Origin: an uncultured Clostridia bacterium
Lineage (GTDB): Bacteria; Bacillota; Clostridia; Christensenellales; Borkfalkiaceae
Reading direction: 5' to 3'
NCBI GenBank assembly: GCA_947175515.1
Contig: CAMWNA010000001.1
Coordinates: 637 to 64,636 of the forward strand
DNA length: 64,000 nt
Positions 1-64,000 of this stretch are shown piece by piece (positions within the stretch are counted from its first letter, which is position 1; the number at the start of each line of letters is the position of its first letter). The notes beneath the pieces are model-generated. The model did not search any database and had not been told where the DNA came from. It saw only the letters and a program-made list of their open reading frames with translations. The position numbers and the translations under genes were made by a program.

Positions 1-93
1 GCAGATTCCGATAATCGCCGAAACGACCGACATATACGTGAGTATAACGCCGTAATGCCAGAAGCCGACCAGTTTTTTACAAGTATTTTTCAT
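1..93 (-). CDS. 5' end of a CDP-alcohol phosphatidyltransferase-like (PssA-like) gene, cut by the window edge
   Basis: Minus-strand ATG at 93..91 opens MKNTCKKLVGFWHYGVILTYMSVVSAIIGIC. This resembles the N-terminal TM segment of phosphatidylserine-synthase-type enzymes. Only 31 codons are visible. Confidence 0.35.
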   Translation of the reverse strand, partial: MKNTCKKLVGFWHYGVILTYMSVVSAIIGIC

Positions 94-118
94 TTTCCTA
101 TTCTCTTTTGAAGGAAAT

Positions 119-1273
119 TTATTTTCCGCTTCCGTTTAAACGCGCTCTTCTTTGCGCCTTCTTTTTCATTCGAATACGCCTTTGCCTTCTTGAGTTCACA
201 CTCTGTAAAGGCAGCGCCGCGGTCTGCGGTTTTTTCCTTCTCATTAAATATACGTGATAACTGAGCGTCATTATTCCGCTGACTATTATGCTGAAGTAAT
301 ACGATACCGTGCGCATAACCATCATTGCAGAAAATATAAACGCGTCGCTGTTATAAATGAGTCTGTAAGTATGCAGGTACAAATATTCGAACGCGCCTAC
401 GCCGCCGGGTACGGGAAGGAACGTATAGCCGACTATTACGAACGACTGAATTACGAAAACGTCCCAAAAAGAAGTATCCGGTTCCGCCGCTATACATATG
501 CAGCAGGAAATTATTACGCGTACCACACGCTGGGCAAGCGTCAGCAAAATCGCGTTCAAAAACAGAAGTCTGTGCTTTCTTATCGTGCGTGCGCAGTTGC
601 GGTACTTTTCAACCTCGTCGGAAACTTTTTTGCGCCATTTGTCGGGGTTCTTTACTATATGCATTTTGGTAAGCAAAGTTATAATACCGTTGCCGAGCTT
701 CAGTACCGCCCTGTTGCAGAACATACACGCAATGAACAGACCCAAAAGCAACGTCTGCACCGCCATTCCGAATATGACGAAAAATTTTACCATCGGCTCG
801 AATCCGGCAAACATTGCAGGGCGGATAATAAACGCCAGTGCGCTCAGAATCAAAAGCGCCGCCGTGTAAGCGATAGCGTTAACCAAAAGCGTAAAGCTGG
901 CCGTACCCGCACCCATTCCGTCCTTTACCATATAGTAAATCGAGGCAGGTTGTCCGCCCGTTGCGGAAGGCGTGATCGCCGAATAATAAATATCCGCCGA
1001 GGAATAAGCGATAGAAGAAACGAGCCTGCCCTTATGCCCGAACTTGCGGCTGATTATATGTATGCACAGCCCCTCGAAGATTATTCCCGCAATCATACAC
1101 AGAACACTTGCGGCAAGCAGCCACGGGTTACTGTTTTTGATAAAGCTGAAAATATCCTTGAAGTTGAGTTCCTTATTGCTCGTCAAAAGGACTGCAAGTG
1201 TAATTCCTACCAACAGCAGCACGAAAGAAATATTCAATATTTGTTTTTTAACGTTCTTAGAAACCTTTTTCAT
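119..1273 (-). CDS. Polytopic membrane protein, lysyl-PG synthase TM-region / UPF0104 (flippase-like) family
   Basis: 384-aa ORF with many hydrophobic helices and a short basic N-terminus. It has a strongly basic C-terminal tail (RRKKP...RRQRRIRMKKKAQRRAR). It is co-oriented with a lipid-synthesis-like gene downstream. Confidence 0.55.
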   Translation of the reverse strand: MKKVSKNVKKQILNISFVLLLVGITLAVLLTSNKELNFKDIFSFIKNSNPWLLAASVLCMIAGIIFEGLCIHIISRKFGHKGRLVSSIAYSSADIYYSAITPSATGGQPASIYYMVKDGMGAGTASFTLLVNAIAYTAALLILSALAFIIRPAMFAGFEPMVKFFVIFGMAVQTLLLGLFIACMFCNRAVLKLGNGIITLLTKMHIVKNPDKWRKKVSDEVEKYRNCARTIRKHRLLFLNAILLTLAQRVVRVIISCCICIAAEPDTSFWDVFVIQSFVIVGYTFLPVPGGVGAFEYLYLHTYRLIYNSDAFIFSAMMVMRTVSYYFSIIVSGIMTLSYHVYLMRRKKPQTAALPLQSVNSRRQRRIRMKKKAQRRARLNGSGK

Positions 1274-1340
1274 GCCGCTTTTCCGTCAAATGGGTTTTTT
1301 TATTATACTATAATCCTATGCGCCCTGTCAACCCGAGAAA

Positions 1341-2255
1341 TTATTGTTGTTTGTCGGCAATATCCAAAATTTCGGAAATTCTGTCCAAATCGTCGCGCGA
1401 ATAGTAATCAATGTAAATTCTGCCCTTCTTGTCCGTTCCTATAAGGCTGACCTTGGTACGGAAGGTAAAACGCATACGCTCGACGAGCTGTTTCAACTCT
1501 ATGGAAGCCAACGCGCGTTTTTTCTTCTTCTTTTCGTCGAGAACCTCGGGAGGAATGCTGTACGCGCGTACCTTCTTTTCAAGCTCGCGTACGGAAGTCT
1601 GGTTTTTGATTGCGTCGTTTGCAAACTCAAGCTGTTGCTGCGCAGGCAAAAGAACTATCGTTCTTGCGTGTCCTGCAGAAAGCTTACCCTCGGCAACGAG
1701 ATTCATAACCTCGGGACTTAAATTCAAAAGCCTTAACGTGTTGGCGATAGCAGGGCGCGATTTGCCTATTCTTTCGGCAAGCTCGTCCTGAGTAAGCTTA
1801 TAATCGTTCATAAGCTGTTTCATTGCCGTCGCCGCTTCTATGGGGTTTAAATCCTCGCGCTGTAAGTTTTCTATTAAGGAAATTTCCTTAATCTGGCGCT
1901 CGGTATAATTGCGGATAACAACGGGTATGGTCTTTAAGTTCGCCAGCTGGCATGCGCGGAAACGGCGCTCGCCGGCAATAATCATATAAGTGCCGTCTTT
2001 ATTGTCGTTTACGACTATCGGCTGAATTACGCCGTGTTCTTTAATGGAATCCGCAAGCTCCTTTAACGCCTGCTGGTCAAAGTTTTTACGCGGCTGGTTG
2101 GGGTTTGCGGAAATTTTTTCAAGCTCCATTTCCGCGGCGTTCGCCCTTTCTTCCTCGGTAAACTCGAATGCGTTGCGGTGCTCGAATACGTTTTCGTACG
2201 CCGCTTCGGTTTCGCCGAACAGCGCGTCAAGCCCCTTGCCTAATCCTTTTGCCAT
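1341..2255 (-). CDS. parB: Chromosome partitioning protein ParB/Spo0J
   Basis: N-terminus MAKGLGKGLDALF, ParB box IIAGERRFRA, HTH LTQDELAERIGKSRPAIANTLRLL; 304 aa; downstream of parA. Confidence 0.95.
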   Translation of the reverse strand: MAKGLGKGLDALFGETEAAYENVFEHRNAFEFTEEERANAAEMELEKISANPNQPRKNFDQQALKELADSIKEHGVIQPIVVNDNKDGTYMIIAGERRFRACQLANLKTIPVVIRNYTERQIKEISLIENLQREDLNPIEAATAMKQLMNDYKLTQDELAERIGKSRPAIANTLRLLNLSPEVMNLVAEGKLSAGHARTIVLLPAQQQLEFANDAIKNQTSVRELEKKVRAYSIPPEVLDEKKKKKRALASIELKQLVERMRFTFRTKVSLIGTDKKGRIYIDYYSRDDLDRISEILDIADKQQ

Positions 2256-2375
2256 ATTTCACCTCTCAAATTTTCTGGAATTTATTTAAACGTATGTTTG
2301 TATTGTATTTGCCTTATTGCTGATTTGTGATGTTAAGTTAATATATAAAGTTACATTGTTATGAGTGGACTTTAT

Positions 2376-3137
2376 TTATTGCTTGGACAAAAATTCCTCG
2401 GTCAACGCCTTGTATGCCCTTGCCCCGATACACTTCGGGTCGTGAAGCATAATGGGCAGTCCGTGACTGGGAGCCTCTGCTAAGCGGACGTTACGGGGAA
2501 TTATAATTTCGTAAAGCTTGTTTTTAAAAAACTTTTTAATTTCGGCGGTTATCTGTTTTGCAATCAAAGCCCTGCCGTCGTACAACGTAATAACAACCCC
2601 CTCTATCTGAAGATTGGGATTCAAATGCTGCTTGACGAGGGAAATGGTATTCATAAGCTGGCTTACGCCCTCCAAAGCAAAATATTCGCTTTGCAGGGGA
2701 ATTATAACCGAATCAGCCGCCACCCAAGCATTTATTGTAAGAAGCCCCAACGACGGCGGACAGTCTATCAATATGTAATCGTAATTTCCGCGAACCTTAT
2801 CAAGAGCATCTTTAAGTATTCTCTCTCTGTTACGTTTATAGACTATGTCTACCTCCGCCCCCGTCAAATCGACGTTCGCAGGTAGCATATCCAAAAGCTT
2901 AACCTTCGTGGGAACGACGTTGTTTGCCACGGGGTCGTCGTCAATCAGAACGTTGTATACCGATTTTTTTAGCAGGCTTTTAGTAAAACCCAAAGCCGTA
3001 GTTGCATTGCCCTGCGAGTCTATATCGACGAGCAGGGTTCTTTTGCCGAAAGCGGCAAGATACGCCGCCATGTTAACGGCGGTAGTCGTTTTACCGACAC
3101 CGCCTTTTTTATTGGTAAATGCTATTATTTTTGCCAT
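2376..3137 (-). CDS. parA: Chromosome partitioning ATPase ParA/Soj
   Basis: Deviant Walker A NKKGGVGKTTT, 253 aa, typical ParA/Soj length and end (ARAYKALTEEF). Confidence 0.95.
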   Translation of the reverse strand: MAKIIAFTNKKGGVGKTTTAVNMAAYLAAFGKRTLLVDIDSQGNATTALGFTKSLLKKSVYNVLIDDDPVANNVVPTKVKLLDMLPANVDLTGAEVDIVYKRNRERILKDALDKVRGNYDYILIDCPPSLGLLTINAWVAADSVIIPLQSEYFALEGVSQLMNTISLVKQHLNPNLQIEGVVITLYDGRALIAKQITAEIKKFFKNKLYEIIIPRNVRLAEAPSHGLPIMLHDPKCIGARAYKALTEEFLSKQ

Positions 3138-3148
3138 TTAATCACCCG

Positions 3149-3164
3149 TGTTCCACGTGGAACA
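3149..3164. promoter_or_regulatory. parS centromere site (perfect palindrome TGTTCCACGTGGAACA)
   Basis: 16-mer matches the Firmicute parS consensus TGTTNCACGTGNAACA. It lies in the 30-bp gap between the ftsH stop and the parA start. Confidence 0.85.
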
Positions 3165-3167
3165 ATC

Positions 3168-5285
3168 TTATCCTTCGTACCTTTTGAAAGCGTTTTCGGA
3201 ATGCTTCTGGTCCTCTTCGTCCATATATTTTATAACTTCTTCTACAGACTTGCCTGCAATAAGCATATCCACTTCTTCGGTATATATCGTTTCCTTTTCG
3301 ATAAGCACACGTGCCATATTGTCAAGCACGCTCCTGTTTTCGGTAAGAAGCTTTCTCGCTCTCTTGTATTCGGTATCGATTATATTACGCATTTCCTCAT
3401 CGATAACCTTTGCGGTTTCTTCAGAGTAAACATTGTGTGTTTCCATATCTTTGCCGAGGAACACCGTCTGCGAGTCCGAACCGTATGCAATAAGCCCCAG
3501 CTTATCACTCATACCCCATTCGGTAACCATCGACTTGGCAATATCCGTAACCTGCTTAATATCGCCGGAAGCTCCCGTGCATACTTCTTTAATTGCAAGC
3601 TCTTCGGCAACCCTGCCGCCGAGTCCCATACAGATTCTGTCAAGAAGGAAGCTTTTAGCCATATGCACGTCGTCGTTGTCGGGACGGATCGAAGTATAAC
3701 CCAAAGCGTTGCCGCGGGGAATTATCGTTACTTCGTGTACGGGATAGAAGTCCTTGCAAAGCTTTGCAATAATTGCGTGACCAGATTCGTGGTAAGCGGT
3801 AATTCTCTTATCGCTTTCGGTAACGACGTGGCTCTTCTTCTGGGGTCCCATTTCCACTTTATTAATAGCTTCATAAAGATCGGCATTGGTTATAAAGTTT
3901 TTGCCTGCCCTCGCCGCAAGTATAGCGGCCTCGTTTAAAACGTTTGCAAGGTCGGCACCGGAGAAGCCTGCGGTCATGCGTGCAACCGTTTTGAAGTTAA
4001 CGTCGGTTGCAACAGGTTTGTTGCGGGCGTGAACCTTTAAAATCTGTTCCCTGCCCTTAACGTCGGGAAGATTAACGTAAATCTGCCTGTCGAATCTGCC
4101 GGGGCGAAGAAGTGCGGGGTCGAGAATGTCGGCACGGTTTGTGGCCGCCATTACTATTACGCCCTCGTTGGACTCGAAGCCGTCCATCTGCACGAGTATT
4201 TGGTTCAAGGTCTGCTCCCTCTCGTCGTTGCCGCCGCCCAAACCTGCTCCGCGGTGTCTGCCCACAGCGTCGATTTCGTCGACGAAGATAATGCAGGGCT
4301 GATTCTTTTTCGCCATATCGAACAAGTCGCGTACACGCGAAGCACCCACGCCAACGTACATTTCAACGAAGTCCGAACCTGAAACCGAGAAGAACGGCAC
4401 GCCGGCCTCGCCTGCAACGGCTTTGGCGAACAGCGTTTTACCCGTTCCCGGAGGACCAACCAAAAGCACGCCCTTGGGAATCCTCGCACCGAGGTCGGAG
4501 AACTTTTTGGGCTGTCTTAAAAATTCTACTATTTCAGCAAGTTCAACCTTTTCTTCCTCGGCACCGGCAACGTCGGTAAAACGCACCTTTATATTAGTGG
4601 AAATGCGTGCCTTGGTTTTAGCAAAGCTCATTACCTTTCCGGCTCCGCCCATCGACGAGCGTATTATAAGGAAGAACACCACGCACACTACCGCGATTAC
4701 CACGAAGTACAGAACCGTGGAAACCCAGCTGCCTGCGTTGGGGTTTGCCTGATCGATTTTTACGCCCCAGCTCTGCCAGAGATTCAAAGTTTCGGAATCC
4801 CAGCTTTCAACGTTATAAGCGGAAGGTCCGTAGCAGTAGTACGATTTTACGTAGTCGCCCTTAGAATTTTTGGTGTAGCCCGTGTACTCGTAGTCCTTGG
4901 TCGAAACCTTCCATATTACAGTCAAGGTTCCCTTTTCGTCATCGGTCACGATAACGCCGTCCTTTACCTTGTACCCTTCAAGAATAATCGGGTCACCCTT
5001 GTCGTCTTTTTCGCTAACGCTTACAATAAACTTCTGCCCTTCTTCATTATCTTTAACATAAACGAAAGGTCTGACTGGTTTTTTCTCTTCGTCAACTTTA
5101 ATTTTAATTTCGTTAGGTTTACCTTCTGAATTGTAGTACTGCGTGTTTTCGACGTAGGTCTGGAAATCCGTTCTGTCGATTTTCTTCGCCCCGCCGTTCA
5201 TCAGGTTGGTTACTAAAACGGCGACCAACGCAATTACGAGAGCAGCGACGATAACACTGGTTATAATTTTACCTTTTTTGCTCAA
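3168..5285 (-). CDS. ftsH: ATP-dependent zinc metalloprotease FtsH
   Basis: Walker A GPPGTGKT, Walker [10 protein letters not shown], Zn motif HESGHA, N-terminal TM plus a long extracytoplasmic domain plus a second TM; 705 aa. Confidence 0.95.
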
Positions 5286-5521
5286 AACAAAAACTCCTTA
5301 TTAAAAATAGATTTCGGCTTTCTATGAAAGCCGTATGCAAGTATTTTAACACAATAACGCCCTGTTTACAAGTATTTGGCGTTATAAATTTGCCTTATCA
5401 CTGAAATTTTACAGCCTTTTCACCTTAACCCTGAACGGTCTGTCTGTCAGGAAAACAATGCCTTCCCCACCCTCAAAACCCCGTAAGTGTAGTGCGCTAT
5501 ACCAAAATCGCACAGAATTTA

Positions 5522-5537
5522 CGTTTCACGTGGAACT
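5522..5537. promoter_or_regulatory. Degenerate parS-like site (CGTTTCACGTGGAACT)
   Basis: Matches the parS core TTNCACGTGNAA. Both outermost positions are mismatched. Confidence 0.5.
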
Positions 5538-5564
5538 TTCAACCAAATTTTTTAGGGTAATTAT

Positions 5565-5580
5565 TGTTTCACGTGAAACA
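5565..5580. promoter_or_regulatory. parS centromere site (TGTTTCACGTGAAACA)
   Basis: Perfect palindromic match to the parS consensus, in an ORF-free region upstream of ftsH. Confidence 0.85.
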
Positions 5581-5612
5581 CAAAGCGCGATAAATTGACT
5601 AATCTGAGGAAA

Positions 5613-5621
5613 TGTGGATAA
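5613..5621 (-). promoter_or_regulatory. Consensus DnaA box (TGTGGATAA = reverse complement of TTATCCACA)
   Basis: Exact 9-mer. Weaker relatives are at 5806..5814 (TGTGGAAAT) and 5817..5825 (TGTGGAGCA). Confidence 0.6.
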
Positions 5622-5993
5622 TTTTTGCAAAATTGTGAATTTTGACGTTAAGTCCTTTGATTGACTCGAAAAATAATTTGAATAATCCCTCGTCTTAAAT
5701 TTTGCAAAAAATCATAATTTTGAATAAATTTTAAGCGTTTTTAAGCCCTGCAAATTTATTTTGTGTAGTTTTAAAAATAACTATAAACAACCACACTGTT
5801 TAATTGTGGAAATTTTGTGGAGCATTTTTTTAAAGATTCTCCCAATCTTCTCTTATTTAAAGGCAAAAGAAAAAAGTTACCCACTTTATTTAGTATAGAT
5901 TTTAAGCCGCATAAAAATTACTTTCACAAAACCTAAATCTTTTTATTATATTTATTAAAGATAAGGTCAATAACTTACGCGAGGTTTATTGTT

Positions 5994-6575
5994 ATGGACT
6001 ACTCGTTTAACTTATATAATTCACTGGCGTCGGGCGGAGTTTGCCTTGCACTCAAAAAATCTATTCACGCTACGGGCGAAATGCCCGTTATTTTATGTAT
6101 CGGAAGCGACCTTTCCGTCGGCGACAGCTTAGGACCTGTAACAGGCACTAAATTAAAGGAAAAGCTTTCTGGACTAAACTGCTACGTTTACGGTACGCTT
6201 GCAAAGCCCATTACCGCACACGAAGTAAAGTATATGAACGAATTTTTAAAAGCCACGCATCCGCAAAGTCCGATAATCGCAGTTGACGCCGCTGTTGGGC
6301 TTTCGGGCGACATCGGTCTCATCAAAGTTGCCAAACGCGCAATGAAGCCCGGGAGCGGAGCTAACAAAAAACTGAATAAAGTTGGCGACGTTTCTATTAT
6401 GGGTATAGTTGCCGAGCGTTCCGTATTCAACTACTCTCTTTTTTCTGCAACGCGACTCAATATAATTTATAAGATGTCTGAAATTATTTCCGAAGGCATT
6501 GCAACTTTTATATTTGACAGACTTCAGAACTCAGCCGAACAGGTGAGTGCAGCCGCTTTCAGAAGTTTTTTATAA
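5994..6575 (+). CDS. yyaC: Putative sporulation protein / spore protease YyaC
   Basis: 193 aa with LCIGSDLSVGDSLGPVTGTKL, matching the YyaC/GPR-like motif (GTDRSTGDSLGP). It sits at the origin-proximal position typical of yyaC. Confidence 0.8.
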   Translation: MDYSFNLYNSLASGGVCLALKKSIHATGEMPVILCIGSDLSVGDSLGPVTGTKLKEKLSGLNCYVYGTLAKPITAHEVKYMNEFLKATHPQSPIIAVDAAVGLSGDIGLIKVAKRAMKPGSGANKKLNKVGDVSIMGIVAERSVFNYSLFSATRLNIIYKMSEIISEGIATFIFDRLQNSAEQVSAAAFRSFL

Positions 6576-6586
6576 TCGTTATAGTG

Positions 6587-6630
6587 AAAAAAGCCGCCGC
6601 GGTTAAAATAACCGCGGCGGCTTAAATTTT
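6587..6630. terminator. Bidirectional intrinsic terminator between convergent yyaC and the DUF1273 gene
   Basis: GC-rich hairpin AAGCCGCCGCGGTT-AAAAT-AACCGCGGCGGCTT, flanked by an A-run upstream and AAATTTT downstream. Confidence 0.85.
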
Positions 6631-7096
6631 AAAGCTCTATAATTTTCTTATTCAGTTTCTTAGCATAATTTACGGTGTAAAACGTGCCGCCGCTTTTCTT
6701 TCTCAGAAAACAAACCAGCAAATCACAGCTTTCCGCCAAGTACCTGTCGCGCGCATGCATACAACCTTTATAGTATTCATCGGAAAGTACTAACGTTTCA
6801 TCACATTGCTTTAATAATTTTTCGTACCTTTCCCTGTTCGCAGCGGTAAACGTTTTAGACTGCTCAGGACAGGGCAGACATGCTATCAGCTTTATGTCGT
6901 ATTCTCTTTTATGTTCAATCACGCTTTCGGCGGCGGTAAGATCAAACCCCTGTGCCATTCCGCAATAAAAAATTTCAACGCCGTTTTTAATAAGATTTAA
7001 AACCACTCTGTCCAAAAGTGCGGCGTCAAAGTCGTAGCAGGATAAAACCCTGTGCCCGCTGAATGCGCATTTCTTATAATTAAAACTCTCTGTCAA
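6629..7096 (-). CDS. DUF1273 / YpsA-like SLOG-family protein
   Basis: Core FSGHR...GMAQGFDLTAAE...ACLPC is typical of DUF1273. I place the start at TTG 7096..7094, overlapping the rsmG TGA (TTTGA) behind a GGAAAGGAAAGGA purine tract. The 186-aa ORF-track start would overlap rsmG by ~100 nt. Confidence 0.65.
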   Translation of the reverse strand: MTESFNYKKCAFSGHRVLSCYDFDAALLDRVVLNLIKNGVEIFYCGMAQGFDLTAAESVIEHKREYDIKLIACLPCPEQSKTFTAANRERYEKLLKQCDETLVLSDEYYKGCMHARDRYLAESCDLLVCFLRKKSGGTFYTVNYAKKLNKKIIEL

Positions 7097-7773
7097 AGCG
7101 GATTTTTCCTTTCCTTTCCCTGTCCGCGCGGATATTTTTCGGGCGTGGGCTTTACTTTCCTTATTTTTATAAGCGTTCTCCTGCCGCATTCGGGAAGCTC
7201 GTAGTTCTCAACTTTTTCAATCTCTCCGCCAAGAACCTTGACTGCATTCAAGGCTTCCTTTATTTCTTCTTCGGCTTCACCCTTATAAGCTATAAAGCTG
7301 CCTCCTACTTTTAGAAACGGCAGACAGTATTCGCTTAAAGTGTTCAGTCTGGCGACCGCACGGGCACAGGCAACGTCAAACTTTTCACGCAAATTATTAC
7401 TATGCGCCCCCTCTTCCGCACGGATATTCAACACTTTTACACAATCAAGGGAAAGCTTGTCCACAACTCCGTTCAGAAAACTGCACTTTTTGCCGGTGCT
7501 TTCAATTAAGGTGAACTTTAAATCACCGCGGACAATTTTTAACGGTATGGAAGGGAACCCTCCGCCCGATCCTATTTCTACAACGTCGGCATTTAAAGGA
7601 AATTCAGACTCTCCTGCAAGACTGTCTAAAAAATGCTTGTAAAATATACCTTTTTCGTCACAAATAGCCGTAAGATTATATAAATTATTGCAGCTTAAAA
7701 GCATATTCTTAAAAGACGTAAATTTATCCGAACATTTGTTTTTAATTATATCTGTGTATTTTTCAACGTTCAT
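7093..7773 (-). CDS. rsmG: 16S rRNA (guanine527-N7)-methyltransferase RsmG (GidB)
   Basis: SAM motif VVEIGSGGGFPSIPLKI, ARAVARL, C-terminal KYPRGQGKERKNPL. The start at MNVEKY aligns with B. subtilis GidB length. The upstream extension to 7842 (GTG) would cover DnaA boxes. Confidence 0.9.
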   Translation of the reverse strand: MNVEKYTDIIKNKCSDKFTSFKNMLLSCNNLYNLTAICDEKGIFYKHFLDSLAGESEFPLNADVVEIGSGGGFPSIPLKIVRGDLKFTLIESTGKKCSFLNGVVDKLSLDCVKVLNIRAEEGAHSNNLREKFDVACARAVARLNTLSEYCLPFLKVGGSFIAYKGEAEEEIKEALNAVKVLGGEIEKVENYELPECGRRTLIKIRKVKPTPEKYPRGQGKERKNPL

Positions 7774-7834
7774 ACGGTAAAAGTATATCATATACTTTCG
7801 GGAAAAACAATTTAAATTTATTCCACAGTAATAT

Positions 7835-8140
7835 TTTTCCACAATTCACAAATTCCGGTGGACAAGTCGTTTTTATTAAAAAACTCTCATATATTTCCTT
7901 TTCCGTTAACTTTAAAGCCTATATTCTTTATACCCTTTTCCACAAACAGTCAAGAAAATTATACACTTAATTTTTTATTGTTTTCCACAGGCTTAGCGCT
8001 CGTTTTTGTTGCTTTTTTAATATATTTTTGTTAATATAATAAGGAAAAGAAGTTAAGGGCGCGGTTATTCACATATCCACAGCCCCTAATACTATTTATA
8101 CCATATTAATTTTATAATAAAATAATAAATAAACTTATAC
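7835..8140 (+). other. Putative oriC: co-oriented DnaA-box cluster followed by an AT-rich unwinding stretch
   Basis: Boxes: TTTTCCACA at 7835..7843, 7936..7944 and 7981..7989; TTATTCACA at 8065..8073; ATATCCACA at 8073..8081. These fit TTWTNCACA, except ATATCCACA, which differs from TTATCCACA at position 1. An almost pure A/T run follows at 8088..8140, immediately upstream of dnaN. Coding strand switches here. Confidence 0.7.
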
Positions 8141-8152
8141 AGGGAGAAACGT

Positions 8153-9259
8153 ATGAAAGCAGTTTGTGAAGGTATCGATTTATCGGATGCAGTTTTAAAA
8201 GTAGTAAAGGCGTGCGCGTCAAAGACGACGGTTCCCGTCCTTGAATGTATAAAAATTTCGGCAGTTAACGACACCCTCACCCTTTCGGCTACCGACGGAG
8301 AAATCTCCATACAGAAATCGATTAAAGCTGAAATTTACGAGGAAGGCGACGTTTGCGTTCCCGGCAGGTATTTTTCGGATTTTATAAAAAAGCTTGAAGG
8401 CGTACAGATAACTCTTTCGGCAGACAATAAAAAAATGGATATTAACTATGCCGACAGTCAGACGGATATGCAGATTCTTTCCGCTGAAGATTTCCCCAAA
8501 ATCGATTTGGATATCAAGGAAAACAGCTTCAAGGTAAAAACTGCAGACCTTAAAAAGTTTATATCCTCCACTTCCTTCTGCTGCGCTACTGACGATTCGC
8601 GCCCCATTTTAAAGGGATGCCAGTTTGTAATTTCAGGCGACGACATCTGCGTAACCTCGCTTGACGGCTTCCGTCTTGCAACAGTAAAAGGAAAAGTTGT
8701 TTCTTCCACAGGCGATCTTGAAATTGTATGTCCTGCAAGAACGCTCGTAGAAATTGAAAAAATGATGTCCGACGCCGAGGAGTTTACAGAAGTATTCGTA
8801 CAGCGCGGAATGATTCTCGTTTCCGAAAAGGATACGGTTTTAACTTCCAGACTCTACAACGGGGATTTTATAAAGAAGGAAAACATTATCCCCAAGGACT
8901 TCACAACTCTGGTTACAGTCAATAAGGACGCGTTGAAGGCAAGTATTGAAAGAGCTGCCATTTTAGTAAGAAACGACAAAAATAGCCTGATTATTTTCGA
9001 CGTCAGCGGCGATAAGATAGAAATTTCCTCAAATTCCGATATAGGTAACGTTCAGGAGCCTGTTAAAGCAGTGGTTAACGGTAAGGACGTAAGAATTGCA
9101 ATGAACTCAAAGTTCATAATCGAAGCCGTTAACGCTTTGACCGAGGATGAAATTTTACTTTCCTTCAACAATCAGATACAGCCGTTCACGTGCGAAAATC
9201 TGAAGGACAGGAACGGACTGTACTTAATTTTGCCTGTCAGAACGGCAAATAACGCTTGA
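8153..9259 (+). CDS. dnaN: DNA polymerase III beta sliding clamp
   Basis: 368 aa; the N-terminus MK..C....L..A...V..A...KTT.PVLE.I and the three-domain length are typical of DnaN. Confidence 0.95.
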   Translation: MKAVCEGIDLSDAVLKVVKACASKTTVPVLECIKISAVNDTLTLSATDGEISIQKSIKAEIYEEGDVCVPGRYFSDFIKKLEGVQITLSADNKKMDINYADSQTDMQILSAEDFPKIDLDIKENSFKVKTADLKKFISSTSFCCATDDSRPILKGCQFVISGDDICVTSLDGFRLATVKGKVVSSTGDLEIVCPARTLVEIEKMMSDAEEFTEVFVQRGMILVSEKDTVLTSRLYNGDFIKKENIIPKDFTTLVTVNKDALKASIERAAILVRNDKNSLIIFDVSGDKIEISSNSDIGNVQEPVKAVVNGKDVRIAMNSKFIIEAVNALTEDEILLSFNNQIQPFTCENLKDRNGLYLILPVRTANNA

Positions 9260-9285
9260 CTTTGAGTTTTTATAAATAGTATAAT
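9256..9285 (+). promoter_or_regulatory. Sigma-A-type promoter for rpmH-rnpA-yidD-yidC-jag
   Basis: TTGACT (9256..9261), 18-nt spacer, TATAAT (9280..9285), about 60 nt upstream of rpmH. Confidence 0.55.
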
Positions 9286-9345
9286 AAATACCGCCCAGTT
9301 TTCAGGGCTTAAGTTAAACGATAATTATAAAAAAGGAATAAAAAA

Positions 9346-9480
9346 ATGAAAAGAACTTATCAACCTAAAAAAAGACAGAGAAGCAAAGTTCACGGCTTCA
9401 GAAAAAGAATGGCGACGACCGCCGGCAGAAAGGTGTTGAAAAGAAGAAGAAATAAGGGAAGAAAGAAGCTTTCCGCATAA
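9346..9480 (+). CDS. rpmH: 50S ribosomal protein L34
   Basis: Not in the ORF track (44 aa). Translation: [54 protein letters not shown] upstream. Confidence 0.95.
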
Positions 9481-9483
9481 CCC

Positions 9484-9813
9484 GTGATTTATAGAAGACT
9501 AAAAAAAAACACGGACTTTAAAAAGCTTTTCGGCAGGGGAAAAAGAGTATTTTCTCCCTGTATTACTTTATTGTATTTTCCTTCACGCACGCTGTCTATG
9601 GGAATTGCCGTGTCAAAAAAACACGGTAAAGCCGTTCAGCGTAACAGAATTAAAAGACTTTTAAGGGAATCGTTCAGGGAAACGTGCAAAAACCTTACAA
9701 AACCGTACGATATTATTTTAATTCCGAAGGTTGAGGAAAGCTATTCCTTACTCTCCTTTAAGAACAGTCTTTCAATCTGTTTCAAAAAGGTCAACGAATG
9801 GCAAAAAAACTGA
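9484..9813 (+). CDS. rnpA: Ribonuclease P protein component
   Basis: 109 aa, GTG start 4 nt after rpmH, basic, motif [18 protein letters not shown]. Confidence 0.9.
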
Positions 9814-10088
9814 AAAGGTTTTTTAAAACTTTAAGGCGCAAGGTATTTAAACCCTTTATAAAAATGTTTTTAATGCGCCTTATAATTTTTTATCAGAAGC
9901 ATTTTTCACGCCATACCTGTATGTACAGTCCGACGTGTTCGGAATATATGCTCCGCGCTTTAAACAATCACGGCGTAATTGCGGGGATAATTCTGGGCGG
10001 CTGGCGGATATTAAGATGCAACCCTTTCACAAAAGGCGGATACGACCCCGTTCCGGAAAATTATTTTAAATTAAAGTGGGTCAAATAA
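9798..10088 (+). CDS. yidD: Membrane protein insertion efficiency factor YidD
   Basis: Signature [13 protein letters not shown]...[17 protein letters not shown]. Overlaps the rnpA end. The true start may be an internal Met. Confidence 0.85.
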
Positions 10089-10120
10089 AAAGCGGTTATT
10101 GCGCAAAAAGATTTAAATAA

Positions 10121-11413
10121 ATGGGAATTTCAAACTTGCTTGACAGCGTATCGGTTGGTTTTCTAGACGGCGTAGTTCTGGATAAAATCGGTATGTCTAA
10201 TCTCAACTGGATAGGTAAAATTATTCAGTGGCTCATAGAGGGCATAGGCATTGTAGGCATAGGCATAATAGTATTTACGCTTATCCTCAAAACTATCGTC
10301 CTCCCTTTGGACGTGTTTTCAAGGATAAAAACAAAAAAGCAGTCTTTAATGATGGAAAAAATGCGTCCGCAGATGGAAAAACTGCAGAAGCAGTACGCCA
10401 ACGATAAGCAGATGTACAGCCAGAAGGTTATGGAGCTGCAAAAGCAGAACGGCTTTTCAATGATAGGCGCATGTCTTCCGATGGTAGTTTCGCTTGTAAT
10501 ATTCATGGTAGTGTTCAGCGCGTTCTCCACCTACTCCCAGCACGCAAATCTTTCCACTTATAATAATATGGTGGAAGAATACAACGCAAGCGTTTCCCAG
10601 TACGTCTATACCGACGTTGACAATACGGTAATCCACGAGAACGGTTTCCTCATCGCCGAAACAGACCTTTCCACAAACAAGGTGGAATACAAGGTAAACT
10701 TCGATAAGTTTATGGCTTACTACAATGCAGACAAGTCCGAGGACAAGCTTGCTTTGCCGGAAGGATTTTCAACGGTTGAAGATTATTTTGCGTCGCTGAA
10801 CAGCGAAAGCGAGAAAAAGGAAGCCGTAGGCAACTATATCCGCGTGGGCGCGCGCAAAGCTTCGGCGGCGTACTACCGTGCGAACAAAGCCGGATTTATC
10901 TGGGTAGGCAACATTTGGTATCCCGATTCTATGCTTAATAAGGAAGTGCCCAACTTCTCCAAATTCAGCTCGTCGGTATCAAGAGCTGTCGGCAGCGGCG
11001 TTGACGCTTCTTACGAAGCTTCGTATAACGAGGTTGTAGCAAATTTAGGCAAAGAATTAAAAACATATAACGGATATTTCGTTCTTATCGTGCTGGCGAT
11101 AGGTCTTATGTTCCTGCAGCAGTTCATAACGATGCGTTCGCAGAAAGCCGCAAACGACTTAAGTACGGTTGACGGCTCGGGTGCAAAGACCACTAAATGG
11201 ATGATGATTTTAATGCCGGTAATCTACGGTATATTCTCATTCTTCTACAGTGCGGCGTTCTCAATATATATGATAACCAATACTGTTTTCAGTTTGGTTA
11301 CTACCCTGCTTATAAATAAAATTTTGGACGTTACTTTCAGGAAAAAAGAATTACAGCAGGTATCAGGACGCGCGGCAGGCGCAAATTCCAAAAACAGAAA
11401 GAGGTTAAAGTAA
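10121..11413 (+). CDS. yidC: Membrane protein insertase YidC/SpoIIIJ family, with a large inserted soluble domain
   Basis: 430 aa. Conserved segments LPLDVFSRIKTKKQSLMMEKMRPQMEKLQKQY and the C-terminal TM bundle with a basic tail. Sits in the canonical rnpA-yidD-yidC-jag context. Confidence 0.85.
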   Translation: MGISNLLDSVSVGFLDGVVLDKIGMSNLNWIGKIIQWLIEGIGIVGIGIIVFTLILKTIVLPLDVFSRIKTKKQSLMMEKMRPQMEKLQKQYANDKQMYSQKVMELQKQNGFSMIGACLPMVVSLVIFMVVFSAFSTYSQHANLSTYNNMVEEYNASVSQYVYTDVDNTVIHENGFLIAETDLSTNKVEYKVNFDKFMAYYNADKSEDKLALPEGFSTVEDYFASLNSESEKKEAVGNYIRVGARKASAAYYRANKAGFIWVGNIWYPDSMLNKEVPNFSKFSSSVSRAVGSGVDASYEASYNEVVANLGKELKTYNGYFVLIVLAIGLMFLQQFITMRSQKAANDLSTVDGSGAKTTKWMMILMPVIYGIFSFFYSAAFSIYMITNTVFSLVTTLLINKILDVTFRKKELQQVSGRAAGANSKNRKRLK

Positions 11414-11414
11414 A

Positions 11415-12296
11415 ATGACAGAACAGCTAAACGAATTCACCGCTAAAACGGTTGACGAGGCTATTGCCGAAGGTCTTAATACGCTTGGAATAACTTTGGA
11501 CGAAGCCGAAATAACCGTCCTCGAAGAAGGCAGAAAAAAGCTTTTCGGCTCGGTCAAGGCAAAGGTTATCGTAAGAAAAAGACGTTCGGACGCCGTCCGC
11601 GCCGCTGAATTTATAGACGGACTTATGGAGGTTCTCGGCATAACCGCGGCAACGGAAACCACCGAAGAGGACGATTTTATTAAAATAGAAATAAAAACCA
11701 CACAGTCGTCAAGGGTAATAGGCAAGCGCGGCGACGTTCTTGACGCCGTTCAGTGTATGGCAGGCGCAGTTGCCAATATCGGCAGAGACGATTATAAAAA
11801 GGTCGTAGTAGATTGCGAAAGCTACCGCGCACAACGCGAAGACACGCTGAAAACTCTTGCGGAAAAGCTTGCGGTTAAAGCAGTTGAAAAGGGCAGAAAA
11901 ATGATTCTGGAGCCTATGAACCCTTACGAAAGGCGCATTATCCACTCCGCCCTTGCGGATAATACCGAGGTGAAAACCATTTCCGAAGGCAAGGAGCCTT
12001 ACAGATATATAGCGGTAATTCCCAACAACGCAAAACCCTATGACAAGGGTTTAAGATATGACAGAAAGAAACCCGACGGTGAAAAGCGCTTTGAAAGACG
12101 CGACAGGCGCGACGGTGACAGACCCCGCGGAGATAGGAAGTTTGACAAACGCGACGGCGGCAGACGTCCTTTGGGCGGCGGAAGCGGCGCAAAACGCGGC
12201 AAAAAGGAAATACATTTCGGAACTTTCTTAGGCAACAGCAACTCGCAAAAGTCAGACGAAGCTCCTGCAGAAGTTACGGAAAAAACCGAGGAGTAA
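11415..12296 (+). CDS. jag: RNA-binding protein Jag/KhpB (Jag_N-KH-R3H) with an Arg/Asp/Gly-rich C-terminal tail
   Basis: N-terminal Jag_N (FTAKTVDEAIAEGL), KH (VIGKRGDVLDAVQ), R3H (MNPYERRIIHSAL). Followed by ~88 low-complexity residues. Confidence 0.85.
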   Translation: MTEQLNEFTAKTVDEAIAEGLNTLGITLDEAEITVLEEGRKKLFGSVKAKVIVRKRRSDAVRAAEFIDGLMEVLGITAATETTEEDDFIKIEIKTTQSSRVIGKRGDVLDAVQCMAGAVANIGRDDYKKVVVDCESYRAQREDTLKTLAEKLAVKAVEKGRKMILEPMNPYERRIIHSALADNTEVKTISEGKEPYRYIAVIPNNAKPYDKGLRYDRKKPDGEKRFERRDRRDGDRPRGDRKFDKRDGGRRPLGGGSGAKRGKKEIHFGTFLGNSNSQKSDEAPAEVTEKTEE

Positions 12297-12446
12297 TTTA
12301 GTAGTAACATCGTTCAGTGTGCGTTGTCTCACAAAACGGACTCACGGTTATTCTAAGCATAAGCAAAATAATCTATTTGTTGTCTGTTAAATAAAATTAA
12401 ATTAATGCTTGATATGCCGAAGTTTTTATCGACGGCAATTAAGATA

Positions 12447-12495
12447 CGGGATGGTTTTCGGCTCAACACATCCTTTTAAAAAAACCGAGGAGAAG
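12447..12495 (+). ncRNA. Candidate preQ1-I-like riboswitch aptamer
   Basis: GGAUG-GUUUUCGGCUCAACA-CAUCC-UUUUAAAAAAACCGAGGAG. It has a 5-bp P1, an A-rich tail, and a tail CCGA able to pair with loop UCGG (H-type pseudoknot), as in preQ1-I. It lies upstream of queT. Judged by eye only. Confidence 0.4.
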
Positions 12496-12509
12496 CAAAT
12501 TATAAAATT

Positions 12510-12541
12510 GCGGACGGTTATTTTCTGCCGTCCGTTTTTTT
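12510..12541 (+). terminator. Intrinsic terminator / attenuator in the queT leader
   Basis: GCGGACGG-UUAUUUUCU-GCCGUCCG followed by a U7 run, 26 nt before the queT ATG. Confidence 0.65.
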
Positions 12542-12566
12542 AAGCCGTAATTTGCAAAAGAACAAA

Positions 12567-13178
12567 ATGAAAAACTTTTTCACCACCAAGCGGCTGTGCC
12601 GTGCCGGCGTTATCGCCGCACTGTACGTCGCGCTCACCTACGCTTTCGGCGCAATCGCCTATAACGGCATCCTACAGATACGCCCTGCCGAAGCGCTGAC
12701 AATTCTGCCCCTCTTCTTCCCCGAAGCCGTGCCTGCGCTGTGGGTCGGCTGTATGCTTGCAAACTTGGGTTCGCCGTTCATTATGTACGACGTACCTTTA
12801 GGCGGACTTGCTACTTTGGTTGCCGCGCTTTTAACCTACGGCGCAGGCAGACTTATTAAGAACCGTATTTTGAAAATAGCCGTCGGCGGTTTCTTTCCCA
12901 TAATTATCAACGCATTTATAATCCCTATCGTCATTGTATTTCTTTGCGGCGGCTCTGAAGGCTACTCTTCCGCAAACGTCGCATACTGGACGTTCTTCGG
13001 CTCAATGTGCGCAACGGAAGGACTGTGGATATACGGCTTAGGCACTCCGCTCTTCTTTGCTATCGACCATTTAAGGAATAAGGGAGTAGCGGTATTTCTT
13101 GACGGCAAAAAGTCCGCGCCTACGCCAGAGATAAGTCAAACCGAGAATAGTCAGACCGACAATAACGCAATACAATAA
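12567..13178 (+). CDS. queT: Queuosine-precursor transporter QueT
   Basis: N-terminus MKNFFTTKRLCRAGVIAALYVALTYAF...ILQIRPAEALTILP is typical of the QueT family; 5-6 TM helices. I prefer ATG 12567 to the TTG at 12552. Confidence 0.8.
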   Translation: MKNFFTTKRLCRAGVIAALYVALTYAFGAIAYNGILQIRPAEALTILPLFFPEAVPALWVGCMLANLGSPFIMYDVPLGGLATLVAALLTYGAGRLIKNRILKIAVGGFFPIIINAFIIPIVIVFLCGGSEGYSSANVAYWTFFGSMCATEGLWIYGLGTPLFFAIDHLRNKGVAVFLDGKKSAPTPEISQTENSQTDNNAIQ

Positions 13179-13194
13179 GTTGACGTTGCAAAAC

Positions 13195-13232
13195 AAAAGC
13201 CGACCGCGCTTTCCGCGCGGTCGGCTAATATT
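13195..13232. terminator. Bidirectional terminator between convergent queT and pck
   Basis: GCCGACCGCG-loop-CGCGGTCGGC hairpin, flanked by an A-run and a T-rich run. Confidence 0.8.
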
Positions 13233-13256
13233 ATGGGGTAAATTCTATTATATGCG

Positions 13257-15200
13257 TTATTTTTTTGCCGTGGTTTTTTTAGCCGCGGTCTTGGCAGGAG
13301 CTTTCTTAGCTGCCGGTTTCTTATCCGCAGTCTTTGCCGCGGGCTTTTTAGCCGCCGCTTTCTTTGCGGGTTTTTCGGCAACGGGTGCAACGTAGCAGTT
13401 AGCTTTCAGCGTTGCAAGGCAGTCCCAAAGCTCTTGGGGAATTCTGTCCTTAATGGAGTTGTTGTAGTAAGCTTCGATTTCCTCAGCTTCCTTCGACCAC
13501 TTCTCTTTATCAACTGTTAAAATTTCCTTTAAGGAATCAAGCGTAAAAGGCTTGCCTTCCGCAATGTTGTAATCGAGCTCGGAAATGTCGATATCTTCAG
13601 CCTTGGGAACGTAACCGATAGCCGTTTCCTCAGCGTCGATAGGGCTGTCGCCGCAGCGCTTCAATATCCATTCCAGAACGCGCATATTGTCGCCGAAGCC
13701 GGGCCACATAAAGTTTCCGTCAGCGTCCTGTCTGAACCAGTTTACGTTGAATATTTTAGGAGGGTTCTTAACCTTTGCGCCCATATCAATCCAGTGCTTG
13801 AAGTAGTCGCCCATATGATAGCCAGCAAAAGGCTTCATTGCCATGGGGTCGTGGCGGAGAACGCCCGTCGCGCCGGTTGCCGCGGCAGTCGTTTCAGACG
13901 ACATTGCAGAGCCTATGAATACGCCGTGGTTCCAATCTCTCGACTGGTATACGAGGGGTGTTGTGGAAGCGCGTCTGCCGCCGAAGATAATTGCCGAAAG
14001 GGGCACGCCTTCTTTGGAATTGAAATCAGGCGAAACGCAGGGGCAGTTTTCCGCAGGCGCAGTGAAACGCGAGTTGGGGTGCGCCGCACAGGTTGATTTG
14101 TCGTGCTTGTCGAATTTTTCGCTGTTCCAAGGCTTACCCGTCCAGTCTATACAGTGTTCGGGCAGTTCTTTGCTGAGCCCTTCCCACCATACGGTCATAT
14201 TGTCGGTGTTGAGTGCTACGTTGGTGAATATCGTTCCGCGCTTTGTGGATTCCAGCGCGTTATAGTTGCTGTGTTCGTTCGTGCCGGGAGCAACGCCGAA
14301 GAAACCGTTCTCGGGGTTAACCGCCCAAAGCCTGCCGTCCTTGCCTACTCTTATCCATGCAATATCGTCGCCTACGCATTCGATTTTGAAGCCTTTTTCA
14401 AGGTAGTGCTTGGGGGGGATAAGCATTGCAAGGTTGGTCTTTCCGCATGCCGAGGGGAACGCCGCCGCAACGTACTTCTTTTCGCCGTCGGGGTACGTTA
14501 CGCCCAGTATAAGCATATGCTCGGCCATCCAGCCCTCGTTCTTTCCGAGGTAGGAAGCTATACGCAGAGCAAAGCACTTTTTGCCGAGAAGCACGTTTCC
14601 GCCGTAAGCAGAGTTTACGGAAACGATAGAGTTTTCTTCGGGGAAGTGCATAATGTATCTCTTGTCGGCGTCAACGTCGCACTTTGCATGGAAGCCTTTT
14701 ATAAAGTCGCCGTTTTTGCCGATAGCGTCAAGCACCTTTTTGCCTACGCGCGTCATAATGTTCATATTCAGAACAACGTATATAGAGTCTGTGACTTCGA
14801 TGCCGTATTTCGCAAAGGGCGAGCCTACTACGCCCATCGAATAAGGGATAACGTACATCGTTCTGCCCTTCATCGAACCGCGTGCTATTTCGTTGGTAAG
14901 CTCACGCGCTTCTCTGGGGTCCATCCAGTAGTTGATAGGACCGGCGTCCTCTTTTTTAGGAGTACAAATGAAAGTTCTGTCCTCAACACGCGCAACGTCG
15001 TTTACCTTGGTGCGGTGGAGGTAACAGTCGGGTAAAAGATTTTCATTCAGCTTAATAAGCTCGCCGCTTTTAACCGCTTCTTCTTTGAGGGCTTTAATCT
15101 GTGCCGCGCTGCCGTCAATCCAAACGATATTGTTCGGCTGAGCAAGATTTGCGCTGCTTTCAACAAAGTCCAGAACCTTTTTGTTTTTCGTCAATGCCAT
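13257..15200 (-). CDS. pck: Phosphoenolpyruvate carboxykinase (GTP) with a 43-aa Lys/Ala/Pro-rich C-terminal tail
   Basis: GTP-PEPCK motifs FPSACGKTN and CVGDDIAWI. The start at MALTKNKK (15200) sits behind AAGGAG plus 7 nt. The ORF-track start at 15233 lacks an RBS. Confidence 0.9.
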   Translation of the reverse strand: MALTKNKKVLDFVESSANLAQPNNIVWIDGSAAQIKALKEEAVKSGELIKLNENLLPDCYLHRTKVNDVARVEDRTFICTPKKEDAGPINYWMDPREARELTNEIARGSMKGRTMYVIPYSMGVVGSPFAKYGIEVTDSIYVVLNMNIMTRVGKKVLDAIGKNGDFIKGFHAKCDVDADKRYIMHFPEENSIVSVNSAYGGNVLLGKKCFALRIASYLGKNEGWMAEHMLILGVTYPDGEKKYVAAAFPSACGKTNLAMLIPPKHYLEKGFKIECVGDDIAWIRVGKDGRLWAVNPENGFFGVAPGTNEHSNYNALESTKRGTIFTNVALNTDNMTVWWEGLSKELPEHCIDWTGKPWNSEKFDKHDKSTCAAHPNSRFTAPAENCPCVSPDFNSKEGVPLSAIIFGGRRASTTPLVYQSRDWNHGVFIGSAMSSETTAAATGATGVLRHDPMAMKPFAGYHMGDYFKHWIDMGAKVKNPPKIFNVNWFRQDADGNFMWPGFGDNMRVLEWILKRCGDSPIDAEETAIGYVPKAEDIDISELDYNIAEGKPFTLDSLKEILTVDKEKWSKEAEEIEAYYNNSIKDRIPQELWDCLATLKANCYVAPVAEKPAKKAAAKKPAAKTADKKPAAKKAPAKTAAKKTTAKK

Positions 15201-15375
15201 GTTAAAATCTCCTTGAACAAAACTTGTTTTCATTCTACATTATACAAAAAGAAAAGAATAATTGCAAATGAAATTCCTTAAAATTATAATCATTTTTAAG
15301 CGTGAAAAAACGGCGCAAAATATAATTTACATTTACAATTCCACACCGTCGGTAATTCAACAAATTTAATTATGT

Positions 15376-16551
15376 TTACAAACTCCGCATTGCGGTTTTC
15401 AATCTTTCAAGCGCGGCTTTCAAGGTTGACCGCGGACAGGCGAAATTTATTCTCTCGAAACCGCTTCCGCCTTTGCCGAAAATATATCCGTCGTCCAGCC
15501 AAAGTCCTGCTTCGTCGGTAATAAAATTTTCAAGCTCGCTGTCGCTTAAGTTCAGCTTTCTGCAATCTATCCATGCAAGATAAGTTCCCTGCGGCGGAGC
15601 AAAGGATAGCCGCGGTATGTTCTCGCTTATGTAGTTTCGGATAAAATCGATATTCTCTTGAAGATAAACTTTCAAACCGTCAAGCCACTTTGCGCCGTGC
15701 GCATATGCTGCCTGACAGGCGACAAGCCCCATAATATTCGGCTGACTGTAACCCTGTCCGCCAAGCTCGCGCACGAATTTATTATGAATCTCGTCGTCGG
15801 ATATGTAAGTGTTTGCTACGTGCAAACCTGCCAGATTAAAGGTTTTAGTGGGTGCGGTACATATCGCGCTTATTTTTTCAAATTCTTTCTTTACGGTTGA
15901 AAATACCGTATGATTATAATTGCCGTAAACAAAGTCGGAATGAATTTCGTCCGATATAACGAATACTCCGTGTTTAAGACATATATCCCCCAAGCGTAAC
16001 AGCTCCTCCCTCGTCCAGACTCTGCCGACGGGATTGTGCGGATTGCAGAGAATAAACGCCTTTACGTCGTTTTCAATAATCTTCCTTTCGAAATCTTCGA
16101 AGTCAATTGTGTAATAACCGCCGTCGTTTTTAAGTTCGCTGACGACAAGCTTTCTGCCGTTGTCTGTCACAGATTGAGCGAATGGATAATATACAGGCTG
16201 ACATATTATAACCGCGTCGTCCTTTTTGGTAAGGATTCTTATAAGCGAGCATATTGAAAAGACCACGCCGCAGGTTATAACGAATTTATGCGGTTGAGTG
16301 TTCCAGCCGTGACGGCTTAAAAACCAACCGTGCAACGCGGAGTAGTAATTTTCGTCGGGCTCGGAATAACCGAAAATTCCGTGCTCGGCTTTTTTGTTTA
16401 AAGCCGTAATCACTTCATCAGGCGCCTTAAAATCCATATCCGCTACCCAAAGCGGCAATATATCCTCGGGTTTTCCGCGCTCGGCGGCAAAATCGTATTT
16501 TAAACTGTTTGTGTTTTTTCTGTCGTATACTTTGTTAAAATCATACTTCAT
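15376..16551 (-). CDS. patB: MalY/PatB-family PLP-dependent cystathionine beta-lyase (class I/II aminotransferase fold)
   Basis: N-terminus MKYDFNKVYDRKNTNSLKYD...LPLWVADMDFKAP is characteristic of PatB/MalY; 391 aa; overlaps the upstream gene by 4 nt. Confidence 0.8.
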   Translation of the reverse strand: MKYDFNKVYDRKNTNSLKYDFAAERGKPEDILPLWVADMDFKAPDEVITALNKKAEHGIFGYSEPDENYYSALHGWFLSRHGWNTQPHKFVITCGVVFSICSLIRILTKKDDAVIICQPVYYPFAQSVTDNGRKLVVSELKNDGGYYTIDFEDFERKIIENDVKAFILCNPHNPVGRVWTREELLRLGDICLKHGVFVISDEIHSDFVYGNYNHTVFSTVKKEFEKISAICTAPTKTFNLAGLHVANTYISDDEIHNKFVRELGGQGYSQPNIMGLVACQAAYAHGAKWLDGLKVYLQENIDFIRNYISENIPRLSFAPPQGTYLAWIDCRKLNLSDSELENFITDEAGLWLDDGYIFGKGGSGFERINFACPRSTLKAALERLKTAMRSL

Positions 16552-17681
16552 TGCCTGAACGCCTGCCTTAAATCGTCTGTTAAATCCTTCACGTTTTCTA
16601 TACCTACGGAAATGCGCAAGAATCTGTCGTTAATACCGCGCCGCTCCCTCTCGTCTTTGGGTACGTCGGCATGGGTCTGTAGCATAGGGTAGGTTATCAG
16701 ACTTTCCGCTCCTCCCAAGCTTTCCGCATATTGGAATATCTTTATTCTTCTTAAAATATTTTCGGCGAGCTCTTTGCTATCCACTTCGAAAGAAATCATA
16801 CCGCCGAATCCTGTTGACTGCTTTAAGGAAACATTATAGCTTGCGTGGTCCTCAAAGCCTACGTAATATACTTTTTTAACTTCCTTTCTTTCTCTCAGCC
16901 ACGCGGCAATTTTTTTTGCGTTGTCGTTTATCCTGTCCATACGCAAGGGCAGTGTTTTTATGCCGCGCTCTATTAAAAAACAATCTAACGGCGCAAGGCA
17001 CGCGCCTATAGTCTTTGCGTAATATATTATCTGTTCGGCAAGATTTTGCGATTTGGCAACCGCAAATCCTGCAAGAGTATCGTTGTGACCGCCGAGATAC
17101 TTCGTACCGCTGTGTATAACTATATCCGCGCCCAAATCAAGCGGACGCTGAAAATAAGGCGTTAAAAACGTGTTGTCTACTATAAGCAGTAAATTGTGCT
17201 TATGCGCAAGGTGTGCAAGTGCGGAAATATCTGAAACCTGCATTAAAGGGTTGCTTGGAGTTTCCGCATAAATTGCCCTTGTATTCTTATTTATAAGCGA
17301 TTCAACGCGCGCTATATCGCCCGTATCTGCAAAATCAAAGCTCATACCCTCAGCCGAATTGACGTTACGGAACAGGCGCAGGCTTCCTCCGTACAAATCT
17401 TCCGAGGCAATAATATGTCCGCCGATAAACAGCTTCATAACAGATGTAACCGCAGCCATTCCTGAAGAAAACGCAACAGCCGCCGCACCGCCCTCAAGTC
17501 GCGCAACGGTGTTTTCAAGGTGCGCTCTTGTCGGATTGGAAAGTCGCGAATAGCTGTATTCCGACGGAGCGCCTACACCCTTGTGTACGAAGGTAGCCGA
17601 CTGGCACACGGGCATAGTCAGCGTTCCCCATTCGTCCTTTTTATTATCGTCCGCATGCAAACAAAGTGTTTCGAATTCCAT
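16548..17681 (-). CDS. Cys/Met-metabolism PLP enzyme (cystathionine gamma-synthase / beta-lyase family)
   Basis: 377 aa, with PLP-lysine motif HSGTKYLGGHND and N-terminal TL.LHAD...G....P..QSATF. Confidence 0.8.
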   Translation of the reverse strand: MEFETLCLHADDNKKDEWGTLTMPVCQSATFVHKGVGAPSEYSYSRLSNPTRAHLENTVARLEGGAAAVAFSSGMAAVTSVMKLFIGGHIIASEDLYGGSLRLFRNVNSAEGMSFDFADTGDIARVESLINKNTRAIYAETPSNPLMQVSDISALAHLAHKHNLLLIVDNTFLTPYFQRPLDLGADIVIHSGTKYLGGHNDTLAGFAVAKSQNLAEQIIYYAKTIGACLAPLDCFLIERGIKTLPLRMDRINDNAKKIAAWLRERKEVKKVYYVGFEDHASYNVSLKQSTGFGGMISFEVDSKELAENILRRIKIFQYAESLGGAESLITYPMLQTHADVPKDERERRGINDRFLRISVGIENVKDLTDDLRQAFRQ

Positions 17682-17710
17682 TTAATCCTCCGTAGTAGAA
17701 TATACCGGAC

Positions 17711-20038
17711 TTACTTTAAATTTTCAAGCGCTTTTACTAAAGCAAGCGCATCCTTGGTGTAATAATCCGCGCCTATCCTTTTTGCAATTTCTCCGTTAAG
17801 CACGGCTCCCCCTGCAAATATGGGGCGGTCACAGCCCGTTTGCCTTAAAACGCGAATAGTTTCTTCCATACTCTTAACCGTAGTCGTCATCAGTGCGGAA
17901 AGTCCTATATAGTGAGGCTTATGCTTTAAGTACGCCTGTGCAACGGCTTGCACGGCAACGTCCTTTCCTAGGTCTATTACCTCGTAGCCGTAGGATTGTA
18001 AAACGACCTTAACTATGTTTTTGCCTATGTCATGAACGTCGCCTTTTACGGTTGCAAGCATAATCTTTTCTCGCTTTGCCGCACCCTTAGGCAACTTTGC
18101 CGTCACTGCTTCAAAGGCGCACTTTGCCGCCTCCGCGGAAGCGACCAACTGCGGAAGAAAAAGCTTACCGCTGTCGTAAAGTCTGCCCACTTCCTGCAAC
18201 GCCGCAATCAGTATATCGTTTACCACAGTCATTGCATCCTTGGTTTCAAGCTCGTTTTCGCAAAGCTGCGCGGCTTGGTTTTTTATGCCCTTTTTAATGC
18301 AGTCGTATAAGCTTGATGCGGCTATATGCTCGGGTTCAGCCGTCCTTAACGCGCTGAACGCGCCCGTGTAATCTTTGAAAATATCTATATATTTTTCCGC
18401 GTTTATATCCTCGCCCGAAAGCACGGCAAACGCCTTTACCGCCCCGACCATTTCGCCGTCGAGAGGGTTCATAATGGGCATATTCAATCCGCACGCCATA
18501 GCCATAGTCAAAAACGTTTTGTTCAGAAGCCCCCTGTTGGGCAGCCCGAAAGAAACGTTGGAAACCCCCAGCGCGGTTTTTACGCCAAGCCTTTGCACAA
18601 GCCGCAGCGCGTCAACCGTCTCCTTTACCAGCTTCTGTTCTGCGGACGCGGTCACAACCAGCGTGTCAATCATTATTTTGCTGCGGGGTATGCCGTACTC
18701 TTCAGCCCGTTCCACTATGCGTTTGGCAATTAGAAATCTTTCCTTTGCGGTTTTGGGTACGCCGTTGCCGTCCATAGTCAGTCCCAGAACGACCGCGCCG
18801 TATTTTTTTGCAATAGGAAAAATCGCGTCCATAACCGCGTCGTCGCCGTTCACGCTGTTTATGAGCGGAATACCGCTATAGTAACGCGCGCCGGCTTCCA
18901 CAGCGTTTTTATCCGAAGAGTCAATTTGCAACGGCAAATCTACGTATTCCTGTATTCTTCGGCAGGCTTCCGCCATAACCGCCTTCTCGTCAAGCTGCGG
19001 CAGTCCTACGTTTAAATCCAGTATATCCGCGCCGGCTTCGGCTTGCGCCACGGCTTCGTCTATAAGATAGTCGTAATTGCCGTCAAGCAAAGCCTGTTTA
19101 AGTTTTTTCTTGCCCGTCGGGTTCAGCCGTTCGCCGCATATCTTAACGCCATCTATATTTACGGCTTTGGTCGCAGAGTTAATTATAGTCGCGCGCGCAA
19201 TCCTGCGCCGCTTAACCTTGCGTCCGCGGTACCTGCTTATTCTTTTAATAAATTCCGGCGTGGTTCCGCAGCAGCCGCCGACTATTGCAACGCCGCAGTC
19301 GATAAATTTTTTTATATAATAATCGAATTCCTCAATATCCAGCACGTATTCGGTTTTGCCGTTTTTTAAAACGGGCAGACCGCGGTTCGGCTTAACCATA
19401 ATGGGTACGCTGCTGCAAGCCAGCAAACGCATAACTACGCTTTCCAGCTCCTTAGGACCTGCCGAACAGTTCACACCCAGCGCGTCGACTCCCAGTCCTT
19501 CCAAGGTATTGGCGACTATTTCGGGCGTGGAGCCCGTCAGCGTTCTTCCCGTGGAATCGAACGTCATAGTCGCAAAAACGGGCTTGTCGCTGTGTTCCTT
19601 TATTGCAAGTATACAAGCCTTTATCTCGTACAGGTCGGAAAAAGTTTCGGCAACGTATCCGTCGACTATGTCCTTTGTAATTTCCACAACCTCGGCAAAT
19701 GCGGCGTACGCCTCGTCAAACGTCAGCGTTCCCAAGGGTTGAAGCATCGCGCCCGTCGGACCTATATCGAAGAGTACTTTTTTGCCTGCGGCGCGTGCGT
19801 TTTCAACGGCTTTTTCGGCAAGCTCTTTTATGGTATATTTCCCCTTGTATTTAATCGGATTCAGCCCGAAGGTATTCGTCATAACGCAGTCCGCGCACGA
19901 ATACGAGCGGTGTATTGCCTGAATAACGTCGGGTCGGGTAACGTTCAAATCTTCGGGCGTTCCCGTAAAGCCCAGCTTTTCAAGCTCGCTTCCCATACCC
20001 CCGTCTAAAACGGTTACCGTTTCTCCGAACCGTAACAT
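17711..20038 (-). CDS. metH: Cobalamin-dependent methionine synthase core (Hcy-binding, pterin-binding and B12-binding domains; no activation domain)
   Basis: LDGGMGSEL and GGCCGTTPEF (Hcy S-methyltransferase domain), a pterin-binding barrel, and the B12 motif GDVHDIGKN; 775 aa. Confidence 0.9.
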   Translation of the reverse strand: MLRFGETVTVLDGGMGSELEKLGFTGTPEDLNVTRPDVIQAIHRSYSCADCVMTNTFGLNPIKYKGKYTIKELAEKAVENARAAGKKVLFDIGPTGAMLQPLGTLTFDEAYAAFAEVVEITKDIVDGYVAETFSDLYEIKACILAIKEHSDKPVFATMTFDSTGRTLTGSTPEIVANTLEGLGVDALGVNCSAGPKELESVVMRLLACSSVPIMVKPNRGLPVLKNGKTEYVLDIEEFDYYIKKFIDCGVAIVGGCCGTTPEFIKRISRYRGRKVKRRRIARATIINSATKAVNIDGVKICGERLNPTGKKKLKQALLDGNYDYLIDEAVAQAEAGADILDLNVGLPQLDEKAVMAEACRRIQEYVDLPLQIDSSDKNAVEAGARYYSGIPLINSVNGDDAVMDAIFPIAKKYGAVVLGLTMDGNGVPKTAKERFLIAKRIVERAEEYGIPRSKIMIDTLVVTASAEQKLVKETVDALRLVQRLGVKTALGVSNVSFGLPNRGLLNKTFLTMAMACGLNMPIMNPLDGEMVGAVKAFAVLSGEDINAEKYIDIFKDYTGAFSALRTAEPEHIAASSLYDCIKKGIKNQAAQLCENELETKDAMTVVNDILIAALQEVGRLYDSGKLFLPQLVASAEAAKCAFEAVTAKLPKGAAKREKIMLATVKGDVHDIGKNIVKVVLQSYGYEVIDLGKDVAVQAVAQAYLKHKPHYIGLSALMTTTVKSMEETIRVLRQTGCDRPIFAGGAVLNGEIAKRIGADYYTKDALALVKALENLK

Positions 20039-20631
20039 TTTTCACCTCTTTTTAAGTATTCGCAGTGCGCGGAAATCACGCAGCTTTTGCAGGATTTTTC
20101 AGCGCCTACGCCCACCGCAATAATACCTGCCATAGACTTTGAAGGCAGCATATAGTTTGACGAATTTAAGGTAACGCCGATTTTTTCGGGTTTTACAAGC
20201 CCGAAAATAAACTTCAGGTCGCATACGTCGCTTCCGCCGTAGCCCGGGCAAAACCTGTAGGACAAATTATCGCCCAAGCCCTTTTCGTATTCGTCTGAAA
20301 GGTATTCCAGATACGCGCTTGCGCACGCGTCGAATACCAGCGCTTTCGCCGCGTCCGTGCGGCTGTAAAATTTTATTTTCGCGTCGGCTTCCGCGCCAAG
20401 CGTCATTACCGAAAGAAAAACTCCGCTGCAGCCTTTAAGATATTCCTTATACGGACTGTGCGTTAAAAATTCGGGCGGAGTCTGAAAATATTTATAGGTA
20501 TAACGGAAATGCGCAATACCCTTCAGTTCGTCAAGGCACTGCGCTATAAGCTTGTCGGTTTCCGCGTTTTTCTGCAAAGAGTGAAAACCGAGATATGCGT
20601 AAATCTGTTTAATCAGCTTTGAAGTATTCAT
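20014..20631 (-). CDS. Stand-alone MetH activation (SAM-binding/reactivation) domain protein
   Basis: 205 aa encoded between metF and metH, overlapping both neighbours (23 and 25 nt). It has RFCPGYGG, resembling the MetH activation-domain RxxPGY motif. The C-terminal Cys cluster CKSCVISAHC suggests an added metal site. Confidence 0.7.
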   Translation of the reverse strand: MNTSKLIKQIYAYLGFHSLQKNAETDKLIAQCLDELKGIAHFRYTYKYFQTPPEFLTHSPYKEYLKGCSGVFLSVMTLGAEADAKIKFYSRTDAAKALVFDACASAYLEYLSDEYEKGLGDNLSYRFCPGYGGSDVCDLKFIFGLVKPEKIGVTLNSSNYMLPSKSMAGIIAVGVGAEKSCKSCVISAHCEYLKRGEKCYGSEKR

Positions 20632-21496
20632 TTATAATATTTTTCAGTCTTGCGGTAATTTCCGCCGCGGTGTCCGCGCGGTTCATAGTGTAAACGTGAA
20701 TACCCGGCGCTCCCTTTGCAATAAGGTCGCAAATCTGGTAAACTGCGTAGTTAAGTCCCGCCTCGCGCATGGCGGCAGGCGACGCGGAATAAACTTCTAT
20801 CATGTTTCTGAACTCTATGGGGATAGTGCTGCCGCACATCGATTTAACTCTTTCAATGTTTTTTACGGCAGTCAAGGGCATTATCCCGGGGATAATAGGT
20901 ATGTTGATTCCCGACCTCTTCGCCTCGTTTACAAGCCTGTAATAATATGCGTTGTCGAAAAACATCTGCGTTATGAAAAACGACGCTCCGCACTCAACCT
21001 TCTTTTTAAGGTTTTCAAGGTCGTCGTAAAGCGTTCGGCTTTCCGCGTGACCTTCAGGGTAGCACGCCGCACCCATACAAAAACCGTATTTTGAAAGATA
21101 GCTTTCCAAATCGGAGGCGTGTTTAAAATATTTGCAGTATTCCGAGTCGTATTCCACGGGCTTATCACCGCGCAGAGCCAAAACGTTATCCACGTTAAAG
21201 GACTTCAGTTTTGTTGCAAGCCCGTCAATGTCCGACGGCGCGGAAGGTCCGCCCGTAACGTGCGCCAAGGGCTCGGCGCCCGTGCTTTTTACGTAGCCGG
21301 CAATTTCTGCGGCGCTGCGCGCGTTGGTTCCGCTCGCGCCGTAGGTTACGCTTATAAAGTCAGGGTTCAGCGCTTTAAGTCCGTCAATCGTGCGGAAAAG
21401 CTTGTCCTCCTCCGCGCAGTTTTCCTTTTTCGGCGGAAACACCTCGAAGGACAGCGTTCTCTTTCTCTTTAAAATATCGTCAATTCGCATATTCAA
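20609..21496 (-). CDS. metF: 5,10-methylenetetrahydrofolate reductase
   Basis: 295 aa; SFEVFPPK N-terminal motif, ISVTYGA, and a TIM-barrel MTHFR pattern. Confidence 0.9.
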   Translation of the reverse strand: MNMRIDDILKRKRTLSFEVFPPKKENCAEEDKLFRTIDGLKALNPDFISVTYGASGTNARSAAEIAGYVKSTGAEPLAHVTGGPSAPSDIDGLATKLKSFNVDNVLALRGDKPVEYDSEYCKYFKHASDLESYLSKYGFCMGAACYPEGHAESRTLYDDLENLKKKVECGASFFITQMFFDNAYYYRLVNEAKRSGINIPIIPGIMPLTAVKNIERVKSMCGSTIPIEFRNMIEVYSASPAAMREAGLNYAVYQICDLIAKGAPGIHVYTMNRADTAAEITARLKNIINEYFKAD

Positions 21497-21527
21497 ATAT
21501 CTTCTTCAAAACGTATCGTTAAAAAAT

Positions 21528-21556
21528 ATTATACATTATCTGCGTCCATAAAACAA
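21528..21556 (-). promoter_or_regulatory. Extended -10 promoter of the met operon
   Basis: Minus strand reads TTGTTT, 17 nt, then TATAAT preceded by TG (TGTATAAT). This leaves a leader of only ~25-30 nt before metF. Confidence 0.5.
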
Positions 21557-21715
21557 TATTTTTGAATAAAATTATTTTTATGCGGCGGTTAATTTATCAT
21601 AAAAAAACGCAGTTTGCGCCTTTAAATATCTTTAAACCGTACCATTATAAGTATTTATTTGTACAGTCATTAGTTTTATTAATATCCGCAAAGCGTTACT
21701 TTAACTCCAAATAGG

Positions 21716-21744
21716 TTGACAGAACATATTAATTATGTTATATT
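21716..21744 (+). promoter_or_regulatory. Sigma-A-type promoter for the 1199-aa lipoprotein gene
   Basis: TTGACA (21716..21721), 17-nt spacer, TATATT (21739..21744). Confidence 0.5.
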
Positions 21745-21866
21745 TATACAAATTAGTTGCAAATATTCAATGCACTATACATAAAATCTGGAAATTATGC
21801 ATAAATTTTGAATATTTTTAAAGCGTTATAAATAAACGTTGCTGATTTTTATCATTAATTAAGGAG

Positions 21867-24800
21867 ATGAATATGAAAAACAAAAAACTGCTCGTTTTTC
21901 TTCTTGCGGCTGTGTCGGTGTCGGCGCTCGGCGCTGCGGCGTGTAAGACGGAAAAAGAACCGGCAAATGAACACGAACACTCCTACACATGGCACTCAAA
22001 CGCGGCAGGTCACTGGGAAGAATGTGACTGCAGCGACAAAAAGGATGTGCAGAACCACGTTGACGTAAAAAACAACGAAACGAACGCCGACGGTAAAGAC
22101 GGCAAGTGCGACGTTTGCGATTACGCTTTAAAACAGTCCGTAACGTTCAATATGGGCGGACACGGCACTGCTCCCGATTCGCAGTTGGTTGACTTCGGCG
22201 CAACCATAAATAAGCCTGCGGACCCCGAAGAGGACGCGTGGGATTTCCTCGGCTGGTACAAGGACGCGGCGTGCCAAACGCCTTTCGACTTCTCTGCTCC
22301 GATTAAAGACGATACCGTTATCTACGCCAAGTGGGAGGAAAACACGACCCCCGGCGAAAGCAAAAAATACGCTTATGAGCTTGAGCTCGGCAAAAATAAC
22401 CTTCAGTCGATAACGGCAAAGGGTTATATCTATTTCAAATATACCGCCGAGGAAGACGGAAGGTATGAATTCGCGCTCGGCGGCGGCAATAGCGCAAAGT
22501 GCTATTTCACGACCGATAAGGACGAGGCGGATATATACTACGGAAACGGTTACGAAAAGGCTAAGCAGGTTTACGATGTTTTCAAGGATGAAACCGTATA
22601 TATTAAGCTCGCTTGTGCCGAAACGCTTAGTCAAGACGCAAAGGTTAGCCCTGTGGTAACCGCGGTTTATAACGAAGATCTTCCTGCCGACGACTGGCTT
22701 GACGGCATCTATACGAACGGAGGAACGACTTTCACTCTTGACAGGGAAGCAAAAACCATTTCGCTTTACGATAACAGTTACCCGTTCAATTACATAGGCG
22801 GCTCGTTCGATACTCTTTCTTTTACGCACACAACTGCGCTGGGTTCGCAATACGATACGGACTATAAATTCATAAACAAGAAAAACGGCACGTTCTTAGT
22901 AAAGGCTTATTCTAAGCAGGGCGGAGAAAAAACTTGGACCTACGCTTATTACGGTAAAGTTGAAAATCCCGTTGAAAAAAGCTTGTTTTCAGGCGAATAT
23001 GTGCCCGTAAACGGCAAAAAGGGCGATGGAATTGATAAGTTCGTTATAAAAGAAGACGGTAACGGCTACTACGTTAACGACGGCGTTAACACTTCGGCTA
23101 ACGGTTCATATGATCCTCAATACGGTATGCTTTTGTTCGGACAGTACATAGTTACTTTAAACGTTGAAAACGGTTCGGCTGTAAGCATAAGCGTATTCAG
23201 TTCTACTTTTACCGAATTTGTCGTTTATGAAAGGGTCGGCGACGTATTGCCCGACAAGCTTCCGTTAAACAACAACGATGAATTTATCGGCGATAAATAT
23301 ACCGTACGCGATGATTTCGGTACTCAATATTGGGGCGCAACGGGCAACATTTCAATAAGCATTACCGGCTTTGATAAGGCTTCCAACAAGTACACGGTTT
23401 CAGCAAACGGCGTAACGTACGTGCTTGCATTTAAAGGCGAAGGCAACGCGGCTTCAATCGAGGTTTATAACGCAACGGGCGAAACTCTTTTGGATACGCT
23501 TAAATATTACTATGTCGAATACCACGATTTGCCTTCCGCGGCAACCAATGAAGTAACTGCGCCTTTGGCGGATTTCAAGAAAGACTTCTACCATTTCGAA
23601 GTGAAGGAATCCGGTTGGTATGCATTCAGCAACTTTGACAGCGAAAAGGTTGAGATTTATTATAATATCAATAAAAATTTCCCTACGGCGACGTACTTGG
23701 CTAAACTTGTCGGCTCCGAAAGCGTATATCTTGAAGCGGGTTCGGTTGTCGGAGTAAAAAATCTGACTGCGGATAATACGGGTAACGTTACCTTTACCGT
23801 CGCGAAAAACGATGCGCCCAAGGGCTTTACGGAAAGCGACCCTTACGAGGTGAACGGCTTGGGTAAAATAGAAGTTGTTACGTTGTCGGCAAGCAGCAAT
23901 CTTTACGTTAAATTTACCCCTTCTTCGGCAGGAAATTATTTCGTCACAGTTTCGCGTGCAGGTATGGGCGCGGGTACTACGGACTATCACATTAGCTATA
24001 GCGTCGGCGGCACGCAAGCAGGCTTTGACTATTCAACGTATAAGTGGCTTGGCGGACTTACGGAAACCAACCATAATTATAAGCTTACTGCAACTTATAC
24101 TAATCCTATAATGATTGTAGTATACGGAGGCGGAACGCAAGGTGATTTCGACGACGTGGTTGTGACGGTTACGAACGATTATACGGTCGGCGCGGTTAAC
24201 TTAGGCGAATTCGTTAACGGAACTCCCGTCGGCGGCAAATTGCCTGCAAGCGTAACCGTAAGCGGAAGCGGCACGTATAAAGTATCAGATACGTTCGGCA
24301 GTGACCTAGTACTTTCTTCAAGCTCGGCGTTTACCGCTAAAGTTAACGGTTTGGACGTCGAAGTAACTGAAAATAACGGTACTTATACGGCAACCGTTAG
24401 CGCAAGCACAAACGTATACGTTGAAGTAAGCGCTGCCGTTACGTTTACCATAACCTTTGACGAAGGTACCGAAAAATATCCTATCCCTATCGATATGTCT
24501 GATATAAAATTCACGCACAGCGTCGATTACGGGACAACGTACTTGGCGTTTAAACAAGCGGGTACTTACGTCGTATGGGGCTCCCCTAGCGGTTATTTCT
24601 ACCTTAACGGAGAATATATCAGCGGCGGCGCGCCTATAACCGTTGAAGCCGGCGACGTGTTGAAGGTAGAACATTATTATGATAAAATTAACGTAAACGT
24701 TTCGTGCGCGTTGCCTGATGATATCTTGGGCGAATACAAGTACACGGACGGCGATACCGTCGTTCTTGTCGGGGCAACGGCTTTGACGGTAGGTGATAAA

Positions 24801-25466
24801 GTTTATTCGCTTAGTGCAATATCGGGTAACGCCTATACCTTTAAGGCTGAAAATAATTCAACCGTTACTCTTACCGTATCCGGTAACGCTCTTACGCTTG
24901 ACGGTCACACCCTTGCTACGGTAGACAACAGTATATTTACTGAAGATCAGGTGGGTACGTACGTATATAAGGGCTTTATAGATGTAACGTTAACTCTGAA
25001 CGCCGACGGCACCGGAATTTATAAAACGAACAAGACCTACGATATCGTCGTAACCGAAGTAAGCGCAGGCAACTATCAGTTTGAATACAATAACCGTACC
25101 ATAGAGTTTACTTTTAACAGCGACGGCAATATCTCGTTAACGGATAGTTCTATGGGCGTAAACGGCGGACTGTTAGTCAAAGAGGCTCCTCCTGCCGCAG
25201 GCACGGTTTATACGGGCATACTTTCGGGTGGCGACACTGAAATGGAAATGGAAGTGGAGTTCACTTTATCGGCCGACAGAACTAGCGCTACATTCAGTTT
25301 TGTTGGTGAAAGCAGTTATAACGTTACTATAACTGAAAGCGGCGGAACATATTTCTTTAGTTTTAACGACGGTTGGGACGAAAACGCAACGTTCACTATA
25401 AACGGAGATTCAATTGTGTTGACGGTTGATTACTACGGAAGCGGTACTCTTACCAAACAGGCGTAA
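21867..25466 (+). CDS. Very large secreted lipoprotein with a His/Cys-rich N-terminal module and a Listeria-Bacteroides (Flg_new-type) repeat
   Basis: Signal peptide plus Cys (LGAAAC). VTFNMGGHGTAPDSQLVDFGATINKPADPEEDAWDFLGWYKDAACQTPFDFSAPIKDDTVIYAKWE matches the Listeria-Bacteroides repeat. The remaining ~1000 aa are beta-rich (T/G/Y/V) with no domain I recognise. Confidence 0.7.
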   Translation: MNMKNKKLLVFLLAAVSVSALGAAACKTEKEPANEHEHSYTWHSNAAGHWEECDCSDKKDVQNHVDVKNNETNADGKDGKCDVCDYALKQSVTFNMGGHGTAPDSQLVDFGATINKPADPEEDAWDFLGWYKDAACQTPFDFSAPIKDDTVIYAKWEENTTPGESKKYAYELELGKNNLQSITAKGYIYFKYTAEEDGRYEFALGGGNSAKCYFTTDKDEADIYYGNGYEKAKQVYDVFKDETVYIKLACAETLSQDAKVSPVVTAVYNEDLPADDWLDGIYTNGGTTFTLDREAKTISLYDNSYPFNYIGGSFDTLSFTHTTALGSQYDTDYKFINKKNGTFLVKAYSKQGGEKTWTYAYYGKVENPVEKSLFSGEYVPVNGKKGDGIDKFVIKEDGNGYYVNDGVNTSANGSYDPQYGMLLFGQYIVTLNVENGSAVSISVFSSTFTEFVVYERVGDVLPDKLPLNNNDEFIGDKYTVRDDFGTQYWGATGNISISITGFDKASNKYTVSANGVTYVLAFKGEGNAASIEVYNATGETLLDTLKYYYVEYHDLPSAATNEVTAPLADFKKDFYHFEVKESGWYAFSNFDSEKVEIYYNINKNFPTATYLAKLVGSESVYLEAGSVVGVKNLTADNTGNVTFTVAKNDAPKGFTESDPYEVNGLGKIEVVTLSASSNLYVKFTPSSAGNYFVTVSRAGMGAGTTDYHISYSVGGTQAGFDYSTYKWLGGLTETNHNYKLTATYTNPIMIVVYGGGTQGDFDDVVVTVTNDYTVGAVNLGEFVNGTPVGGKLPASVTVSGSGTYKVSDTFGSDLVLSSSSAFTAKVNGLDVEVTENNGTYTATVSASTNVYVEVSAAVTFTITFDEGTEKYPIPIDMSDIKFTHSVDYGTTYLAFKQAGTYVVWGSPSGYFYLNGEYISGGAPITVEAGDVLKVEHYYDKINVNVSCALPDDILGEYKYTDGDTVVLVGATALTVGDKVYSLSAISGNAYTFKAENNSTVTLTVSGNALTLDGHTLATVDNSIFTEDQVGTYVYKGFIDVTLTLNADGTGIYKTNKTYDIVVTEVSAGNYQFEYNNRTIEFTFNSDGNISLTDSSMGVNGGLLVKEAPPAAGTVYTGILSGGDTEMEMEVEFTLSADRTSATFSFVGESSYNVTITESGGTYFFSFNDGWDENATFTINGDSIVLTVDYYGSGTLTKQA

Positions 25467-25506
25467 ACCGCAAGAGCAAAGTAAAGTAAAAAATTAACAA
25501 ATTGCA

Positions 25507-25545
25507 GGCTATTCCGAAGAAATTTCGGAATAGCCATAGCAGTTT
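25507..25545 (+). terminator. Stem-loop / weak terminator after the 1199-aa gene
   Basis: 12-bp perfect stem GGCTATTCCGAA-GAAAT-TTCGGAATAGCC with a poor T tract (ATAGCAGTTTT). Confidence 0.45.
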
Positions 25546-25572
25546 TATTGAAGATTATCTTTTTAGCAGATT

Positions 25573-26655
25573 ATGGAAGAAAATTTCTTAAAATTCAAAA
25601 AAAAGGTGTGGTTACACATACTCATAAAGTGCATAGCCGCAGGGCTTGCCGCAGGACTCGTTGCGGTCAACGCGGTGCTTTTGCCCTGCCGTCTGTACGC
25701 AATTAATCTGTTCTGGCTGTATTACGTTCTTATTGCGCTCGGCGGTTTTGCAATAGGCGGCGGCGTAGCTTTTCTGTTTCTCCGCACCGACGACAAAAAA
25801 ATAGCAAAGCGGCTTGACAGCGAGCTTCACCTCAGTGAAAGAGTGCAAACCGCGCTGGAATACGGCGGACAGGGCGGCGCAATGTTTGAAATTCAACGTG
25901 CGGACGCAAGCTCGGCGCTCGGCGCAAAGCCGAAAAATGCGTTGCGCTTTAAAAATGCAGTAGCTACGGCGCTGTGCGCGGCAGTGTTCCTGACAGGCAC
26001 CGTCAGCATACCTGTTGTTGCAACCACGGTGCCGGCGGTCTTTACTTCTTCGGAGGACGTTCCGCCCGCCGACCCTCCAAGGGATATTACGGATTGGGAA
26101 TGGACGGCTTTGGACGAACTTATCGACTACGTTAACTCTTCAAAGAAAGCCGACGGATATTTCAAGTCTGGCGTGGTCGGGCATTTACAGGGTTTAAAGA
26201 CGGTGCTTTTAAACGGCGTTTCCCAAAGCAGCCTTTCAAGCTTCGTGCAAAATACCGTGACAAATATCCGCAACACCGTAAAGGACGCAAACGAGCGCGG
26301 AATTTCCGAAGAACAGCAAACGCTCAATTCTGAAGAAGAAGCTTACGTTATTGCAAAGCTCTATGAAATTTTCTCGCTTCAGCAGAACGGCGACGGCGAG
26401 GACGACCCTGATAAAAATCCCGACGAAGGCGACGATCCGAACGGCGGCGGCAATTCAGGCGTCGGACCGGGCGACCTTATCGTAAACGACACCCCTTTCT
26501 TCGACCCCGAACTCGGTTTCGTAAAATGCGGCGAAGTACGGTCGGAATATTACGCCCGTGTGCAGCAGGCACTGAACGAGGGAGTAATTTCGCGTGAGGA
26601 ATGGGAATATATAATGTCAACGTACTTCAGCGATTTAAACTCAAACGACGACTAA
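25573..26655 (+). CDS. Membrane protein of unknown function, first gene of the MoxR/vWA operon
   Basis: 360 aa with two N-terminal TM helices and one central TM helix. Acidic Gly/Asp/Pro-rich segment (GDGEDDPDKNPDEGDDPNGGGNSGVGPGD). 15-nt gap to moxR. Confidence 0.6.
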   Translation: MEENFLKFKKKVWLHILIKCIAAGLAAGLVAVNAVLLPCRLYAINLFWLYYVLIALGGFAIGGGVAFLFLRTDDKKIAKRLDSELHLSERVQTALEYGGQGGAMFEIQRADASSALGAKPKNALRFKNAVATALCAAVFLTGTVSIPVVATTVPAVFTSSEDVPPADPPRDITDWEWTALDELIDYVNSSKKADGYFKSGVVGHLQGLKTVLLNGVSQSSLSSFVQNTVTNIRNTVKDANERGISEEQQTLNSEEEAYVIAKLYEIFSLQQNGDGEDDPDKNPDEGDDPNGGGNSGVGPGDLIVNDTPFFDPELGFVKCGEVRSEYYARVQQALNEGVISREEWEYIMSTYFSDLNSNDD

Positions 26656-26670
26656 AAAAAGAGGTTTAAA

Positions 26671-27810
26671 ATGGATAATAAAGCACAGGTAGAAAATTTC
26701 AGCCGTTCGGTTTCCAAAATCAAACAGGAAATCAGAAAGGACTTGGTAGGTCAGGACGATATCGTCAACAACGTTATAATTGCAATAATAGCAGGCGGCA
26801 ACGTCCTTTTGGAAGGCGTTCCGGGCGTCGGCAAAACAAGACTTGTAAGAACGCTCGGCAAAGCGCTTAAACTCCCCTTTTCAAGAATTCAGTTCACGCC
26901 CGACTTAATGCCCTCGGACGTAACGGGCACCAACGTAATCGAAAAGAACGCTTCGGGCAAAATGAACACTGTTTTCCAGAAGGGTCCCATTTTTGCGAAC
27001 TTGGTGCTTGCCGACGAAATCAACCGCGCAACGCCCAAAACCCAGTCCGCAATGCTTGAGGTTATGCAGGAGCATAAAGTCACCGTTGCAAACCAGACCT
27101 ATAAAATAAGCGAACCGTTCTTCGTCCTCGCAACGCAGAACCCTATCGAGCAGGACGGTACGTATCCCCTGCCCGAAGCGCAGATGGACAGGTTTATGTT
27201 CAAGCTATTGGTGGGCTTCCCCTCCGTCAAGGAGCTTGCGGATATAGTCAATATGACTCAGGTTACTATGGACGAAACCGCGAACGCAGTCGTCGACGGC
27301 GAAACGATACTTGCCATGCGCGAGCTTGCTAAGTCCGTGCCCGTTCTCCCCGACGTATTGTATTATGCAATGCGTTTGGTTGCGCGCACTCACCCCGAGC
27401 TTGACGATTGCGGCGAAACTGCTAAAAAATATATCAAGTACGGCTGCTCTCCCCGTGCCGGTCAGGCGCTTATTACCGCGGCAAAGGTCCGCGCCCTTAT
27501 CGAGGGAAGATATAACGTTTCCTACGAGGATATCAGCGCGCTGGCATACCCCGTACTCCGCCACAGAATGAAAATTAACTACGCCGCGATAAACGAAAAG
27601 CTTACCGTTGACGACGTTATAGGCAAGCTTTTAGCGGAAAACAACAAGGACAAAGGCACGGGCAAGCTTGACGAAAACAAACCCGTTCCCGAAGAAGCTT
27701 CAACGGACACGGCGCAGCCCGAAGCGCAATCGGAAGAACCTAAGAAGAAATCAAAGCTTTTCAAATCCAAAAAACAAAAGGGTAAAACGGACGAAGGCGC
27801 GGAAGCGTAA
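26671..27810 (+). CDS. moxR: MoxR-family AAA+ ATPase
   Basis: Walker A GVPGVGKTRL, Walker B/MoxR signature LVLADEINRATPKTQSAMLEVMQE, VLATQNPIEQDGTYPLPEAQMDRF. Lys-rich C-terminal tail. Confidence 0.9.
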   Translation: MDNKAQVENFSRSVSKIKQEIRKDLVGQDDIVNNVIIAIIAGGNVLLEGVPGVGKTRLVRTLGKALKLPFSRIQFTPDLMPSDVTGTNVIEKNASGKMNTVFQKGPIFANLVLADEINRATPKTQSAMLEVMQEHKVTVANQTYKISEPFFVLATQNPIEQDGTYPLPEAQMDRFMFKLLVGFPSVKELADIVNMTQVTMDETANAVVDGETILAMRELAKSVPVLPDVLYYAMRLVARTHPELDDCGETAKKYIKYGCSPRAGQALITAAKVRALIEGRYNVSYEDISALAYPVLRHRMKINYAAINEKLTVDDVIGKLLAENNKDKGTGKLDENKPVPEEASTDTAQPEAQSEEPKKKSKLFKSKKQKGKTDEGAEA

Positions 27811-27877
27811 CCACTCCTCCCCTCCCCTGCTACATTAATTTATCGGCCGCCGTGTGCGGCGCAAGCAACAGCGTACA

Positions 27878-28762
27878 ATGAAAAATATCGCAATTGACGA
27901 AACGTTTTTGCAGCGTGTGGAAATGCTGCAAAGCGTTCTTAAAAACAACATAGCCGGCTTATTCGGCGGCAATCACAAGAGCAGAACGTTCGGTTCGTCC
28001 TGCGAATTTGTCGATTACAGAAATTACGTGCCCGGCGACGATATTACCAAAATCGACTGGAACGCCTACGCGCGTTTCGAAACGCTGTATTTAAAGCTGT
28101 ACCTCGACGAAAGACAGCTTCACACCAAGATATATATCGACGTAAGCCAGTCAATGAACTTCGGCGACGGCAAAAAAGCCCGGACGGCTTTACAGATTGC
28201 CGCGACGCTTGCCTACCTTTCGGTAACAGAGCTTGACAGGGTTTCTGTCTTTACGATAAGGAACAGCGAGATAACGGAAATTATTTCATCGCTGTCCGGA
28301 AGGGAGCGTTATTTTGCGGAAATTACCAAGCTCAACGATATTGAGTTTTCCGGCGACTGCTTTATAAGCGAGGGCATAATGCCCACGCAGGTCGGCTACG
28401 GCGACGGGCTTTCGATTATTATTTCCGACTTTTTGACCGACGCAAACTACGAAAACGCTATTGACTATCTTGCGGATAAAAAGCGTGATTTGCTTTGCGT
28501 GCAGGTATTGACCGCGGAAGAGCTTAACCCCAAGGTGCGCGGCAAGAACATTTTTTACGACAGCGAAAATCCGCAGAAAAGCTACCAAAAGAATATCAAT
28601 AAAGATATCATTAAAGCTTACAGGGCGGCGGTGCAGTTCGTGCAGGACAGACTGCGCAATTATTGCAATGCACGCGGTGCGGAATACGTGCTTGTCAAGG
28701 ACGATAAACCCGTGGACGAGATATTCTTCGAACAGCTCACGGCTTTGGGGGTGATGAAATGA
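27878..28762 (+). CDS. DUF58 domain protein (MoxR partner)
   Basis: FVDYRNYVPGDDITKIDWNAYARFETLYLKLY is the DUF58 signature. ATG at 27878 is preferred to the GTG at 27854. Confidence 0.85.
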   Translation: MKNIAIDETFLQRVEMLQSVLKNNIAGLFGGNHKSRTFGSSCEFVDYRNYVPGDDITKIDWNAYARFETLYLKLYLDERQLHTKIYIDVSQSMNFGDGKKARTALQIAATLAYLSVTELDRVSVFTIRNSEITEIISSLSGRERYFAEITKLNDIEFSGDCFISEGIMPTQVGYGDGLSIIISDFLTDANYENAIDYLADKKRDLLCVQVLTAEELNPKVRGKNIFYDSENPQKSYQKNINKDIIKAYRAAVQFVQDRLRNYCNARGAEYVLVKDDKPVDEIFFEQLTALGVMK

Positions 28763-30639
28763 GTTTTTATTATCCCTTAGGACTTTTAGGGCTTTTGGGT
28801 ATCCCCGTTCTGATAATAATCTATATAATCAAATCAAAGTACACAGAACAGACCATAGCCTCCACTTATCTTTGGGAGCTGAGTGAAAAGTTCTTAAAAA
28901 AGAGAAAACCAGTATCAAAGCTTACGGGTATCCTCGCGCTTGTTCTGCAGATACTTGCAATCGTAGCGGCTTCGCTTCTTATTGCGCACCCCGTGTTTAC
29001 AATTCCCAATTCGGCAAACGACATCTGCTTTATCCTCGACGGCTCGGCAAGTATGAATATGAGTAGCGGCGGTTCAACCAGATTCGAAAGGGCGCAGGAC
29101 GAAATAATTTCGATTATTGACGATTCTCTCGGCGGAAGCACGTACTCCCTTTTGTTCGTCAACGACGGCGTAAGCGTTTCGTTCGAGGGCGTTTCCGACA
29201 AGCAACAGGCTAAAACCAACGTCAGGGCTTTAACCGCCGGCTGGACTGCGCACGACTGCGCTTCTGCAATAAACTACGCCCAGACATATTTTGACGGCAA
29301 CCGTTCCGCGGTGTTTTATCTGCTGACTGACAAGGAATACCAAACGCAGAACGTCACGCTTATTAACGTTTCAAAGGGCGAAAACAACTTCGCGCTTTCA
29401 GAGTACGGTTATAAATATACTGAAGAAGGTCTTTGCGGCGTCGGCAAGGTAATATCCTACAACGCCGACGCGGCGCTTACGATAGAAATGCTGGCAACCG
29501 TCGGCGGACAGGAACAGAAAGTTGCTCAAACCGCCGTCGAGGTTAAAAAAGGCGAGCCTGCCGATTTTGAAATTCAGGCAGGTGATATCGAATATACTTC
29601 TCTCCGTCTGCGCATATCCGACAAGGACGCGCTTGCGGAGGATAATACCGTCGTGCTGTACGACGGGGAAAAATCGCAGGACAGGAAGGTCTTAATTGTC
29701 AACGCGTTAGAGGACGTTTCGTATTTAAGGAATGCGATGCTTATTTCAGGCAAAGCCGAAGTAGAGGTTGTCAGTCCGCGCAAATACGAGGAAGGTTCGT
29801 TTTCAGGCTACGACCTTTACGCGTTCAACGGCTACACGCCTGAACGGCTGCCTGTAAACGCGGCTATCTGGCTAATAAACGCGGTTGACGGCACCGGCTC
29901 CGGTTCGGGCATAACCTTCAGAGATATGCAGGTTCCTAGGGACGAAACGGGACCCGACAGCTACTATACTCCGCAGTATACCTCGGGCAGCTCCGCGCAG
30001 GAAAAGCTTTTAATGAAAGGCGTTATCGGCGTTGACGTTGCGGTAAGGGAATATGCAAGGTACGGCGTTCCGCGCAGCTTCATATCGTTAATGAAGGTCG
30101 GCGGCGATTCGCTCATTTCCGCTGGTCTTAACGAAAACAACGACAGGGAGGTCGTCTTTGCCTTTGAAATAGGCAAATCCAACCTCGGAATGCTGGTTGA
30201 CTTCAATATTCTTATAAGCAATTTAATGAACTACTCTATCCCTTCCGTTATCGACCAAACGGTCTATACCTGCGGCGACGTAATGAACGTGAACGTAGTT
30301 CCCGGCTGTCAGAGCATCGTAGTTACAACGCCTTCGGGCAGAAGCACTACCTTGGATACGCTCGGCAACGATATATGCGAATTCAATCTTACCGAAACGG
30401 GCACGTATACCCTTTCGGTAAAGGATAACCGCGGCGAAAAGTCGTATTACGCTTACGCGTGCGTTCCCGAAGAGGAAAGCCGTTCCGAAGGCGGCGGCGC
30501 GCTCCTTTTAACGGGCGAAAGGGAAAACGTTCATTCGGACGGCTTCTACGACAGCTTACTGGCTTTCTTTATAATCATTTCATTGCTGCTGCTTGCAGAC
30601 TGGGGGGTGTATTGCTATGAACAATATCAGCTTCGCTAA
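28759..30639 (+). CDS. BatA-like membrane-anchored vWA domain protein
   Basis: The N-terminus FYYPLGLLGLLGIPVLIIIYIIK is the aerotolerance-regulator (BatA) N-terminal domain. MIDAS motif ILDGSASM. C-terminal TM. ATGA overlap with the DUF58 gene. Confidence 0.8.
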   Translation: MSFYYPLGLLGLLGIPVLIIIYIIKSKYTEQTIASTYLWELSEKFLKKRKPVSKLTGILALVLQILAIVAASLLIAHPVFTIPNSANDICFILDGSASMNMSSGGSTRFERAQDEIISIIDDSLGGSTYSLLFVNDGVSVSFEGVSDKQQAKTNVRALTAGWTAHDCASAINYAQTYFDGNRSAVFYLLTDKEYQTQNVTLINVSKGENNFALSEYGYKYTEEGLCGVGKVISYNADAALTIEMLATVGGQEQKVAQTAVEVKKGEPADFEIQAGDIEYTSLRLRISDKDALAEDNTVVLYDGEKSQDRKVLIVNALEDVSYLRNAMLISGKAEVEVVSPRKYEEGSFSGYDLYAFNGYTPERLPVNAAIWLINAVDGTGSGSGITFRDMQVPRDETGPDSYYTPQYTSGSSAQEKLLMKGVIGVDVAVREYARYGVPRSFISLMKVGGDSLISAGLNENNDREVVFAFEIGKSNLGMLVDFNILISNLMNYSIPSVIDQTVYTCGDVMNVNVVPGCQSIVVTTPSGRSTTLDTLGNDICEFNLTETGTYTLSVKDNRGEKSYYAYACVPEEESRSEGGGALLLTGERENVHSDGFYDSLLAFFIIISLLLLADWGVYCYEQYQLR

Positions 30640-33331
30640 CCCTTGGCTGCTGTTTATCGCCCTGCCCCTATTGGCGGCGGTTGCGGTGCCGTTTGCAATT
30701 ACGGTAAGAAAGGACAACTTAAACTTCCATAATGCGGCGTCGCTTGCGCTCCACGTTGTTATCTGTATTTGTATAACGCTTGCCGTAAGCGGTATGTCGT
30801 TTGAAAAAGTAGTTACCGAAACCAACGTATACGTCCTTGCGGATATTTCTTATTCGTCTGAGCGCAATCTTGACGAGGTACAGGAAAATATAAATAAAAT
30901 TTCGGCAAAGCTGCCTAAAAACTCCAAGATGGGCGTAATATGCTTCGGCAGAAATTATCAGATGATTGCCGACCTCGGTGAAAACATACCCGACGTGCAT
31001 ACGGCTGAGAGTGTGGACAGAAGCGCAACGGACATAGCTTCCGCGCTCCGCTATGCCGGCAATCTTTTTGACGACGACGTAATAAAGCGCATAATCGTAA
31101 TAACCGACGGCGCAGAAACCGTTTCGTCAAGCAATATCATAAGGGTCGTGGGCGCGTTGCAGGATAACGGCGTTTACGTTGACGCGGTGTTTATAGACGA
31201 CAATATAGACAAAAGCGTAAGCGAAGTGCAGATTGATGGAGTTGAGGCTACCGCCTCGACCTACCTTAACAAGAGCGAGGAAGTAAACGTCCTCGTCAGG
31301 GTCAACTGCGGCACGGCAGACGGCGAAAAGAAAGAGCGCACCAACGGCTACGTAAGTCTTTATAAGGACGGAGTGTTCGTGCAAAAGCGTTCGGCAAGCT
31401 TTTACGACGGACTCAACGTTGTTACCCTTCCCCTGTCTACGGACAAGAAGGGCAGCTTCGATTACGAGGTCAGGGTCGAAACGGCGGAACCAGACGGCGA
31501 CACTTCGCTATACAACAATACCTGCCTGTTCTCGCAGGAGGTCACCGACGAGTGCAACGTTCTGTTTATCGGCGGCAGTGAAAACGATATTTACGCAGGC
31601 AGGGATATCTACGGTTTAAACGGCGTTAAATACGTCAGCAACGCGGCGGAGGTTCCGCTGTCGGTTGAAGAGCTTTGCATATACGATGAAATAGTTCTGT
31701 GCAACTTTGACGTGCGTACGGTAAAATCGTGCGGTATGTTTACTTCCAGTCTTACTTCTCTTGTCGACGATTACGGCAAAACGCTGACCACCTTCGGCAA
31801 TACCTTCGTACAGGAAGACAGCGGCGAGGACAGCGCGGAAAATCAGGCGTTGCGTACTTTGGCTGACCTGCTTCCCGTTAATATTGGCAACAGCGATCAG
31901 GATACGCGGCTCGTCGCAATCGTTCTGGATATATCCCTGAGTATGAATTACGAGGGGCGCTTTCAGGTTGCAAAACGCGCCGCAAAAGAAATTTTAAAAA
32001 TGCTCAACCCTACCGATATGGTAATGCTTGTGAATTTTTCGGGCAGCATTACCGTCGGCGACCCCGAGTATTTAACATCGGTTAAGGCGCTTACGGATAA
32101 AATCGACGGCTTCACCGCAGAAAACGGCACAGTCCTCAGCGCGGCGCTTCAACACACGTATGAAGAGATGCCGGTGCGCTTCCACGATAAACAGGTAATA
32201 ATAATTTCCGACGGACTGAACCCTGCGCAGGCAGGCAGCGATGCTGCAAATGCCGAGAACGCAGCGGCAAAGGCTTGGGCGAGGCGTATGTCGGAAGATA
32301 ACATTGCGGTATCGGCTATAGGTATTTACCCCAAAGAGGATGGAAACAGCCGGTTAAATCAAATCGTTCATAACGGCGCTGAAAGCAAAAGGGCGTTCTA
32401 TAAGTATATAGAGAGCGAAAGCGATATTGACGTCGTAATTCAGAGCATCGGCGAAGAAATGGAGCAGATTGAAATAACGGGCGACAATTACGACGTAACC
32501 GTGCGCCGCTGGGGCGAAGACGTTGTCAGCGGAGTAAGCGGCATAAGCGCGGTAGGCGGCTTTTGGTATAATTCCGCAAAAAGCACTGCACAGACCGTGC
32601 TGACTGTAAAATATTTCAGAGACAAGGGCGTAACCGCGTTCGACGTTCCGTTATACGCGTACTGGAGCGGAGGCGGAAAAGGCAAAGTCGTTTCCTTCCT
32701 CTCGGATATTTCTTCCGACTGGACGGCAGGCTGGGTATACGGTACGGGCGGAGAACAGTTTCTGGCGAATATCCCTGCGGCAACCCTGCCCGACGAGCGA
32801 ATTACTTCGCCGTTTATAGTAGAAGTCGAAGGTAGCGGAAATTCCACCACGGTTTATGTTAAAGCTTCGGGCTCTCTTCAGAACAGCTCGGCGTTTACGG
32901 TCACGCTCACCGACCCCGACGGAATGGTCACGACAAAACAGCTCGCTTTTGATTCAAGCACGTATTTTGCAACCTTCTCAACGGACGCTCCCGGCAGATA
33001 CAATGTTCACGTAGATTATGCCTACAACGGATTAAAGTATCAGTCCGATACACAGTTTTCCGTATCGTATTACGCCGAATACGACAGCTTTACAGCTTAC
33101 AGCAAGTCGTACCTTTACAGGCTGCTGACGGAAAACGGCAAGATATTGGAGCTTGACGAAATCAAGACGATTGAGAATACCGATTCTGCGTATACTTCTT
33201 ATACGTTCAAGTTTACTCTTCCCCTTATGGCAATTGCCGCCGTTGCGTTCGTTGCGGAAATTATCATAAGACAGCTTAGGTGGAAAGACGTAACCTCGTT
33301 CTTCTCGGGTCTTTTCAGGAGGCGTAAATGA
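30617..33331 (+). CDS. BatA-N-terminal protein with two vWA domains and a C-terminal TM anchor
   Basis: MNNISFANPWLLFIALPLL is a BatA-type N-terminus. MIDAS-like LADISYSS and VLDISLSM. Overlaps the upstream gene by 23 nt. Confidence 0.8.
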   Translation: MNNISFANPWLLFIALPLLAAVAVPFAITVRKDNLNFHNAASLALHVVICICITLAVSGMSFEKVVTETNVYVLADISYSSERNLDEVQENINKISAKLPKNSKMGVICFGRNYQMIADLGENIPDVHTAESVDRSATDIASALRYAGNLFDDDVIKRIIVITDGAETVSSSNIIRVVGALQDNGVYVDAVFIDDNIDKSVSEVQIDGVEATASTYLNKSEEVNVLVRVNCGTADGEKKERTNGYVSLYKDGVFVQKRSASFYDGLNVVTLPLSTDKKGSFDYEVRVETAEPDGDTSLYNNTCLFSQEVTDECNVLFIGGSENDIYAGRDIYGLNGVKYVSNAAEVPLSVEELCIYDEIVLCNFDVRTVKSCGMFTSSLTSLVDDYGKTLTTFGNTFVQEDSGEDSAENQALRTLADLLPVNIGNSDQDTRLVAIVLDISLSMNYEGRFQVAKRAAKEILKMLNPTDMVMLVNFSGSITVGDPEYLTSVKALTDKIDGFTAENGTVLSAALQHTYEEMPVRFHDKQVIIISDGLNPAQAGSDAANAENAAAKAWARRMSEDNIAVSAIGIYPKEDGNSRLNQIVHNGAESKRAFYKYIESESDIDVVIQSIGEEMEQIEITGDNYDVTVRRWGEDVVSGVSGISAVGGFWYNSAKSTAQTVLTVKYFRDKGVTAFDVPLYAYWSGGGKGKVVSFLSDISSDWTAGWVYGTGGEQFLANIPAATLPDERITSPFIVEVEGSGNSTTVYVKASGSLQNSSAFTVTLTDPDGMVTTKQLAFDSSTYFATFSTDAPGRYNVHVDYAYNGLKYQSDTQFSVSYYAEYDSFTAYSKSYLYRLLTENGKILELDEIKTIENTDSAYTSYTFKFTLPLMAIAAVAFVAEIIIRQLRWKDVTSFFSGLFRRRK

Positions 33332-34776
33332 AAAAGAAATTTTTAACGTTAATAATTGCTTTTCTCTGCGCGCTTATCTGCCTTTCCGGCTGCGGTCTGG
33401 GAAGTTATATCGAAAACAACAACAAAACGGATACGCCCAATAAAACCGACCCCGAAAATCCGCCCGACGACCCGAACGACCCCGGCGGCGATAAACCGCC
33501 CGCGGACGATAAGCGATACGTCGTAACCGTATATCTCGGCACGCAGGTTTATAAGCCCGCCGACGAGGAAATTTACGTAGTCTGGAGAAACAACTTCAGC
33601 GTTGAAAGAGTTTTGCTTGGCGAAAACGGCACGGCGGACGCGGGCGAGCTTGACGGTGATTACTATATTTATCTTGAAGGGCTTTCCGACAGATACACCT
33701 ATAATCCCAGCGCATATATGGCGACCAGCGAGGAGCGCAAGGTTTCCCTGCTTCTTACTACCGTCCGTTCCCCCGAATCGGGCGACGGAAAAGGGATGTA
33801 TTCAAGCGAAGGCTGCTATCAGATAAAGTACGACGGTACTTACCGCAGCGCCGTTACGGGAAGCAGCAGCGTACTTTATTATGAATACAAGCCCGAAGCC
33901 GCAGGCTACTATTCGGTAACTTCTTGGGTCAACGCATTTGAAAACGAAATCAATCCGTATATACAGCTTTACAACGGCACGATAGGCAGCAAGTGGTTTG
34001 ACAGACAGCTTGACGGAGGCGGCTTTTCCGTAGACGGCGGTTACACTAAAAACTTCCGTTACGAATACCGCATAGACCGTAACGAAGTCGGGCACGCGTT
34101 TACGTTCGCAATAGGCGCGGAAAGCAAATCGGGCGACTACCCCGTACACGTGGATTTTGCAATTACCTACGAGGGCGAATACGTAAGCTCAAACAGCGAC
34201 GTAAGGGTTATCCGCGCACAGGAAGCGAGGATAAAAGCAAGCGAAAAGGGCGCGGACGAAGTATTCACTTACGCCGACTTGGGCACTAAGAATTTCGACG
34301 CGAACAATTTCAAGCTGAACGACAACACCGGCTTTTATCACTATTACAGTGAAACGCTTTACGGCGGCGACCCGTTCGGGTACGGTGAAAACTTCGGTCC
34401 TATTTTGTGCTGTGCGCTTACGGCTCCCCTTCCTTCGTACACAATTACAACGCTTTACAACGCGAACGCCGCAGGGCTGGGGGGCGGAAGCAATTACCTG
34501 AGAATGTATAACGTGTGGATTGAGGAAGAGCAGAAGTTCGCCGTATTCGACTACACCGCCTTCGTTAGGGAGGACTATTACAGGGTCTGCAACAGCGAGG
34601 GTATGTGCTACGTAACAGAAGAGCTGAAAGACTTTTTACAGACCTATGCTGAAAGGCAATCGCTGTATACCGACGGCGTGGGCGCCGGCGACGGCACGCC
34701 CGAAGCTTTGGGCTATACCGCAAATCAGAACGCGCTGTGGCTGTTTGCGTGCGGCGTATATCTTAAAACGACCTAA
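33328..34776 (+). CDS. Lipoprotein of unknown function
   Basis: Lipobox LSGC, then a Pro/Asp-rich linker (PENPPDDPNDPGGDKPPADD). 482 aa. ATGA overlap with the upstream vWA gene. Confidence 0.7.
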   Translation: MKKKFLTLIIAFLCALICLSGCGLGSYIENNNKTDTPNKTDPENPPDDPNDPGGDKPPADDKRYVVTVYLGTQVYKPADEEIYVVWRNNFSVERVLLGENGTADAGELDGDYYIYLEGLSDRYTYNPSAYMATSEERKVSLLLTTVRSPESGDGKGMYSSEGCYQIKYDGTYRSAVTGSSSVLYYEYKPEAAGYYSVTSWVNAFENEINPYIQLYNGTIGSKWFDRQLDGGGFSVDGGYTKNFRYEYRIDRNEVGHAFTFAIGAESKSGDYPVHVDFAITYEGEYVSSNSDVRVIRAQEARIKASEKGADEVFTYADLGTKNFDANNFKLNDNTGFYHYYSETLYGGDPFGYGENFGPILCCALTAPLPSYTITTLYNANAAGLGGGSNYLRMYNVWIEEEQKFAVFDYTAFVREDYYRVCNSEGMCYVTEELKDFLQTYAERQSLYTDGVGAGDGTPEALGYTANQNALWLFACGVYLKTT

Positions 34777-34824
34777 ATTAAATCATCGGACTTGGTTCTG
34801 CCTTCGTCCGTAACGAGGTGAAAA

Positions 34825-37176
34825 ATGAAAAAAGAGATAAGGAATATTCTCGTAATTATCTTAGCTGTGGCTGCGGCGGTCTGTGCCGCGGTCGGGCTTG
34901 CCGCCTGCAAAAACGGCGACGAGCTTAAAAGCCTTTCAATCGAAAACGCAAAAATCGACTTTATGATCGGCGACGAATTCACGTTGGGTGACGATTGCGT
35001 AATTTACGCCGTCTACGGCGACGGAACCAAAAAGGATGTCACTTCCGAAGTTGAAATAAGAAAAGAAAACGGCTTCGATATGGACGTTGCAAACGATTAC
35101 CAGATTACCGTAAGCTACGGCGGAAAAAGGGAAGTTTACACTATTTACGTAAACGATTTTAACAGCGTTCTTCGTAAAATAGAGCTTGACACCCAAACCG
35201 TCAAAAAGCAGTACGCTCTCGGCGAAGAAATTTCTTTTGACGGCTTAACGCTTATTCTTACTTATGAAAACGCCCAGAACAGACTGGTTATTTCAAAAAC
35301 CTCCAGTCTTAAAAACTTCGACGTTGAAGTCAAGGCGGAAAACGGCACGGTATCGGAAGAGATTTTCACCGTCCTCGGCAATTACACCGTTACCGTTTCG
35401 CAGGGCAATGTAAAGGCAAGCTATACGGTAAACGTAAACGGCATTAATATTTCAACCGTTCAAAGCGCACTGTACGTCGGCGGTATATTTAAAACCGAGG
35501 TAGCTTCGGGCACGCAGAAGGTTGAAGGCTCGCTTCACGGCGGTGATTATTTTAACGATTCCGATTACGAATATAAGTTCGGCAAAAACTATACTTATTT
35601 AAAGAATACCGAAATAAGTAGAACGTGGGTACCCGACGAAAACAATCCCGAAGTGCTTAAACCCGACCCCGTTATAACGACGGAAATTACCGAATCGCAT
35701 TTCAGTATGGACGGAGACGATATATTCTGCGCTAGGTTTGAAAACGGTACTTTTGTTTCCAATCCCTCTTTGCAAGCCGCAATGATGAACGGTGCACCCA
35801 ACTCTCTGTGGTATTCTTTCTTAAGAGTATACGGAATTGAAGATACTTTGGCCGAGCTGTATAAGGCGGCTAAAGAGTGTACCAATAAGGACCTTACGGA
35901 AACGGCGGACGAAGCAAACAGGAAGTATTCCTTCAAGTTTTCCGGTCTTGTAAATCACACGTCGCGCCCCGACTATTATGAAACCGAAGTAACCTTCACT
36001 TTGGGAGAAAAGTATAATATCGAAAGCGTTACCTATACCCAAAAGTATTGGGAAAATAACGAAACGGCTTCGGGCGCGGATTGGTATGAACCGAGCTTCG
36101 TAACCGACGAAAACGGACGTACCGAACCTAAAAAAGCTTACTCTAAAAGCACACGCGTTACCGTGGTGCAGTCCGTCGGCGCAAGGGCGGAAAGCAACCC
36201 TTACTCCAAGGATATGTTTGCGTTTAAGTCGTTCTCGCTTAAGTGTAACGGTGTTGATTTGGGCGATAACGGCACGGTACAGTGCTCGATGTCCATCCCC
36301 AATTTAGTTATCCAGATTTCGGATATAATGCCCGAAACTGCGGACTTCAATCACGATGCAATGCTGTTCAGCTTCGAAGGCAACCGTTTCGGATATCAGA
36401 ACAGCTCGGGCGTGCCCGTAGGACCGGCAAGGGGCTTTCTTGCATACCGCACGGGCAACACAATAAACGTCACGCTTTTAAACGGCGGTAAATGGGTTCT
36501 GTATATCAAAACCGCGGAAATTGAAAAATCAATCACCTTCGACGTTTCGGGCAAGGCTCCCGTAACAATGGACCCGTATATCCGCAACGACGCGTCGGGT
36601 ACGTTCTACACGGGCGGTGAAAAAACCGTATCCCTCGTCGGCTCGGTATATTTCTACGGTAACGTCAGCTTCGGCGCGGACAGCAGTCAGGAAGCGGCAG
36701 TGACTTCGTCAAACGCATCAACTGCGGTTATCGAAAAAACTATCGTTAACGACGTCAGCTGTTTCAAATTTACGGCAACGGCTGCAGGCGAATATAAAGT
36801 ACGGGTCACCTCTTCTTCAGATCCTTCCGTATACTGCGATTTTACTTTCACCGTTAGCGAAGCGCCCGATTTCGCGCAGCTTCTTAACGGCACCTATACC
36901 GCTACGGACGTTGCGGACACCGTTTACGAGGTCGCGTTCACCCCGTCAAGCACCGAAGAACCTTTCAGCGGAACGGTAACGGTAACCCAGACTACTGCCG
37001 ACGGCGAAGAAAAGAGCCAGACCTTTACGTACAGCGTAATAGTTGAAAGTATGGAAATTTCGCTTGTAGAAGTTTCTGGCACCAAGCTCGGCGTTGATTT
37101 AAGCGTAAACGCTGCAGGACAGCTGGTGCTGAACGACGTTTATGAAAACGACTACGTGTTACAGCGTAAAGCATAA
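34825..37176 (+). CDS. Large lipoprotein with N-terminal bacterial Ig-like repeats
   Basis: Lipobox GLAAC. Two repeats of the type L..I.........Y..GE...L.GL.L...Y.DG look like Big_3-type Ig domains. 783 aa. Confidence 0.7.
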   Translation: MKKEIRNILVIILAVAAAVCAAVGLAACKNGDELKSLSIENAKIDFMIGDEFTLGDDCVIYAVYGDGTKKDVTSEVEIRKENGFDMDVANDYQITVSYGGKREVYTIYVNDFNSVLRKIELDTQTVKKQYALGEEISFDGLTLILTYENAQNRLVISKTSSLKNFDVEVKAENGTVSEEIFTVLGNYTVTVSQGNVKASYTVNVNGINISTVQSALYVGGIFKTEVASGTQKVEGSLHGGDYFNDSDYEYKFGKNYTYLKNTEISRTWVPDENNPEVLKPDPVITTEITESHFSMDGDDIFCARFENGTFVSNPSLQAAMMNGAPNSLWYSFLRVYGIEDTLAELYKAAKECTNKDLTETADEANRKYSFKFSGLVNHTSRPDYYETEVTFTLGEKYNIESVTYTQKYWENNETASGADWYEPSFVTDENGRTEPKKAYSKSTRVTVVQSVGARAESNPYSKDMFAFKSFSLKCNGVDLGDNGTVQCSMSIPNLVIQISDIMPETADFNHDAMLFSFEGNRFGYQNSSGVPVGPARGFLAYRTGNTINVTLLNGGKWVLYIKTAEIEKSITFDVSGKAPVTMDPYIRNDASGTFYTGGEKTVSLVGSVYFYGNVSFGADSSQEAAVTSSNASTAVIEKTIVNDVSCFKFTATAAGEYKVRVTSSSDPSVYCDFTFTVSEAPDFAQLLNGTYTATDVADTVYEVAFTPSSTEEPFSGTVTVTQTTADGEEKSQTFTYSVIVESMEISLVEVSGTKLGVDLSVNAAGQLVLNDVYENDYVLQRKA

Positions 37177-37252
37177 AATAATATAAAAAGCCGCGAAAGA
37201 CGTCACGCTTTTTATAACGAAATAGAATTAATAAGTTGTGCTCAGACAAAAT

Positions 37253-37290
37253 AAAGGCTCTCGGAAATTCACTCCGAGAGCCTTTTATTT
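37253..37290. terminator. Bidirectional intrinsic terminator (convergent lipoprotein operon / Sel1 gene)
   Basis: AAAGGCTCTCGGA-AATTCAC-TCCGAGAGCCTTT, a 13-bp perfect stem with A-rich and T-rich flanks. Confidence 0.85.
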
Positions 37291-37315
37291 ATAAGCGTGT
37301 AAGCTGTGTTTTACG

Positions 37316-38539
37316 TCAGCTTTTATTTAATCGTTTAAGCGCTTTTTCAGCGTCCTCGTCGTCCTGTTCGGCGGCTTTTTTGTACCATTTCACAGCTTTT
37401 TCAAGGTCTTTCTTCACGCCTGAGCCATTTTCATAGCAAACAGCTAAATTGTACTGCGCAAGTATATGTTCCTGTCTTGCCGCTTTTCCGTACCATTGCG
37501 CGGCTTTTTTAAGATTTTTTTCTACGCCCTTGCCTTCTTCATAGCAAACGGCTATATTGAACTGCGCGCGCTCTTCGCCTTGCTCCGCCGCACGCTCATA
37601 CCAATACGCGGCTTTCTCAACGTCTTTTTCTACGCCCACGCCGTCTTCATAGCATATAGCTAAAAGATATTGTGATTCAATATCGCCGCCGATCGCCGCT
37701 TTATTATGCCAGTACGCCATTTTTGCGTCGTCTTGTTCTACGGCTTCACCGTCTGCATAATAAAATGCCAAGCGCTTCTGCGCTACTACGTTGCCGTTCT
37801 TTGCCGCCTGCTCGTACCAGTATAAGCTCTTTTCCAAGTCCTGCCCCGAGTAATATCCCGTCTGATACCAAAGCCCCAAACGGTATTGCGCTTCGGCGTA
37901 ACCGTTCTTTGCCGATTGCTCATACCAATACAAGACTTTTTCTATGCAATTTGTTTCGTCAGTCAAGCCGTGTTCGCAAAACGATCCGTACTCATACTGC
38001 GCTTTTGCGTTTCCTTGGTTGGCGGCTTGCCCATACCAATAAGCGGCTTTTTTCATATCTACGTTGCCGTCCGTGGCGTTTGCATAATAATTCGCCACTT
38101 TCATTTGCGAATCTACGTTGCCTTGCTCGGCGGCTTTCAGCTCATCGTCCAAGTTAATATCAAGCCCGTATTTTCTGTTATATTCCTCTTGTAATCTTAT
38201 TATTTCGTGTATCGTTTTGATTCCTTCGATCGCTTCTCTGTCGCCTTGTTCGGCGGCTTTGCCGTACCAATACAGCGCCTTATCATAATCTTTATCCACA
38301 CACATACCGTAGTTATAGCCGTTTCTGTAATTACAGCCCAACCACGCCTGCGCATTCAAATATCCCCGATTCGCCGACTGCTCGTACCAATATAAAGCCT
38401 TTTCGAAATCTTCTTCCACGCCGTTGGCTTTATGATAGCGCAAAGCCAGCTTGTACTGCGCCTCTGCGTCGCCGCTTTCCGCCAGCTTTAACAGTTCGTC
38501 AAAACTAAGTTCGCTTAAATTGTTTTCACCGTTTTCCAT
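37316..38539 (-). CDS. Sel1-like repeat (SLR/TPR-type) protein
   Basis: About ten tandem repeats of the form A..WY.KAA.QG...AQ..L..CY..G.GV.KD..KA; 407 aa, no signal peptide. Confidence 0.9.
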   Translation of the reverse strand: MENGENNLSELSFDELLKLAESGDAEAQYKLALRYHKANGVEEDFEKALYWYEQSANRGYLNAQAWLGCNYRNGYNYGMCVDKDYDKALYWYGKAAEQGDREAIEGIKTIHEIIRLQEEYNRKYGLDINLDDELKAAEQGNVDSQMKVANYYANATDGNVDMKKAAYWYGQAANQGNAKAQYEYGSFCEHGLTDETNCIEKVLYWYEQSAKNGYAEAQYRLGLWYQTGYYSGQDLEKSLYWYEQAAKNGNVVAQKRLAFYYADGEAVEQDDAKMAYWHNKAAIGGDIESQYLLAICYEDGVGVEKDVEKAAYWYERAAEQGEERAQFNIAVCYEEGKGVEKNLKKAAQWYGKAARQEHILAQYNLAVCYENGSGVKKDLEKAVKWYKKAAEQDDEDAEKALKRLNKS

Positions 38540-38676
38540 ATTTGTACTCCGTCAAACAAATTTTATCGTAAGTTGATTATATCATAAAAATGAAAGTAAC
38601 TCAACTTTTTAAATTCAGTTGAAATTATAAATCGAGACCATAGCACAATTCTGCAAGTAATCTAAGTTCGTCCGCG

Positions 38677-38710
38677 AAAAAAGACGCGGCCTGACGTCGC
38701 GTCTTTTTAT
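38677..38710. terminator. Hairpin terminator downstream of the ABC operon
   Basis: AAAAAAGACGCG-loop-CGCGTCTTTTTAT, located 25 nt past the permease stop. Confidence 0.6.
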
Positions 38711-38734
38711 CTCATATCTGCGGCTTCCGGAAAA

Positions 38735-40285
38735 TTATAAAGGCAGATCTTTTTTCTTGAATCTCAGGCTGCCGGCTATATAACATACAATGCCTACAAC
38801 AATCAGAATTGCCCATTTCCATATAAAAGCCGTTGTGCCTTCAAGGATGGAAACCACGTCGAACAATGATATAATCGAAACATAGTTAAAGGCGTTCAAG
38901 GCTTCCATTCTTATGATAGACGGCAGAACGGGCGAACCGAACAAGCCAAGCATAGTAGCGACGAGGAAGAACATATTAAGTCCGCCGCCGAGCGCCATTG
39001 AATGCTTGCTGCGGTTGAAGCAGCACGAAGCAAGGAAACAGATACCGCTCATGGCGAACATTACGAAGAACGCGCCGAGATTGATAAGCGCCAATTTTCC
39101 GTAAGTCAGCTCCGTTGCTACGTCCACGGCGGCAAAACAAATCATACTGGTTACTGTCGTTAATATGAACATAACCAAAATCGAGCTGATAAGATACGCT
39201 GCCTGCGTGAAGGTAACTTCCTTTCGTTTGGTTCCGGAAGAAAGTATATACGCCATAGAACCGCTGTCAACCTGCCCTGCAATAAGCGCGTTGGAAGCCA
39301 TAATCATATAGATGATGGGCAACAGCAACCCTGCCATTTTAAAGAATACAGAGCCGATCAGCGCGCCGTATAAATCCGCCTGTCCTATTTCCTGCAAAGC
39401 GTCGGACATATCCTTCGGCAAAGCCGAAAGCAATCCGCCGGATAAGTTTCCGATAATCTCCGCTTTAATGCTTTCTGTCGTTTCACCGTCTTTGATGTTT
39501 TCAAGCCTGTATGCAAGGTTAGCCCTGTAATTTACCAGTACCTCCAAAGACTTTTGCTTTACGTTGCCGTAATCGCTGAATCCGAACTCCTCGTATTTTT
39601 CCATTGTAATTCCGTAATCGGATAGAATATCGAGCACGGCTTGAATATTTTCTTCCTTTACCATATTGCCGGCAAGGAATACAGAGCCGTTTGCCATAAC
39701 GTACTTTTCACGTTCTTCCTTATGTCCTTCTTCAAAAACGGTGGGAAGCAAAGCGTCGTATCTGGGAGCTTCTTCCCCGAGTTCTTTATAAAAGCTGTCG
39801 AACATATACGTTCCGTCGGCTTGCAGCGGATTAAGTATATAGAACATTACGCCTTTTATTTCCTGCGCTTCCTGCGAATCCTCGGCATAGCCCTTTGCCG
39901 CAATGACCGAGGCATAATATACCTGCATATCTTCCGCCGCAGCTGAATATGCGCTTACGCTTGCAAGCTGTTTAGCTTCCGCCTCGGACTTGCCAGACTG
40001 CAAAGCCTGCGCATATACGGCAACGTATTTTTCTTTAAACTTTTCGTCAAAACGCTCAAGCGCGCCGTTTGCGAGCTCGTAATAATTCATTGCCCTGCCC
40101 TGTATCTGCGAATCGAGTTCACCCTTTATAATTGCGTCCTCAACCACGGCTTTTGTTTCGCCTAAATTTCCGTTGCCCGAAATCAGCATAACGCAGCAAA
40201 GCATAAAGCATACCGCAGCGGTAATGATAATCCACATAATGCCGTTTGCTTTGCAGGATTGCTTGAATAACGATTTACTGAACAT
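38735..40285 (-). CDS. ABC transporter permease (ABC-2 type: large extracytoplasmic domain after TM1, C-terminal TM bundle)
   Basis: Start MFSKSLFKQ at 40285 sits behind AAGGAG. N-terminal TM, ~270-aa soluble loop, then 5 TM helices. Follows two ATPase genes. Confidence 0.75.
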   Translation of the reverse strand: MFSKSLFKQSCKANGIMWIIITAAVCFMLCCVMLISGNGNLGETKAVVEDAIIKGELDSQIQGRAMNYYELANGALERFDEKFKEKYVAVYAQALQSGKSEAEAKQLASVSAYSAAAEDMQVYYASVIAAKGYAEDSQEAQEIKGVMFYILNPLQADGTYMFDSFYKELGEEAPRYDALLPTVFEEGHKEEREKYVMANGSVFLAGNMVKEENIQAVLDILSDYGITMEKYEEFGFSDYGNVKQKSLEVLVNYRANLAYRLENIKDGETTESIKAEIIGNLSGGLLSALPKDMSDALQEIGQADLYGALIGSVFFKMAGLLLPIIYMIMASNALIAGQVDSGSMAYILSSGTKRKEVTFTQAAYLISSILVMFILTTVTSMICFAAVDVATELTYGKLALINLGAFFVMFAMSGICFLASCCFNRSKHSMALGGGLNMFFLVATMLGLFGSPVLPSIIRMEALNAFNYVSIISLFDVVSILEGTTAFIWKWAILIVVGIVCYIAGSLRFKKKDLPL

Positions 40286-41192
40286 TTGATTTAATCTCCT
40301 TTTCACGGTTTAATACTTTTTTAAAATGCTTTTCCAGATTGTATTTTACTTCCGTAATGAACTTTACCCGATATTCTTTCAGATCGCGGAATAAGCCGTT
40401 AAGCTTATCTCCGGAAATTGAAATAGTTACCTGATAGTATTGCGGTTGGTCCCTTATAACCTCATAACCTGCCGCCTTGAATCTGCGGTAATCAGCCTCT
40501 TCAACAAACTCTATTTTGTATTCCTTGATTTTACGGTTTCTGATGTCCTCCAGAACGGCTATATCCTCAATTCTGCCGTCCCTTATAAGGGCAACCCTGT
40601 CGCACGTTGTTTCCAGCTCCTCGAACATATGGCTGCTCATAAAAATCGTTTTGCCCTTTGCATGCTCGGCTTTTATGATTTCAAGGAAAGCGTCGCGCAT
40701 AAGCGGATCCAGTCCCGTAGTCGGCTCGTCCAGAATAATAATTTCAGGGTCAGCCATAAGCGCCGCCACGATTGCCGTCTTTTGCTTCATACCTTTGCTC
40801 ATACGTTTTAACGAAGCGCGCGGATCAAGCTGCAGCTTCTCTATAACGTATTCTGCATAGGACGTATCTGAAACGCCTAAAAATTCCGCTTGGCTTTTCA
40901 GAAATTCCGTACCTGTGGGCAGGTCGGGGAAGGCAATTTCCCCGGGCACGTATCCAATGCTTTTAACTATCTCGCTGGAATGCGTCCACGCTTCCAGACC
41001 GTTTACATAAGCCGCGCCGTCCGTAGGCTTCAAAAACCCCATAATATTGCGGATAGTGGTCGTTTTTCCGCTGCCGTTCGTTCCGGCAAATCCTAGCATT
41101 TCACCCTTGTTTATGGAAAGGTTTATGTTAAAGATTCCGCGGCCTTCACCGTAATCTTTGGTAAGGTCTTTTATTTCGATAACCGTTTGCAT
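40275..41192 (-). CDS. ABC transporter ATP-binding protein
   Basis: Walker A GTNGSGKTT, signature MSKGMKQK, Walker B IIILDEPTTGLD; 305 aa. Confidence 0.9.
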   Translation of the reverse strand: MQTVIEIKDLTKDYGEGRGIFNINLSINKGEMLGFAGTNGSGKTTTIRNIMGFLKPTDGAAYVNGLEAWTHSSEIVKSIGYVPGEIAFPDLPTGTEFLKSQAEFLGVSDTSYAEYVIEKLQLDPRASLKRMSKGMKQKTAIVAALMADPEIIILDEPTTGLDPLMRDAFLEIIKAEHAKGKTIFMSSHMFEELETTCDRVALIRDGRIEDIAVLEDIRNRKIKEYKIEFVEEADYRRFKAAGYEVIRDQPQYYQVTISISGDKLNGLFRDLKEYRVKFITEVKYNLEKHFKKVLNREKEIKSNVQ

Positions 41193-42121
41193 TATTGTAA
41201 AGCACCTCCGAAATTCTTGTCTTCCTTGTAATAGCTCATAAAATAGTCTTCAAGCGTTTCCTTCAAGTGGCTGAAATTACATACCGAATACTCGGACAGC
41301 GTTGCGACAACCTGATTAATAAATTTATCGTCGGTTGATATGATAACGCTTTTCTTTTTCGGGTCGTTTCCGACAGCTTTTAAAATTTTACTCTTTCGGC
41401 TGTTATCAATGAATTTAGCATAATTTGCTTCGTCAGTAAATACAATTTCATAATTTTTCTGCGATGCGTGCTTTAAGTCGTCCGCAATAAAATCGGAAAC
41501 TATTTTTCCGTCCTTGATTATGGCAATGCGGTCGCAGGTCGCGTCCACTTCTGAGAAGATGTGGCTTGAAAGCAGAATTGTTTTTCCGCGTTCTTTTTCG
41601 TGTCTGATAAATTCGATAAACGTTTCCTGCATAACGGGGTCGAGTCCGCTGGTCGGCTCGTCAAGTATAAGTACATCGGGGTCGCTCATAAACGCGGTTA
41701 CTACCGCAAGCTTTCGCTTTACGCCCAAGCTCATCCGCTTTGTTTCGCCCTCGGGATTAAGTTCGAATATTTTCAAAAGATAATTGAGATGCTCTTCATT
41801 ATGACGCTTTTGTAAATTCTGCATCATTCTTATAAACTCCCAGCCCGTTAAACCTGCCGGCAAAGCAATTTCACCGGGAATATATCCTACGTTTCCCAAA
41901 ATTTCGAAATATCTGTCGAACGTGTCTTTACCAAAAATTTGCGTTTGTCCGCTCTGCGGTTTTGAGAACCCCATTAAATGTCTGATTGTGGTTGATTTGC
42001 CTGCGCCGTTCGGTCCGAGAAAGCCGAACACTTCGCCTTTTTCAACCTGAAAGGAAACGTCGAAAACTCCGCGCCCCGAACCGTAGTCCTTCGTAAGATG
42101 ATTTACATTTATTACGCTCAT
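41192..42121 (-). CDS. ABC transporter ATP-binding protein (second, distinct copy)
   Basis: Walker A GPNGAGKST, signature MSLGVKRK, Walker B VLILDEPTSGLD; 309 aa; 1-nt overlap with the next ATPase gene. Confidence 0.9.
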   Translation of the reverse strand: MSVINVNHLTKDYGSGRGVFDVSFQVEKGEVFGFLGPNGAGKSTTIRHLMGFSKPQSGQTQIFGKDTFDRYFEILGNVGYIPGEIALPAGLTGWEFIRMMQNLQKRHNEEHLNYLLKIFELNPEGETKRMSLGVKRKLAVVTAFMSDPDVLILDEPTSGLDPVMQETFIEFIRHEKERGKTILLSSHIFSEVDATCDRIAIIKDGKIVSDFIADDLKHASQKNYEIVFTDEANYAKFIDNSRKSKILKAVGNDPKKKSVIISTDDKFINQVVATLSEYSVCNFSHLKETLEDYFMSYYKEDKNFGGALQ

Positions 42122-42182
42122 ATAAGCTCCTTTTAATATTTTTGTTTGCCATAAGTTTGTTCAATCGGTTTTGTCCGCAAAA

Positions 42183-42770
42183 TCATTTGCGTGACATCGA
42201 GTCGGGAAAATTATCCGGCATCTGATGCTTAACTATCTTCACTGTATTCAAAATAACGACGGCGTTCAATATTCCCTCCCAGATAAGCGATACTCCCAAT
42301 AAAATTATCAGCGCCCTTAGGCTTTCGGAAGGGAAGAATATAAGCAGTGCGCCTGCTACGCAGCCGACGAGGGCGACAGTTAAAATGACGTACCACCGTT
42401 TAATGCCGAATTTTTTTGCGTCGAACGCAATCGAAGCTTTGAAAAGTCCGTCCACGAAAATTGAAATACCAAATACTATACAGACGAAATTTATTATCTC
42501 TTGGGTTTTAACCAAAACGCCTATGCCAAATACGATAAGCGCAATGCCTAATTGAAGGTCGTATTGGAATGCAAGCCTGAAAAGGTCCTTTGAAAAATAT
42601 CCGCCAAGCTTAAAGACGCCCGATATTATCAAAAGAATGCCGACGGTTATGCCGATTACCTTTTCGGAAATATCAGGCATTGCAATAATGATTATTCCGA
42701 AAACGCAGAGGCAAACGGACGTCAGAATATTTATGATTTTTGCTGTTTTTATAGGTATGACAGACCGCAT
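42183..42770 (-). CDS. DUF308/HdeD-like membrane protein
   Basis: 195 aa with six evenly spaced TM helices bearing repeated G..LI.SG/EG motifs, as in HdeD-family proteins. Confidence 0.55.
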   Translation of the reverse strand: MRSVIPIKTAKIINILTSVCLCVFGIIIIAMPDISEKVIGITVGILLIISGVFKLGGYFSKDLFRLAFQYDLQLGIALIVFGIGVLVKTQEIINFVCIVFGISIFVDGLFKASIAFDAKKFGIKRWYVILTVALVGCVAGALLIFFPSESLRALIILLGVSLIWEGILNAVVILNTVKIVKHQMPDNFPDSMSRK

Positions 42771-42899
42771 ATCGTTTTCTCCCTTCGGCTGATAATTTCA
42801 TTATAGGCTCATAAAACTTATTTGAAAACGGGCAAAAGAATACGCCGTGCCTAAAAATTAGGCACGGCGGTAAATTTAACTGTAATTCAGACAAACACG

Positions 42900-43472
42900 T
42901 TAATTTGCCTGAGTATTGCTCTCTTCGCTCCTTTTGAAAAGTTCTTCAACCATTCCCTTGCGCAGCTCGCATAAACGGTTGTTGACGGCTAAAATATCTT
43001 CCTTCATTCCGCTGTCAAGCCATTCGGAAACCTGACCGAAAATTTCGCACTTGTAGTACTTGATAATAATATCCCTATCCGTTTCCGAAACGTTATATAC
43101 GCCGAACGCGGTAGAAATATACGTCGTTACAACGTAGCGGCAGGCTTCCCATAAATACCGCTCGAAAATATCGCGGTTCAATGAATTGTAAATGTGGAAA
43201 ACCGCTTTCTTGTTTTGCAAGGCAAATTCAACCGAAATTTTCAAACATTCTTCAAACGAGGATATGGTAGGATATTGCTTGATAATCCTATCCGATTCCT
43301 CCCTGATAATTTCTTCAAGTAAGGCAGGTATATCCTGATAATGATAGTAAAAAGAGTTACGGTTTATTCCGCAATCCGTTACTATATCCTTGATGGTAAT
43401 TTTATTCAACGGACGCTCGTTAAGCAGCTTCAAAAAAGAAGCCTTTATCGCGTTTTTCGTAAAATTAGGCAT
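42900..43472 (-). CDS. TetR/AcrR-family transcriptional regulator (DhaS-like subgroup)
   Basis: N-terminal HTH ITIKDIVTDCGINRNSFYYHYQDIPALLEEI; 190 aa. Confidence 0.85.
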   Translation of the reverse strand: MPNFTKNAIKASFLKLLNERPLNKITIKDIVTDCGINRNSFYYHYQDIPALLEEIIREESDRIIKQYPTISSFEECLKISVEFALQNKKAVFHIYNSLNRDIFERYLWEACRYVVTTYISTAFGVYNVSETDRDIIIKYYKCEIFGQVSEWLDSGMKEDILAVNNRLCELRKGMVEELFKRSEESNTQAN

Positions 43473-44095
43473 TTGACCTCACAAAACGATATTGTCGCTT
43501 TAATTTTAGCATATGCCGCCAAATTTTTCAAGCTATATAATATCGGTAATTTGCAACTCGTCGTTTTAAACCCGAACAAATAAAAAAACCGGACTATAAA
43601 CTTAAAAATTTACAGACCGGTTTTCTGGCGCTTGTGATCAGACTTGTAAGAAGCGGCATGCCGCGACAGAGTAGCGTATTGTTACTTTTGCTTGCAAAAG
43701 TCAATCGCGTTCCGTATATGGTTGTTACATCGGATTTTAAGGCATATGCGTCAAATTTTCGTATTATTTAGACCGCACAAAATAAGGGCATTTTCAGCCA
43801 AAAACTCGCTAAAAACACCCTAAAATCAATACATTTCTTATATTTTCACAACTTATCCGTTTGTTAAAATTTCCCTAAAATCAGCAACTTCCCAAAACTT
43901 CCCAATTTCTTTCACAAAAATGAGCTAGCTTTTATAATTTTTTGCAAATTAAATAGCTAAATAGTTGAATATAAAAATCAATTAAAGCTTTGCTTAAAAC
44001 AAGTAGTTATAAAATAAAGTTAATAGCATAAAAGTGCGTGGCAGATTTTAGAATAATAAACAATTTCATGCCAAAATCAAAAAGCTAAACATAAT

Positions 44096-44143
44096 TTAAT
44101 CTATAAAGGGCAAGCGCAAAAGCGCCCGCCCTTTATAGATTAA
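44096..44143. terminator. Long perfect hairpin / terminator at the low-coordinate end of the AT-rich island
   Basis: 15-bp perfect arms TTAATCTATAAAGGG / CCCTTTATAGATTAA enclose a GCGC-AAAA-GCGC inner stem, 48 nt past the kinase-Nudix stop. Confidence 0.7.
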
Positions 44144-44190
44144 ATTAATTCTTATAGATATGTCCACTTCGCATTGATTAATCATTGAGT

Positions 44191-45618
44191 TTATTGGAAA
44201 TCGAAGAACGAAATTTGTGTTTTCGCTAGTTTTACATTAATACCAAAACATTTTTTTATAATTTCTATGCTCCAAGCTTCTAAAGACTCATTTTCATTTT
44301 CTATCAATTCATTTATATTGAGAAATTTCCCACTTTTACTTTTCCCTCTATTTTGAATGAGTTCTTCTGAGTCTATTGTTAATTTTTTCTTATCATCAAC
44401 TTTAATATGATAACAAATTGCAATATGTCTCTTGCTCCTTTCTAAATCAGGAGTGTAAATGCAGAAAGGCGTTGTATTTTCTAAAGAGAAGTTTACTCCA
44501 ATCTCTTCTCGCATTTCACGCAAAAGCGTATAATTGAAAATAGATAAATTATTGTGAGTATCTTTATCTGTTTTATCTTCAATTCTTGTATGCCCACCAA
44601 TATAAATTAGTAGCTTATCTTTTTCAGGATCATCATCAGAAACTGCTTTTGTCGTTTTTTTGACTGTGAGAACTCTTTTTGCTTTATAATCAGTTATTAC
44701 GACTATAGGTATAGGTTGTATTGCTTCATCATTGATTTCAACCTTTTCTCGTAGATCAAATTTTAAACTGCCGTTTAAAATTTTATTAAATTCATCAAAT
44801 TCGATGATTCGATGGTTCATCAAATATTCTTTGGCTTCACTTGAAGGGACAAAGTATCCAATTCGCTCCATTAATGTTTCCTTTAAAGTCGATAATACCT
44901 TTTTAGTTACTTCATAACTTACATCATTTTGATCCATATCTGAAGTATCCATAGGAATAATATTATGAAAATATTTCTTTTTAATATTAATTGTATTATG
45001 TATTGCTTCTTGATATTCGCCAAGAGTTTGATTATTCATTATTGTTCCCGTTTGGTCGGGTTTTAATAATAGTTTAGCATATTCACGATTTAAAGAAACT
45101 TCAGGTCTAGATTCAAAAGCGAAAATAATATCAATTTGCTTAGTAAATTCTTCCATTAAAAGAGGTGCTTCTATATTGTTTTTTTGTATTTTTGTAAGGC
45201 GTTTAATTTTATATAGCCATTCAAACCAACACATTGCATCAAATATACCCCTATCGATGATTAAAATGTCTGGTTTTTCACTTTTTCGATCAAGTATGGC
45301 CAACATATCAACTAAAGACTGATAGGCGGTCCATACGTTAAAAGTATAGTTTTGTTTGTCCGCAACAGGACATATACTTGCTTTTTCCTGTATTACTTCA
45401 ACTTTAAATTGATTTCTTTTTAGAAACAATTGTAAAGAACCTATAGAGGATGTTTTCCCGGACTTTGGAGAACCACTAAATTCAATAATAATTGGACGCA
45501 TTTGCCTATGCGTATTCTTTAGTTCTAAAACTTCTTTTGCTAATGTTGATAATTCTTTAATGTTTTTTTCTTTTTGTTTCTGTGCTTCATCTTTTTTCGT
45601 TGTCATCTTCGGTTTCAT
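44191..45618 (-). CDS. Fusion protein: N-terminal thymidylate/deoxynucleoside-kinase-like P-loop domain plus C-terminal Nudix-like hydrolase
   Basis: Walker A FSGSPKSGKTS and a DR motif (ILIIDRGIFD) as in Tmk/dNK-fold kinases. The C-terminus has GGHTRIE...REMREEIGV, i.e. the REUxEExGU part of the Nudix box with a longer than canonical spacer. RBS GAGGG lies 8 nt before ATG 45618. Confidence 0.7.
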   Translation of the reverse strand: MKPKMTTKKDEAQKQKEKNIKELSTLAKEVLELKNTHRQMRPIIIEFSGSPKSGKTSSIGSLQLFLKRNQFKVEVIQEKASICPVADKQNYTFNVWTAYQSLVDMLAILDRKSEKPDILIIDRGIFDAMCWFEWLYKIKRLTKIQKNNIEAPLLMEEFTKQIDIIFAFESRPEVSLNREYAKLLLKPDQTGTIMNNQTLGEYQEAIHNTINIKKKYFHNIIPMDTSDMDQNDVSYEVTKKVLSTLKETLMERIGYFVPSSEAKEYLMNHRIIEFDEFNKILNGSLKFDLREKVEINDEAIQPIPIVVITDYKAKRVLTVKKTTKAVSDDDPEKDKLLIYIGGHTRIEDKTDKDTHNNLSIFNYTLLREMREEIGVNFSLENTTPFCIYTPDLERSKRHIAICYHIKVDDKKKLTIDSEELIQNRGKSKSGKFLNINELIENENESLEAWSIEIIKKCFGINVKLAKTQISFFDFQ

Positions 45619-46198
45619 TGTTGTTTCCCTCTTCTGAAATATTTAATTTTTGAGATATTTTAAATCGACTAAACGCATCAAATTTATCAAGTAAATTACC
45701 AATCGAAAATCCAATAATACAAGATATTATCACTGAAAAATAAAAAAATCTATCATTAATAATATAATCCATAGATGAAGTTATAAGGATAAAGCCACCC
45801 AATAAGCTAAACACCGCTATTATAACAAACACGATGGCAAATAAAGGTCTTAAAATAAAATATAACACGTTTCCCAAAATTTGTTCACTAAAATCATCTC
45901 TAGGGTTATCGTTTTTTTTAATTATATCAATTCTTTTATCGATACATGCCTTATAAATTAATTGCAAATATTGAATTGAGCAAAAAGCACAAGTCATTCC
46001 AATCGAACATAAAATTGTAGTCAATAAGAGATTAGCCTTCAAATAGTATTCCAAATTAGATAAAATTATTATTGACCCAGTAATACCCAAAATTAATAAT
46101 AAAACGTAGTAAACAATGATAAGTACTGACCATGTTTTTGTAAGTGTGTATCTTAGATTCTTTCTCTTTTGCCATTTGGCATCTTTTTTATTGTCCAT
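45587..46198 (-). CDS. Four-TM membrane protein of unknown function
   Basis: 203 aa with a basic N-terminus, four hydrophobic helices and an acidic C-tail (EEGNNNETEDDNEKR). Its 3' end overlaps the kinase-Nudix start by 32 nt. Confidence 0.6.
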   Translation of the reverse strand: MDNKKDAKWQKRKNLRYTLTKTWSVLIIVYYVLLLILGITGSIIILSNLEYYLKANLLLTTILCSIGMTCAFCSIQYLQLIYKACIDKRIDIIKKNDNPRDDFSEQILGNVLYFILRPLFAIVFVIIAVFSLLGGFILITSSMDYIINDRFFYFSVIISCIIGFSIGNLLDKFDAFSRFKISQKLNISEEGNNNETEDDNEKR

Positions 46199-46400
46199 AA
46201 AAATCTTTACCTAAGTAATTATAGTATTATTATAGCATAAAAATATTTTGATTTCAATAGTGAATAACACTAAACGCTATAAATAACTATCAGCCGCATA
46301 TTCATCAATTCTGTCTTAATGATACTATTAAAACAAATTATTGCTCCCATTTTTTGCAGAATATAAACAACTAAACTAAATCTTGATTACAAGAAACATT

Positions 46401-46853
46401 TTAACGATTCTTTATAACTATCTTAAAAAAGTTTATACATGTCAAAACTAATAATATGATTGCAAAAATAAAACAAGCAATTGAAAACGAATTTAATATA
46501 TGTTGCGCCAACAAATATTCTTGCTCCGAATAAATGCAAATAGAAATAATAGAAACTATTATAACTACAGTAAACGAGATAATACTTATAATAAAATTGC
46601 GAGCAACTTGCTTATAGTAACCTTGCTTAATCAATGCTACTTTTATTTCCTCTCGTAAAGGAATTGAGTAATAAATTCCCAGAGCAGAAATTGTAAAACC
46701 AATAAATATACCTGCAGTTGTTAGTAGGGTAGAAGGCAGTTGTTCCGGGTTTATGATTAAAACATTTGTTGCCCCTAAAATTATAAAAGTAATTAATATT
46801 GTCAAACTTACTGCGGCTGAAACTATAATATGCTTTTCATTGGGTTTAATCAT
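46401..46853 (-). CDS. Four-TM small membrane protein of unknown function
   Basis: 150 aa with four hydrophobic helices. The start lies 5 nt after the stop of the 303-aa gene. Confidence 0.6.
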   Translation of the reverse strand: MIKPNEKHIIVSAAVSLTILITFIILGATNVLIINPEQLPSTLLTTAGIFIGFTISALGIYYSIPLREEIKVALIKQGYYKQVARNFIISIISFTVVIIVSIISICIYSEQEYLLAQHILNSFSIACFIFAIILLVLTCINFFKIVIKNR

Positions 46854-46858
46854 AATTA

Positions 46859-47770
46859 TTACTCCACATAGTTACTAAGAGCCAACACTAATTTGGTTTT
46901 TATTTTATCATACTTTTGCAAGTCAATATCATCTAAAGTTAAAACGGTTTTAACGGTAAAGTAATCTTCAAACAAATGTGTTATGTACTCGTTAAATTCC
47001 TCGTCTTGAAATTTTAAAACAGGTTTTTTAACTTTAATATGCCGATTAGGGTCTTGCACAATTTCTTTAATTAAATGTTTTGTAGGTCGTCTTACTTTAA
47101 TATAAATTGAAAACGAATTGATATTTCTATCCCAGTTTAGTGTCTGGTCAAGAGATTTTGAAATATCTCCACCGTTGTCCGCTATTTGGAATTCTATAGA
47201 CTGAAGTTTTTGCGAACGCTCAATTTTTTTAAGCAAATCGGCATTGCCCAAATAGTGAATAGAAATATTAATTTTACTATATTCAGATATGTATTTAGTA
47301 AGAAGTTTGTTTATATTTTTTAAACCTTTTTGCCCAATATAAACTATAGCCTTTTTCTCAATATCAATATAGAAAAAAGTAAAATATTTTATAATGATTG
47401 ATTTTATGCTTTCATTATTGGATGAATCTCGATACTCTTCCAATAAGTCATCAAATTCACGCTCGGTTGATATTTCGCCGAAATAATACTTATCAGTTGC
47501 CTCAATAATACGAATGCAATACCTTTGCTTATCACATTCATAATCAAAAGTACCTTTATCTGTATTATAGCTTTCATTAGAAATATTAAATGCACGTTCT
47601 AGGGCAGTTCGCAAATTAATCATTTGATCGCCAAAAACCCCAAACTGCTCAAAACTTGGGCTATCTATTTTCGCAAAACAGATAGTTTTAGAAAGTCCAC
47701 GTTCTTTTTTCTTCTTTTGTGGTATATTATCTCCAAATAAATTTTCCACTTCATCCTCCGTAAAATTCAT
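46859..47770 (-). CDS. Hypothetical protein, no recognisable domain
   Basis: 303-aa uninterrupted ORF, Lys/Ile/Asn-rich. Its ATG lies 2 nt after the upstream stop and its stop lies 5 nt before the next start. Confidence 0.55.
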   Translation of the reverse strand: MNFTEDEVENLFGDNIPQKKKKERGLSKTICFAKIDSPSFEQFGVFGDQMINLRTALERAFNISNESYNTDKGTFDYECDKQRYCIRIIEATDKYYFGEISTEREFDDLLEEYRDSSNNESIKSIIIKYFTFFYIDIEKKAIVYIGQKGLKNINKLLTKYISEYSKINISIHYLGNADLLKKIERSQKLQSIEFQIADNGGDISKSLDQTLNWDRNINSFSIYIKVRRPTKHLIKEIVQDPNRHIKVKKPVLKFQDEEFNEYITHLFEDYFTVKTVLTLDDIDLQKYDKIKTKLVLALSNYVE

Positions 47771-47772
47771 CT

Positions 47773-49464
47773 TTATTTAACAATCTCCCAGCAATAGCTA
47801 TCAAAACTAAAAATAGAGCGATTAAAACTAGCCTTTAATTCCTCAATATCCCTGCACAATTTTCCATAGACCCGACCCGTTTTATCAAAACTCATTTGTG
47901 GGTCTTCTTGAATTAAAACATACCAACCGCTATAAATATTGTGCGCTATTATTTCACTGCTGTCTCTTTCGTTCCATAATTGGAATAATGTTTTGCCCTG
48001 AAGTTGTACTTCTTTATCAAACTTTTTTGTAACGATTTCACCGTTTTTATTGTAAGTAATACCGACTATCCAGTCATCTTCTTTTTCAACATCTTCTACA
48101 GCTAAGAGATCTTGATATGATTGTACCCCAGATTTCCCAAAGCAACACCCACAATTGCATGTTTCCCCATTGACAACTATTTCACTATCAATACGATAGT
48201 TGCAATACCAGCATTCTATATCTTCAACACTATCTGAAGTAAGGGGACACGCAAAATAAGAATGGAGAACTCCTTGTCCCGAACCTCCTATGGGTTCGCA
48301 AATCTTCAACAATTTTTCTTTTGCCTTTAAGATTTCTTCGTGATGTATCCATTTCTTCTTTGAAATATCTGTTTGCAACAGATATTTCATTTCCGCATCT
48401 GTAACGCCATTTTTAGCCCACGACAAATCAATTTCAACTATATTAAATCTTTCGTCTTTTAGCCTTGATATTTCTTTTTCATCTGCACTTGATTTCATCC
48501 GAATCAATAGTGCAACAGGGTTGTCTTTACAATGTAAAATTATAGACTTTGGCGTACGAGCTTTTCCTTCATAGTAATATTCACTTTCTTGAAACTCTTC
48601 TGTCCAAGACTCTTTTATTACCATTCCCTTGCCCGCTGTTTTTAATATAATGTCTGGCAATTTCAATTTTTTCTCTGATTCAAATTGCGATTTTAGAAGT
48701 CCAAACAACTCTCCGCTAGTTCTGTACATTACAACTGCATTGTTAGACTCTGATTCATTCGTCCTCGGGAAATTAAACGGATTATTTGTTGACGTACGAA
48801 CGGGTTTTAATTCTTGTGCAACTTGTTTTGTCGTCGCTATTTCTTTCAAGGCAGTATTTAATGTTTCATTTGGTATCTCTATAGATGTTCTTACAGATTC
48901 TACAGGGTTTTTAGGCAATCCTCTTCTATATATCCATTCACCTAATGAGCCTCCTGATGACACTTTATCACTTTTCGCCCAGCTAAGCATTCGTTCCAAG
49001 CTTGTTGCAGCTTCCTCTTTACTTACTGCACGCATCCATTCAAAATCTCGATCAACATAGCTTTGTCGCAATTTTGATGGGTCTTTCAAAAACTCCTCAA
49101 TACTACCACATGCCAATATGATTTTTTTCGCAGTAATAGGATTTAGCAAGATATTTTCAAGCTTTGTAACCCATCTCAAATTTTCAGGGCGATTATTTCT
49201 GCGGTTTGTATCTATATGATCGACAACGTATTGCGATGATGGCGCTGCTCCATGAAATGCTGTCGCAACAATTCTATGTACCAGTTCCCCCGCAATTTCG
49301 GCATATCCGGTATTGGCATTGTATTTTCCAAAAGTCCAAACATTATCTGTCGGACGGGGCCTATTACCGATACGAGGATGACGCATAACCGTCCCGTTAT
49401 CTCGCACTGAATAAGTTTCACCTTTATAAGTACACTCTATTTCCTTTTCAAAATCATACAACAT
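47773..49464 (-). CDS. Multidomain protein: N-terminal phage-type HNH (HNH_3-like) nuclease, unknown central region, C-terminal Cys cluster
   Basis: HRIVATAFHG...VVDHIDTNRRNNRPENLRWVTKLEN is the HNH_3 pattern. The Cys cluster is CPLTSDSVEDIECWYCNYRIDSEIVVNGETCNCGCCFG. 563 aa. Confidence 0.65.
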   Translation of the reverse strand: MLYDFEKEIECTYKGETYSVRDNGTVMRHPRIGNRPRPTDNVWTFGKYNANTGYAEIAGELVHRIVATAFHGAAPSSQYVVDHIDTNRRNNRPENLRWVTKLENILLNPITAKKIILACGSIEEFLKDPSKLRQSYVDRDFEWMRAVSKEEAATSLERMLSWAKSDKVSSGGSLGEWIYRRGLPKNPVESVRTSIEIPNETLNTALKEIATTKQVAQELKPVRTSTNNPFNFPRTNESESNNAVVMYRTSGELFGLLKSQFESEKKLKLPDIILKTAGKGMVIKESWTEEFQESEYYYEGKARTPKSIILHCKDNPVALLIRMKSSADEKEISRLKDERFNIVEIDLSWAKNGVTDAEMKYLLQTDISKKKWIHHEEILKAKEKLLKICEPIGGSGQGVLHSYFACPLTSDSVEDIECWYCNYRIDSEIVVNGETCNCGCCFGKSGVQSYQDLLAVEDVEKEDDWIVGITYNKNGEIVTKKFDKEVQLQGKTLFQLWNERDSSEIIAHNIYSGWYVLIQEDPQMSFDKTGRVYGKLCRDIEELKASFNRSIFSFDSYCWEIVK

Positions 49465-49615
49465 CTATACATACTGCCTTATGTAAATTATATTCCAGTT
49501 GTTATATCACTGCTAAATTATTGTAATAAAATTTTGTATTATAAAAGCTACACCATTTATTTTATAAGAAGAAACTTCCTGTTTTATTGCTGTGTTATAA
49601 ACATAAAACTGAGCC

Positions 49616-50653
49616 TTATATATACAATTCTTTGGATAATTGTAGATCACACTGCCATTTAAATTGTTTGGCTACTTTTCGCTTGCGTATATAATCTTCC
49701 TTATCATAATAATAACATACAAAATGGGCATCATTATTAATCGCCTCGAATACAACATTATCAACCTCAGATAACGAGTGTCCTAAAATAACAACCTCAT
49801 CGTAGTGCTCATTTTTTAATTTTTCGATTATTTCTTGTCGAAAAGGCAAACAATTTTTACTCTTAATTCTAAGTAATTCTTTCAACTTGTCTGCACTATC
49901 TTTTACACTTGTCATTATTTCATTAAAAAAACGTACATACGATCCTTTCGGATGTAACTTATGGTTTTCATCTTCTTCATAATACGCCATCATTTCTTGT
50001 AATCCGAATTTACTTTTTTCAAAGCTGCCCATGGAAGGAAATTCACCATCAACAAAAACTTCATTCATCCTATCAATAGTATCACATCCAAGAAAAATTT
50101 TCTTATTTATATTTCCATGTATATGTATTACATCGTCTATACCATATAACTGTTCTACCGTGTTAGTATAATTGAACGATAAAATTTCATTAGCAGACTC
50201 TAATATTACTTTAATTTTTTCTTTTGGGAAAAAATTATTTCTAATATTATAATCATTGTATAATGCCCTTAAATATCCAGCAAACTCTCTTTCAAAATCG
50301 CAAAGCAATTTAACCCATATATCTATTTCGTCAATAAGCGAATTAAACATCTCATTATCATAACCATGATAATTTACATCCCCATATTTATTCAAACCAT
50401 AAGCATCAATAATACTACTCATCTCATCGTCAACTAGAAAAGGAATATCCAACTTACTTATAAATGTGTTTAATTTGCTTTTATAGTTGGTCTCAATTTC
50501 AGACCAACTATTCTTTCCATTCTTTAAATCAGCATATTTCCTATTTAAAACTTGAGAATTCGTTTCTATAAAATCTTCAAAATTTGTTTTTAATCCATGA
50601 CCCAAATCAAAGCCATTTCCAATTACAAATATTCTTTTCCCCAATTTATTCAC
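49616..50653 (-). CDS. abiH: AbiH-family abortive-infection protein
   Basis: The N-terminus IFVIGNGFDLGHGLKTNFEDFI matches the AbiH signature (GNGFDLxHGLxT.Y.DF); 345 aa; monocistronic spacing. Confidence 0.75.
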   Translation of the reverse strand: MNKLGKRIFVIGNGFDLGHGLKTNFEDFIETNSQVLNRKYADLKNGKNSWSEIETNYKSKLNTFISKLDIPFLVDDEMSSIIDAYGLNKYGDVNYHGYDNEMFNSLIDEIDIWVKLLCDFEREFAGYLRALYNDYNIRNNFFPKEKIKVILESANEILSFNYTNTVEQLYGIDDVIHIHGNINKKIFLGCDTIDRMNEVFVDGEFPSMGSFEKSKFGLQEMMAYYEEDENHKLHPKGSYVRFFNEIMTSVKDSADKLKELLRIKSKNCLPFRQEIIEKLKNEHYDEVVILGHSLSEVDNVVFEAINNDAHFVCYYYDKEDYIRKRKVAKQFKWQCDLQLSKELYI

Positions 50654-50911
50654 CTAAATATGAGATTGTTATTAAGCAACTTTTAATAGAGCTAAATATT
50701 TGATAAACTTCTTTATCGTGGGGTATAAAGTCGTATTGATTAAACTTCACGTTTTTGCACAAGAAACATTCTGTAGTTAATGATTTTGGGGTTTAAAAGT
50801 TGCACAACATCGCCCACCCATTTTATTATTGGTATAAATTAAGTACATTTTAGGTTGCAATGTCCATAGTACGAAATATCCACGTAAGGGAACGCTATTA
50901 CCAATAAACAA

Positions 50912-52654
50912 TTAATCTGCTGTCCATCGTGTTTCAAAATCTTCATTTTTTATTTTCAGTGCTTTGCTATATTTCTCATAAATATTTTTAAAGTTTAGCT
51001 TATAAGTTACCAATTGCATTCTAATAGCACTTTTAATATCAGATAAACAGCCTTTGTTTTTTACCCAGTTTTGAGGACTGAATATCTTTTTATTATCAAT
51101 AGCTTCTGATGAAGCATTTTCGAAGGCCATATTTAGGCATCCTCCAGCCATTTGCACAATTTCGCTCATCAACGAATACTCATTTAATTTTTTTAACACC
51201 GTATCGGGGTTTGGAACACTATCTGGCATCTTATTAATTTCGCAAAAAATAACAGAGATTGCGTACAGGTGATGATAAGGCGCATATGCTTTCATGGCAA
51301 GAAGCGATTCATTTAAACCAAGAGGATTATCTGGCGTCCATAATTCTGACACTGCTTCAAACAAATCTCTTAATGCCTGCATATTTTCAGGTAAATAATC
51401 TTTTTTAAAGAGTTGGCTAAAACATTTATCAAATATCTTTGTTTCACTATACGCTATTGTGGGACGCTGTGAATGCCAAGCTATTAATTGCTTACCTATA
51501 TCTGTCAAATTAATTACATGCTTAGGATTATATTTTATACAATCAACAACTTCCCCTCTTTTAGTTATAAAATATCCATCAGGAAAACGTTGTTCATAGG
51601 CTTTCTTCATTGCTAAAACATTTTTATCATTACTTCTGAGATCTCTTGCCTTAACTGCACTTTGCGAATTAGTTGATGTGCTAATTTTATCTGCCTTATC
51701 TGAATCGGTTATTTCATAAAAACGGAACATGATATAACCTTCATTCGAAGTTTTCACTGTTTCACTACAATTATAAATTGTGGTTAAAGATTGGCAACCA
51801 TTAACTATGTTTAATTCTTTAACGCTTAAAATATTTTCTTTTATGTCGATTTCGGAACATATTGCAGTTACACCATTATGCAAAAAGAAAAAGTTCTGTA
51901 TATCATTTTTAAGTGTATGTGCTATCCCTTTATTAACTTTATTACCACTACCTAATGACTGACGCACATTCTTACGGAAAAGCGTTTGATCTTTAATTCC
52001 TGGTATTTTTATACATTCTCTAAGCGGAATTGCAGCTATAACTGCTTTTGTCCCACTTAAATCTAATTCTATAAATTTACCGCTCTGTAAATTGAATTTA
52101 TGTGATATGTAAGGCTTAAATTTATTTAATGTTTCTAAGTATTTATTTTGTAATGTCGTGTTATCAATAAGCATTAAATTAGCTGTAAGCAAGTCGTCTT
52201 CCGCTAACTGTTTTTGGAACACTGCTAAATCTTTTTGAGCCGCTTCTGTTAAGGTAGACGTAGTCACTAATTCAAAGCATATGTCATAATCATCGTCAAT
52301 TGCATTTGATAACTCATTAATTTTTACTTTAAGCTTATCGTTTGCCGCTTCTTGCAATTTAGGCAAATCCTTTATAAGTATCCACGACGCTAAGACTTCT
52401 CTAAGCGGCTCTGAATCAACAACCTCTTTTGAATAAAATTTACCTTGAATTATATAAATCGTCGATGCTTGATTATCAATATAAACCGCATCAATTTGTT
52501 TATCGTTTGCTCCATCTGTAATACAATCTTTTGCTTGAATAGTATCTAAATTATGAATATTTCTTAAATACCATGCAATAAATCTTTGTCCGTCGTTTTG
52601 GTAATATTGTTGATAATATTCCTGTGAAATTTCTTCTTTGATTTTACTGTACAT
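50912..52654 (-). CDS. AIPR-family abortive-infection protein (N-terminal PD-(D/E)xK-like nuclease module)
   Basis: CITDGANDKQIDAVYIDNQASTIYIIQGKF is the typical AIPR N-terminal motif (DG.nD.GIDa..id....l.l.Q.K). 580 aa. Confidence 0.75.
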   Translation of the reverse strand: MYSKIKEEISQEYYQQYYQNDGQRFIAWYLRNIHNLDTIQAKDCITDGANDKQIDAVYIDNQASTIYIIQGKFYSKEVVDSEPLREVLASWILIKDLPKLQEAANDKLKVKINELSNAIDDDYDICFELVTTSTLTEAAQKDLAVFQKQLAEDDLLTANLMLIDNTTLQNKYLETLNKFKPYISHKFNLQSGKFIELDLSGTKAVIAAIPLRECIKIPGIKDQTLFRKNVRQSLGSGNKVNKGIAHTLKNDIQNFFFLHNGVTAICSEIDIKENILSVKELNIVNGCQSLTTIYNCSETVKTSNEGYIMFRFYEITDSDKADKISTSTNSQSAVKARDLRSNDKNVLAMKKAYEQRFPDGYFITKRGEVVDCIKYNPKHVINLTDIGKQLIAWHSQRPTIAYSETKIFDKCFSQLFKKDYLPENMQALRDLFEAVSELWTPDNPLGLNESLLAMKAYAPYHHLYAISVIFCEINKMPDSVPNPDTVLKKLNEYSLMSEIVQMAGGCLNMAFENASSEAIDNKKIFSPQNWVKNKGCLSDIKSAIRMQLVTYKLNFKNIYEKYSKALKIKNEDFETRWTAD

Positions 52655-52735
52655 AACAATTAATCCCCTTTGTATAATTAATGAAATTGTTTTGAAATTT
52701 TTTATGTTTTAAAAATTAGTAAATAAACTTTGTTA

Positions 52736-53365
52736 CTAAATTGATTCCTTGTCATTGATTAGGTCAATCACATGTTGTTCTAAAACAAAACAGAACTCAT
52801 CAAAAAATCCATTTTGCTTTTCCCTTAAACATGTTAATTCTTGACCCAAATCTTCTGGAAATTTAAGTTCATAATTTTCAATTGCATTTTTTCTTTGACT
52901 ATTCAAAAAATTAGTATTTAGCCCTAATATTCTTATGAGTTCTCTTCCAATTTCACCTTTACCCATAACTGTACCATCTTCAAAATAGGATAAAAGCCCT
53001 TCCACATTTTCTAGCGGAGAAATAGGAATATCTTTGTTCCCTTTCTTTGCATCACAATGAAGTTTATGCCTTGGTTTTACTCCATTTTCGCGATCTTTAT
53101 CACCGCCATCGCACGAAACTAACATGTTAGAGAAATCAAGCGCCAAATCATCGTGTTCCTCTTGACACTTTATATGCTCTATCTTTGTACGCTCATCATT
53201 TTTTATACGACAGCCACAATAACAACATATGTATCCCTGATCTTCTAACAGCCGCTTGCGTAAAGCCTTTTTGGGTTCTCCAGATAGCACATCAAATGAT
53301 ACACCAGGAGTTTTGCAAAATTCCGTAAATTCCACTGGAGGTGCCGTTTTAGTAATCTGCCTCAT
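52736..53365 (-). CDS. ptuB: Septu PtuB-like HNH endonuclease (TIGR02646-type)
   Basis: ICCYCGCRI...KIEHIKCQ...LHCDAKKGN is the HNH pattern of ATPase-associated TIGR02646 proteins. The start lies 1 nt after the ptuA stop. Confidence 0.75.
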   Translation of the reverse strand: MRQITKTAPPVEFTEFCKTPGVSFDVLSGEPKKALRKRLLEDQGYICCYCGCRIKNDERTKIEHIKCQEEHDDLALDFSNMLVSCDGGDKDRENGVKPRHKLHCDAKKGNKDIPISPLENVEGLLSYFEDGTVMGKGEIGRELIRILGLNTNFLNSQRKNAIENYELKFPEDLGQELTCLREKQNGFFDEFCFVLEQHVIDLINDKESI

Positions 53366-53366
53366 T

Positions 53367-54701
53367 CTATAATCTCCTCATAACTAGCCTCAGCTTAATA
53401 AACAAGGGATCATCCTCATCAAGTATTTGTTTCAGCTTTGAAATTATTTTTTCTGCCTTTTCTTTATTCCCATCGGCAATACATTGCTTAAATTCATCAT
53501 ACAACAAATGTACTTCTGGAGAACGCATATTAATATCCATATTTTCTTGCATTATTTCATCTAATGAACGATTATATGTTTCACTATTAATAAAACTGAC
53601 TTCTCCATCTTTCACTTTGAATACATTTTCACTTCTCAATCCTGAAATTGTAGAAGGGGAATGTGTTGTGAGAAAAATTTGTCCATTTGTTGAAAGTTTT
53701 TCAAATGTACTAGAAAATTTTCTTTGCCATTCTAAATGTAAATATGCGTCACATTCATCTAATAAATAGAGACAATTATCATTTTCGGTTATTTTTGATA
53801 ATAAAGAAATAAGCAAAACTTGTTTTTCGCCTTCACTTAAATTACCAAGTAAAATAGTTTCATGAAAATTATTATGAAAGTTAATAATAACGCGATCTAA
53901 ATACCCAGAATTTTTCAAAGCTTTCATTTTTGCAAAAAATTCGGAAGGAGTTTCTGCCAGATTTTTAATTTTGTCTGTATCCACAAAAGACATTGTGTAA
54001 TTCTCTCTGCCTTCTTCAGTTCTTTGCACATATTTTCTAAATTCATTAAAAAACGCTTGCACAAAACCAACTGCACCGTAATATTCTCCACCCGAATACG
54101 ATTTGTTTTTTGTCGGATTTTTAAGTATTAAATTAAATGGACAATAAATACTTTTAGAACCTAGATATTCTTTTATGTGATTTAATAATTCCCCCTGATA
54201 AACCGCCACAGTTAAAAGTAAAATATCCAAATCATATGTTGAAAAATACTCGATAAACTTATATCCTTCAAAATGATTCTTCTTTAATCTTTCATTATAC
54301 TTGTTATCAATAATTTTCTCTTCGACTTCTGCCAATCTTTTAGTTTCACCAGCATAATAAAGAAAAATAGATTTAGGCAAAACATCTTCAATATCCTCTT
54401 TTTTTACTTTTTCTGCAGCGTCGTTAAAAATTGAAACTCCCCCACTAATGTATTTTAAGGCATAATTATTTCCATCAATATTGTAATCTATTTCGCACTC
54501 ATCAACATTCGGCGGAGGAAAGACTTTCCCTTTCTGCAGAGAATTCTTCGTATAAGCAAAAACCTGCGCTATAAGTTCCAAAATATTAGACTTACCAGAA
54601 CCATTGTTACCAATAAAAGCAACAATATTGGAATCAGGCAAATTTATTGTAATATCTTTTAAGTTTTTATAATTTTTAATTATTATTTTTTTTAACTTCA
54701 T
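53367..54701 (-). CDS. ptuA: Septu PtuA-like ABC/OLD-type ATPase
   Basis: KNYKNLKDITINL...FIGNNGSGKSNILELI (Walker A), LSEGEKQ (signature), LYLLDECDAYLH (Walker B), TTHSP. 444 aa. Confidence 0.75.
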   Translation of the reverse strand: MKLKKIIIKNYKNLKDITINLPDSNIVAFIGNNGSGKSNILELIAQVFAYTKNSLQKGKVFPPPNVDECEIDYNIDGNNYALKYISGGVSIFNDAAEKVKKEDIEDVLPKSIFLYYAGETKRLAEVEEKIIDNKYNERLKKNHFEGYKFIEYFSTYDLDILLLTVAVYQGELLNHIKEYLGSKSIYCPFNLILKNPTKNKSYSGGEYYGAVGFVQAFFNEFRKYVQRTEEGRENYTMSFVDTDKIKNLAETPSEFFAKMKALKNSGYLDRVIINFHNNFHETILLGNLSEGEKQVLLISLLSKITENDNCLYLLDECDAYLHLEWQRKFSSTFEKLSTNGQIFLTTHSPSTISGLRSENVFKVKDGEVSFINSETYNRSLDEIMQENMDINMRSPEVHLLYDEFKQCIADGNKEKAEKIISKLKQILDEDDPLFIKLRLVMRRL

Positions 54702-54712
54702 CAGTTTCCCTT

Positions 54713-56098
54713 TTAGAGTTTTAATCCTTTTTTATTCTCTAATATTCTTTTTAAAAGGTCGATAGCTGGTTCATCGGCGGTGTTGGAAGTGCCGAGTTCG
54801 CCGCGGAATGCACACGCAAGAATCGATTTTTTCATTTCGTCGATTTTGTCAAGCATATCGATAAGTTCTTTCGACTTATCTTCCTTTTCAAAAATGGAAT
54901 CCAAAATCCGTACAATTTCTTCTTGCTCTTGTCTTGAGGGTATAATGAAGTCTAAATTTCTGCTTTGCGTAACGGAAATATTTGCTTGTCCTACAACACC
55001 TTTTGTCTTACTAATAACATCATCTAAAGTATTGGGCCACAATAACAAATAGTATAAAAATTTAGGGATAATATATTCTTTGGCTCTGAATCTAACAATT
55101 GCTTGATTCATGTTCCATTTTTGATAAGTTCCTGGAATTATCGCAATCTTTCTTAAAGGTGGACCAACAATATTCATAACTATATCATTGGGTTTAAGTT
55201 CAGAGCTTTTTAATTTTTTGTTTGCTTCTAGATTTATAAATTGTGGCCTATATTCAAAATCGATTTTATTGTCCACAATATTGTATACTTTTAGAAATGG
55301 AATCTCTCCATGTTCTAATATGTCTTGAGTGGGAGTATGTCCACAGCTTATTTTTTCACAACACGCATCCTGTGCATTTATCTTTAGCCACCCAAAAGAA
55401 AGTTCCTGAAATCTGGAAAGATTTAAACGCTTTGAAATTTCTACAGCATTATCCAGCCTATGTTCTTCTCTCCACTTTTTTGTTAATTCGCCAGTAAATG
55501 CTTTGTGGAGAATGGCTGATTTGCGGTCAACAAAAGAATCCAAAGATTTTTGGATTAAATCACGAGCTTCGTCTAATTTTGCAAACTGTTTTTCAATTAT
55601 TCCAACAATACGTTGTTGTTCTTCTAATGGAGCTAGCGGAAATGATAAATTGAAAAACAATTCTTTGTTAAGGTGAGGAATAGCTGAACCTATTTTGTTG
55701 TTTCTTAATTCATCTTGATGCGATGAAATAAAATACCGGACATAAATTTCATTTAATGTTTTATCGATATCCAGTATTCTGAAAGTGCTTCCCATATATC
55801 CATGTTTAGGTATATCGAAAACTTCCCCTGAATTTTCCCCATCAACTAAAATAACCCTCTGCCCTTCATTGACTATAACGCCATTATTTTTAGTCAGTTC
55901 ATAATTTTGGGTACGTAGTGTTTTTACATCCAGATAAAACAATTCCTCTTTGTCGATTTTTTCTCCGTTATCTAATTTGCAAACAGTCCCTAATCTTGTC
56001 CAGCACCAGTTTGACGGCAAGCTATATGGCGTTTTTTCGTAGAGAACAAGTGCTTCCTCTAACCGCTGTTCTATGGACTTTTCTTGCTTTTTTGCCAT
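54713..56098 (-). CDS. hsdS: Type I restriction-modification specificity subunit
   Basis: Two target-recognition halves, each ending in a conserved helix (PLAPLEEQQRIVGIIEKQF and IPSRQEQEEIVRILDSIF). 1-nt overlap with hsdM. Confidence 0.9.
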   Translation of the reverse strand: MAKKQEKSIEQRLEEALVLYEKTPYSLPSNWCWTRLGTVCKLDNGEKIDKEELFYLDVKTLRTQNYELTKNNGVIVNEGQRVILVDGENSGEVFDIPKHGYMGSTFRILDIDKTLNEIYVRYFISSHQDELRNNKIGSAIPHLNKELFFNLSFPLAPLEEQQRIVGIIEKQFAKLDEARDLIQKSLDSFVDRKSAILHKAFTGELTKKWREEHRLDNAVEISKRLNLSRFQELSFGWLKINAQDACCEKISCGHTPTQDILEHGEIPFLKVYNIVDNKIDFEYRPQFINLEANKKLKSSELKPNDIVMNIVGPPLRKIAIIPGTYQKWNMNQAIVRFRAKEYIIPKFLYYLLLWPNTLDDVISKTKGVVGQANISVTQSRNLDFIIPSRQEQEEIVRILDSIFEKEDKSKELIDMLDKIDEMKKSILACAFRGELGTSNTADEPAIDLLKRILENKKGLKL

Positions 56099-57507
56099 TA
56101 CTTATTCTCCAACGCTTTAAGCTCTTTAATTACACTATTAATTAAATCAATAGCCTCTTCCAAGTTAGAAACAACCTCTTCGCCACTTTCTACAGGATCG
56201 GCTAAATCTTCGTAATCTTTAACGCTTTCATCCCGAATCAAGCCTAAATCCAAGCTATCGTTATATTCATTTTCTATTTGTTCGCGCGTAAAAGAAGACC
56301 AGCGCTCGCCCTTTCTTTGCGTTTTGTCGTTATACCCCAAAACAAACTCATCAAAATCACTATGACGGAGCGTTCTAGTTTTGCCAAAGCTGTCCATATT
56401 AGTACGCATATCGTAGAAAGTAACTTCTTTAGTATTATCTTTTTCGGTAACGCCACGAGTAAAGAACAGCACATTTGTTTTTACGCCTTGCGCATAGAAA
56501 ATACCTGTAGGAAGGCGCAAAACAGTATGCAGGTTACAAAAATCCATAAGTTGTCTTCTTACGCTTATTCCATCGCCACTAGCAAAGAGTACATTATCCG
56601 GTAACACGACCGCGCAACGTGCCTTTCCGTCTGCCTTTAAACTACGATATATAACCTGCAAGAAGTTGAGTTGTTTATTCGATGTTTGGAAATCGATATC
56701 GTCACGTGTAGGACGCTCTCCTCCTTTCTTGTTTCCAAATGGCGGGTTTGTCAGAATAACGTCAAACCCATTTAATCCCTTTGCGCTTTGTGAAAGCGAA
56801 TCGCCAAGAACAATGTTCGCGTTTACATTATGAAGGTACGCATTCATAAGTGCAAGACGATGTGTTTCGTGGACAAGCTCTACTCCGTTAAACGCTTTAT
56901 TCCTTTGAAAATCTGCTTGTCTATCTGTCAACTTATAAAAATCAATGTTTTGATTTACGAAAGTATTTGCGGCAATCATGAAACCAAACGTGCCACAAGC
57001 AGGGTCAAAACATCTTTCTCCAAGTTGCGGAGCGACAAGTTTTGTCATTATGTCAATCAAAACTCTGGGAGTAAAATACTGACCTGCGCCCGATTTTTTC
57101 TCGTTTGCATTCTTTTCGAGCAAACCCTCATATAAATCACCAAGCCCCTCTTCTTTTGCTTCGTACCAGTCAAGCCTGTCAATTTCTTTTATAATTTTTT
57201 CAAGATTTTTGGGCTCTTCTATGCTTGAAGACGCATTAGCATAAATTTGAGCAACTTTACCAACAGATTTTTCACCCAGTTCGGTAAGCAAGGTATAATA
57301 ATACTTTTTGAGCTCTAATCCTGACTTATTAGTAAGAGAATCCCAACGATATTCCTGCGGAATTTCGCTTTCAGCGCCTGTTTCTTTTGCCATTTTCAAG
57401 AAAAGAATATAAGTAAGTTCGGTAACGTATTGGTGATAGGTAATTCCGTCATCCCTTAATACGTTACATAAATTCCAAAGTTTTTGTACTATGTCTTGCG
57501 TACTCAT
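56098..57507 (-). CDS. hsdM: Type I R-M N6-adenine DNA methyltransferase subunit
   Basis: HsdM N-terminal domain (LWNLCNVLRDDG), motif I FDPACGTFGF, motif IV LTNPPFG. 469 aa. Confidence 0.95.
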   Translation of the reverse strand: MSTQDIVQKLWNLCNVLRDDGITYHQYVTELTYILFLKMAKETGAESEIPQEYRWDSLTNKSGLELKKYYYTLLTELGEKSVGKVAQIYANASSSIEEPKNLEKIIKEIDRLDWYEAKEEGLGDLYEGLLEKNANEKKSGAGQYFTPRVLIDIMTKLVAPQLGERCFDPACGTFGFMIAANTFVNQNIDFYKLTDRQADFQRNKAFNGVELVHETHRLALMNAYLHNVNANIVLGDSLSQSAKGLNGFDVILTNPPFGNKKGGERPTRDDIDFQTSNKQLNFLQVIYRSLKADGKARCAVVLPDNVLFASGDGISVRRQLMDFCNLHTVLRLPTGIFYAQGVKTNVLFFTRGVTEKDNTKEVTFYDMRTNMDSFGKTRTLRHSDFDEFVLGYNDKTQRKGERWSSFTREQIENEYNDSLDLGLIRDESVKDYEDLADPVESGEEVVSNLEEAIDLINSVIKELKALENK

Positions 57508-60500
57508 TATGCTACTCCTTGCTCATAGATATAGGTGTTTATTTCTCTGATGATTTCCAAAAGCTTTCCTTCAAACTTAACGTTAAAGCGTTTAAATCCG
57601 CCATCCATTTTGAAAGCAGGCGCTTCAAAGGTTTCTACGTTTAACAGACTTTCGTGAAGCATATAGGTTTTTATTTTTTCAAGAAGGTCGATTTGAATTT
57701 TATTAAAGCTATGCGCTTTGATTAGTTTTTCAAAAGCTATTTTTATTTTGTCTTCTCTATTAAAAACAGGGACGTCTAAGACGGCGTTTCGAACGTAAGA
57801 AATTATATCGGCAACGATGTCTGCATTTTTAACTACACTTGTTGCGTTGTTAAGTGAAGTTTCGTTATATCCTTCTTTATCCAGTGCAAGTCTAAGTTCA
57901 CGAAGTTGTGCTCTCGTTAAATCTGAAGGCTTGGTGCAGGCAATTTTAATTGCTTCAATTTTATCTTTGTTTTCGTTTACGAATTTTGTAAAAGCATCAA
58001 GATAATCGTCGGGTTTATCGGTTTTGCCATATCCTCTTGTGGTTTCTTGCAAAGTGTCTTTTCGTTCCGAATAATATTGTCCTTTCTTCGGCGAAGTAAT
58101 GCTTTCAATATAAACCAAAGTTTCAGCGTCTTTTATAAGCATATCAACAGCCTGTTGCACAGACAAAACCTTGATGCTTGCAACATATTGCGGTATTGAT
58201 TTGCCTATATTTTCTTTGACCTCATATCTTTGGTCTTCAGAAAGTGCATTGTTTTTGCGTTGTAGTTTTGCCAAAATTCTATCTATTATCTGTTGCTTAC
58301 TGTTTTGGGAAGGGTGTGACAACTCTTCAATGAGTTCCATCATTGACTTGTTCACGGAAACGGCCCTCATTGAATTCACCGAACCTAAATCCTCATAAAC
58401 GTGCGCAGGATCAAAAATATTAAAGTGTGTTTTTTGAATTTCTTTGCAAAGGCGCGTAGCACGACCCAACATTTGCTCATATAAAATACGGCTATTGATT
58501 TTGCGCATAAAAACCAAATTGCAAATTTGAGGGACATCGATACCCGTTGTCAACAAATCTACAGTTACGGCAATATTGGGATATTGGTTATTTTTATACT
58601 GTTTGATTACTTGCTCTATTTTCTTTTTGCTGCCACTTGCCGTTTTGCCGGTAATCTTTACAATCGCGTCATTCGACACGCCCCATTCCGAATATATCTC
58701 ACGGAGAGTTGCGACAATGTTATCCGCATGATTATCGTTTACGGCAAAAATCAGCGTTTTTTCACGACCTTCAGGATTGATATAATTTGAAATTTCTTTT
58801 AAAACCTTTTGGGTATGATCTGGCAAGACTATCTTTCGATTGAAATCCGACACATCAAAATCCAGTTCATCCTGTAGAACTTCACCATTTATGAGCTCGC
58901 CCGTATTAGGATCGAACATACCAAGTTGTTCGCCTTTTTTAAATGTTACAGGACTGGTATTAAAATCAGTATTTATAATATACGGAGGATCGTGATCAAC
59001 CAGCCATCCGTCAATTACCGCTTCCCTATAACTGTAAGTAAATATGGGTGAACCGAAAATTTGCGTAGTATGAAGCGCAGGTGTTGCCGTCAATCCTATT
59101 TTTACCGCATCGAAATATTCAATGACTTGCTTATACTTACCTAAATAATCGTCCTGCGAGTCATAAAGCATTTCATCTGCCGACATTTCTTTGTCAAGTA
59201 TATATCCTCGGTGTGCTTCATCAACTATAATTAAGTCAAAAGCACCAGAAGTAAGTTCAGGTTTTTCAGCTAAAATTGTTCTTTTAAGTAAACCTTGAAC
59301 AGTTGAAACACTTACCTTTGTTTCAAGATCCACCGTTTTATCTTCTATATCTTTAACGTCGTAAATTTGGCAAAGCGTTTGGAGTTCTTTCAGCTTTACA
59401 TCTTTAAACGTGTCCATAGCCTGTCCACCAAGCGCAGTTCTATCTACAAGAAACAATATACGCTTAAAACGTTTTGTTTCCAGCATTTTATAGATTAGAC
59501 CTAAGACAGTTCTTGTTTTGCCCGTACCTGTGGCCATTGCAATCAACACATTTTGTTGACCATTAATAATTGCTTGAGTTGCCTTATTTATTGCTTTTAT
59601 CTGATAATCACGTAAATTAAGTCCATTAGGATCTGCCATATACGAGTCGTCAGAAGTGGTAAGGGCGTTGTTTGCCTCCTCCACATTTTGTTTTAATTTT
59701 GCCATCAAGTCGTCTGGACTAAACCAATTGCGTATGGGATACGAGATATTTGAAAGCTGTCTTGCATCTAAATACCATATGCCTGATTTCGTTTTGATTT
59801 GCTCTAAATACGGTCTACCATTAGTTGCAAAAAGAAATGGCACGCTACAGCCAACCCAGTTATCAATAATAAAATTGGCGTGTTCGGGTTTAATATTTTT
59901 AGCGTAGTCTTTAATCTGCACATCAATCGTAGATGCTACATCTTCAGCGGGCTTTTTTGCATCAATCAACCCAACAAATTGTTCACCGACAAACAAAGCG
60001 TAATCGGCAAAACCTTTTGCCATTGCTGAAGAATTTGTCGGCCATTCAGCTATTGCCATATTGCGACCTTTAACTGGTCTAGATCCTTTACTATATCTTA
60101 TAACTTGTGTGTCAGCTTCCCACCCCGCTTTTCTTAACTGCTCGTCAATAAAAAACCTAATTTGTTTCTCTGAAAGAGTCATAAGCTTTGCATTTTGCTC
60201 AGACTTTCTGCGATTTTGTTGAATATTTGATTTATACTTAATGGGTGCGATAGGGACAATACTCTTTAGTCTAGCGATTTCATCTTCTTGTTCTTGTATT
60301 ATTTTTGCATAATTCGGTGCTTTTTCGGGCAAAACATATTCGCTGTATACAGTAGTTGCACTCCCATACGTAGCATTAAACCAAACACATAATTTATAAG
60401 AAAGTTCAAGCATCAATTTTGCCCTTTCAAAGGAATCTAAATTAGCGTGAACAGCTTCGTTTCTTGCTTTTCTTAGACCATATAAAATATCATCAATATC

Positions 60501-60731
60501 TCTTGGTAAAAGATGTTTTACTTTTAGTTGACGTATTTTATCTGCCTGCGTGTTTTCCTCTTCGGGCATAATAATACCATTAGCGTCAACAATGTAAGTT
60601 ACAATATATTCCGCAAGCATACCAAGCTTTATCAAACAAGAATTCGGATCATCGTGTATGTAATTTTCTGCCGATTGAGCCAATTTTGCTATTAACGGCC
60701 ATTCCTCTTGTAAGAAATCGAAATTTGACAT
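57507..60731 (-). CDS. hsdR: Type I R-M restriction/helicase subunit with a DUF4145-like N-terminal extension
   Basis: MATGTGKTRT (motif I), IIVDEAHRG (DEAH), QMLGRATR (motif VI). The N-terminal ~110 aa (FDFLQEEWP...LRKARNEAVHAN) look like DUF4145. 1074 aa. Confidence 0.95.
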   Translation of the reverse strand: MSNFDFLQEEWPLIAKLAQSAENYIHDDPNSCLIKLGMLAEYIVTYIVDANGIIMPEEENTQADKIRQLKVKHLLPRDIDDILYGLRKARNEAVHANLDSFERAKLMLELSYKLCVWFNATYGSATTVYSEYVLPEKAPNYAKIIQEQEDEIARLKSIVPIAPIKYKSNIQQNRRKSEQNAKLMTLSEKQIRFFIDEQLRKAGWEADTQVIRYSKGSRPVKGRNMAIAEWPTNSSAMAKGFADYALFVGEQFVGLIDAKKPAEDVASTIDVQIKDYAKNIKPEHANFIIDNWVGCSVPFLFATNGRPYLEQIKTKSGIWYLDARQLSNISYPIRNWFSPDDLMAKLKQNVEEANNALTTSDDSYMADPNGLNLRDYQIKAINKATQAIINGQQNVLIAMATGTGKTRTVLGLIYKMLETKRFKRILFLVDRTALGGQAMDTFKDVKLKELQTLCQIYDVKDIEDKTVDLETKVSVSTVQGLLKRTILAEKPELTSGAFDLIIVDEAHRGYILDKEMSADEMLYDSQDDYLGKYKQVIEYFDAVKIGLTATPALHTTQIFGSPIFTYSYREAVIDGWLVDHDPPYIINTDFNTSPVTFKKGEQLGMFDPNTGELINGEVLQDELDFDVSDFNRKIVLPDHTQKVLKEISNYINPEGREKTLIFAVNDNHADNIVATLREIYSEWGVSNDAIVKITGKTASGSKKKIEQVIKQYKNNQYPNIAVTVDLLTTGIDVPQICNLVFMRKINSRILYEQMLGRATRLCKEIQKTHFNIFDPAHVYEDLGSVNSMRAVSVNKSMMELIEELSHPSQNSKQQIIDRILAKLQRKNNALSEDQRYEVKENIGKSIPQYVASIKVLSVQQAVDMLIKDAETLVYIESITSPKKGQYYSERKDTLQETTRGYGKTDKPDDYLDAFTKFVNENKDKIEAIKIACTKPSDLTRAQLRELRLALDKEGYNETSLNNATSVVKNADIVADIISYVRNAVLDVPVFNREDKIKIAFEKLIKAHSFNKIQIDLLEKIKTYMLHESLLNVETFEAPAFKMDGGFKRFNVKFEGKLLEIIREINTYIYEQGVA

Positions 60732-60750
60732 AATGTCTCCATATTTAAAA

Positions 60751-61641
60751 TCAATACTTTATCTCAAAATAATCAAGATACTTTTTAAACTTATCTTGTG
60801 CCATTAGGCAGGTGTCACGCAGGTAGCCACGCTCGTTTGCCCATTCTTTCAGTCCACGATAATAAAACAGTTTTAGTTCTGCATCTATTATGAACGGCAC
60901 AATATTATACTTTAAACAGTCTTTGAATAATAGCAGTCTTCCGATGCGCCCGTTACCGTCTTGGAAAGGATGAATACACTCAAACCGATAATGAAAATCC
61001 AAGAGGTCATCAAAAGTCTTTTCCTTTTTAGCGTTGTATTCAAAAAGCAACGCTTTTATTTTATCGGCAACCTCTTCAGGCTGTGCCGTGTACATATTAC
61101 CAACGGTATTCGGCAATTTTTTATAATCACCTACCGCAAACCAGTCCTGCCGAGAATCCGTCGTTCCACTCTTTAGTGTACGATGTAATTCTTTAATGAA
61201 GGCTTCTGTAATCGGCTTCTTAGCGTTATCGATAATCATATCAATACACTTAAAGTGATTAGCCGTTTCGACTATATCGTCAACTTTGACCGCTTCGCCA
61301 TCAATACCTATTGTGTTAGTTTCAAAAATATATCGGGTTTGGTCATGGGTTAATCGGCTACCTTCAATATGATTAGAATTGTACGTTAAATCAATTTGAA
61401 CTTTATGATATATTCCGCCTGAAAGTTTAGCTTTTTTTTCTGCCGAAAGCTCTTCCAACAAAGTTGATGGCAATTCAACCTTTTTATTGACTCTATCAGG
61501 CTTTTGAGCATCTTCCGGAATATTCCAAGTTTTTCCCGTTAAAAAAACCCCATCAATTTTACCCAAAGCACAGTAGTTACGAACACTACGTTCTGATATA
61601 TTCCATTTTTTTGCAATTTCCGTAACAGATAAATACTTCAT
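60751..61641 (-). CDS. HTH-Fic family protein (AMPylase/Fido fold)
   Basis: Fic motif HPFQDGNGRIGRLL. N-terminal MerR/excisionase-like HTH LSVTEIAKKWNISERSVRNYC. The start at MKYLSV (61641) sits behind GAGGTG. The stop lies 19 nt before the hsdR start. Confidence 0.9.
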   Translation of the reverse strand: MKYLSVTEIAKKWNISERSVRNYCALGKIDGVFLTGKTWNIPEDAQKPDRVNKKVELPSTLLEELSAEKKAKLSGGIYHKVQIDLTYNSNHIEGSRLTHDQTRYIFETNTIGIDGEAVKVDDIVETANHFKCIDMIIDNAKKPITEAFIKELHRTLKSGTTDSRQDWFAVGDYKKLPNTVGNMYTAQPEEVADKIKALLFEYNAKKEKTFDDLLDFHYRFECIHPFQDGNGRIGRLLLFKDCLKYNIVPFIIDAELKLFYYRGLKEWANERGYLRDTCLMAQDKFKKYLDYFEIKY

Positions 61642-61786
61642 AGCATAGCACCTCATATAAGAGCATATCATATTATCGGCAAAAAATCAATGTATAATGC
61701 AAATTAATTTGTTATGATTTTGCCGTTATCGGCATATCTATTAGGCGCTGTATTTATAACAAAATCTACAAGCATTTAAATTAATT

Positions 61787-64000
61787 CTATAAATTATATT
61801 TTCCTTTTAAAATTAAATAATCTTTACTGTAGTTAGGTAATTTTAAATTCCTAATAACTTTGTTACAAACTTCAGGCATCCAAAATATTGTTAAAAACGA
61901 TTTAGCTCTTGTTATTGCAGTATAAAAAACGCTGTGCGTTATCTTGTCTTCCGTGTCATCAGCAATAACTATTTTAACGGAATCATATTCCAGACCTTGT
62001 GATTTGTGAATTGAAACTGCATATGCTACTTCAAACGGCAAAATATGACTTTTATCGTCCGTTTCCTCATCACTTGAATACGGTGGACGCCTGTTAACAT
62101 TAAAACTTACTATTGTTTCGCCTGCTGTTGCACTGACAAAAGTCAGTCCTTCACACGCTTCCACCTCATCCTTTGTAAACTCCGAAAATACTTTAATCCT
62201 AAAATTGACGTAAGAATTAAAATCTTCTATCCCAACAATTTTTCCCTTTAAGTTGTTATATAGAATATCAAATCTTTCAGAATCATTAAAGAGAATGGGA
62301 TCATCAACTTTGAACTGCCAAACATTAATCGTTACCGGCTTATTTTTATTCCCGATCTGCAATAATCTATTTATATTATTGAGACCGTATAAGCCGTTGT
62401 AATTCAGGCATAAGATTATCTCATCATCGGCTTTTTTATCAAAGATTTCTTTATCCGCATCTATAGGACGAGAATAATGATTTCTAACCAATTCTTCCAA
62501 AATGAGATTATCGTCCTTTAATTGTCTCGCTTCATTCCATAAAGATTTGAGTTCTTCATCAGTGCTTCTGAAAGTTGTCTGTAAATTGCCACAACAATAT
62601 TCCGGCAACATACAATTAGCAATATAAAACCAATTACCAAAGCCAATAGCTTGTATTTGATATATGTCGCCAACTAATAGTAGAACTCCGCCTCCAATTC
62701 TATTGATAATTTTCAATATTTCATCATTCTTAACGGTGCTACACTCATCAACCACAATCAAATCATATTCGACGCCGCTATATCTTCTATTTTTAAGAAA
62801 GGTATCGATTGTTAAAAACTCGTCTCCTTCTTCCCTATGTGTTACCTTGTGCCTTAAATTTTCTTTTGCCGGATTTGTCTTAGATAAAAACACTTTCCTT
62901 GTTCCTGCCATAACTTTAGTAACATAATTAATAAGCGTTGATTTACCTGTTCCGGCAGAACCATAAACGAGCCTGACACGCGATTTTGTAAACATGTTAA
63001 GCAGTATCTCTTTTTTTGCAGGGTCTGTTAACCGTTCAGTCGGTGACTCATAATTTTCAAGCTCTTTAATATTTTCTTCATTGAACAAATTCTCCCCTAT
63101 TAAGCCACTCTGTGCTAGACATGATAAATTTTTAAGAACGCTAAGCAGGTTAGATTCGTCTCCCTTTATATAAAGATAGTCCTTGTAAATTCCTATTTCC
63201 GAATCCGGCTTAAAACCTGAATAAACTAAATCGTTATATTGCTCTACCAAATTTTTAATTTTTGCTTCATCACCAAACTCTTTCAATTCATCAAAAGAAG
63301 TGTACAATTTACACTCCTGACTTAAATTGATAGATAAAACTTTTGCCAACAAACTCGGAATATTAAACTCCTCATTTAAACTTTCAAGCACATCGGAAAA
63401 GTTTGCCCTATGTCCTTTGGGATTAAAAGACAACGGCAGCTCATCGAAAGATTGACAACCTCTTGGAATGTTTAGGCTGTACATGCCCTCCTTTATATAA
63501 GGAAATTGCATCTTAATTATTCTGTTATTCATACGACAAAGCAAATATCTTAAAAGATTCTTACCTTTCGTATTCCTTTCAGAAAAATATCTGCAAACTT
63601 TGAGTATTGCAAAAATTTTAGAACGTTTATCCCTTGTTGAATTGACTACCAGATTTTTTACTTTTTCATAATCCTCATCATCAAAATCAATAATATCGAG
63701 AAGTGTCAGCCTGTTGCCTGTCATATAATTCATAAGCGTAGAATACTCAGCTTCCGACCTCTTGATTTCAACGCCAATTCCTAATAACTTTGCAAAATTT
63801 TTAATTTCACAAGGTCGAATTGATGTTTCCCATCCTGTTATAATTTTTACGGGGAAATCAACACCGAACACATGAACTTCTTTTTGTGTAAAACTCAAGG
63901 CAGTACAGTAATTAGATATAAACTCACCCTTGCAAAATGCCGTAATTCTGTTAAATTTGTTTGGCTTTTCGTCCGCAGGTTCCAATGTAACTTCATAAAA
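61787..64000 (-). CDS. SF1 RecD/TraA-like helicase with a ~340-aa uncharacterised N-terminal region (5' end may lie beyond the window)
   Basis: Walker A YGSAGTGKST, Walker B LIVVDECST, LLLVGDIYQ, C-terminal AVSIHKSQGLEYD and FYTAITRAK (UvrD_C_2 type). The frame stays open to position 64000; the TTG at 63985 is only a possible start. Confidence 0.8.
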   Translation of the reverse strand, partial: FYEVTLEPADEKPNKFNRITAFCKGEFISNYCTALSFTQKEVHVFGVDFPVKIITGWETSIRPCEIKNFAKLLGIGVEIKRSEAEYSTLMNYMTGNRLTLLDIIDFDDEDYEKVKNLVVNSTRDKRSKIFAILKVCRYFSERNTKGKNLLRYLLCRMNNRIIKMQFPYIKEGMYSLNIPRGCQSFDELPLSFNPKGHRANFSDVLESLNEEFNIPSLLAKVLSINLSQECKLYTSFDELKEFGDEAKIKNLVEQYNDLVYSGFKPDSEIGIYKDYLYIKGDESNLLSVLKNLSCLAQSGLIGENLFNEENIKELENYESPTERLTDPAKKEILLNMFTKSRVRLVYGSAGTGKSTLINYVTKVMAGTRKVFLSKTNPAKENLRHKVTHREEGDEFLTIDTFLKNRRYSGVEYDLIVVDECSTVKNDEILKIINRIGGGVLLLVGDIYQIQAIGFGNWFYIANCMLPEYCCGNLQTTFRSTDEELKSLWNEARQLKDDNLILEELVRNHYSRPIDADKEIFDKKADDEIILCLNYNGLYGLNNINRLLQIGNKNKPVTINVWQFKVDDPILFNDSERFDILYNNLKGKIVGIEDFNSYVNFRIKVFSEFTKDEVEACEGLTFVSATAGETIVSFNVNRRPPYSSDEETDDKSHILPFEVAYAVSIHKSQGLEYDSVKIVIADDTEDKITHSVFYTAITRAKSFLTIFWMPEVCNKVIRNLKLPNYSKDYLILKGKYNL

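Follow-up and report, generated by a model that had tools for sequence, protein, structure and literature searches.

The AT-rich stretch that closes the 64,000-nt window analysed here, taken from a metagenome-assembled genome (MAG; 104 contigs) of an uncultured gut Clostridia bacterium, is very probably the attR-proximal 20.3 kb of an integrative genomic island of 29.1 kb and 22 genes. Its composition is unlike that of the host and its content varies among relatives, which supports its reading as a horizontally acquired, strain-variable defence island. Its anatomy suggests that the element entered the anticodon loop of the tRNA-Leu(UAA) gene through the action of a tyrosine integrase. The tRNA would have stayed intact at attL, on contig C55, because the island supplies a new 3′ half, and the displaced chromosomal 3′ half, since decayed, would have remained at attR (43626-43741). 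An integrase-inserted, tRNA-Leu-borne defence island is a familiar kind of element. A small backbone is kept between species, consisting of the integrase gene (int), ORFs of 67 and 272 aa, a 342-aa HTH/sigma-like protein and a 212-aa XRE regulator. The other genes would be exchangeable anti-phage cargo, presumably active in defence: an OLD-family nuclease, a small HNH protein, a PDC-S53 helicase, a Fic protein, a type I restriction-modification (R-M) system, Septu, AIPR, AbiH and three modules without an assigned family.

Composition and gene orientation

From position 43584 to the end of contig C1, which carries the window, GC content is 33.3%, compared to 45.9% in the rest of this contig and 44.6% in the genome, and this is the lowest-GC 20-kb window of the entire 1.69-Mb assembly. 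The first-pass annotation had located an AT-rich shift at about 43.6 kb, and windowed composition confirmed it, with GC falling from 46% to 33% and GC3 from 0.53 to 0.27 from about 43.7 kb. The GC3 values of the 14 island ORFs (0.268±0.043) and of the 29 core ORFs of the window (0.525±0.057) do not overlap in range (Mann-Whitney test, p=1.5e-7). The island proteins are also rich in Lys, Asn and Ile, as had been claimed, these residues making up a fraction of 0.256 compared to 0.198 in core ORFs. The left boundary had been set at 43584, and is better placed at the presumed crossover core at 43732-43741.

All ORFs of at least 150 aa between 44191 and 64000 lie on the minus strand; there are 14 of them, so that the earlier count of 15 genes was wrong in number and right in strand. 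Nearly all cargo is transcribed toward attR, and the co-directional gene train ends at one strong terminator with a 20-bp stem, read from the sequence at 44096-44143 (minus strand). The same polarity is evident in 13 loci, where 67 of 69 island-side ORFs face attR, compared to 60 of 84 core-side ORFs. An integron-like cassette array was considered as the basis of this single-strand layout and rejected, as repeated recombination sites are absent from the intergenic regions.

The attR end and the conserved arm

The left end of the island (43626-43921) is an attR site, in which the decayed remnant of a tRNA-Leu(UAA) 3′ half, extending from the CCA end as far as the anticodon loop (43626-43741, minus strand), is followed by a conserved arm of about 190 bp (43742-43921, with no strand assigned). 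Aligned with the tRNA-Leu(taa) gene of the same genome (C55:4287-4373), the remnant forms a direct repeat of the tRNA 3′ segment with a decayed middle and a 56-bp insertion (43647-43702) that splits the T-loop; its acceptor/T-stem stretch shows 2 mismatches in 21 nt. The longest exact block shared by attL and attR is the 10-bp core CTTAAAATCC (tRNA sense; 43732-43741, minus strand), which lies in the anticodon loop where identity to the tRNA ends, and is the presumed crossover region. An uninterrupted tRNA 3′ half occupies the equivalent position in 8 of 12 related loci, and there, as in the window, the 3′ half borders the arm at the very point where GC breaks. ARAGORN detected no tRNA in the window or at the junctions of these 12 loci, so that the tRNA sequences at the junctions are fragments rather than genes. 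A hairpin with a T-run, read from the sequence just past the 3′ end of the remnant (43589-43626, minus strand), is positioned like the one following the intact tRNA-Leu on contig L040 (see below), and is likely the ancestral tRNA-Leu terminator on the chromosomal side.

The arm recurs at 69-90% identity in at least 40 of 156 genomes of the genus, and it coincides with the drop in GC in 11 of 12 fetched loci, only partly so in the remaining one (L038). It contains tandem ACTTCCCAA repeats (43887-43905) and two copies of CCCTAAAATCA. In the window and L040 together, ACTTCCCAA occurs four times, as the tandem pair described here and as a pair in the attL arm, in equal orientation. Tandem TTGGGAAGT repeats are found in both arms, and probably bind the N-terminal domain of the integrase. 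The 10-bp common core and the arm repeats are confined to the two ends of the island, within which no internal att copies were found. No family was assigned to the arm in an Rfam scan of 42800-64000 (E<=1), the only result being a chance miRNA match on the terminator hairpin, and the arm was not retained as an RNA gene.

The attL end and physical linkage

The only intact tRNA-Leu(taa) gene of the genome (C55:4287-4373) is followed by a Phage_integrase ORF and low-GC DNA. One end of the island thus presents an intact tRNA gene with an adjoining tyrosine integrase of 410 aa, whose stop codon lies about 110 nt from the tRNA, and which matches Phage_int_SAM_3, Phage_int_M and Phage_integrase as well as phrog_1 (7e-41). 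The earlier observations that the window holds no integrase and that the island runs past its right edge are both borne out: the integrase sits on C55, and the island extends for 1.7 kb to the end of C1, across an 851-bp gap, and for a further 6.2 kb on C55. This gap is spanned by metagenome contig L040 (ENA ERZ14208453), found by exact-protein look-up, which is 100% identical to C55:3820-10577 and C1:66342-53293 and carries the tRNA-Leu(taa) gene at 468-554 and int at 665-1897. Since L040 joins C55 to C1, the island can be sized at 29.1 kb and 22 genes. A search for end overlaps between C1 and other contigs gave no common k-mers of 21-127 nt. The junction between core and island also lies within a contig (L097) that Logan assembled from another run. 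L040, this Logan contig and the NCBI record may all come from one study; the assemblies are independent, the samples perhaps not.

Recurrence and variation within the genus

Other members of the genus carry this integrase, tRNA-Leu site and arm with differing cargo, which answers the earlier call to look for variable cargo at one hotspot. Integrase homologues are present in 103 of 156 genus genomes, with at least 90% identity in about 15 species, and some species hold integrase remnants or integrase-only sites. In 24 of 34 related loci, tRNA-Leu(taa) adjoins the integrase gene or its C-terminal remnant, at a distance of about 100-115 nt in most of them. Backbone genes are 80-95% identical in other species, where the cargo of the window has no matches. 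Comparison with 155 other species likewise showed that the cargo is not part of a conserved core: only scattered pieces of the 20-kb island DNA were matched, the kinase-Nudix gene described below is full-length in 1 of 156 genus genomes, and AIPR occurs in 7 of 156, at merely 25-32% identity. A related island (L095, 82% nucleotide identity) ends with the kinase-Nudix module, an arm and an intact tRNA 3′ half. Some arrangements are not explained by simple integration, namely an arm located 70 nt upstream of a pseudo-tRNA-Leu (L029, L034 and L036) and an arm and fragment inverted relative to the intact tRNA (G046:C6). A search for island-free genomes that combine this core flank (TetR-DUF308-ABC) with an empty site found none; the TetR/ABC flank matches only G009 (69% identity), where it is not syntenic and has no tRNA nearby.

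Known defence families

The defence families named in the first-pass annotation were all upheld by Pfam or PADLOC matches, and the PADLOC run added PDC-S53 for the helicase at the window edge. AbiH (49616-50653, minus strand, as are all genes below) matches PF14253 (1.3e-32; 114 bits, cut-off 30.9) and PADLOC AbiH (2e-18), and the AIPR/AbiU-type protein (50912-52654) matches PF10592 (4.8e-35; 122 bits, cut-off 25) and PADLOC AbiU (5.8e-36), which places both as predicted members of these families. Septu (52736-54701) is represented by a PtuA ATPase (53367-54701, PADLOC 6e-46) beside a PtuB HNH nuclease (52736-53365, PADLOC 2e-45), with 1 nt between the two genes. The type I R-M system (54713-60731) has its three genes together, HsdR (57507-60731; REase_I, 2e-205), HsdM (56098-57507; MTase_I, 5e-199) and HsdS (54713-56098; Specificity_I, 4e-93, all PADLOC), with two Methylase_S stretches and with NPPF, GTGKT and DEAH in the translations. 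Upstream lie an HTH-Fic protein (60751-61671; Pfam Fic 3.5e-18, PADLOC candidate PDC-S04 1e-110) that displays the HPFQDGNGRIGR motif, and an SF1 RecD-like helicase (61787-64000; PADLOC candidate PDC-S53, 2.7e-244), the full gene of which encodes 916 aa and ends 538 nt outside the window, its full ORF being contained in L001. A reading of the R-M/PtuA/Fic block as MADS (mad1-8) was discarded: the mad2, mad3 and mad5 matches (1.5e-59, 9e-29 and 7e-41) are much weaker than the type I and PtuA matches of the same proteins, mad1 and mad8 score only marginally, and the remaining models, mad4, mad6 and mad7, have no match.

Candidate modules among genes without an assigned family

Five genes without an assigned family form three independent and separately mobile modules rather than two operons, i.e. 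a four-transmembrane (4-TM) protein with a kinase-Nudix fusion, a 303-aa protein with another 4-TM protein, and a stand-alone HNH_3 gene. Elsewhere, each is again found next to R-M or Abi genes or within a prophage, and guilt by association is strengthened because of this recurrence, making the three modules candidate defence genes by association. No PADLOC-DB 2.0.0 model matches them apart from a generic homing-endonuclease (HEase) model, which picks up the HNH region at the N-terminus of the 563-aa HNH_3 protein.

The kinase-Nudix protein (475 aa, 44191-45618), second gene of its candidate pair, combines a dNK/dTMP-kinase-like P-loop domain with a Nudix domain, and matches no curated family above its threshold. 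In its AF2 model (pLDDT 87), Foldseek likens the N-terminal domain to dGK/dCK/TMPK and the C-terminal domain to the Nudix protein Tm1382. At least 477 clusters of full-length homologues were found, located in gut Clostridia, and in every context read the homologue is preceded by a partner (147-170 aa, 38-49% identity) for which 3-5 TM segments are predicted. Here, the partner is a 4-TM protein of 203 aa (45587-46198) that overlaps the kinase-Nudix start by 32 nt. A literature search found no paper on this pair. If the pair were an anti-phage system acting through the membrane, the enzyme would sense or alter a nucleotide pool and gate the 4-TM membrane effector.

The 303-aa protein (46859-47770) belongs to a rare family, with about 30 clusters in a word-index search and 27 representatives among 1.84 billion proteins. 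Its AF2 model, of medium confidence (pLDDT 69), gives only a weak RdgC-like match (probability 0.96, TM 0.32). Its partner here is a 4-TM protein of 150 aa (46401-46853), and in each of three unrelated contexts a homologue of this partner (68-86% identity) begins 2-5 nt after the 303-aa homologue. The HNH_3 protein (563 aa, 47773-49464) has an N-terminal HNH_3 nuclease domain (Pfam, 6e-19) and more than 100 clusters of full-length homologues, whose neighbours vary by context and in no case include the 303-aa/150-aa pair. Judged by these homologues, it is a stand-alone mobile gene. A three-gene operon of HNH_3, 303-aa and 150-aa genes was rejected, as HNH_3 homologues occur alone and the 303-aa/TM pair occurs without HNH_3.

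The two-gene modules both look like good candidates for new defence systems, the 4-TM/kinase-Nudix pair being the stronger of the two. It is possible, if on balance doubtful, that at least one of these ‘soluble + 4-TM’ pairs constitutes a new membrane-acting anti-phage system and, separately, that the int/67/272/342/XRE backbone defines an undescribed family of helper-dependent elements in Christensenellales-like gut bacteria.

Nature and mobility of the element

The integrative reading could be refined by viewing the island as dependent on a helper, in the manner of a phage satellite or of an integrative mobilizable element, with a backbone (int, 67-aa, 272-aa, 342-aa HTH and XRE) that would hijack a phage or a conjugative element. 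The backbone is 80-95% identical across species whose core genes are too diverged for DNA alignment; some cargo genes are 91-97% identical between species and were therefore transferred recently; and integrase-only islands at tRNA hotspots of E. coli have been proposed as uncharacterised satellites (PMC10121019). We nevertheless regard this refinement as unlikely: no primase/replicase, packaging/capsid, relaxase or coupling protein was found with Pfam, PHROGs, NCBIfam and PADLOC. Replication and capsid-hijack genes of P4-like or PICI satellites are absent from the 8 integrase-proximal genes and the window cargo, the PHROGs scan covering genes other than AbiH, AIPR, PtuA/B and HsdRMS, and the NCBIfam scan those other than HsdRMS, PtuA/B and AbiH. 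The relaxase, coupling protein and type IV secretion genes of an ICE or IME were not detected either, and the helicase matches TraA/TraI models over its helicase domain only, at 20-33 bits (cut-offs 590-930).

Less probable still is a non-mobile ‘genomic sink’, in which a permissive locus would have gathered defence genes bit by bit, the integrase and tRNA fragment being left over from one old event unconnected with the present cargo. The decay of attR, the independent movement of the kinase-Nudix, 303-aa/TM and HNH_3 modules, also outside such islands, and the spread of GC within the island from 28% to 38% are consistent with such a history. The integrase, however, has an intact ORF and keeps 90-95% identity in about 15 species, the arm and its repeats are kept at both ends, internal att copies are absent, and the attR of a related island retains its tRNA 3′ half in perfect form; the difference in whole-island cargo at one site fits replacement by integration, and equally shuffling in situ. 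That low-GC DNA of another organism was wrongly joined to the MAG is extremely improbable. The genome is indeed in 104 contigs and the island is divided between two of them, but three assemblies (NCBI, ENA and Logan) have contigs that run through the junction at 100% identity, the attR remnant matches the tRNA-Leu of its own genome, and the equivalent type of junction is found in dozens of genomes of the genus. The integrated island would still be competent today for excision and for movement between cells; given its decayed attR, in which only 10 bp at the crossover are still exactly identical and the T-loop carries a 56-bp insertion, it may also be fixed in place.

Comparison with known systems

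Williams is said to have described, in 2002, integrative islands in tRNA genes with crossover in the anticodon loop. The island shares with these an intact tRNA at attL beside int, a displaced 3′ fragment forming a direct repeat at attR, and identity that stops in the anticodon loop, and differs in that the displaced fragment is decayed and carries the 56-bp insertion. Phage satellite P4 integrates in the tRNA-Leu gene leuX. P4-like satellites and PICI-type chromosomal islands resemble the present element in tRNA integration via an integrase, an XRE-type regulator and variable defence cargo, and are unlike it in their primase/replicase, capsid-size-redirection and packaging genes, none of which was found here. 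P4-like satellites occur at tRNA hotspots (PMC10121019). In E. coli, 18 of 41 hotspots are in tRNA loci, and the mobilisation of integrase-only islands is unclear (Hochhauser, Millman & Sorek 2023, PMC10121019). As in those islands, a tyrosine integrase adjoins a tRNA, other mobility genes are unrecognised, and the cargo is nearly all defence and varies between genomes at one site. What sets the present element apart is its host, from an uncultured lineage of gut Clostridia, its insertion site in the tRNA-Leu(UAA) anticodon loop, and its own conserved 190-bp arm, small conserved backbone and cargo almost strictly co-directional toward attR. PADLOC defence candidates (PDCs) are 145 untested candidates obtained by guilt-by-embedding, and Septu attached to another system has also been described (Payne et al. 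2024, bioRxiv 10.1101/2024.01.29.577857); like such candidates, the Fic protein (PDC-S04) and the helicase (PDC-S53) are both directly upstream of, and co-oriented with, the type I R-M genes.

Defence islands of an abundant uncultured lineage of gut Clostridia are thus organised as in E. coli, with an integrase at a tRNA hotspot and exchangeable cargo. Five anonymous genes now fall into three modules that are discrete, mobile on their own and clearly bounded, with partners that are conserved. The att sites, integrase and conserved arm are now supplied for this island family, and with the arm as a sequence tag, variable defence cargos could be collected by the hundreds from gut metagenomes.

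Composition and continuity of the island

The GC content of the window falls from 0.45-0.50 to 0.28-0.38 at approximately 43.5 kb and stays low up to the window end. From position 43584 to the end of the contig (C1, of which the window occupies 637-64636 and which extends 1,706 bp past it), GC content is 33.3%, compared to 45.9% over the remainder of C1, and this stretch represents the lowest-GC 20-kb window of the 1.69-Mb, 104-contig host assembly (G000). The GC content at third codon positions is 0.268±0.043 in island ORFs (n = 14) versus 0.525±0.057 in core ORFs (n = 29), with no overlap, and the fraction of Lys, Asn and Ile is 0.256 in the island and 0.198 in the core. The AT-rich and Lys/Asn/Ile-rich shift reported in the first-pass annotation is thus evident by all three measures. 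Of the 15 minus-strand genes also reported, the orientation was borne out for all ORFs of at least 150 aa from position 44191 onward, but these number 14. Other low-GC patches of the assembly are probably further islands: C3:10000-15000 (GC content down to 30%), C9:21038-22413, with a 43%-identical integrase adjoining a tRNA-Gln gene, and C21:17500-23051, with an integrase and a Fic paralogue.

The sole intact tRNA-Leu(taa) gene of the assembly is found on another contig (C55:4287-4373), preceded by genes for tRNA-Val, tRNA-Gly and tRNA-Cys. A Phage_integrase ORF (int) lies immediately downstream, followed by DNA of 30-41% GC up to the contig end. A 20,659 bp ENA metagenome contig (ERZ14208453, hereafter L040), found by exact-protein look-up with the 916-aa helicase, is 100% identical to both C55:3820-10577 and C1:66342-53293, so that C1 and C55 can be joined across an 851-bp gap holding one further gene. 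A plus-strand ORF beginning approximately 85 nt before the end of C1, beyond the window (C1:66258-66342), is seen in L040 to be this gene, encoding a 342-aa HTH/sigma-like protein of the conserved integrase-side backbone. As anticipated, then, the island runs beyond the right edge of the window, continuing on C1, through the gap and into C55, which bears int. Positions 38909-45006 of the window recur at 100% identity in L097, a Logan contig assembled from a separate run, and the junction between core and island is therefore no chimera.

Attachment sites

A non-coding DNA piece of approximately 190 bp (43735-43925, termed arm) is found near the left end of the island, and copies with 69-90% identity are carried by at least 40 genomes in a DNA search of 156 species of the genus. 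It coincides with the GC break, where flanking DNA of 45-52% GC meets DNA of 30-38%, in 11 of 12 fetched loci (in part only for L038), and alignment of the loci reveals a sharp start at TTTTAAGGCATATGCGTC. The 3′ half of tRNA-Leu(UAA), in reverse complement and extending from the CCA to the anticodon loop, directly precedes the arm in 8 of these 12 loci. Its counterpart in the window (43626-43741) is decayed, with the T-loop split by a 56-bp insertion (43647-43702); no tRNA was called at this fragment by ARAGORN, and no Rfam family matched the fragment or the arm. Judged from its sequence, the left end of the island is the predicted attR, and it has an exact core, CTTAAAATCC, located in the anticodon loop, in common with attL at the intact tRNA-Leu gene. 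Within the window and L040, the 9-mer ACTTCCCAA is confined to four copies, one tandem pair per arm, all in the same orientation. These tandem pairs are putative arm-type integrase sites, and the TTGGGAAGT repeats are candidate arm sites of the integrase.

The 56-bp insertion holds two short palindromes, GCGGCATGCCGC and ACTTTTGC..GCAAAAGT. Away from this site, at least 10 genomes of the genus carry copies of its right part with 85-95% identity, one of them (G102:C6) twice within 4.5 kb, and the insertion may be a miniature repeat element.

A family of islands in related genomes

Integrase homologues (E≤1e-30) are present in 103 of 156 genomes of the genus, with 90-95% identity in about 15 species and 64-83% in about 15 more. 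According to record titles, the hosts are uncultured gut Clostridia (Christensenella sp., Ca. Borkfalkiaceae, Ca. Coproplasma), with the guts of mice and rabbits as the main sources. A tRNA-Leu(taa) gene adjoins int or a remnant of its C-terminus in 24 of 34 related loci, mostly about 100-115 nt from the int end; several of these 24 retain just the C-terminal remnant, and one locus (L056) features int with little or no cargo.

Comparison with related genomes, proposed along with the original observation, showed that cargo genes vary at island sites while the backbone recurs, and the DNA search of the 156 species yielded no collinear match to the island. Backbone identity in other species is 90-95% for a 67-aa ORF, 80-89% for a 272-aa ORF, 89% for a 212-aa XRE protein and about 30% for the 342-aa protein. 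The cargo of the window, in turn, is unmatched in some 60 fetched loci, except for Fic and an hsdR fragment. At the protein level, the 475-aa kinase-Nudix protein discussed below is found full-length in 1 of the 156 genomes, and AIPR homologues, of 25-32% identity, in 7. Even where the core genes of two species can barely be aligned, certain cargo genes share 91-97% identity, which indicates recent exchange. Islands of four species (L028, L029, L037, L039) share a 453-aa cargo protein at 91-94% identity, and those of two species (L035, L039) share a 1,598-aa protein and its neighbour at 91-92%. A mini-island in another species (G134:C15:1636-5166; loci L031/L046) consists of int, a 406-aa internal fragment of HsdR 97% identical to the HsdR of the window, and the arm, and appears to have arisen by deletion from an island like that of the window.

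Co-orientation of genes is a trait of the island family. At 13 loci, 67 of 69 ORFs on the island side are directed to attR, while for core-side ORFs the count is 60 of 84, although these loci are related and the contrast is descriptive only. Some arrangements are not explained by simple integration. In L029, L034 and L036 the arm, rather than abutting a 3′ half, is separated by approximately 70 nt from a downstream tRNA-Leu-like pseudogene, and in G046:C6 (L038/L050) arm and fragment are inverted relative to an intact tRNA-Leu gene 4 kb away, with a distance of 13.5 kb from tRNA-Cys to tRNA-Leu.

Gene content of the island

From core to core, the island spans 29,075 bp, as calculated from the L040 link and the att cores. 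In the sense of the tRNA, the tRNA-Leu gene is followed by int (410 aa), the 67-aa and 272-aa ORFs, an OLD-family ATPase-TOPRIM nuclease (692 aa), a possible 72-aa XRE protein, an HNH_4 protein (104 aa), and the 342-aa HTH/sigma-like and 212-aa XRE proteins. Then come a PDC-S53 helicase, Fic, HsdR, HsdM, HsdS, PtuA, PtuB, AIPR and AbiH, followed by HNH_3-563, a 303-aa protein, two 4-TM proteins of 150 and 203 aa (TM150 and TM203), the kinase-Nudix protein, a terminator, the arm and the tRNA 3′ remnant.

Family scans upheld every assignment made from the sequence (AbiH, AIPR, PtuA/PtuB, HsdR/M/S and Fic), with AIPR specified as AIPR/AbiU and Fic as HTH-Fic. The latter corresponds to PADLOC candidate PDC-S04, and the helicase truncated at the edge of the window corresponds to PDC-S53 (3e-244); both are untested guilt-by-embedding candidates (bioRxiv 10.1101/2024.01.29.577857). 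HsdR (57507-60731) has an extra N-terminal DUF4145 domain (residues 1-176), with a further match (3e-23) to the N-terminal part of the PADLOC candidate PDC-M16A. The OLD-family nuclease matches PADLOC Old (2e-20) and AriA (6e-22). Together with the 72-aa XRE ORF and HNH_4, in integrase-proximal position (C55:7500-10254, equivalent to L040 3681-6435), it may constitute a further defence module.

Candidate modules

The genes without assigned family form three modules, not two operons. The first (44191-46198) joins TM203 and the kinase-Nudix protein, whose full-length homologues, at about 50% identity, fall into at least 477 clusters. The AF2 model of the kinase-Nudix protein (pLDDT 87) features an N-terminal domain resembling deoxynucleoside and dTMP kinases and a C-terminal domain resembling Nudix hydrolases, and its sequence contains a Walker A motif (GSPKSGKT) and a Nudix box (REMREEIG). 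In every context read, the homologue is preceded by a protein of 147-204 aa, with a gap of 22-96 nt or an overlap; those partners that were translated have 3-5 predicted TM segments and 38-49% identity to TM203. Neighbours elsewhere are AbiEii with transposases, EcoRV-type R-M, or variable genes. In a related island of 82% nucleotide identity (L095; Logan contig from ERR14656751, 10,286 bp), the TM203/kinase-Nudix module is also attR-proximal, with an arm and an intact tRNA-Leu 3′ half behind it. This island contains both candidate pairs in different order and orientation, and between them lies a type IIG enzyme resembling BpuSI, together with two methyltransferases.

The 303-aa family is rare, with 27 representatives in 1.84 billion proteins, and a fold search gave a weak RdgC-like match. 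The 303-aa/TM150 pair (46401-47770 in the window) is spaced by 2-5 nt in other contexts, namely after a phase-variable type I R-M system, in a prophage beside an ImmA-like gene, and beside AbiEii. HNH_3-563 has more than 100 full-length homologue clusters, always alone with differing neighbours, and once within another defence island. The three modules are unmatched in PADLOC-DB 2.0.0 beyond a generic HNH domain, and we found no paper in which phage defence is connected with a Nudix domain plus a deoxynucleoside kinase.

Relation to known defence islands

The island was compared with satellites, ICE/IME and MADS, and the family scans did not support membership in any of these classes. The closest described kind are the integrase-associated defence islands at tRNA hotspots of E. 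coli, where tRNA loci account for 18 of 41 hotspots and the mobilisation of ‘integrase-only’ islands lacks explanation (PMC10121019). The island is a well-resolved example of this already-described type, and what makes it valuable are the att/arm tag and the three delimited candidate modules.

Follow-up and report, generated by a model that had tools for sequence, protein, structure and literature searches.

A four-helix membrane protein and a kinase-Nudix fusion enzyme form a conserved mobile gene pair, a candidate anti-phage defence system

Bacteria are known to defend themselves by depleting nucleotides, as with the dGTPase and dCTP deaminase defence genes, and CBASS, Pycsar, Hailong and Panoptes represent signal-based defence with membrane effectors. 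In lambda RexAB and San Juan, a small protein with four transmembrane helices (4-TM) is combined with one cytosolic partner. San Juan consists of SjdA, a DUF4760 protein, and the 4-TM protein SjdB; it has been validated and behaves as abortive infection (PMC12366544). The same layout is found in a gene pair on contig CAMWNA010000001.1 of an uncultured Clostridia bacterium, of which a stretch of 64,000 nucleotides, here called the window, was analysed. The cytosolic partner in this pair is a bifunctional nucleotide enzyme and neither RexA nor a DUF4760 protein, and neither DUF4760 (Pfam) nor RexAB (PADLOC) matches were found in the pair. By composition, identity with San Juan was ruled out, as SjdA is a DUF4760 protein. 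Two-gene systems of the San Juan/RexAB type provide the closest functional parallel for the mechanism that we propose below.

The other described systems share parts of the logic. CBASS, Pycsar, Hailong and Panoptes likewise join a constant nucleotide enzyme to interchangeable toxic effectors that include small membrane proteins, whereas a cyclase or nucleotidyltransferase is missing here according to PADLOC, and the effectors lack a common SAVED, CARF or cNMP-binding domain. The dGTPase/dNTPase and dCTP deaminase defence genes are also nucleotide-centred and adjoin the module or share its operon in some loci (L030, L065/L066/L048, L115), but they are single genes with known reactions that are not homologous to the fusion, and the fusion as a rule has a membrane protein at its side. 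Neither protein of the pair matched any family of PADLOC-DB v2.0.0 at E <= 0.1, a collection that includes RexAB, Kiwa, CBASS, Pycsar and the PDC candidates, and the anti-phage models of NCBIfam were negative for both. The original prediction had stated that no named defence system with this architecture was known to its author, which agrees with the uniformly negative searches of Pfam, NCBIfam, PADLOC v2 (coverage to 2023) and the literature.

Both genes lie on the minus strand. The 4-TM gene (45587..46198) encodes 203 aa, and the kinase-Nudix fusion gene (44191..45618, stop codon included) encodes 475 aa; the two open reading frames share 32 nt. A gap of 202 bp separates the unit from the preceding open reading frame (46401..46853) and contains a strong promoter-like site (46229..46257, minus strand) with TTGAAA, a 17-nt spacer and a TG-extended TATAAT, which matches the consensus in 11 of 12 positions in addition to the TG extension. 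It precedes the start codon of the 4-TM gene by about 30 nt, and the 5' UTR has about 25 nt. The fusion gene has its own ribosome-binding site, GAGGG (45627..45631, minus strand), which was read from the sequence 8 nt 5' of the ATG, within the 4-TM open reading frame, and marks a translational coupling of the fusion to the 4-TM gene. About 50 nt past the fusion stop codon follows a terminator-like hairpin (44098..44141, minus strand) with a 20-bp stem, a G+C-rich core and a 4-nt loop, the T-tail of which is imperfect. The open reading frames, their overlap, the upstream gap and the terminator hairpin that had been described at the outset are thus all present in the sequence. An Rfam scan of the region gave no sign that a riboswitch or another RNA element controls the operon; its sole matches were spurious miRNA-precursor matches to the terminator-like hairpin. 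RNA control was ruled out on the basis of this result and the short 5' UTR.

The AlphaFold model of the fusion protein (pLDDT 86.6, pTM 0.84) was divided into two enzymatic halves. The N-terminal half contains a P-loop kinase domain of the dNK/TMK fold (approximately residues 38-250; 44869..45507, minus strand), as assigned by Foldseek and invariant motifs: the best structural match is the deoxyguanosine kinase dGK (2ocp, E 6.3e-7), followed by dCK, dNK and TMK (E 6e-7 to 1e-5 overall). The domain carries the Walker A motif GSPKSGKT (45451-45474, minus strand), an IIDRG motif and a CPV..K....FN.WT acceptor-site region, and we take its CPV...W stretch to occupy the position of the 'EPV..W' acceptor-site motif of dNK. 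Walker A, as GSPKxGK[TS], is invariant or almost invariant in the family, with the P-loop preserved by almost all of 86 full-length cluster representatives, and in the LILDRGxFD motif after strand 3 the D-R-G is invariant in 33 homologues and found in most representatives. Fold, P-loop and the DR-type motif after strand 3 are common to the fusion kinase and dGK, dCK, Dm-dNK and TMK. The fusion kinase differs from these enzymes in its connection to a Nudix domain, in its LID-equivalent region, where one Arg only (in SIEREY) is invariant, and in remaining below every family sequence threshold, as seen for Pfam AAA_28 (17.6 bits, E 0.0046, cut-off 27) and the PHROG thymidylate kinase family phrog_2107 (E 0.0055). 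A candidate catalytic Glu in the dNK-like fold suggests that a hydroxyl group may be the target of phosphorylation.

The C-terminal half is a Nudix module of the TM1382 type (approximately residues 251-475, including an N-terminal helical extension; 44194..44868, minus strand). Its top Foldseek match is 3e57, the putative Nudix protein TM1382 of Thermotoga maritima (E 1.1e-7, TM-score 0.69 on the target), which is also matched by sequence profile (E 5.4e-6), and phrog_8902 is matched with E 1e-11. The canonical Nudix box, GX5EX7REUXEEXGU, spans 23 residues. This spacing is absent from the window protein, in which the box reads GGHTRIED-x19-REMREEIGV (44494-44598, minus strand), so that GGHTRIE and RE are separated by 19 residues instead of 7; in the family this distance ranges from 13 to 30, and an insertion of this kind is also present in TM1382. 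Because the long spacer is common to TM1382, we regard the module as belonging to a divergent Nudix subfamily and not as a canonical member. Over approximately residues 241-475, the fusion resembles the TM1382/COG4112-type proteins in its fold, in the helical extension at the N-terminal side and in the long-spacer GGHxRxxD...REUxEE box, whereas TM1382, with about 200 aa, stands alone and has neither a kinase nor a known membrane partner, and the window protein has a still longer spacer as well as an additional conserved SKSGxF...WS motif near the C-terminus of the module. GGHxRxx[DE]...REUxEE is invariant or nearly so across the fusion family, with the R, E and EE of REUxEE invariant in the 33 homologues and lost from hardly any of the 86 representatives, an alignment of which also ruled out a loss of the Nudix box in divergent members. 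None of the substrate-specificity signatures for ADP-ribose, NADH, CoA and Ap4A matched convincingly.

Both catalytic motif sets are under strong purifying selection, and the retention of REUxEE, P-loop and DRG down to about 28% identity argues that catalysis is needed, as far as can be judged from sequence. The original prediction of a Tmk/dNK-like P-loop kinase joined to a Nudix-like hydrolase with a noncanonical long spacer was borne out by structure comparison and invariant motifs, with the spacer being a real feature, and hydropathy and modelling likewise agree with the predicted four-helix membrane protein. The latter consists of four long transmembrane helices and a C-terminal amphipathic helix (AlphaFold pLDDT 82.7), with an N-in/C-in topology according to positive-inside analysis. 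Its conserved motifs, Y.RKLYKAC, G..YF..RP.F and GFS.G, map to the cytoplasmic face, where Y77, Y82, K83, R117 and P118 are among the conserved residues, and conservation analysis places the conserved residues in a cluster at the cytoplasmic membrane interface and not in mid-membrane. No family was found for it in Pfam, PADLOC, NCBIfam or PHROG, and its model has no significant fold match among PDB structures, transporters included (best E 0.4); GPCR-like structural matches with E >= 0.4 were dismissed as noise. It does not resemble known pore-forming or ion-channel effectors of PADLOC and the PDB in fold or sequence. As it has neither a recognisable ligand-binding domain nor similarity to effectors, it is solely the pattern of partner swaps described below that argues for an effector role. 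A single-sequence search found 3 homologues and a profile search 39, and the low first number is due to the sensitivity limit of that search and not to a rarity of the protein.

At E <= 1e-10, the fusion family falls into 489 clusters of 50% identity. Among 477 homologues that were found, the best 120 span at least 92% of the query. Members occur in at least nine phyla (Bacillota, Bacteroidota, Alpha-, Gamma- and Deltaproteobacteria, Acidobacteriota, Planctomycetota, Spirochaetota and Ignavibacteriota) and are frequent in gut Clostridia and Bacteroidales metagenomes, and 52 loci are found among 185,579 species genomes. The gene immediately 5' of the fusion, in the same orientation, encodes a 4-TM homologue in 37 of 45 genome loci and in 65 of 74 loci from metagenomes, and thus in 102 of the 119 loci that could be evaluated, the fusion being tied to the membrane gene in 82-88% of cases. 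By naive start calls, the genes overlap in 58 of the 102 linked loci and are separated by 0-30 nt in a further 43 (101 of 102 together), so the overlap is not universal. The two proteins also co-diverge at the level of sequence, with a correlation of their pairwise divergences (Pearson 0.89).

These data bear on a metabolic alternative, in which the pair would act in salvage along the lines of PnuC-NadR. A nucleoside or cofactor precursor would enter through the membrane protein and be trapped by the kinase through phosphorylation, while a dinucleotide precursor would be the substrate of the Nudix domain. A coupling of membrane protein and kinase is the logic of Pnu-type uptake, and both the dNK-like fold with the candidate catalytic Glu and the weak AAA_28 match, a domain of the NadR ribosylnicotinamide-kinase type, would be in line with it. 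We nevertheless consider salvage very improbable, since the family is rare and patchy, the pair sits in a low-GC island, a conserved metabolic neighbourhood was not found around the family loci, the conserved 4-TM residues are at the cytoplasmic surface and not in the membrane core, and RelA/SpoT, HD or putAbiC proteins can stand in for the partner. NadR has a P-loop kinase and NadM a Nudix domain, and both are used with the membrane protein PnuC (PMC9503650). In these proteins kinase and Nudix domains are never fused to each other, and the 4-TM protein is not PnuC-like. The HIGH-motif NMN-adenylyltransferase domain is absent from the fusion in Pfam and NCBIfam scans, and NAD genes do not recur in the neighbourhoods; NadR/NadM-like NAD salvage was ruled out specifically on these grounds and the patchy island spread. 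Homologues that are mostly NadR- or NadM-like housekeeping enzymes without connection to the membrane gene, which the original prediction had set against itself, were not what was found, the 4-TM gene being linked.

In a minority of loci the 4-TM slot is filled by other membrane proteins, RelA/SpoT-like synthetases or HD phosphohydrolases, each type being found in 1-5 loci only. The partner is a putAbiC-domain membrane protein in L115, a TM-TPR protein in L136 and a RelQ/RelP-like RelA_SpoT protein in L037, L098 and L103 (E 4e-10 to PDB 2be3). An HD + HD_assoc dNTPase is the partner in L030 and an extra gene in L065/L066/L048 (E 6e-37 to 2dqb), and small HD proteins follow directly downstream in L027, L030, L133, L145 and L147. 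An obvious partner is missing in L035, L047 and L051, with the solo fusion of L035 located among frr, uppS and BON-domain genes. The swaps to putAbiC, RelA/SpoT-like and HD/dNTPase partners fit a nucleotide-centred immunity.

We think that the chances are about even that the pair is an autonomous mobile conflict module, most likely an anti-phage system of the abortive-infection type. Its constant core is a rigid two-domain cytosolic enzyme, composed of a dNK/TMK-fold kinase and a TM1382-type Nudix pyrophosphohydrolase. During infection, this enzyme would read or remodel a (deoxy)nucleotide or an alarmone-like nucleotide through phosphorylation and hydrolysis of a pyrophosphate bond, and it would then unleash the toxicity of its partner, either by direct contact or through a small product. 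The 4-TM partner of the window would permeabilise or depolarise the membrane, so that growth stops before phage progeny is produced, and in other lineages the putAbiC membrane protein, the RelQ/RelP-like pyrophosphokinases or the dNTP-triphosphohydrolase/HD proteins would take the same slot. A release of effector toxicity is at odds with the solo locus L035, as a pure regulator of a toxic partner is not expected to occur alone. More tentatively, the pair may belong to an undescribed class of immune modules, in which the kinase-Nudix enzyme generates, edits or destroys a signal that is a (deoxy)nucleotide or resembles an alarmone. The effectors, gated either by this signal or by the enzyme, would be interchangeable and comprise the new 4-TM family, putAbiC, RelQ-like pyrophosphokinases and dNTP triphosphohydrolases. 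Such gating would link phage-induced changes of nucleotide pools directly to abortive infection.

The roles could also be reversed, with the kinase-Nudix enzyme being the effector that drains nucleotide pools and the 4-TM protein a membrane sensor, anchor or regulator, as is thought for the membrane protein KwaA of Kiwa. We hold this to be unlikely; the drain could, for example, be a futile cycle of (d)NTP/(d)NDP hydrolysis by the Nudix domain and ATP-consuming rephosphorylation, or a funnelling of deoxynucleosides and dNTPs into dNMP. The strict conservation of both catalytic sites, the three loci without obvious partner and the recurring companions, which likewise are enzymes of the nucleotide pool (dNTP triphosphohydrolase, dCTP-deaminase-like protein, small HD proteins), all agree with an effector role of the enzyme. 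A sensor that is swapped for RelA/SpoT-like, HD dNTPase or putAbiC proteins would be odd, however, because these are typical toxic or effector domains; moreover, the 4-TM protein exposes its conserved face to the cytoplasm and not to the outside of the cell, and a kinase that opposes a Nudix hydrolase makes no obviously efficient pool drain. The depletion of dNTP, NAD or ADP-ribose by the fusion, as considered originally, is speculation.

The genomic context is relevant for the reading as a mobile defence system that we prefer. In the window, which also has Fic, a type I R-M system and AbiH, AIPR and PtuA/B-like genes, the pair is located in an island of 29-35% GC in a genome of 43-50% GC; neither a tRNA nor flanking direct repeats were found at the island ends in the window. 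R-M, AbiE, dNTPase or PDC-S02-type genes lie a few genes away in 9 of 10 Pfam-annotated independent contexts, often accompanied by integrases or transposases. Within the three nearest genes on each side, PADLOC matches comprised AbiEi, MADS, PDC-S02, type I/II/IV R-M, dGTPase, SoFic, PDC-M30/M41 and HmaC, and dCTP-deaminase-like genes recur among the neighbours as well, an association that is qualitative, being drawn from hit counts of aggregate top-25 lists without a background control set. The proximity of dNTPase and dCTP-deaminase-like genes could reflect co-location in islands instead of a functional link. The neighbours vary between loci and include many housekeeping genes. Of the proposed enrichment in defence islands, the recurrence of defence and mobility genes was found as a qualitative association, which favours the original idea. 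The module is found on integrative and mobilisable elements and is adjoined by integrases, transposases, Mob_Pre and TnpV, and its closest relative, with 86% identity, has the identical gene pair in wholly different neighbours. The same pair among differing neighbours and the patchy spread argue for a module that is autonomous and horizontally mobile. No relatives were found in IMG/VR viral contigs, 50,697 phage genomes and 72,556 plasmids, by which a phage-borne or anti-defence gene was ruled out.

The mobility raises the alternative that the pair is a toxin-antitoxin or addiction module, which would keep mobile islands stable and have no dedicated anti-phage role, with the membrane protein as toxin and the enzyme as antidote. 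The tight, translationally coupled two-gene layout is compatible with this, and so are the location on integrative and mobilisable elements and the swappable toxin-like upstream partners, which include toxSAS-like RelA/SpoT proteins. Addiction modules are common on plasmids, though, and the family is absent from the 72,556 plasmids searched, and an antidote of 460 aa with two catalytic sites kept to about 28% identity would be an atypical antitoxin, so that we judge this alternative to be quite improbable. It overlaps with the defence reading, because toxin-antitoxin function and abortive infection are not mutually exclusive.

We regard the conserved mobile pair as a credible candidate for a new defence system. 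If it is one, it would provide a new enzymatic core of kinase and Nudix domains for nucleotide-centred immunity and also add a new family of membrane effectors, and the TM1382/COG4112 Nudix family, of which a structure was released in 2008, would gain its first functional context. The recurrent coupling to dNTPase, HD and RelA/SpoT-like proteins hints that the metabolism of deoxynucleotides or alarmones and a suicide of the cell via its membrane may communicate with each other. With only 2 kb and two genes under their own promoter, the module is compact enough for ready testing. The relatives seen in phages were standalone Nudix or kinase proteins only, and in case of a defence function the phage-encoded TM1382-type relatives would be possible counter-defence candidates; such standalone proteins (phrog_8902) occur in the Pseudomonas phages nickie, Noxifer and PaBG.

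The two genes of the module are encoded on the minus strand of the window, with the gene of the 203-aa four-helix membrane protein (4-TM protein; 45587..46198) upstream of the gene of the 475-aa kinase-Nudix fusion (44191..45618), and the two reading frames share 32 nt, exactly as the original prediction had described. The separate upstream gap of 202 bp was confirmed and contains a near-consensus promoter-like site with an extended -10 (46257..46229). The ribosome-binding site of the fusion gene, GAGGG, is located inside the 4-TM reading frame, 8 nt 5' of the fusion ATG, and the predicted terminator hairpin is found as a 20-bp stem (44141..44098) 3' of the fusion stop codon. An Rfam scan of the operon region detected neither a riboswitch nor any other Rfam family.

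The pair also co-occurs across genomes: of the evaluable loci, 37 of 45 from genomes and 65 of 74 from metagenomes have a gene for an HMM-recognized 4-TM homologue directly upstream in the same orientation, the metagenome loci being a deliberate sample from a divergent clade. The genes overlap in 58 of the 102 linked loci, often by 4 nt or 1 nt, and lie 0-30 nt apart in another 43. At three further loci (L026, L134 and L140), a protein of comparable length with four helices escaped the HMM. The pairwise divergence of one protein tracks that of the other (Pearson 0.89), with the 4-TM protein evolving faster (mean identity 30% versus 48% for the fusion). In the closest relative (86% identity), the same pair is situated beside three restriction-modification (R-M) genes and an Xre-type HTH gene, and the 150-aa and 303-aa genes that flank it in the window are absent from that locus. 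As the linkage is conserved and the surroundings differ, the two genes form an autonomous unit, which is conserved, translationally coupled, co-diverging and horizontally mobile. A word-indexed search returned 477 fusion homologues, of which the 120 best cover at least 92% of the query, and an exhaustive search gave 969, 489 and 147 clusters (50% identity) at E<=1e-3, 1e-10 and 1e-30, respectively. Among 185,579 genomes (one per species), the fusion was found in only 52 loci, scattered over Bacillota, Bacteroidota, Alpha-, Gamma- and Deltaproteobacteria, Acidobacteriota, Planctomycetota, Spirochaetota and Ignavibacteriota.

The assignment of the fusion to a dNK/Tmk-like kinase and a Nudix domain is borne out by structure matches and by a sequence profile. 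AlphaFold, supplied with 33 homologues, gave a confident model (pLDDT 86.6, pTM 0.84); the N-terminal half resembles deoxyguanosine/deoxycytidine kinases, Drosophila dNK and thymidylate kinases (E 6e-7 to 1e-5), and the C-terminal half resembles PDB entry 3e57, the uncharacterised putative Nudix protein TM1382 of Thermotoga maritima (Foldseek E 1e-7; sequence profile E 5e-6). These dNK/TMK kinases and TM1382 are the nearest structural relatives; Pfam gave only a sub-threshold AAA_28 match to the fusion, and PADLOC and NCBIfam gave none. Invariant motifs are the Walker A sequence GSPKxGK[TS], LILDRGxFD and a CPV..K....FN.WT stretch on the kinase side, and the box GGHxRxx[DE]-(13-30)-REUxEE and the C-terminal SKSGxF...WS on the Nudix side. 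The noncanonical long spacer of the Nudix box is real and, as TM1382 has it too, marks a subfamily rather than decay of the site. Of 86 full-length cluster representatives, with identities as low as about 28%, nearly all keep the catalytic motifs of both domains, which argues that both predicted activities matter. Architectural variants comprise kinase-only proteins, a tandem kinase-kinase protein without Nudix domain (P0309, 480 aa) and a kinase-Nudix protein with a second Nudix module (P0160, 663 aa).

The 203-aa protein was modeled with four long helices, in agreement with the original prediction, and a C-terminal amphipathic helix (AlphaFold, pLDDT 82.7). It was assigned to no family in the libraries scanned, and its fold gave no significant match in the PDB. 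By the positive-inside rule, both termini are cytoplasmic (N-in/C-in), and the conserved residues (Y77, Y82, K83, G109, Y113, F114, R117, P118 and GFSxG) sit where the membrane meets the cytoplasm rather than in the membrane core.

At loci without the 4-TM gene, or with extra genes, adjacent and often overlapping genes provide alternative or additional partners. These encode a membrane protein of 343 aa that carries a putAbiC (abortive infection) domain (L115), a TM-TPR membrane protein (L136), and RelA_SpoT proteins (L037, L098, L103) similar to RelQ and RelP, which are small alarmone synthetases (E 4e-10 to 2be3). A large HD + HD_assoc protein overlaps the fusion start in L030, and one of this kind is encoded directly upstream of the 4-TM gene in L065, L066 and L048; the L065 protein is clearly homologous to dNTP triphosphohydrolases (E 6e-37 to 2dqb). 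Small HD proteins of about 215-235 aa follow immediately downstream in L027, L030, L133, L145 and L147. The constant part of the unit is the kinase-Nudix enzyme, catalytically intact as judged from its motifs, whereas its partner varies, being in most cases a small membrane protein whose cytoplasmic face is conserved. Because this slot is swapped with putAbiC, SAS-like and dNTPase/HD proteins, which are classic toxic or effector domains, we think that the partner would be a toxic effector. The enzyme would read or remodel a (deoxy)nucleotide or an alarmone-like nucleotide. The main rival retains the defence function and reverses the roles, with nucleotide depletion by the enzyme and a sensing or anchoring role for the membrane protein; it is favored by the nucleotide-enzyme companions of the fusion and by loci at which the fusion appears solo, as in L035 between a BON-domain gene and frr/uppS. 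A pure addiction module and a Pnu-like salvage unit are less likely. In the favored reading, the unit would be a compact abortive-infection-type defence module with a membrane effector and a nucleotide-centred core, and the finding would gain in significance if the enzyme produces or modifies a nucleotide signal by which exchangeable effectors are gated. At L059:9258-10609 and L060:9250-10609, the genes of kinase-only relatives (about 230 aa) overlap with genes for 213-224-aa proteins, in which two TM helices at the N-terminus precede a soluble domain with a weak NYN-like match. This suggests that the kinase module can also pair with membrane proteins when no Nudix domain is attached.

The loci compared have no conserved metabolic neighbourhood. 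Recurrent neighbours are mobile-element genes (phage-type integrases, IS110 and Mutator transposases, resolvase, TnpV, Mob_Pre, RepA_N), R-M genes, AbiEi and AbiEii, and genes for HD proteins and dCTP-deaminase-like proteins. YhcG/DUF1016 PDDEXK nucleases (PADLOC candidate system PDC-S02) recur directly beside the module (L013:8421-9443, L067:8445-9467, L068:5482-6504, L009:3863-4879, L095:4445-5464, L129:7201-8220), and in L067 the nuclease gene may be co-transcribed with the module, since its 3' end and the 4-TM start share 11 nt. In L067 and L068, nuclease and module are carried on a mobilisable element with a chloramphenicol acetyltransferase gene. The proposed defence-island enrichment stands as a qualitative association only: a recognisable defence gene is present within a few genes in 9 of 10 independent Pfam-annotated contexts, but this is a raw count without a control set, and housekeeping genes are likewise frequent neighbours. 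The reading of the pair as a candidate novel defence system is supported by comparative genomics.

The closest functional analogies are two-gene abortive-infection systems with a 4-TM component. Lambda RexAB is such a system, and San Juan is a validated one (PMC12366544). The pair is not San Juan, as the partner of the 4-TM component there is a DUF4760 protein. In line with the original prediction that no named system has this architecture, neither protein matches any defence model in PADLOC v2, NCBIfam or Pfam, and the literature searched yielded no description of a kinase-Nudix and membrane-protein system.

In the window, the pair is located at the edge of a low-GC block (44-56 kb, 29-35% GC, versus mostly 43-50% in the remainder) that carries AbiH, an AIPR protein, a PtuA/PtuB-like pair, type I R-M, Fic and a RecD2-like helicase. 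A dense defence island with every gene on the same strand covers 49616-63985 (-) and includes AbiH and the RecD2-like helicase; its AIPR protein is MzaE-like, its Fic protein is SoFic-like, and a PtuB-like HNH protein and a PtuA-like ATPase (Septu-type) are wedged against hsdS-hsdM-hsdR. A 718-bp ORF-free spacer at the GC boundary (43473-44190), which holds the terminator hairpin, separates the island from TetR, DUF308 and ABC-transporter genes. As no tRNA, Rfam family or flanking direct repeat is present, the insertion mechanism of the island is not visible in the window. Directly upstream of the pair lie the gene of a 303-aa protein without match in any library scanned (46859-47770, -) and, 5 nt behind it, that of a 150-aa multi-TM protein (46401-46853) with a weak match to the PADLOC '4TM effector' (E 0.05). 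The two look like another candidate two-gene unit, distinct from the pair, and their layout recalls San Juan (soluble protein and 4-TM protein), but without a DUF4760 match. A 563-aa protein (47773-49464, -) combines an N-terminal HNH_3 endonuclease domain (aa 61-104, E 6e-19) with an uncharacterised, Cys-rich C-terminal part of about 450 aa.

The fusion was not found in the 2.9 million viral contigs, 50,697 phage genomes and 72,556 plasmids searched, and its phage-encoded relatives are all standalone proteins, either TM1382-like Nudix proteins or dNK/TMK kinases. Should the bacterial module work with a nucleotide signal, the standalone Nudix proteins of Pseudomonas phages would be candidate counter-defence enzymes. 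The TM1382-type fold is found (TM-score up to 0.73 on target) in the Pseudomonas phages nickie (A0A2H4P778), Noxifer (A0A1Y0SVG3) and PaBG (S5VM58) in BFVD, and in phrog_8902; several of these phages are jumbo phages.
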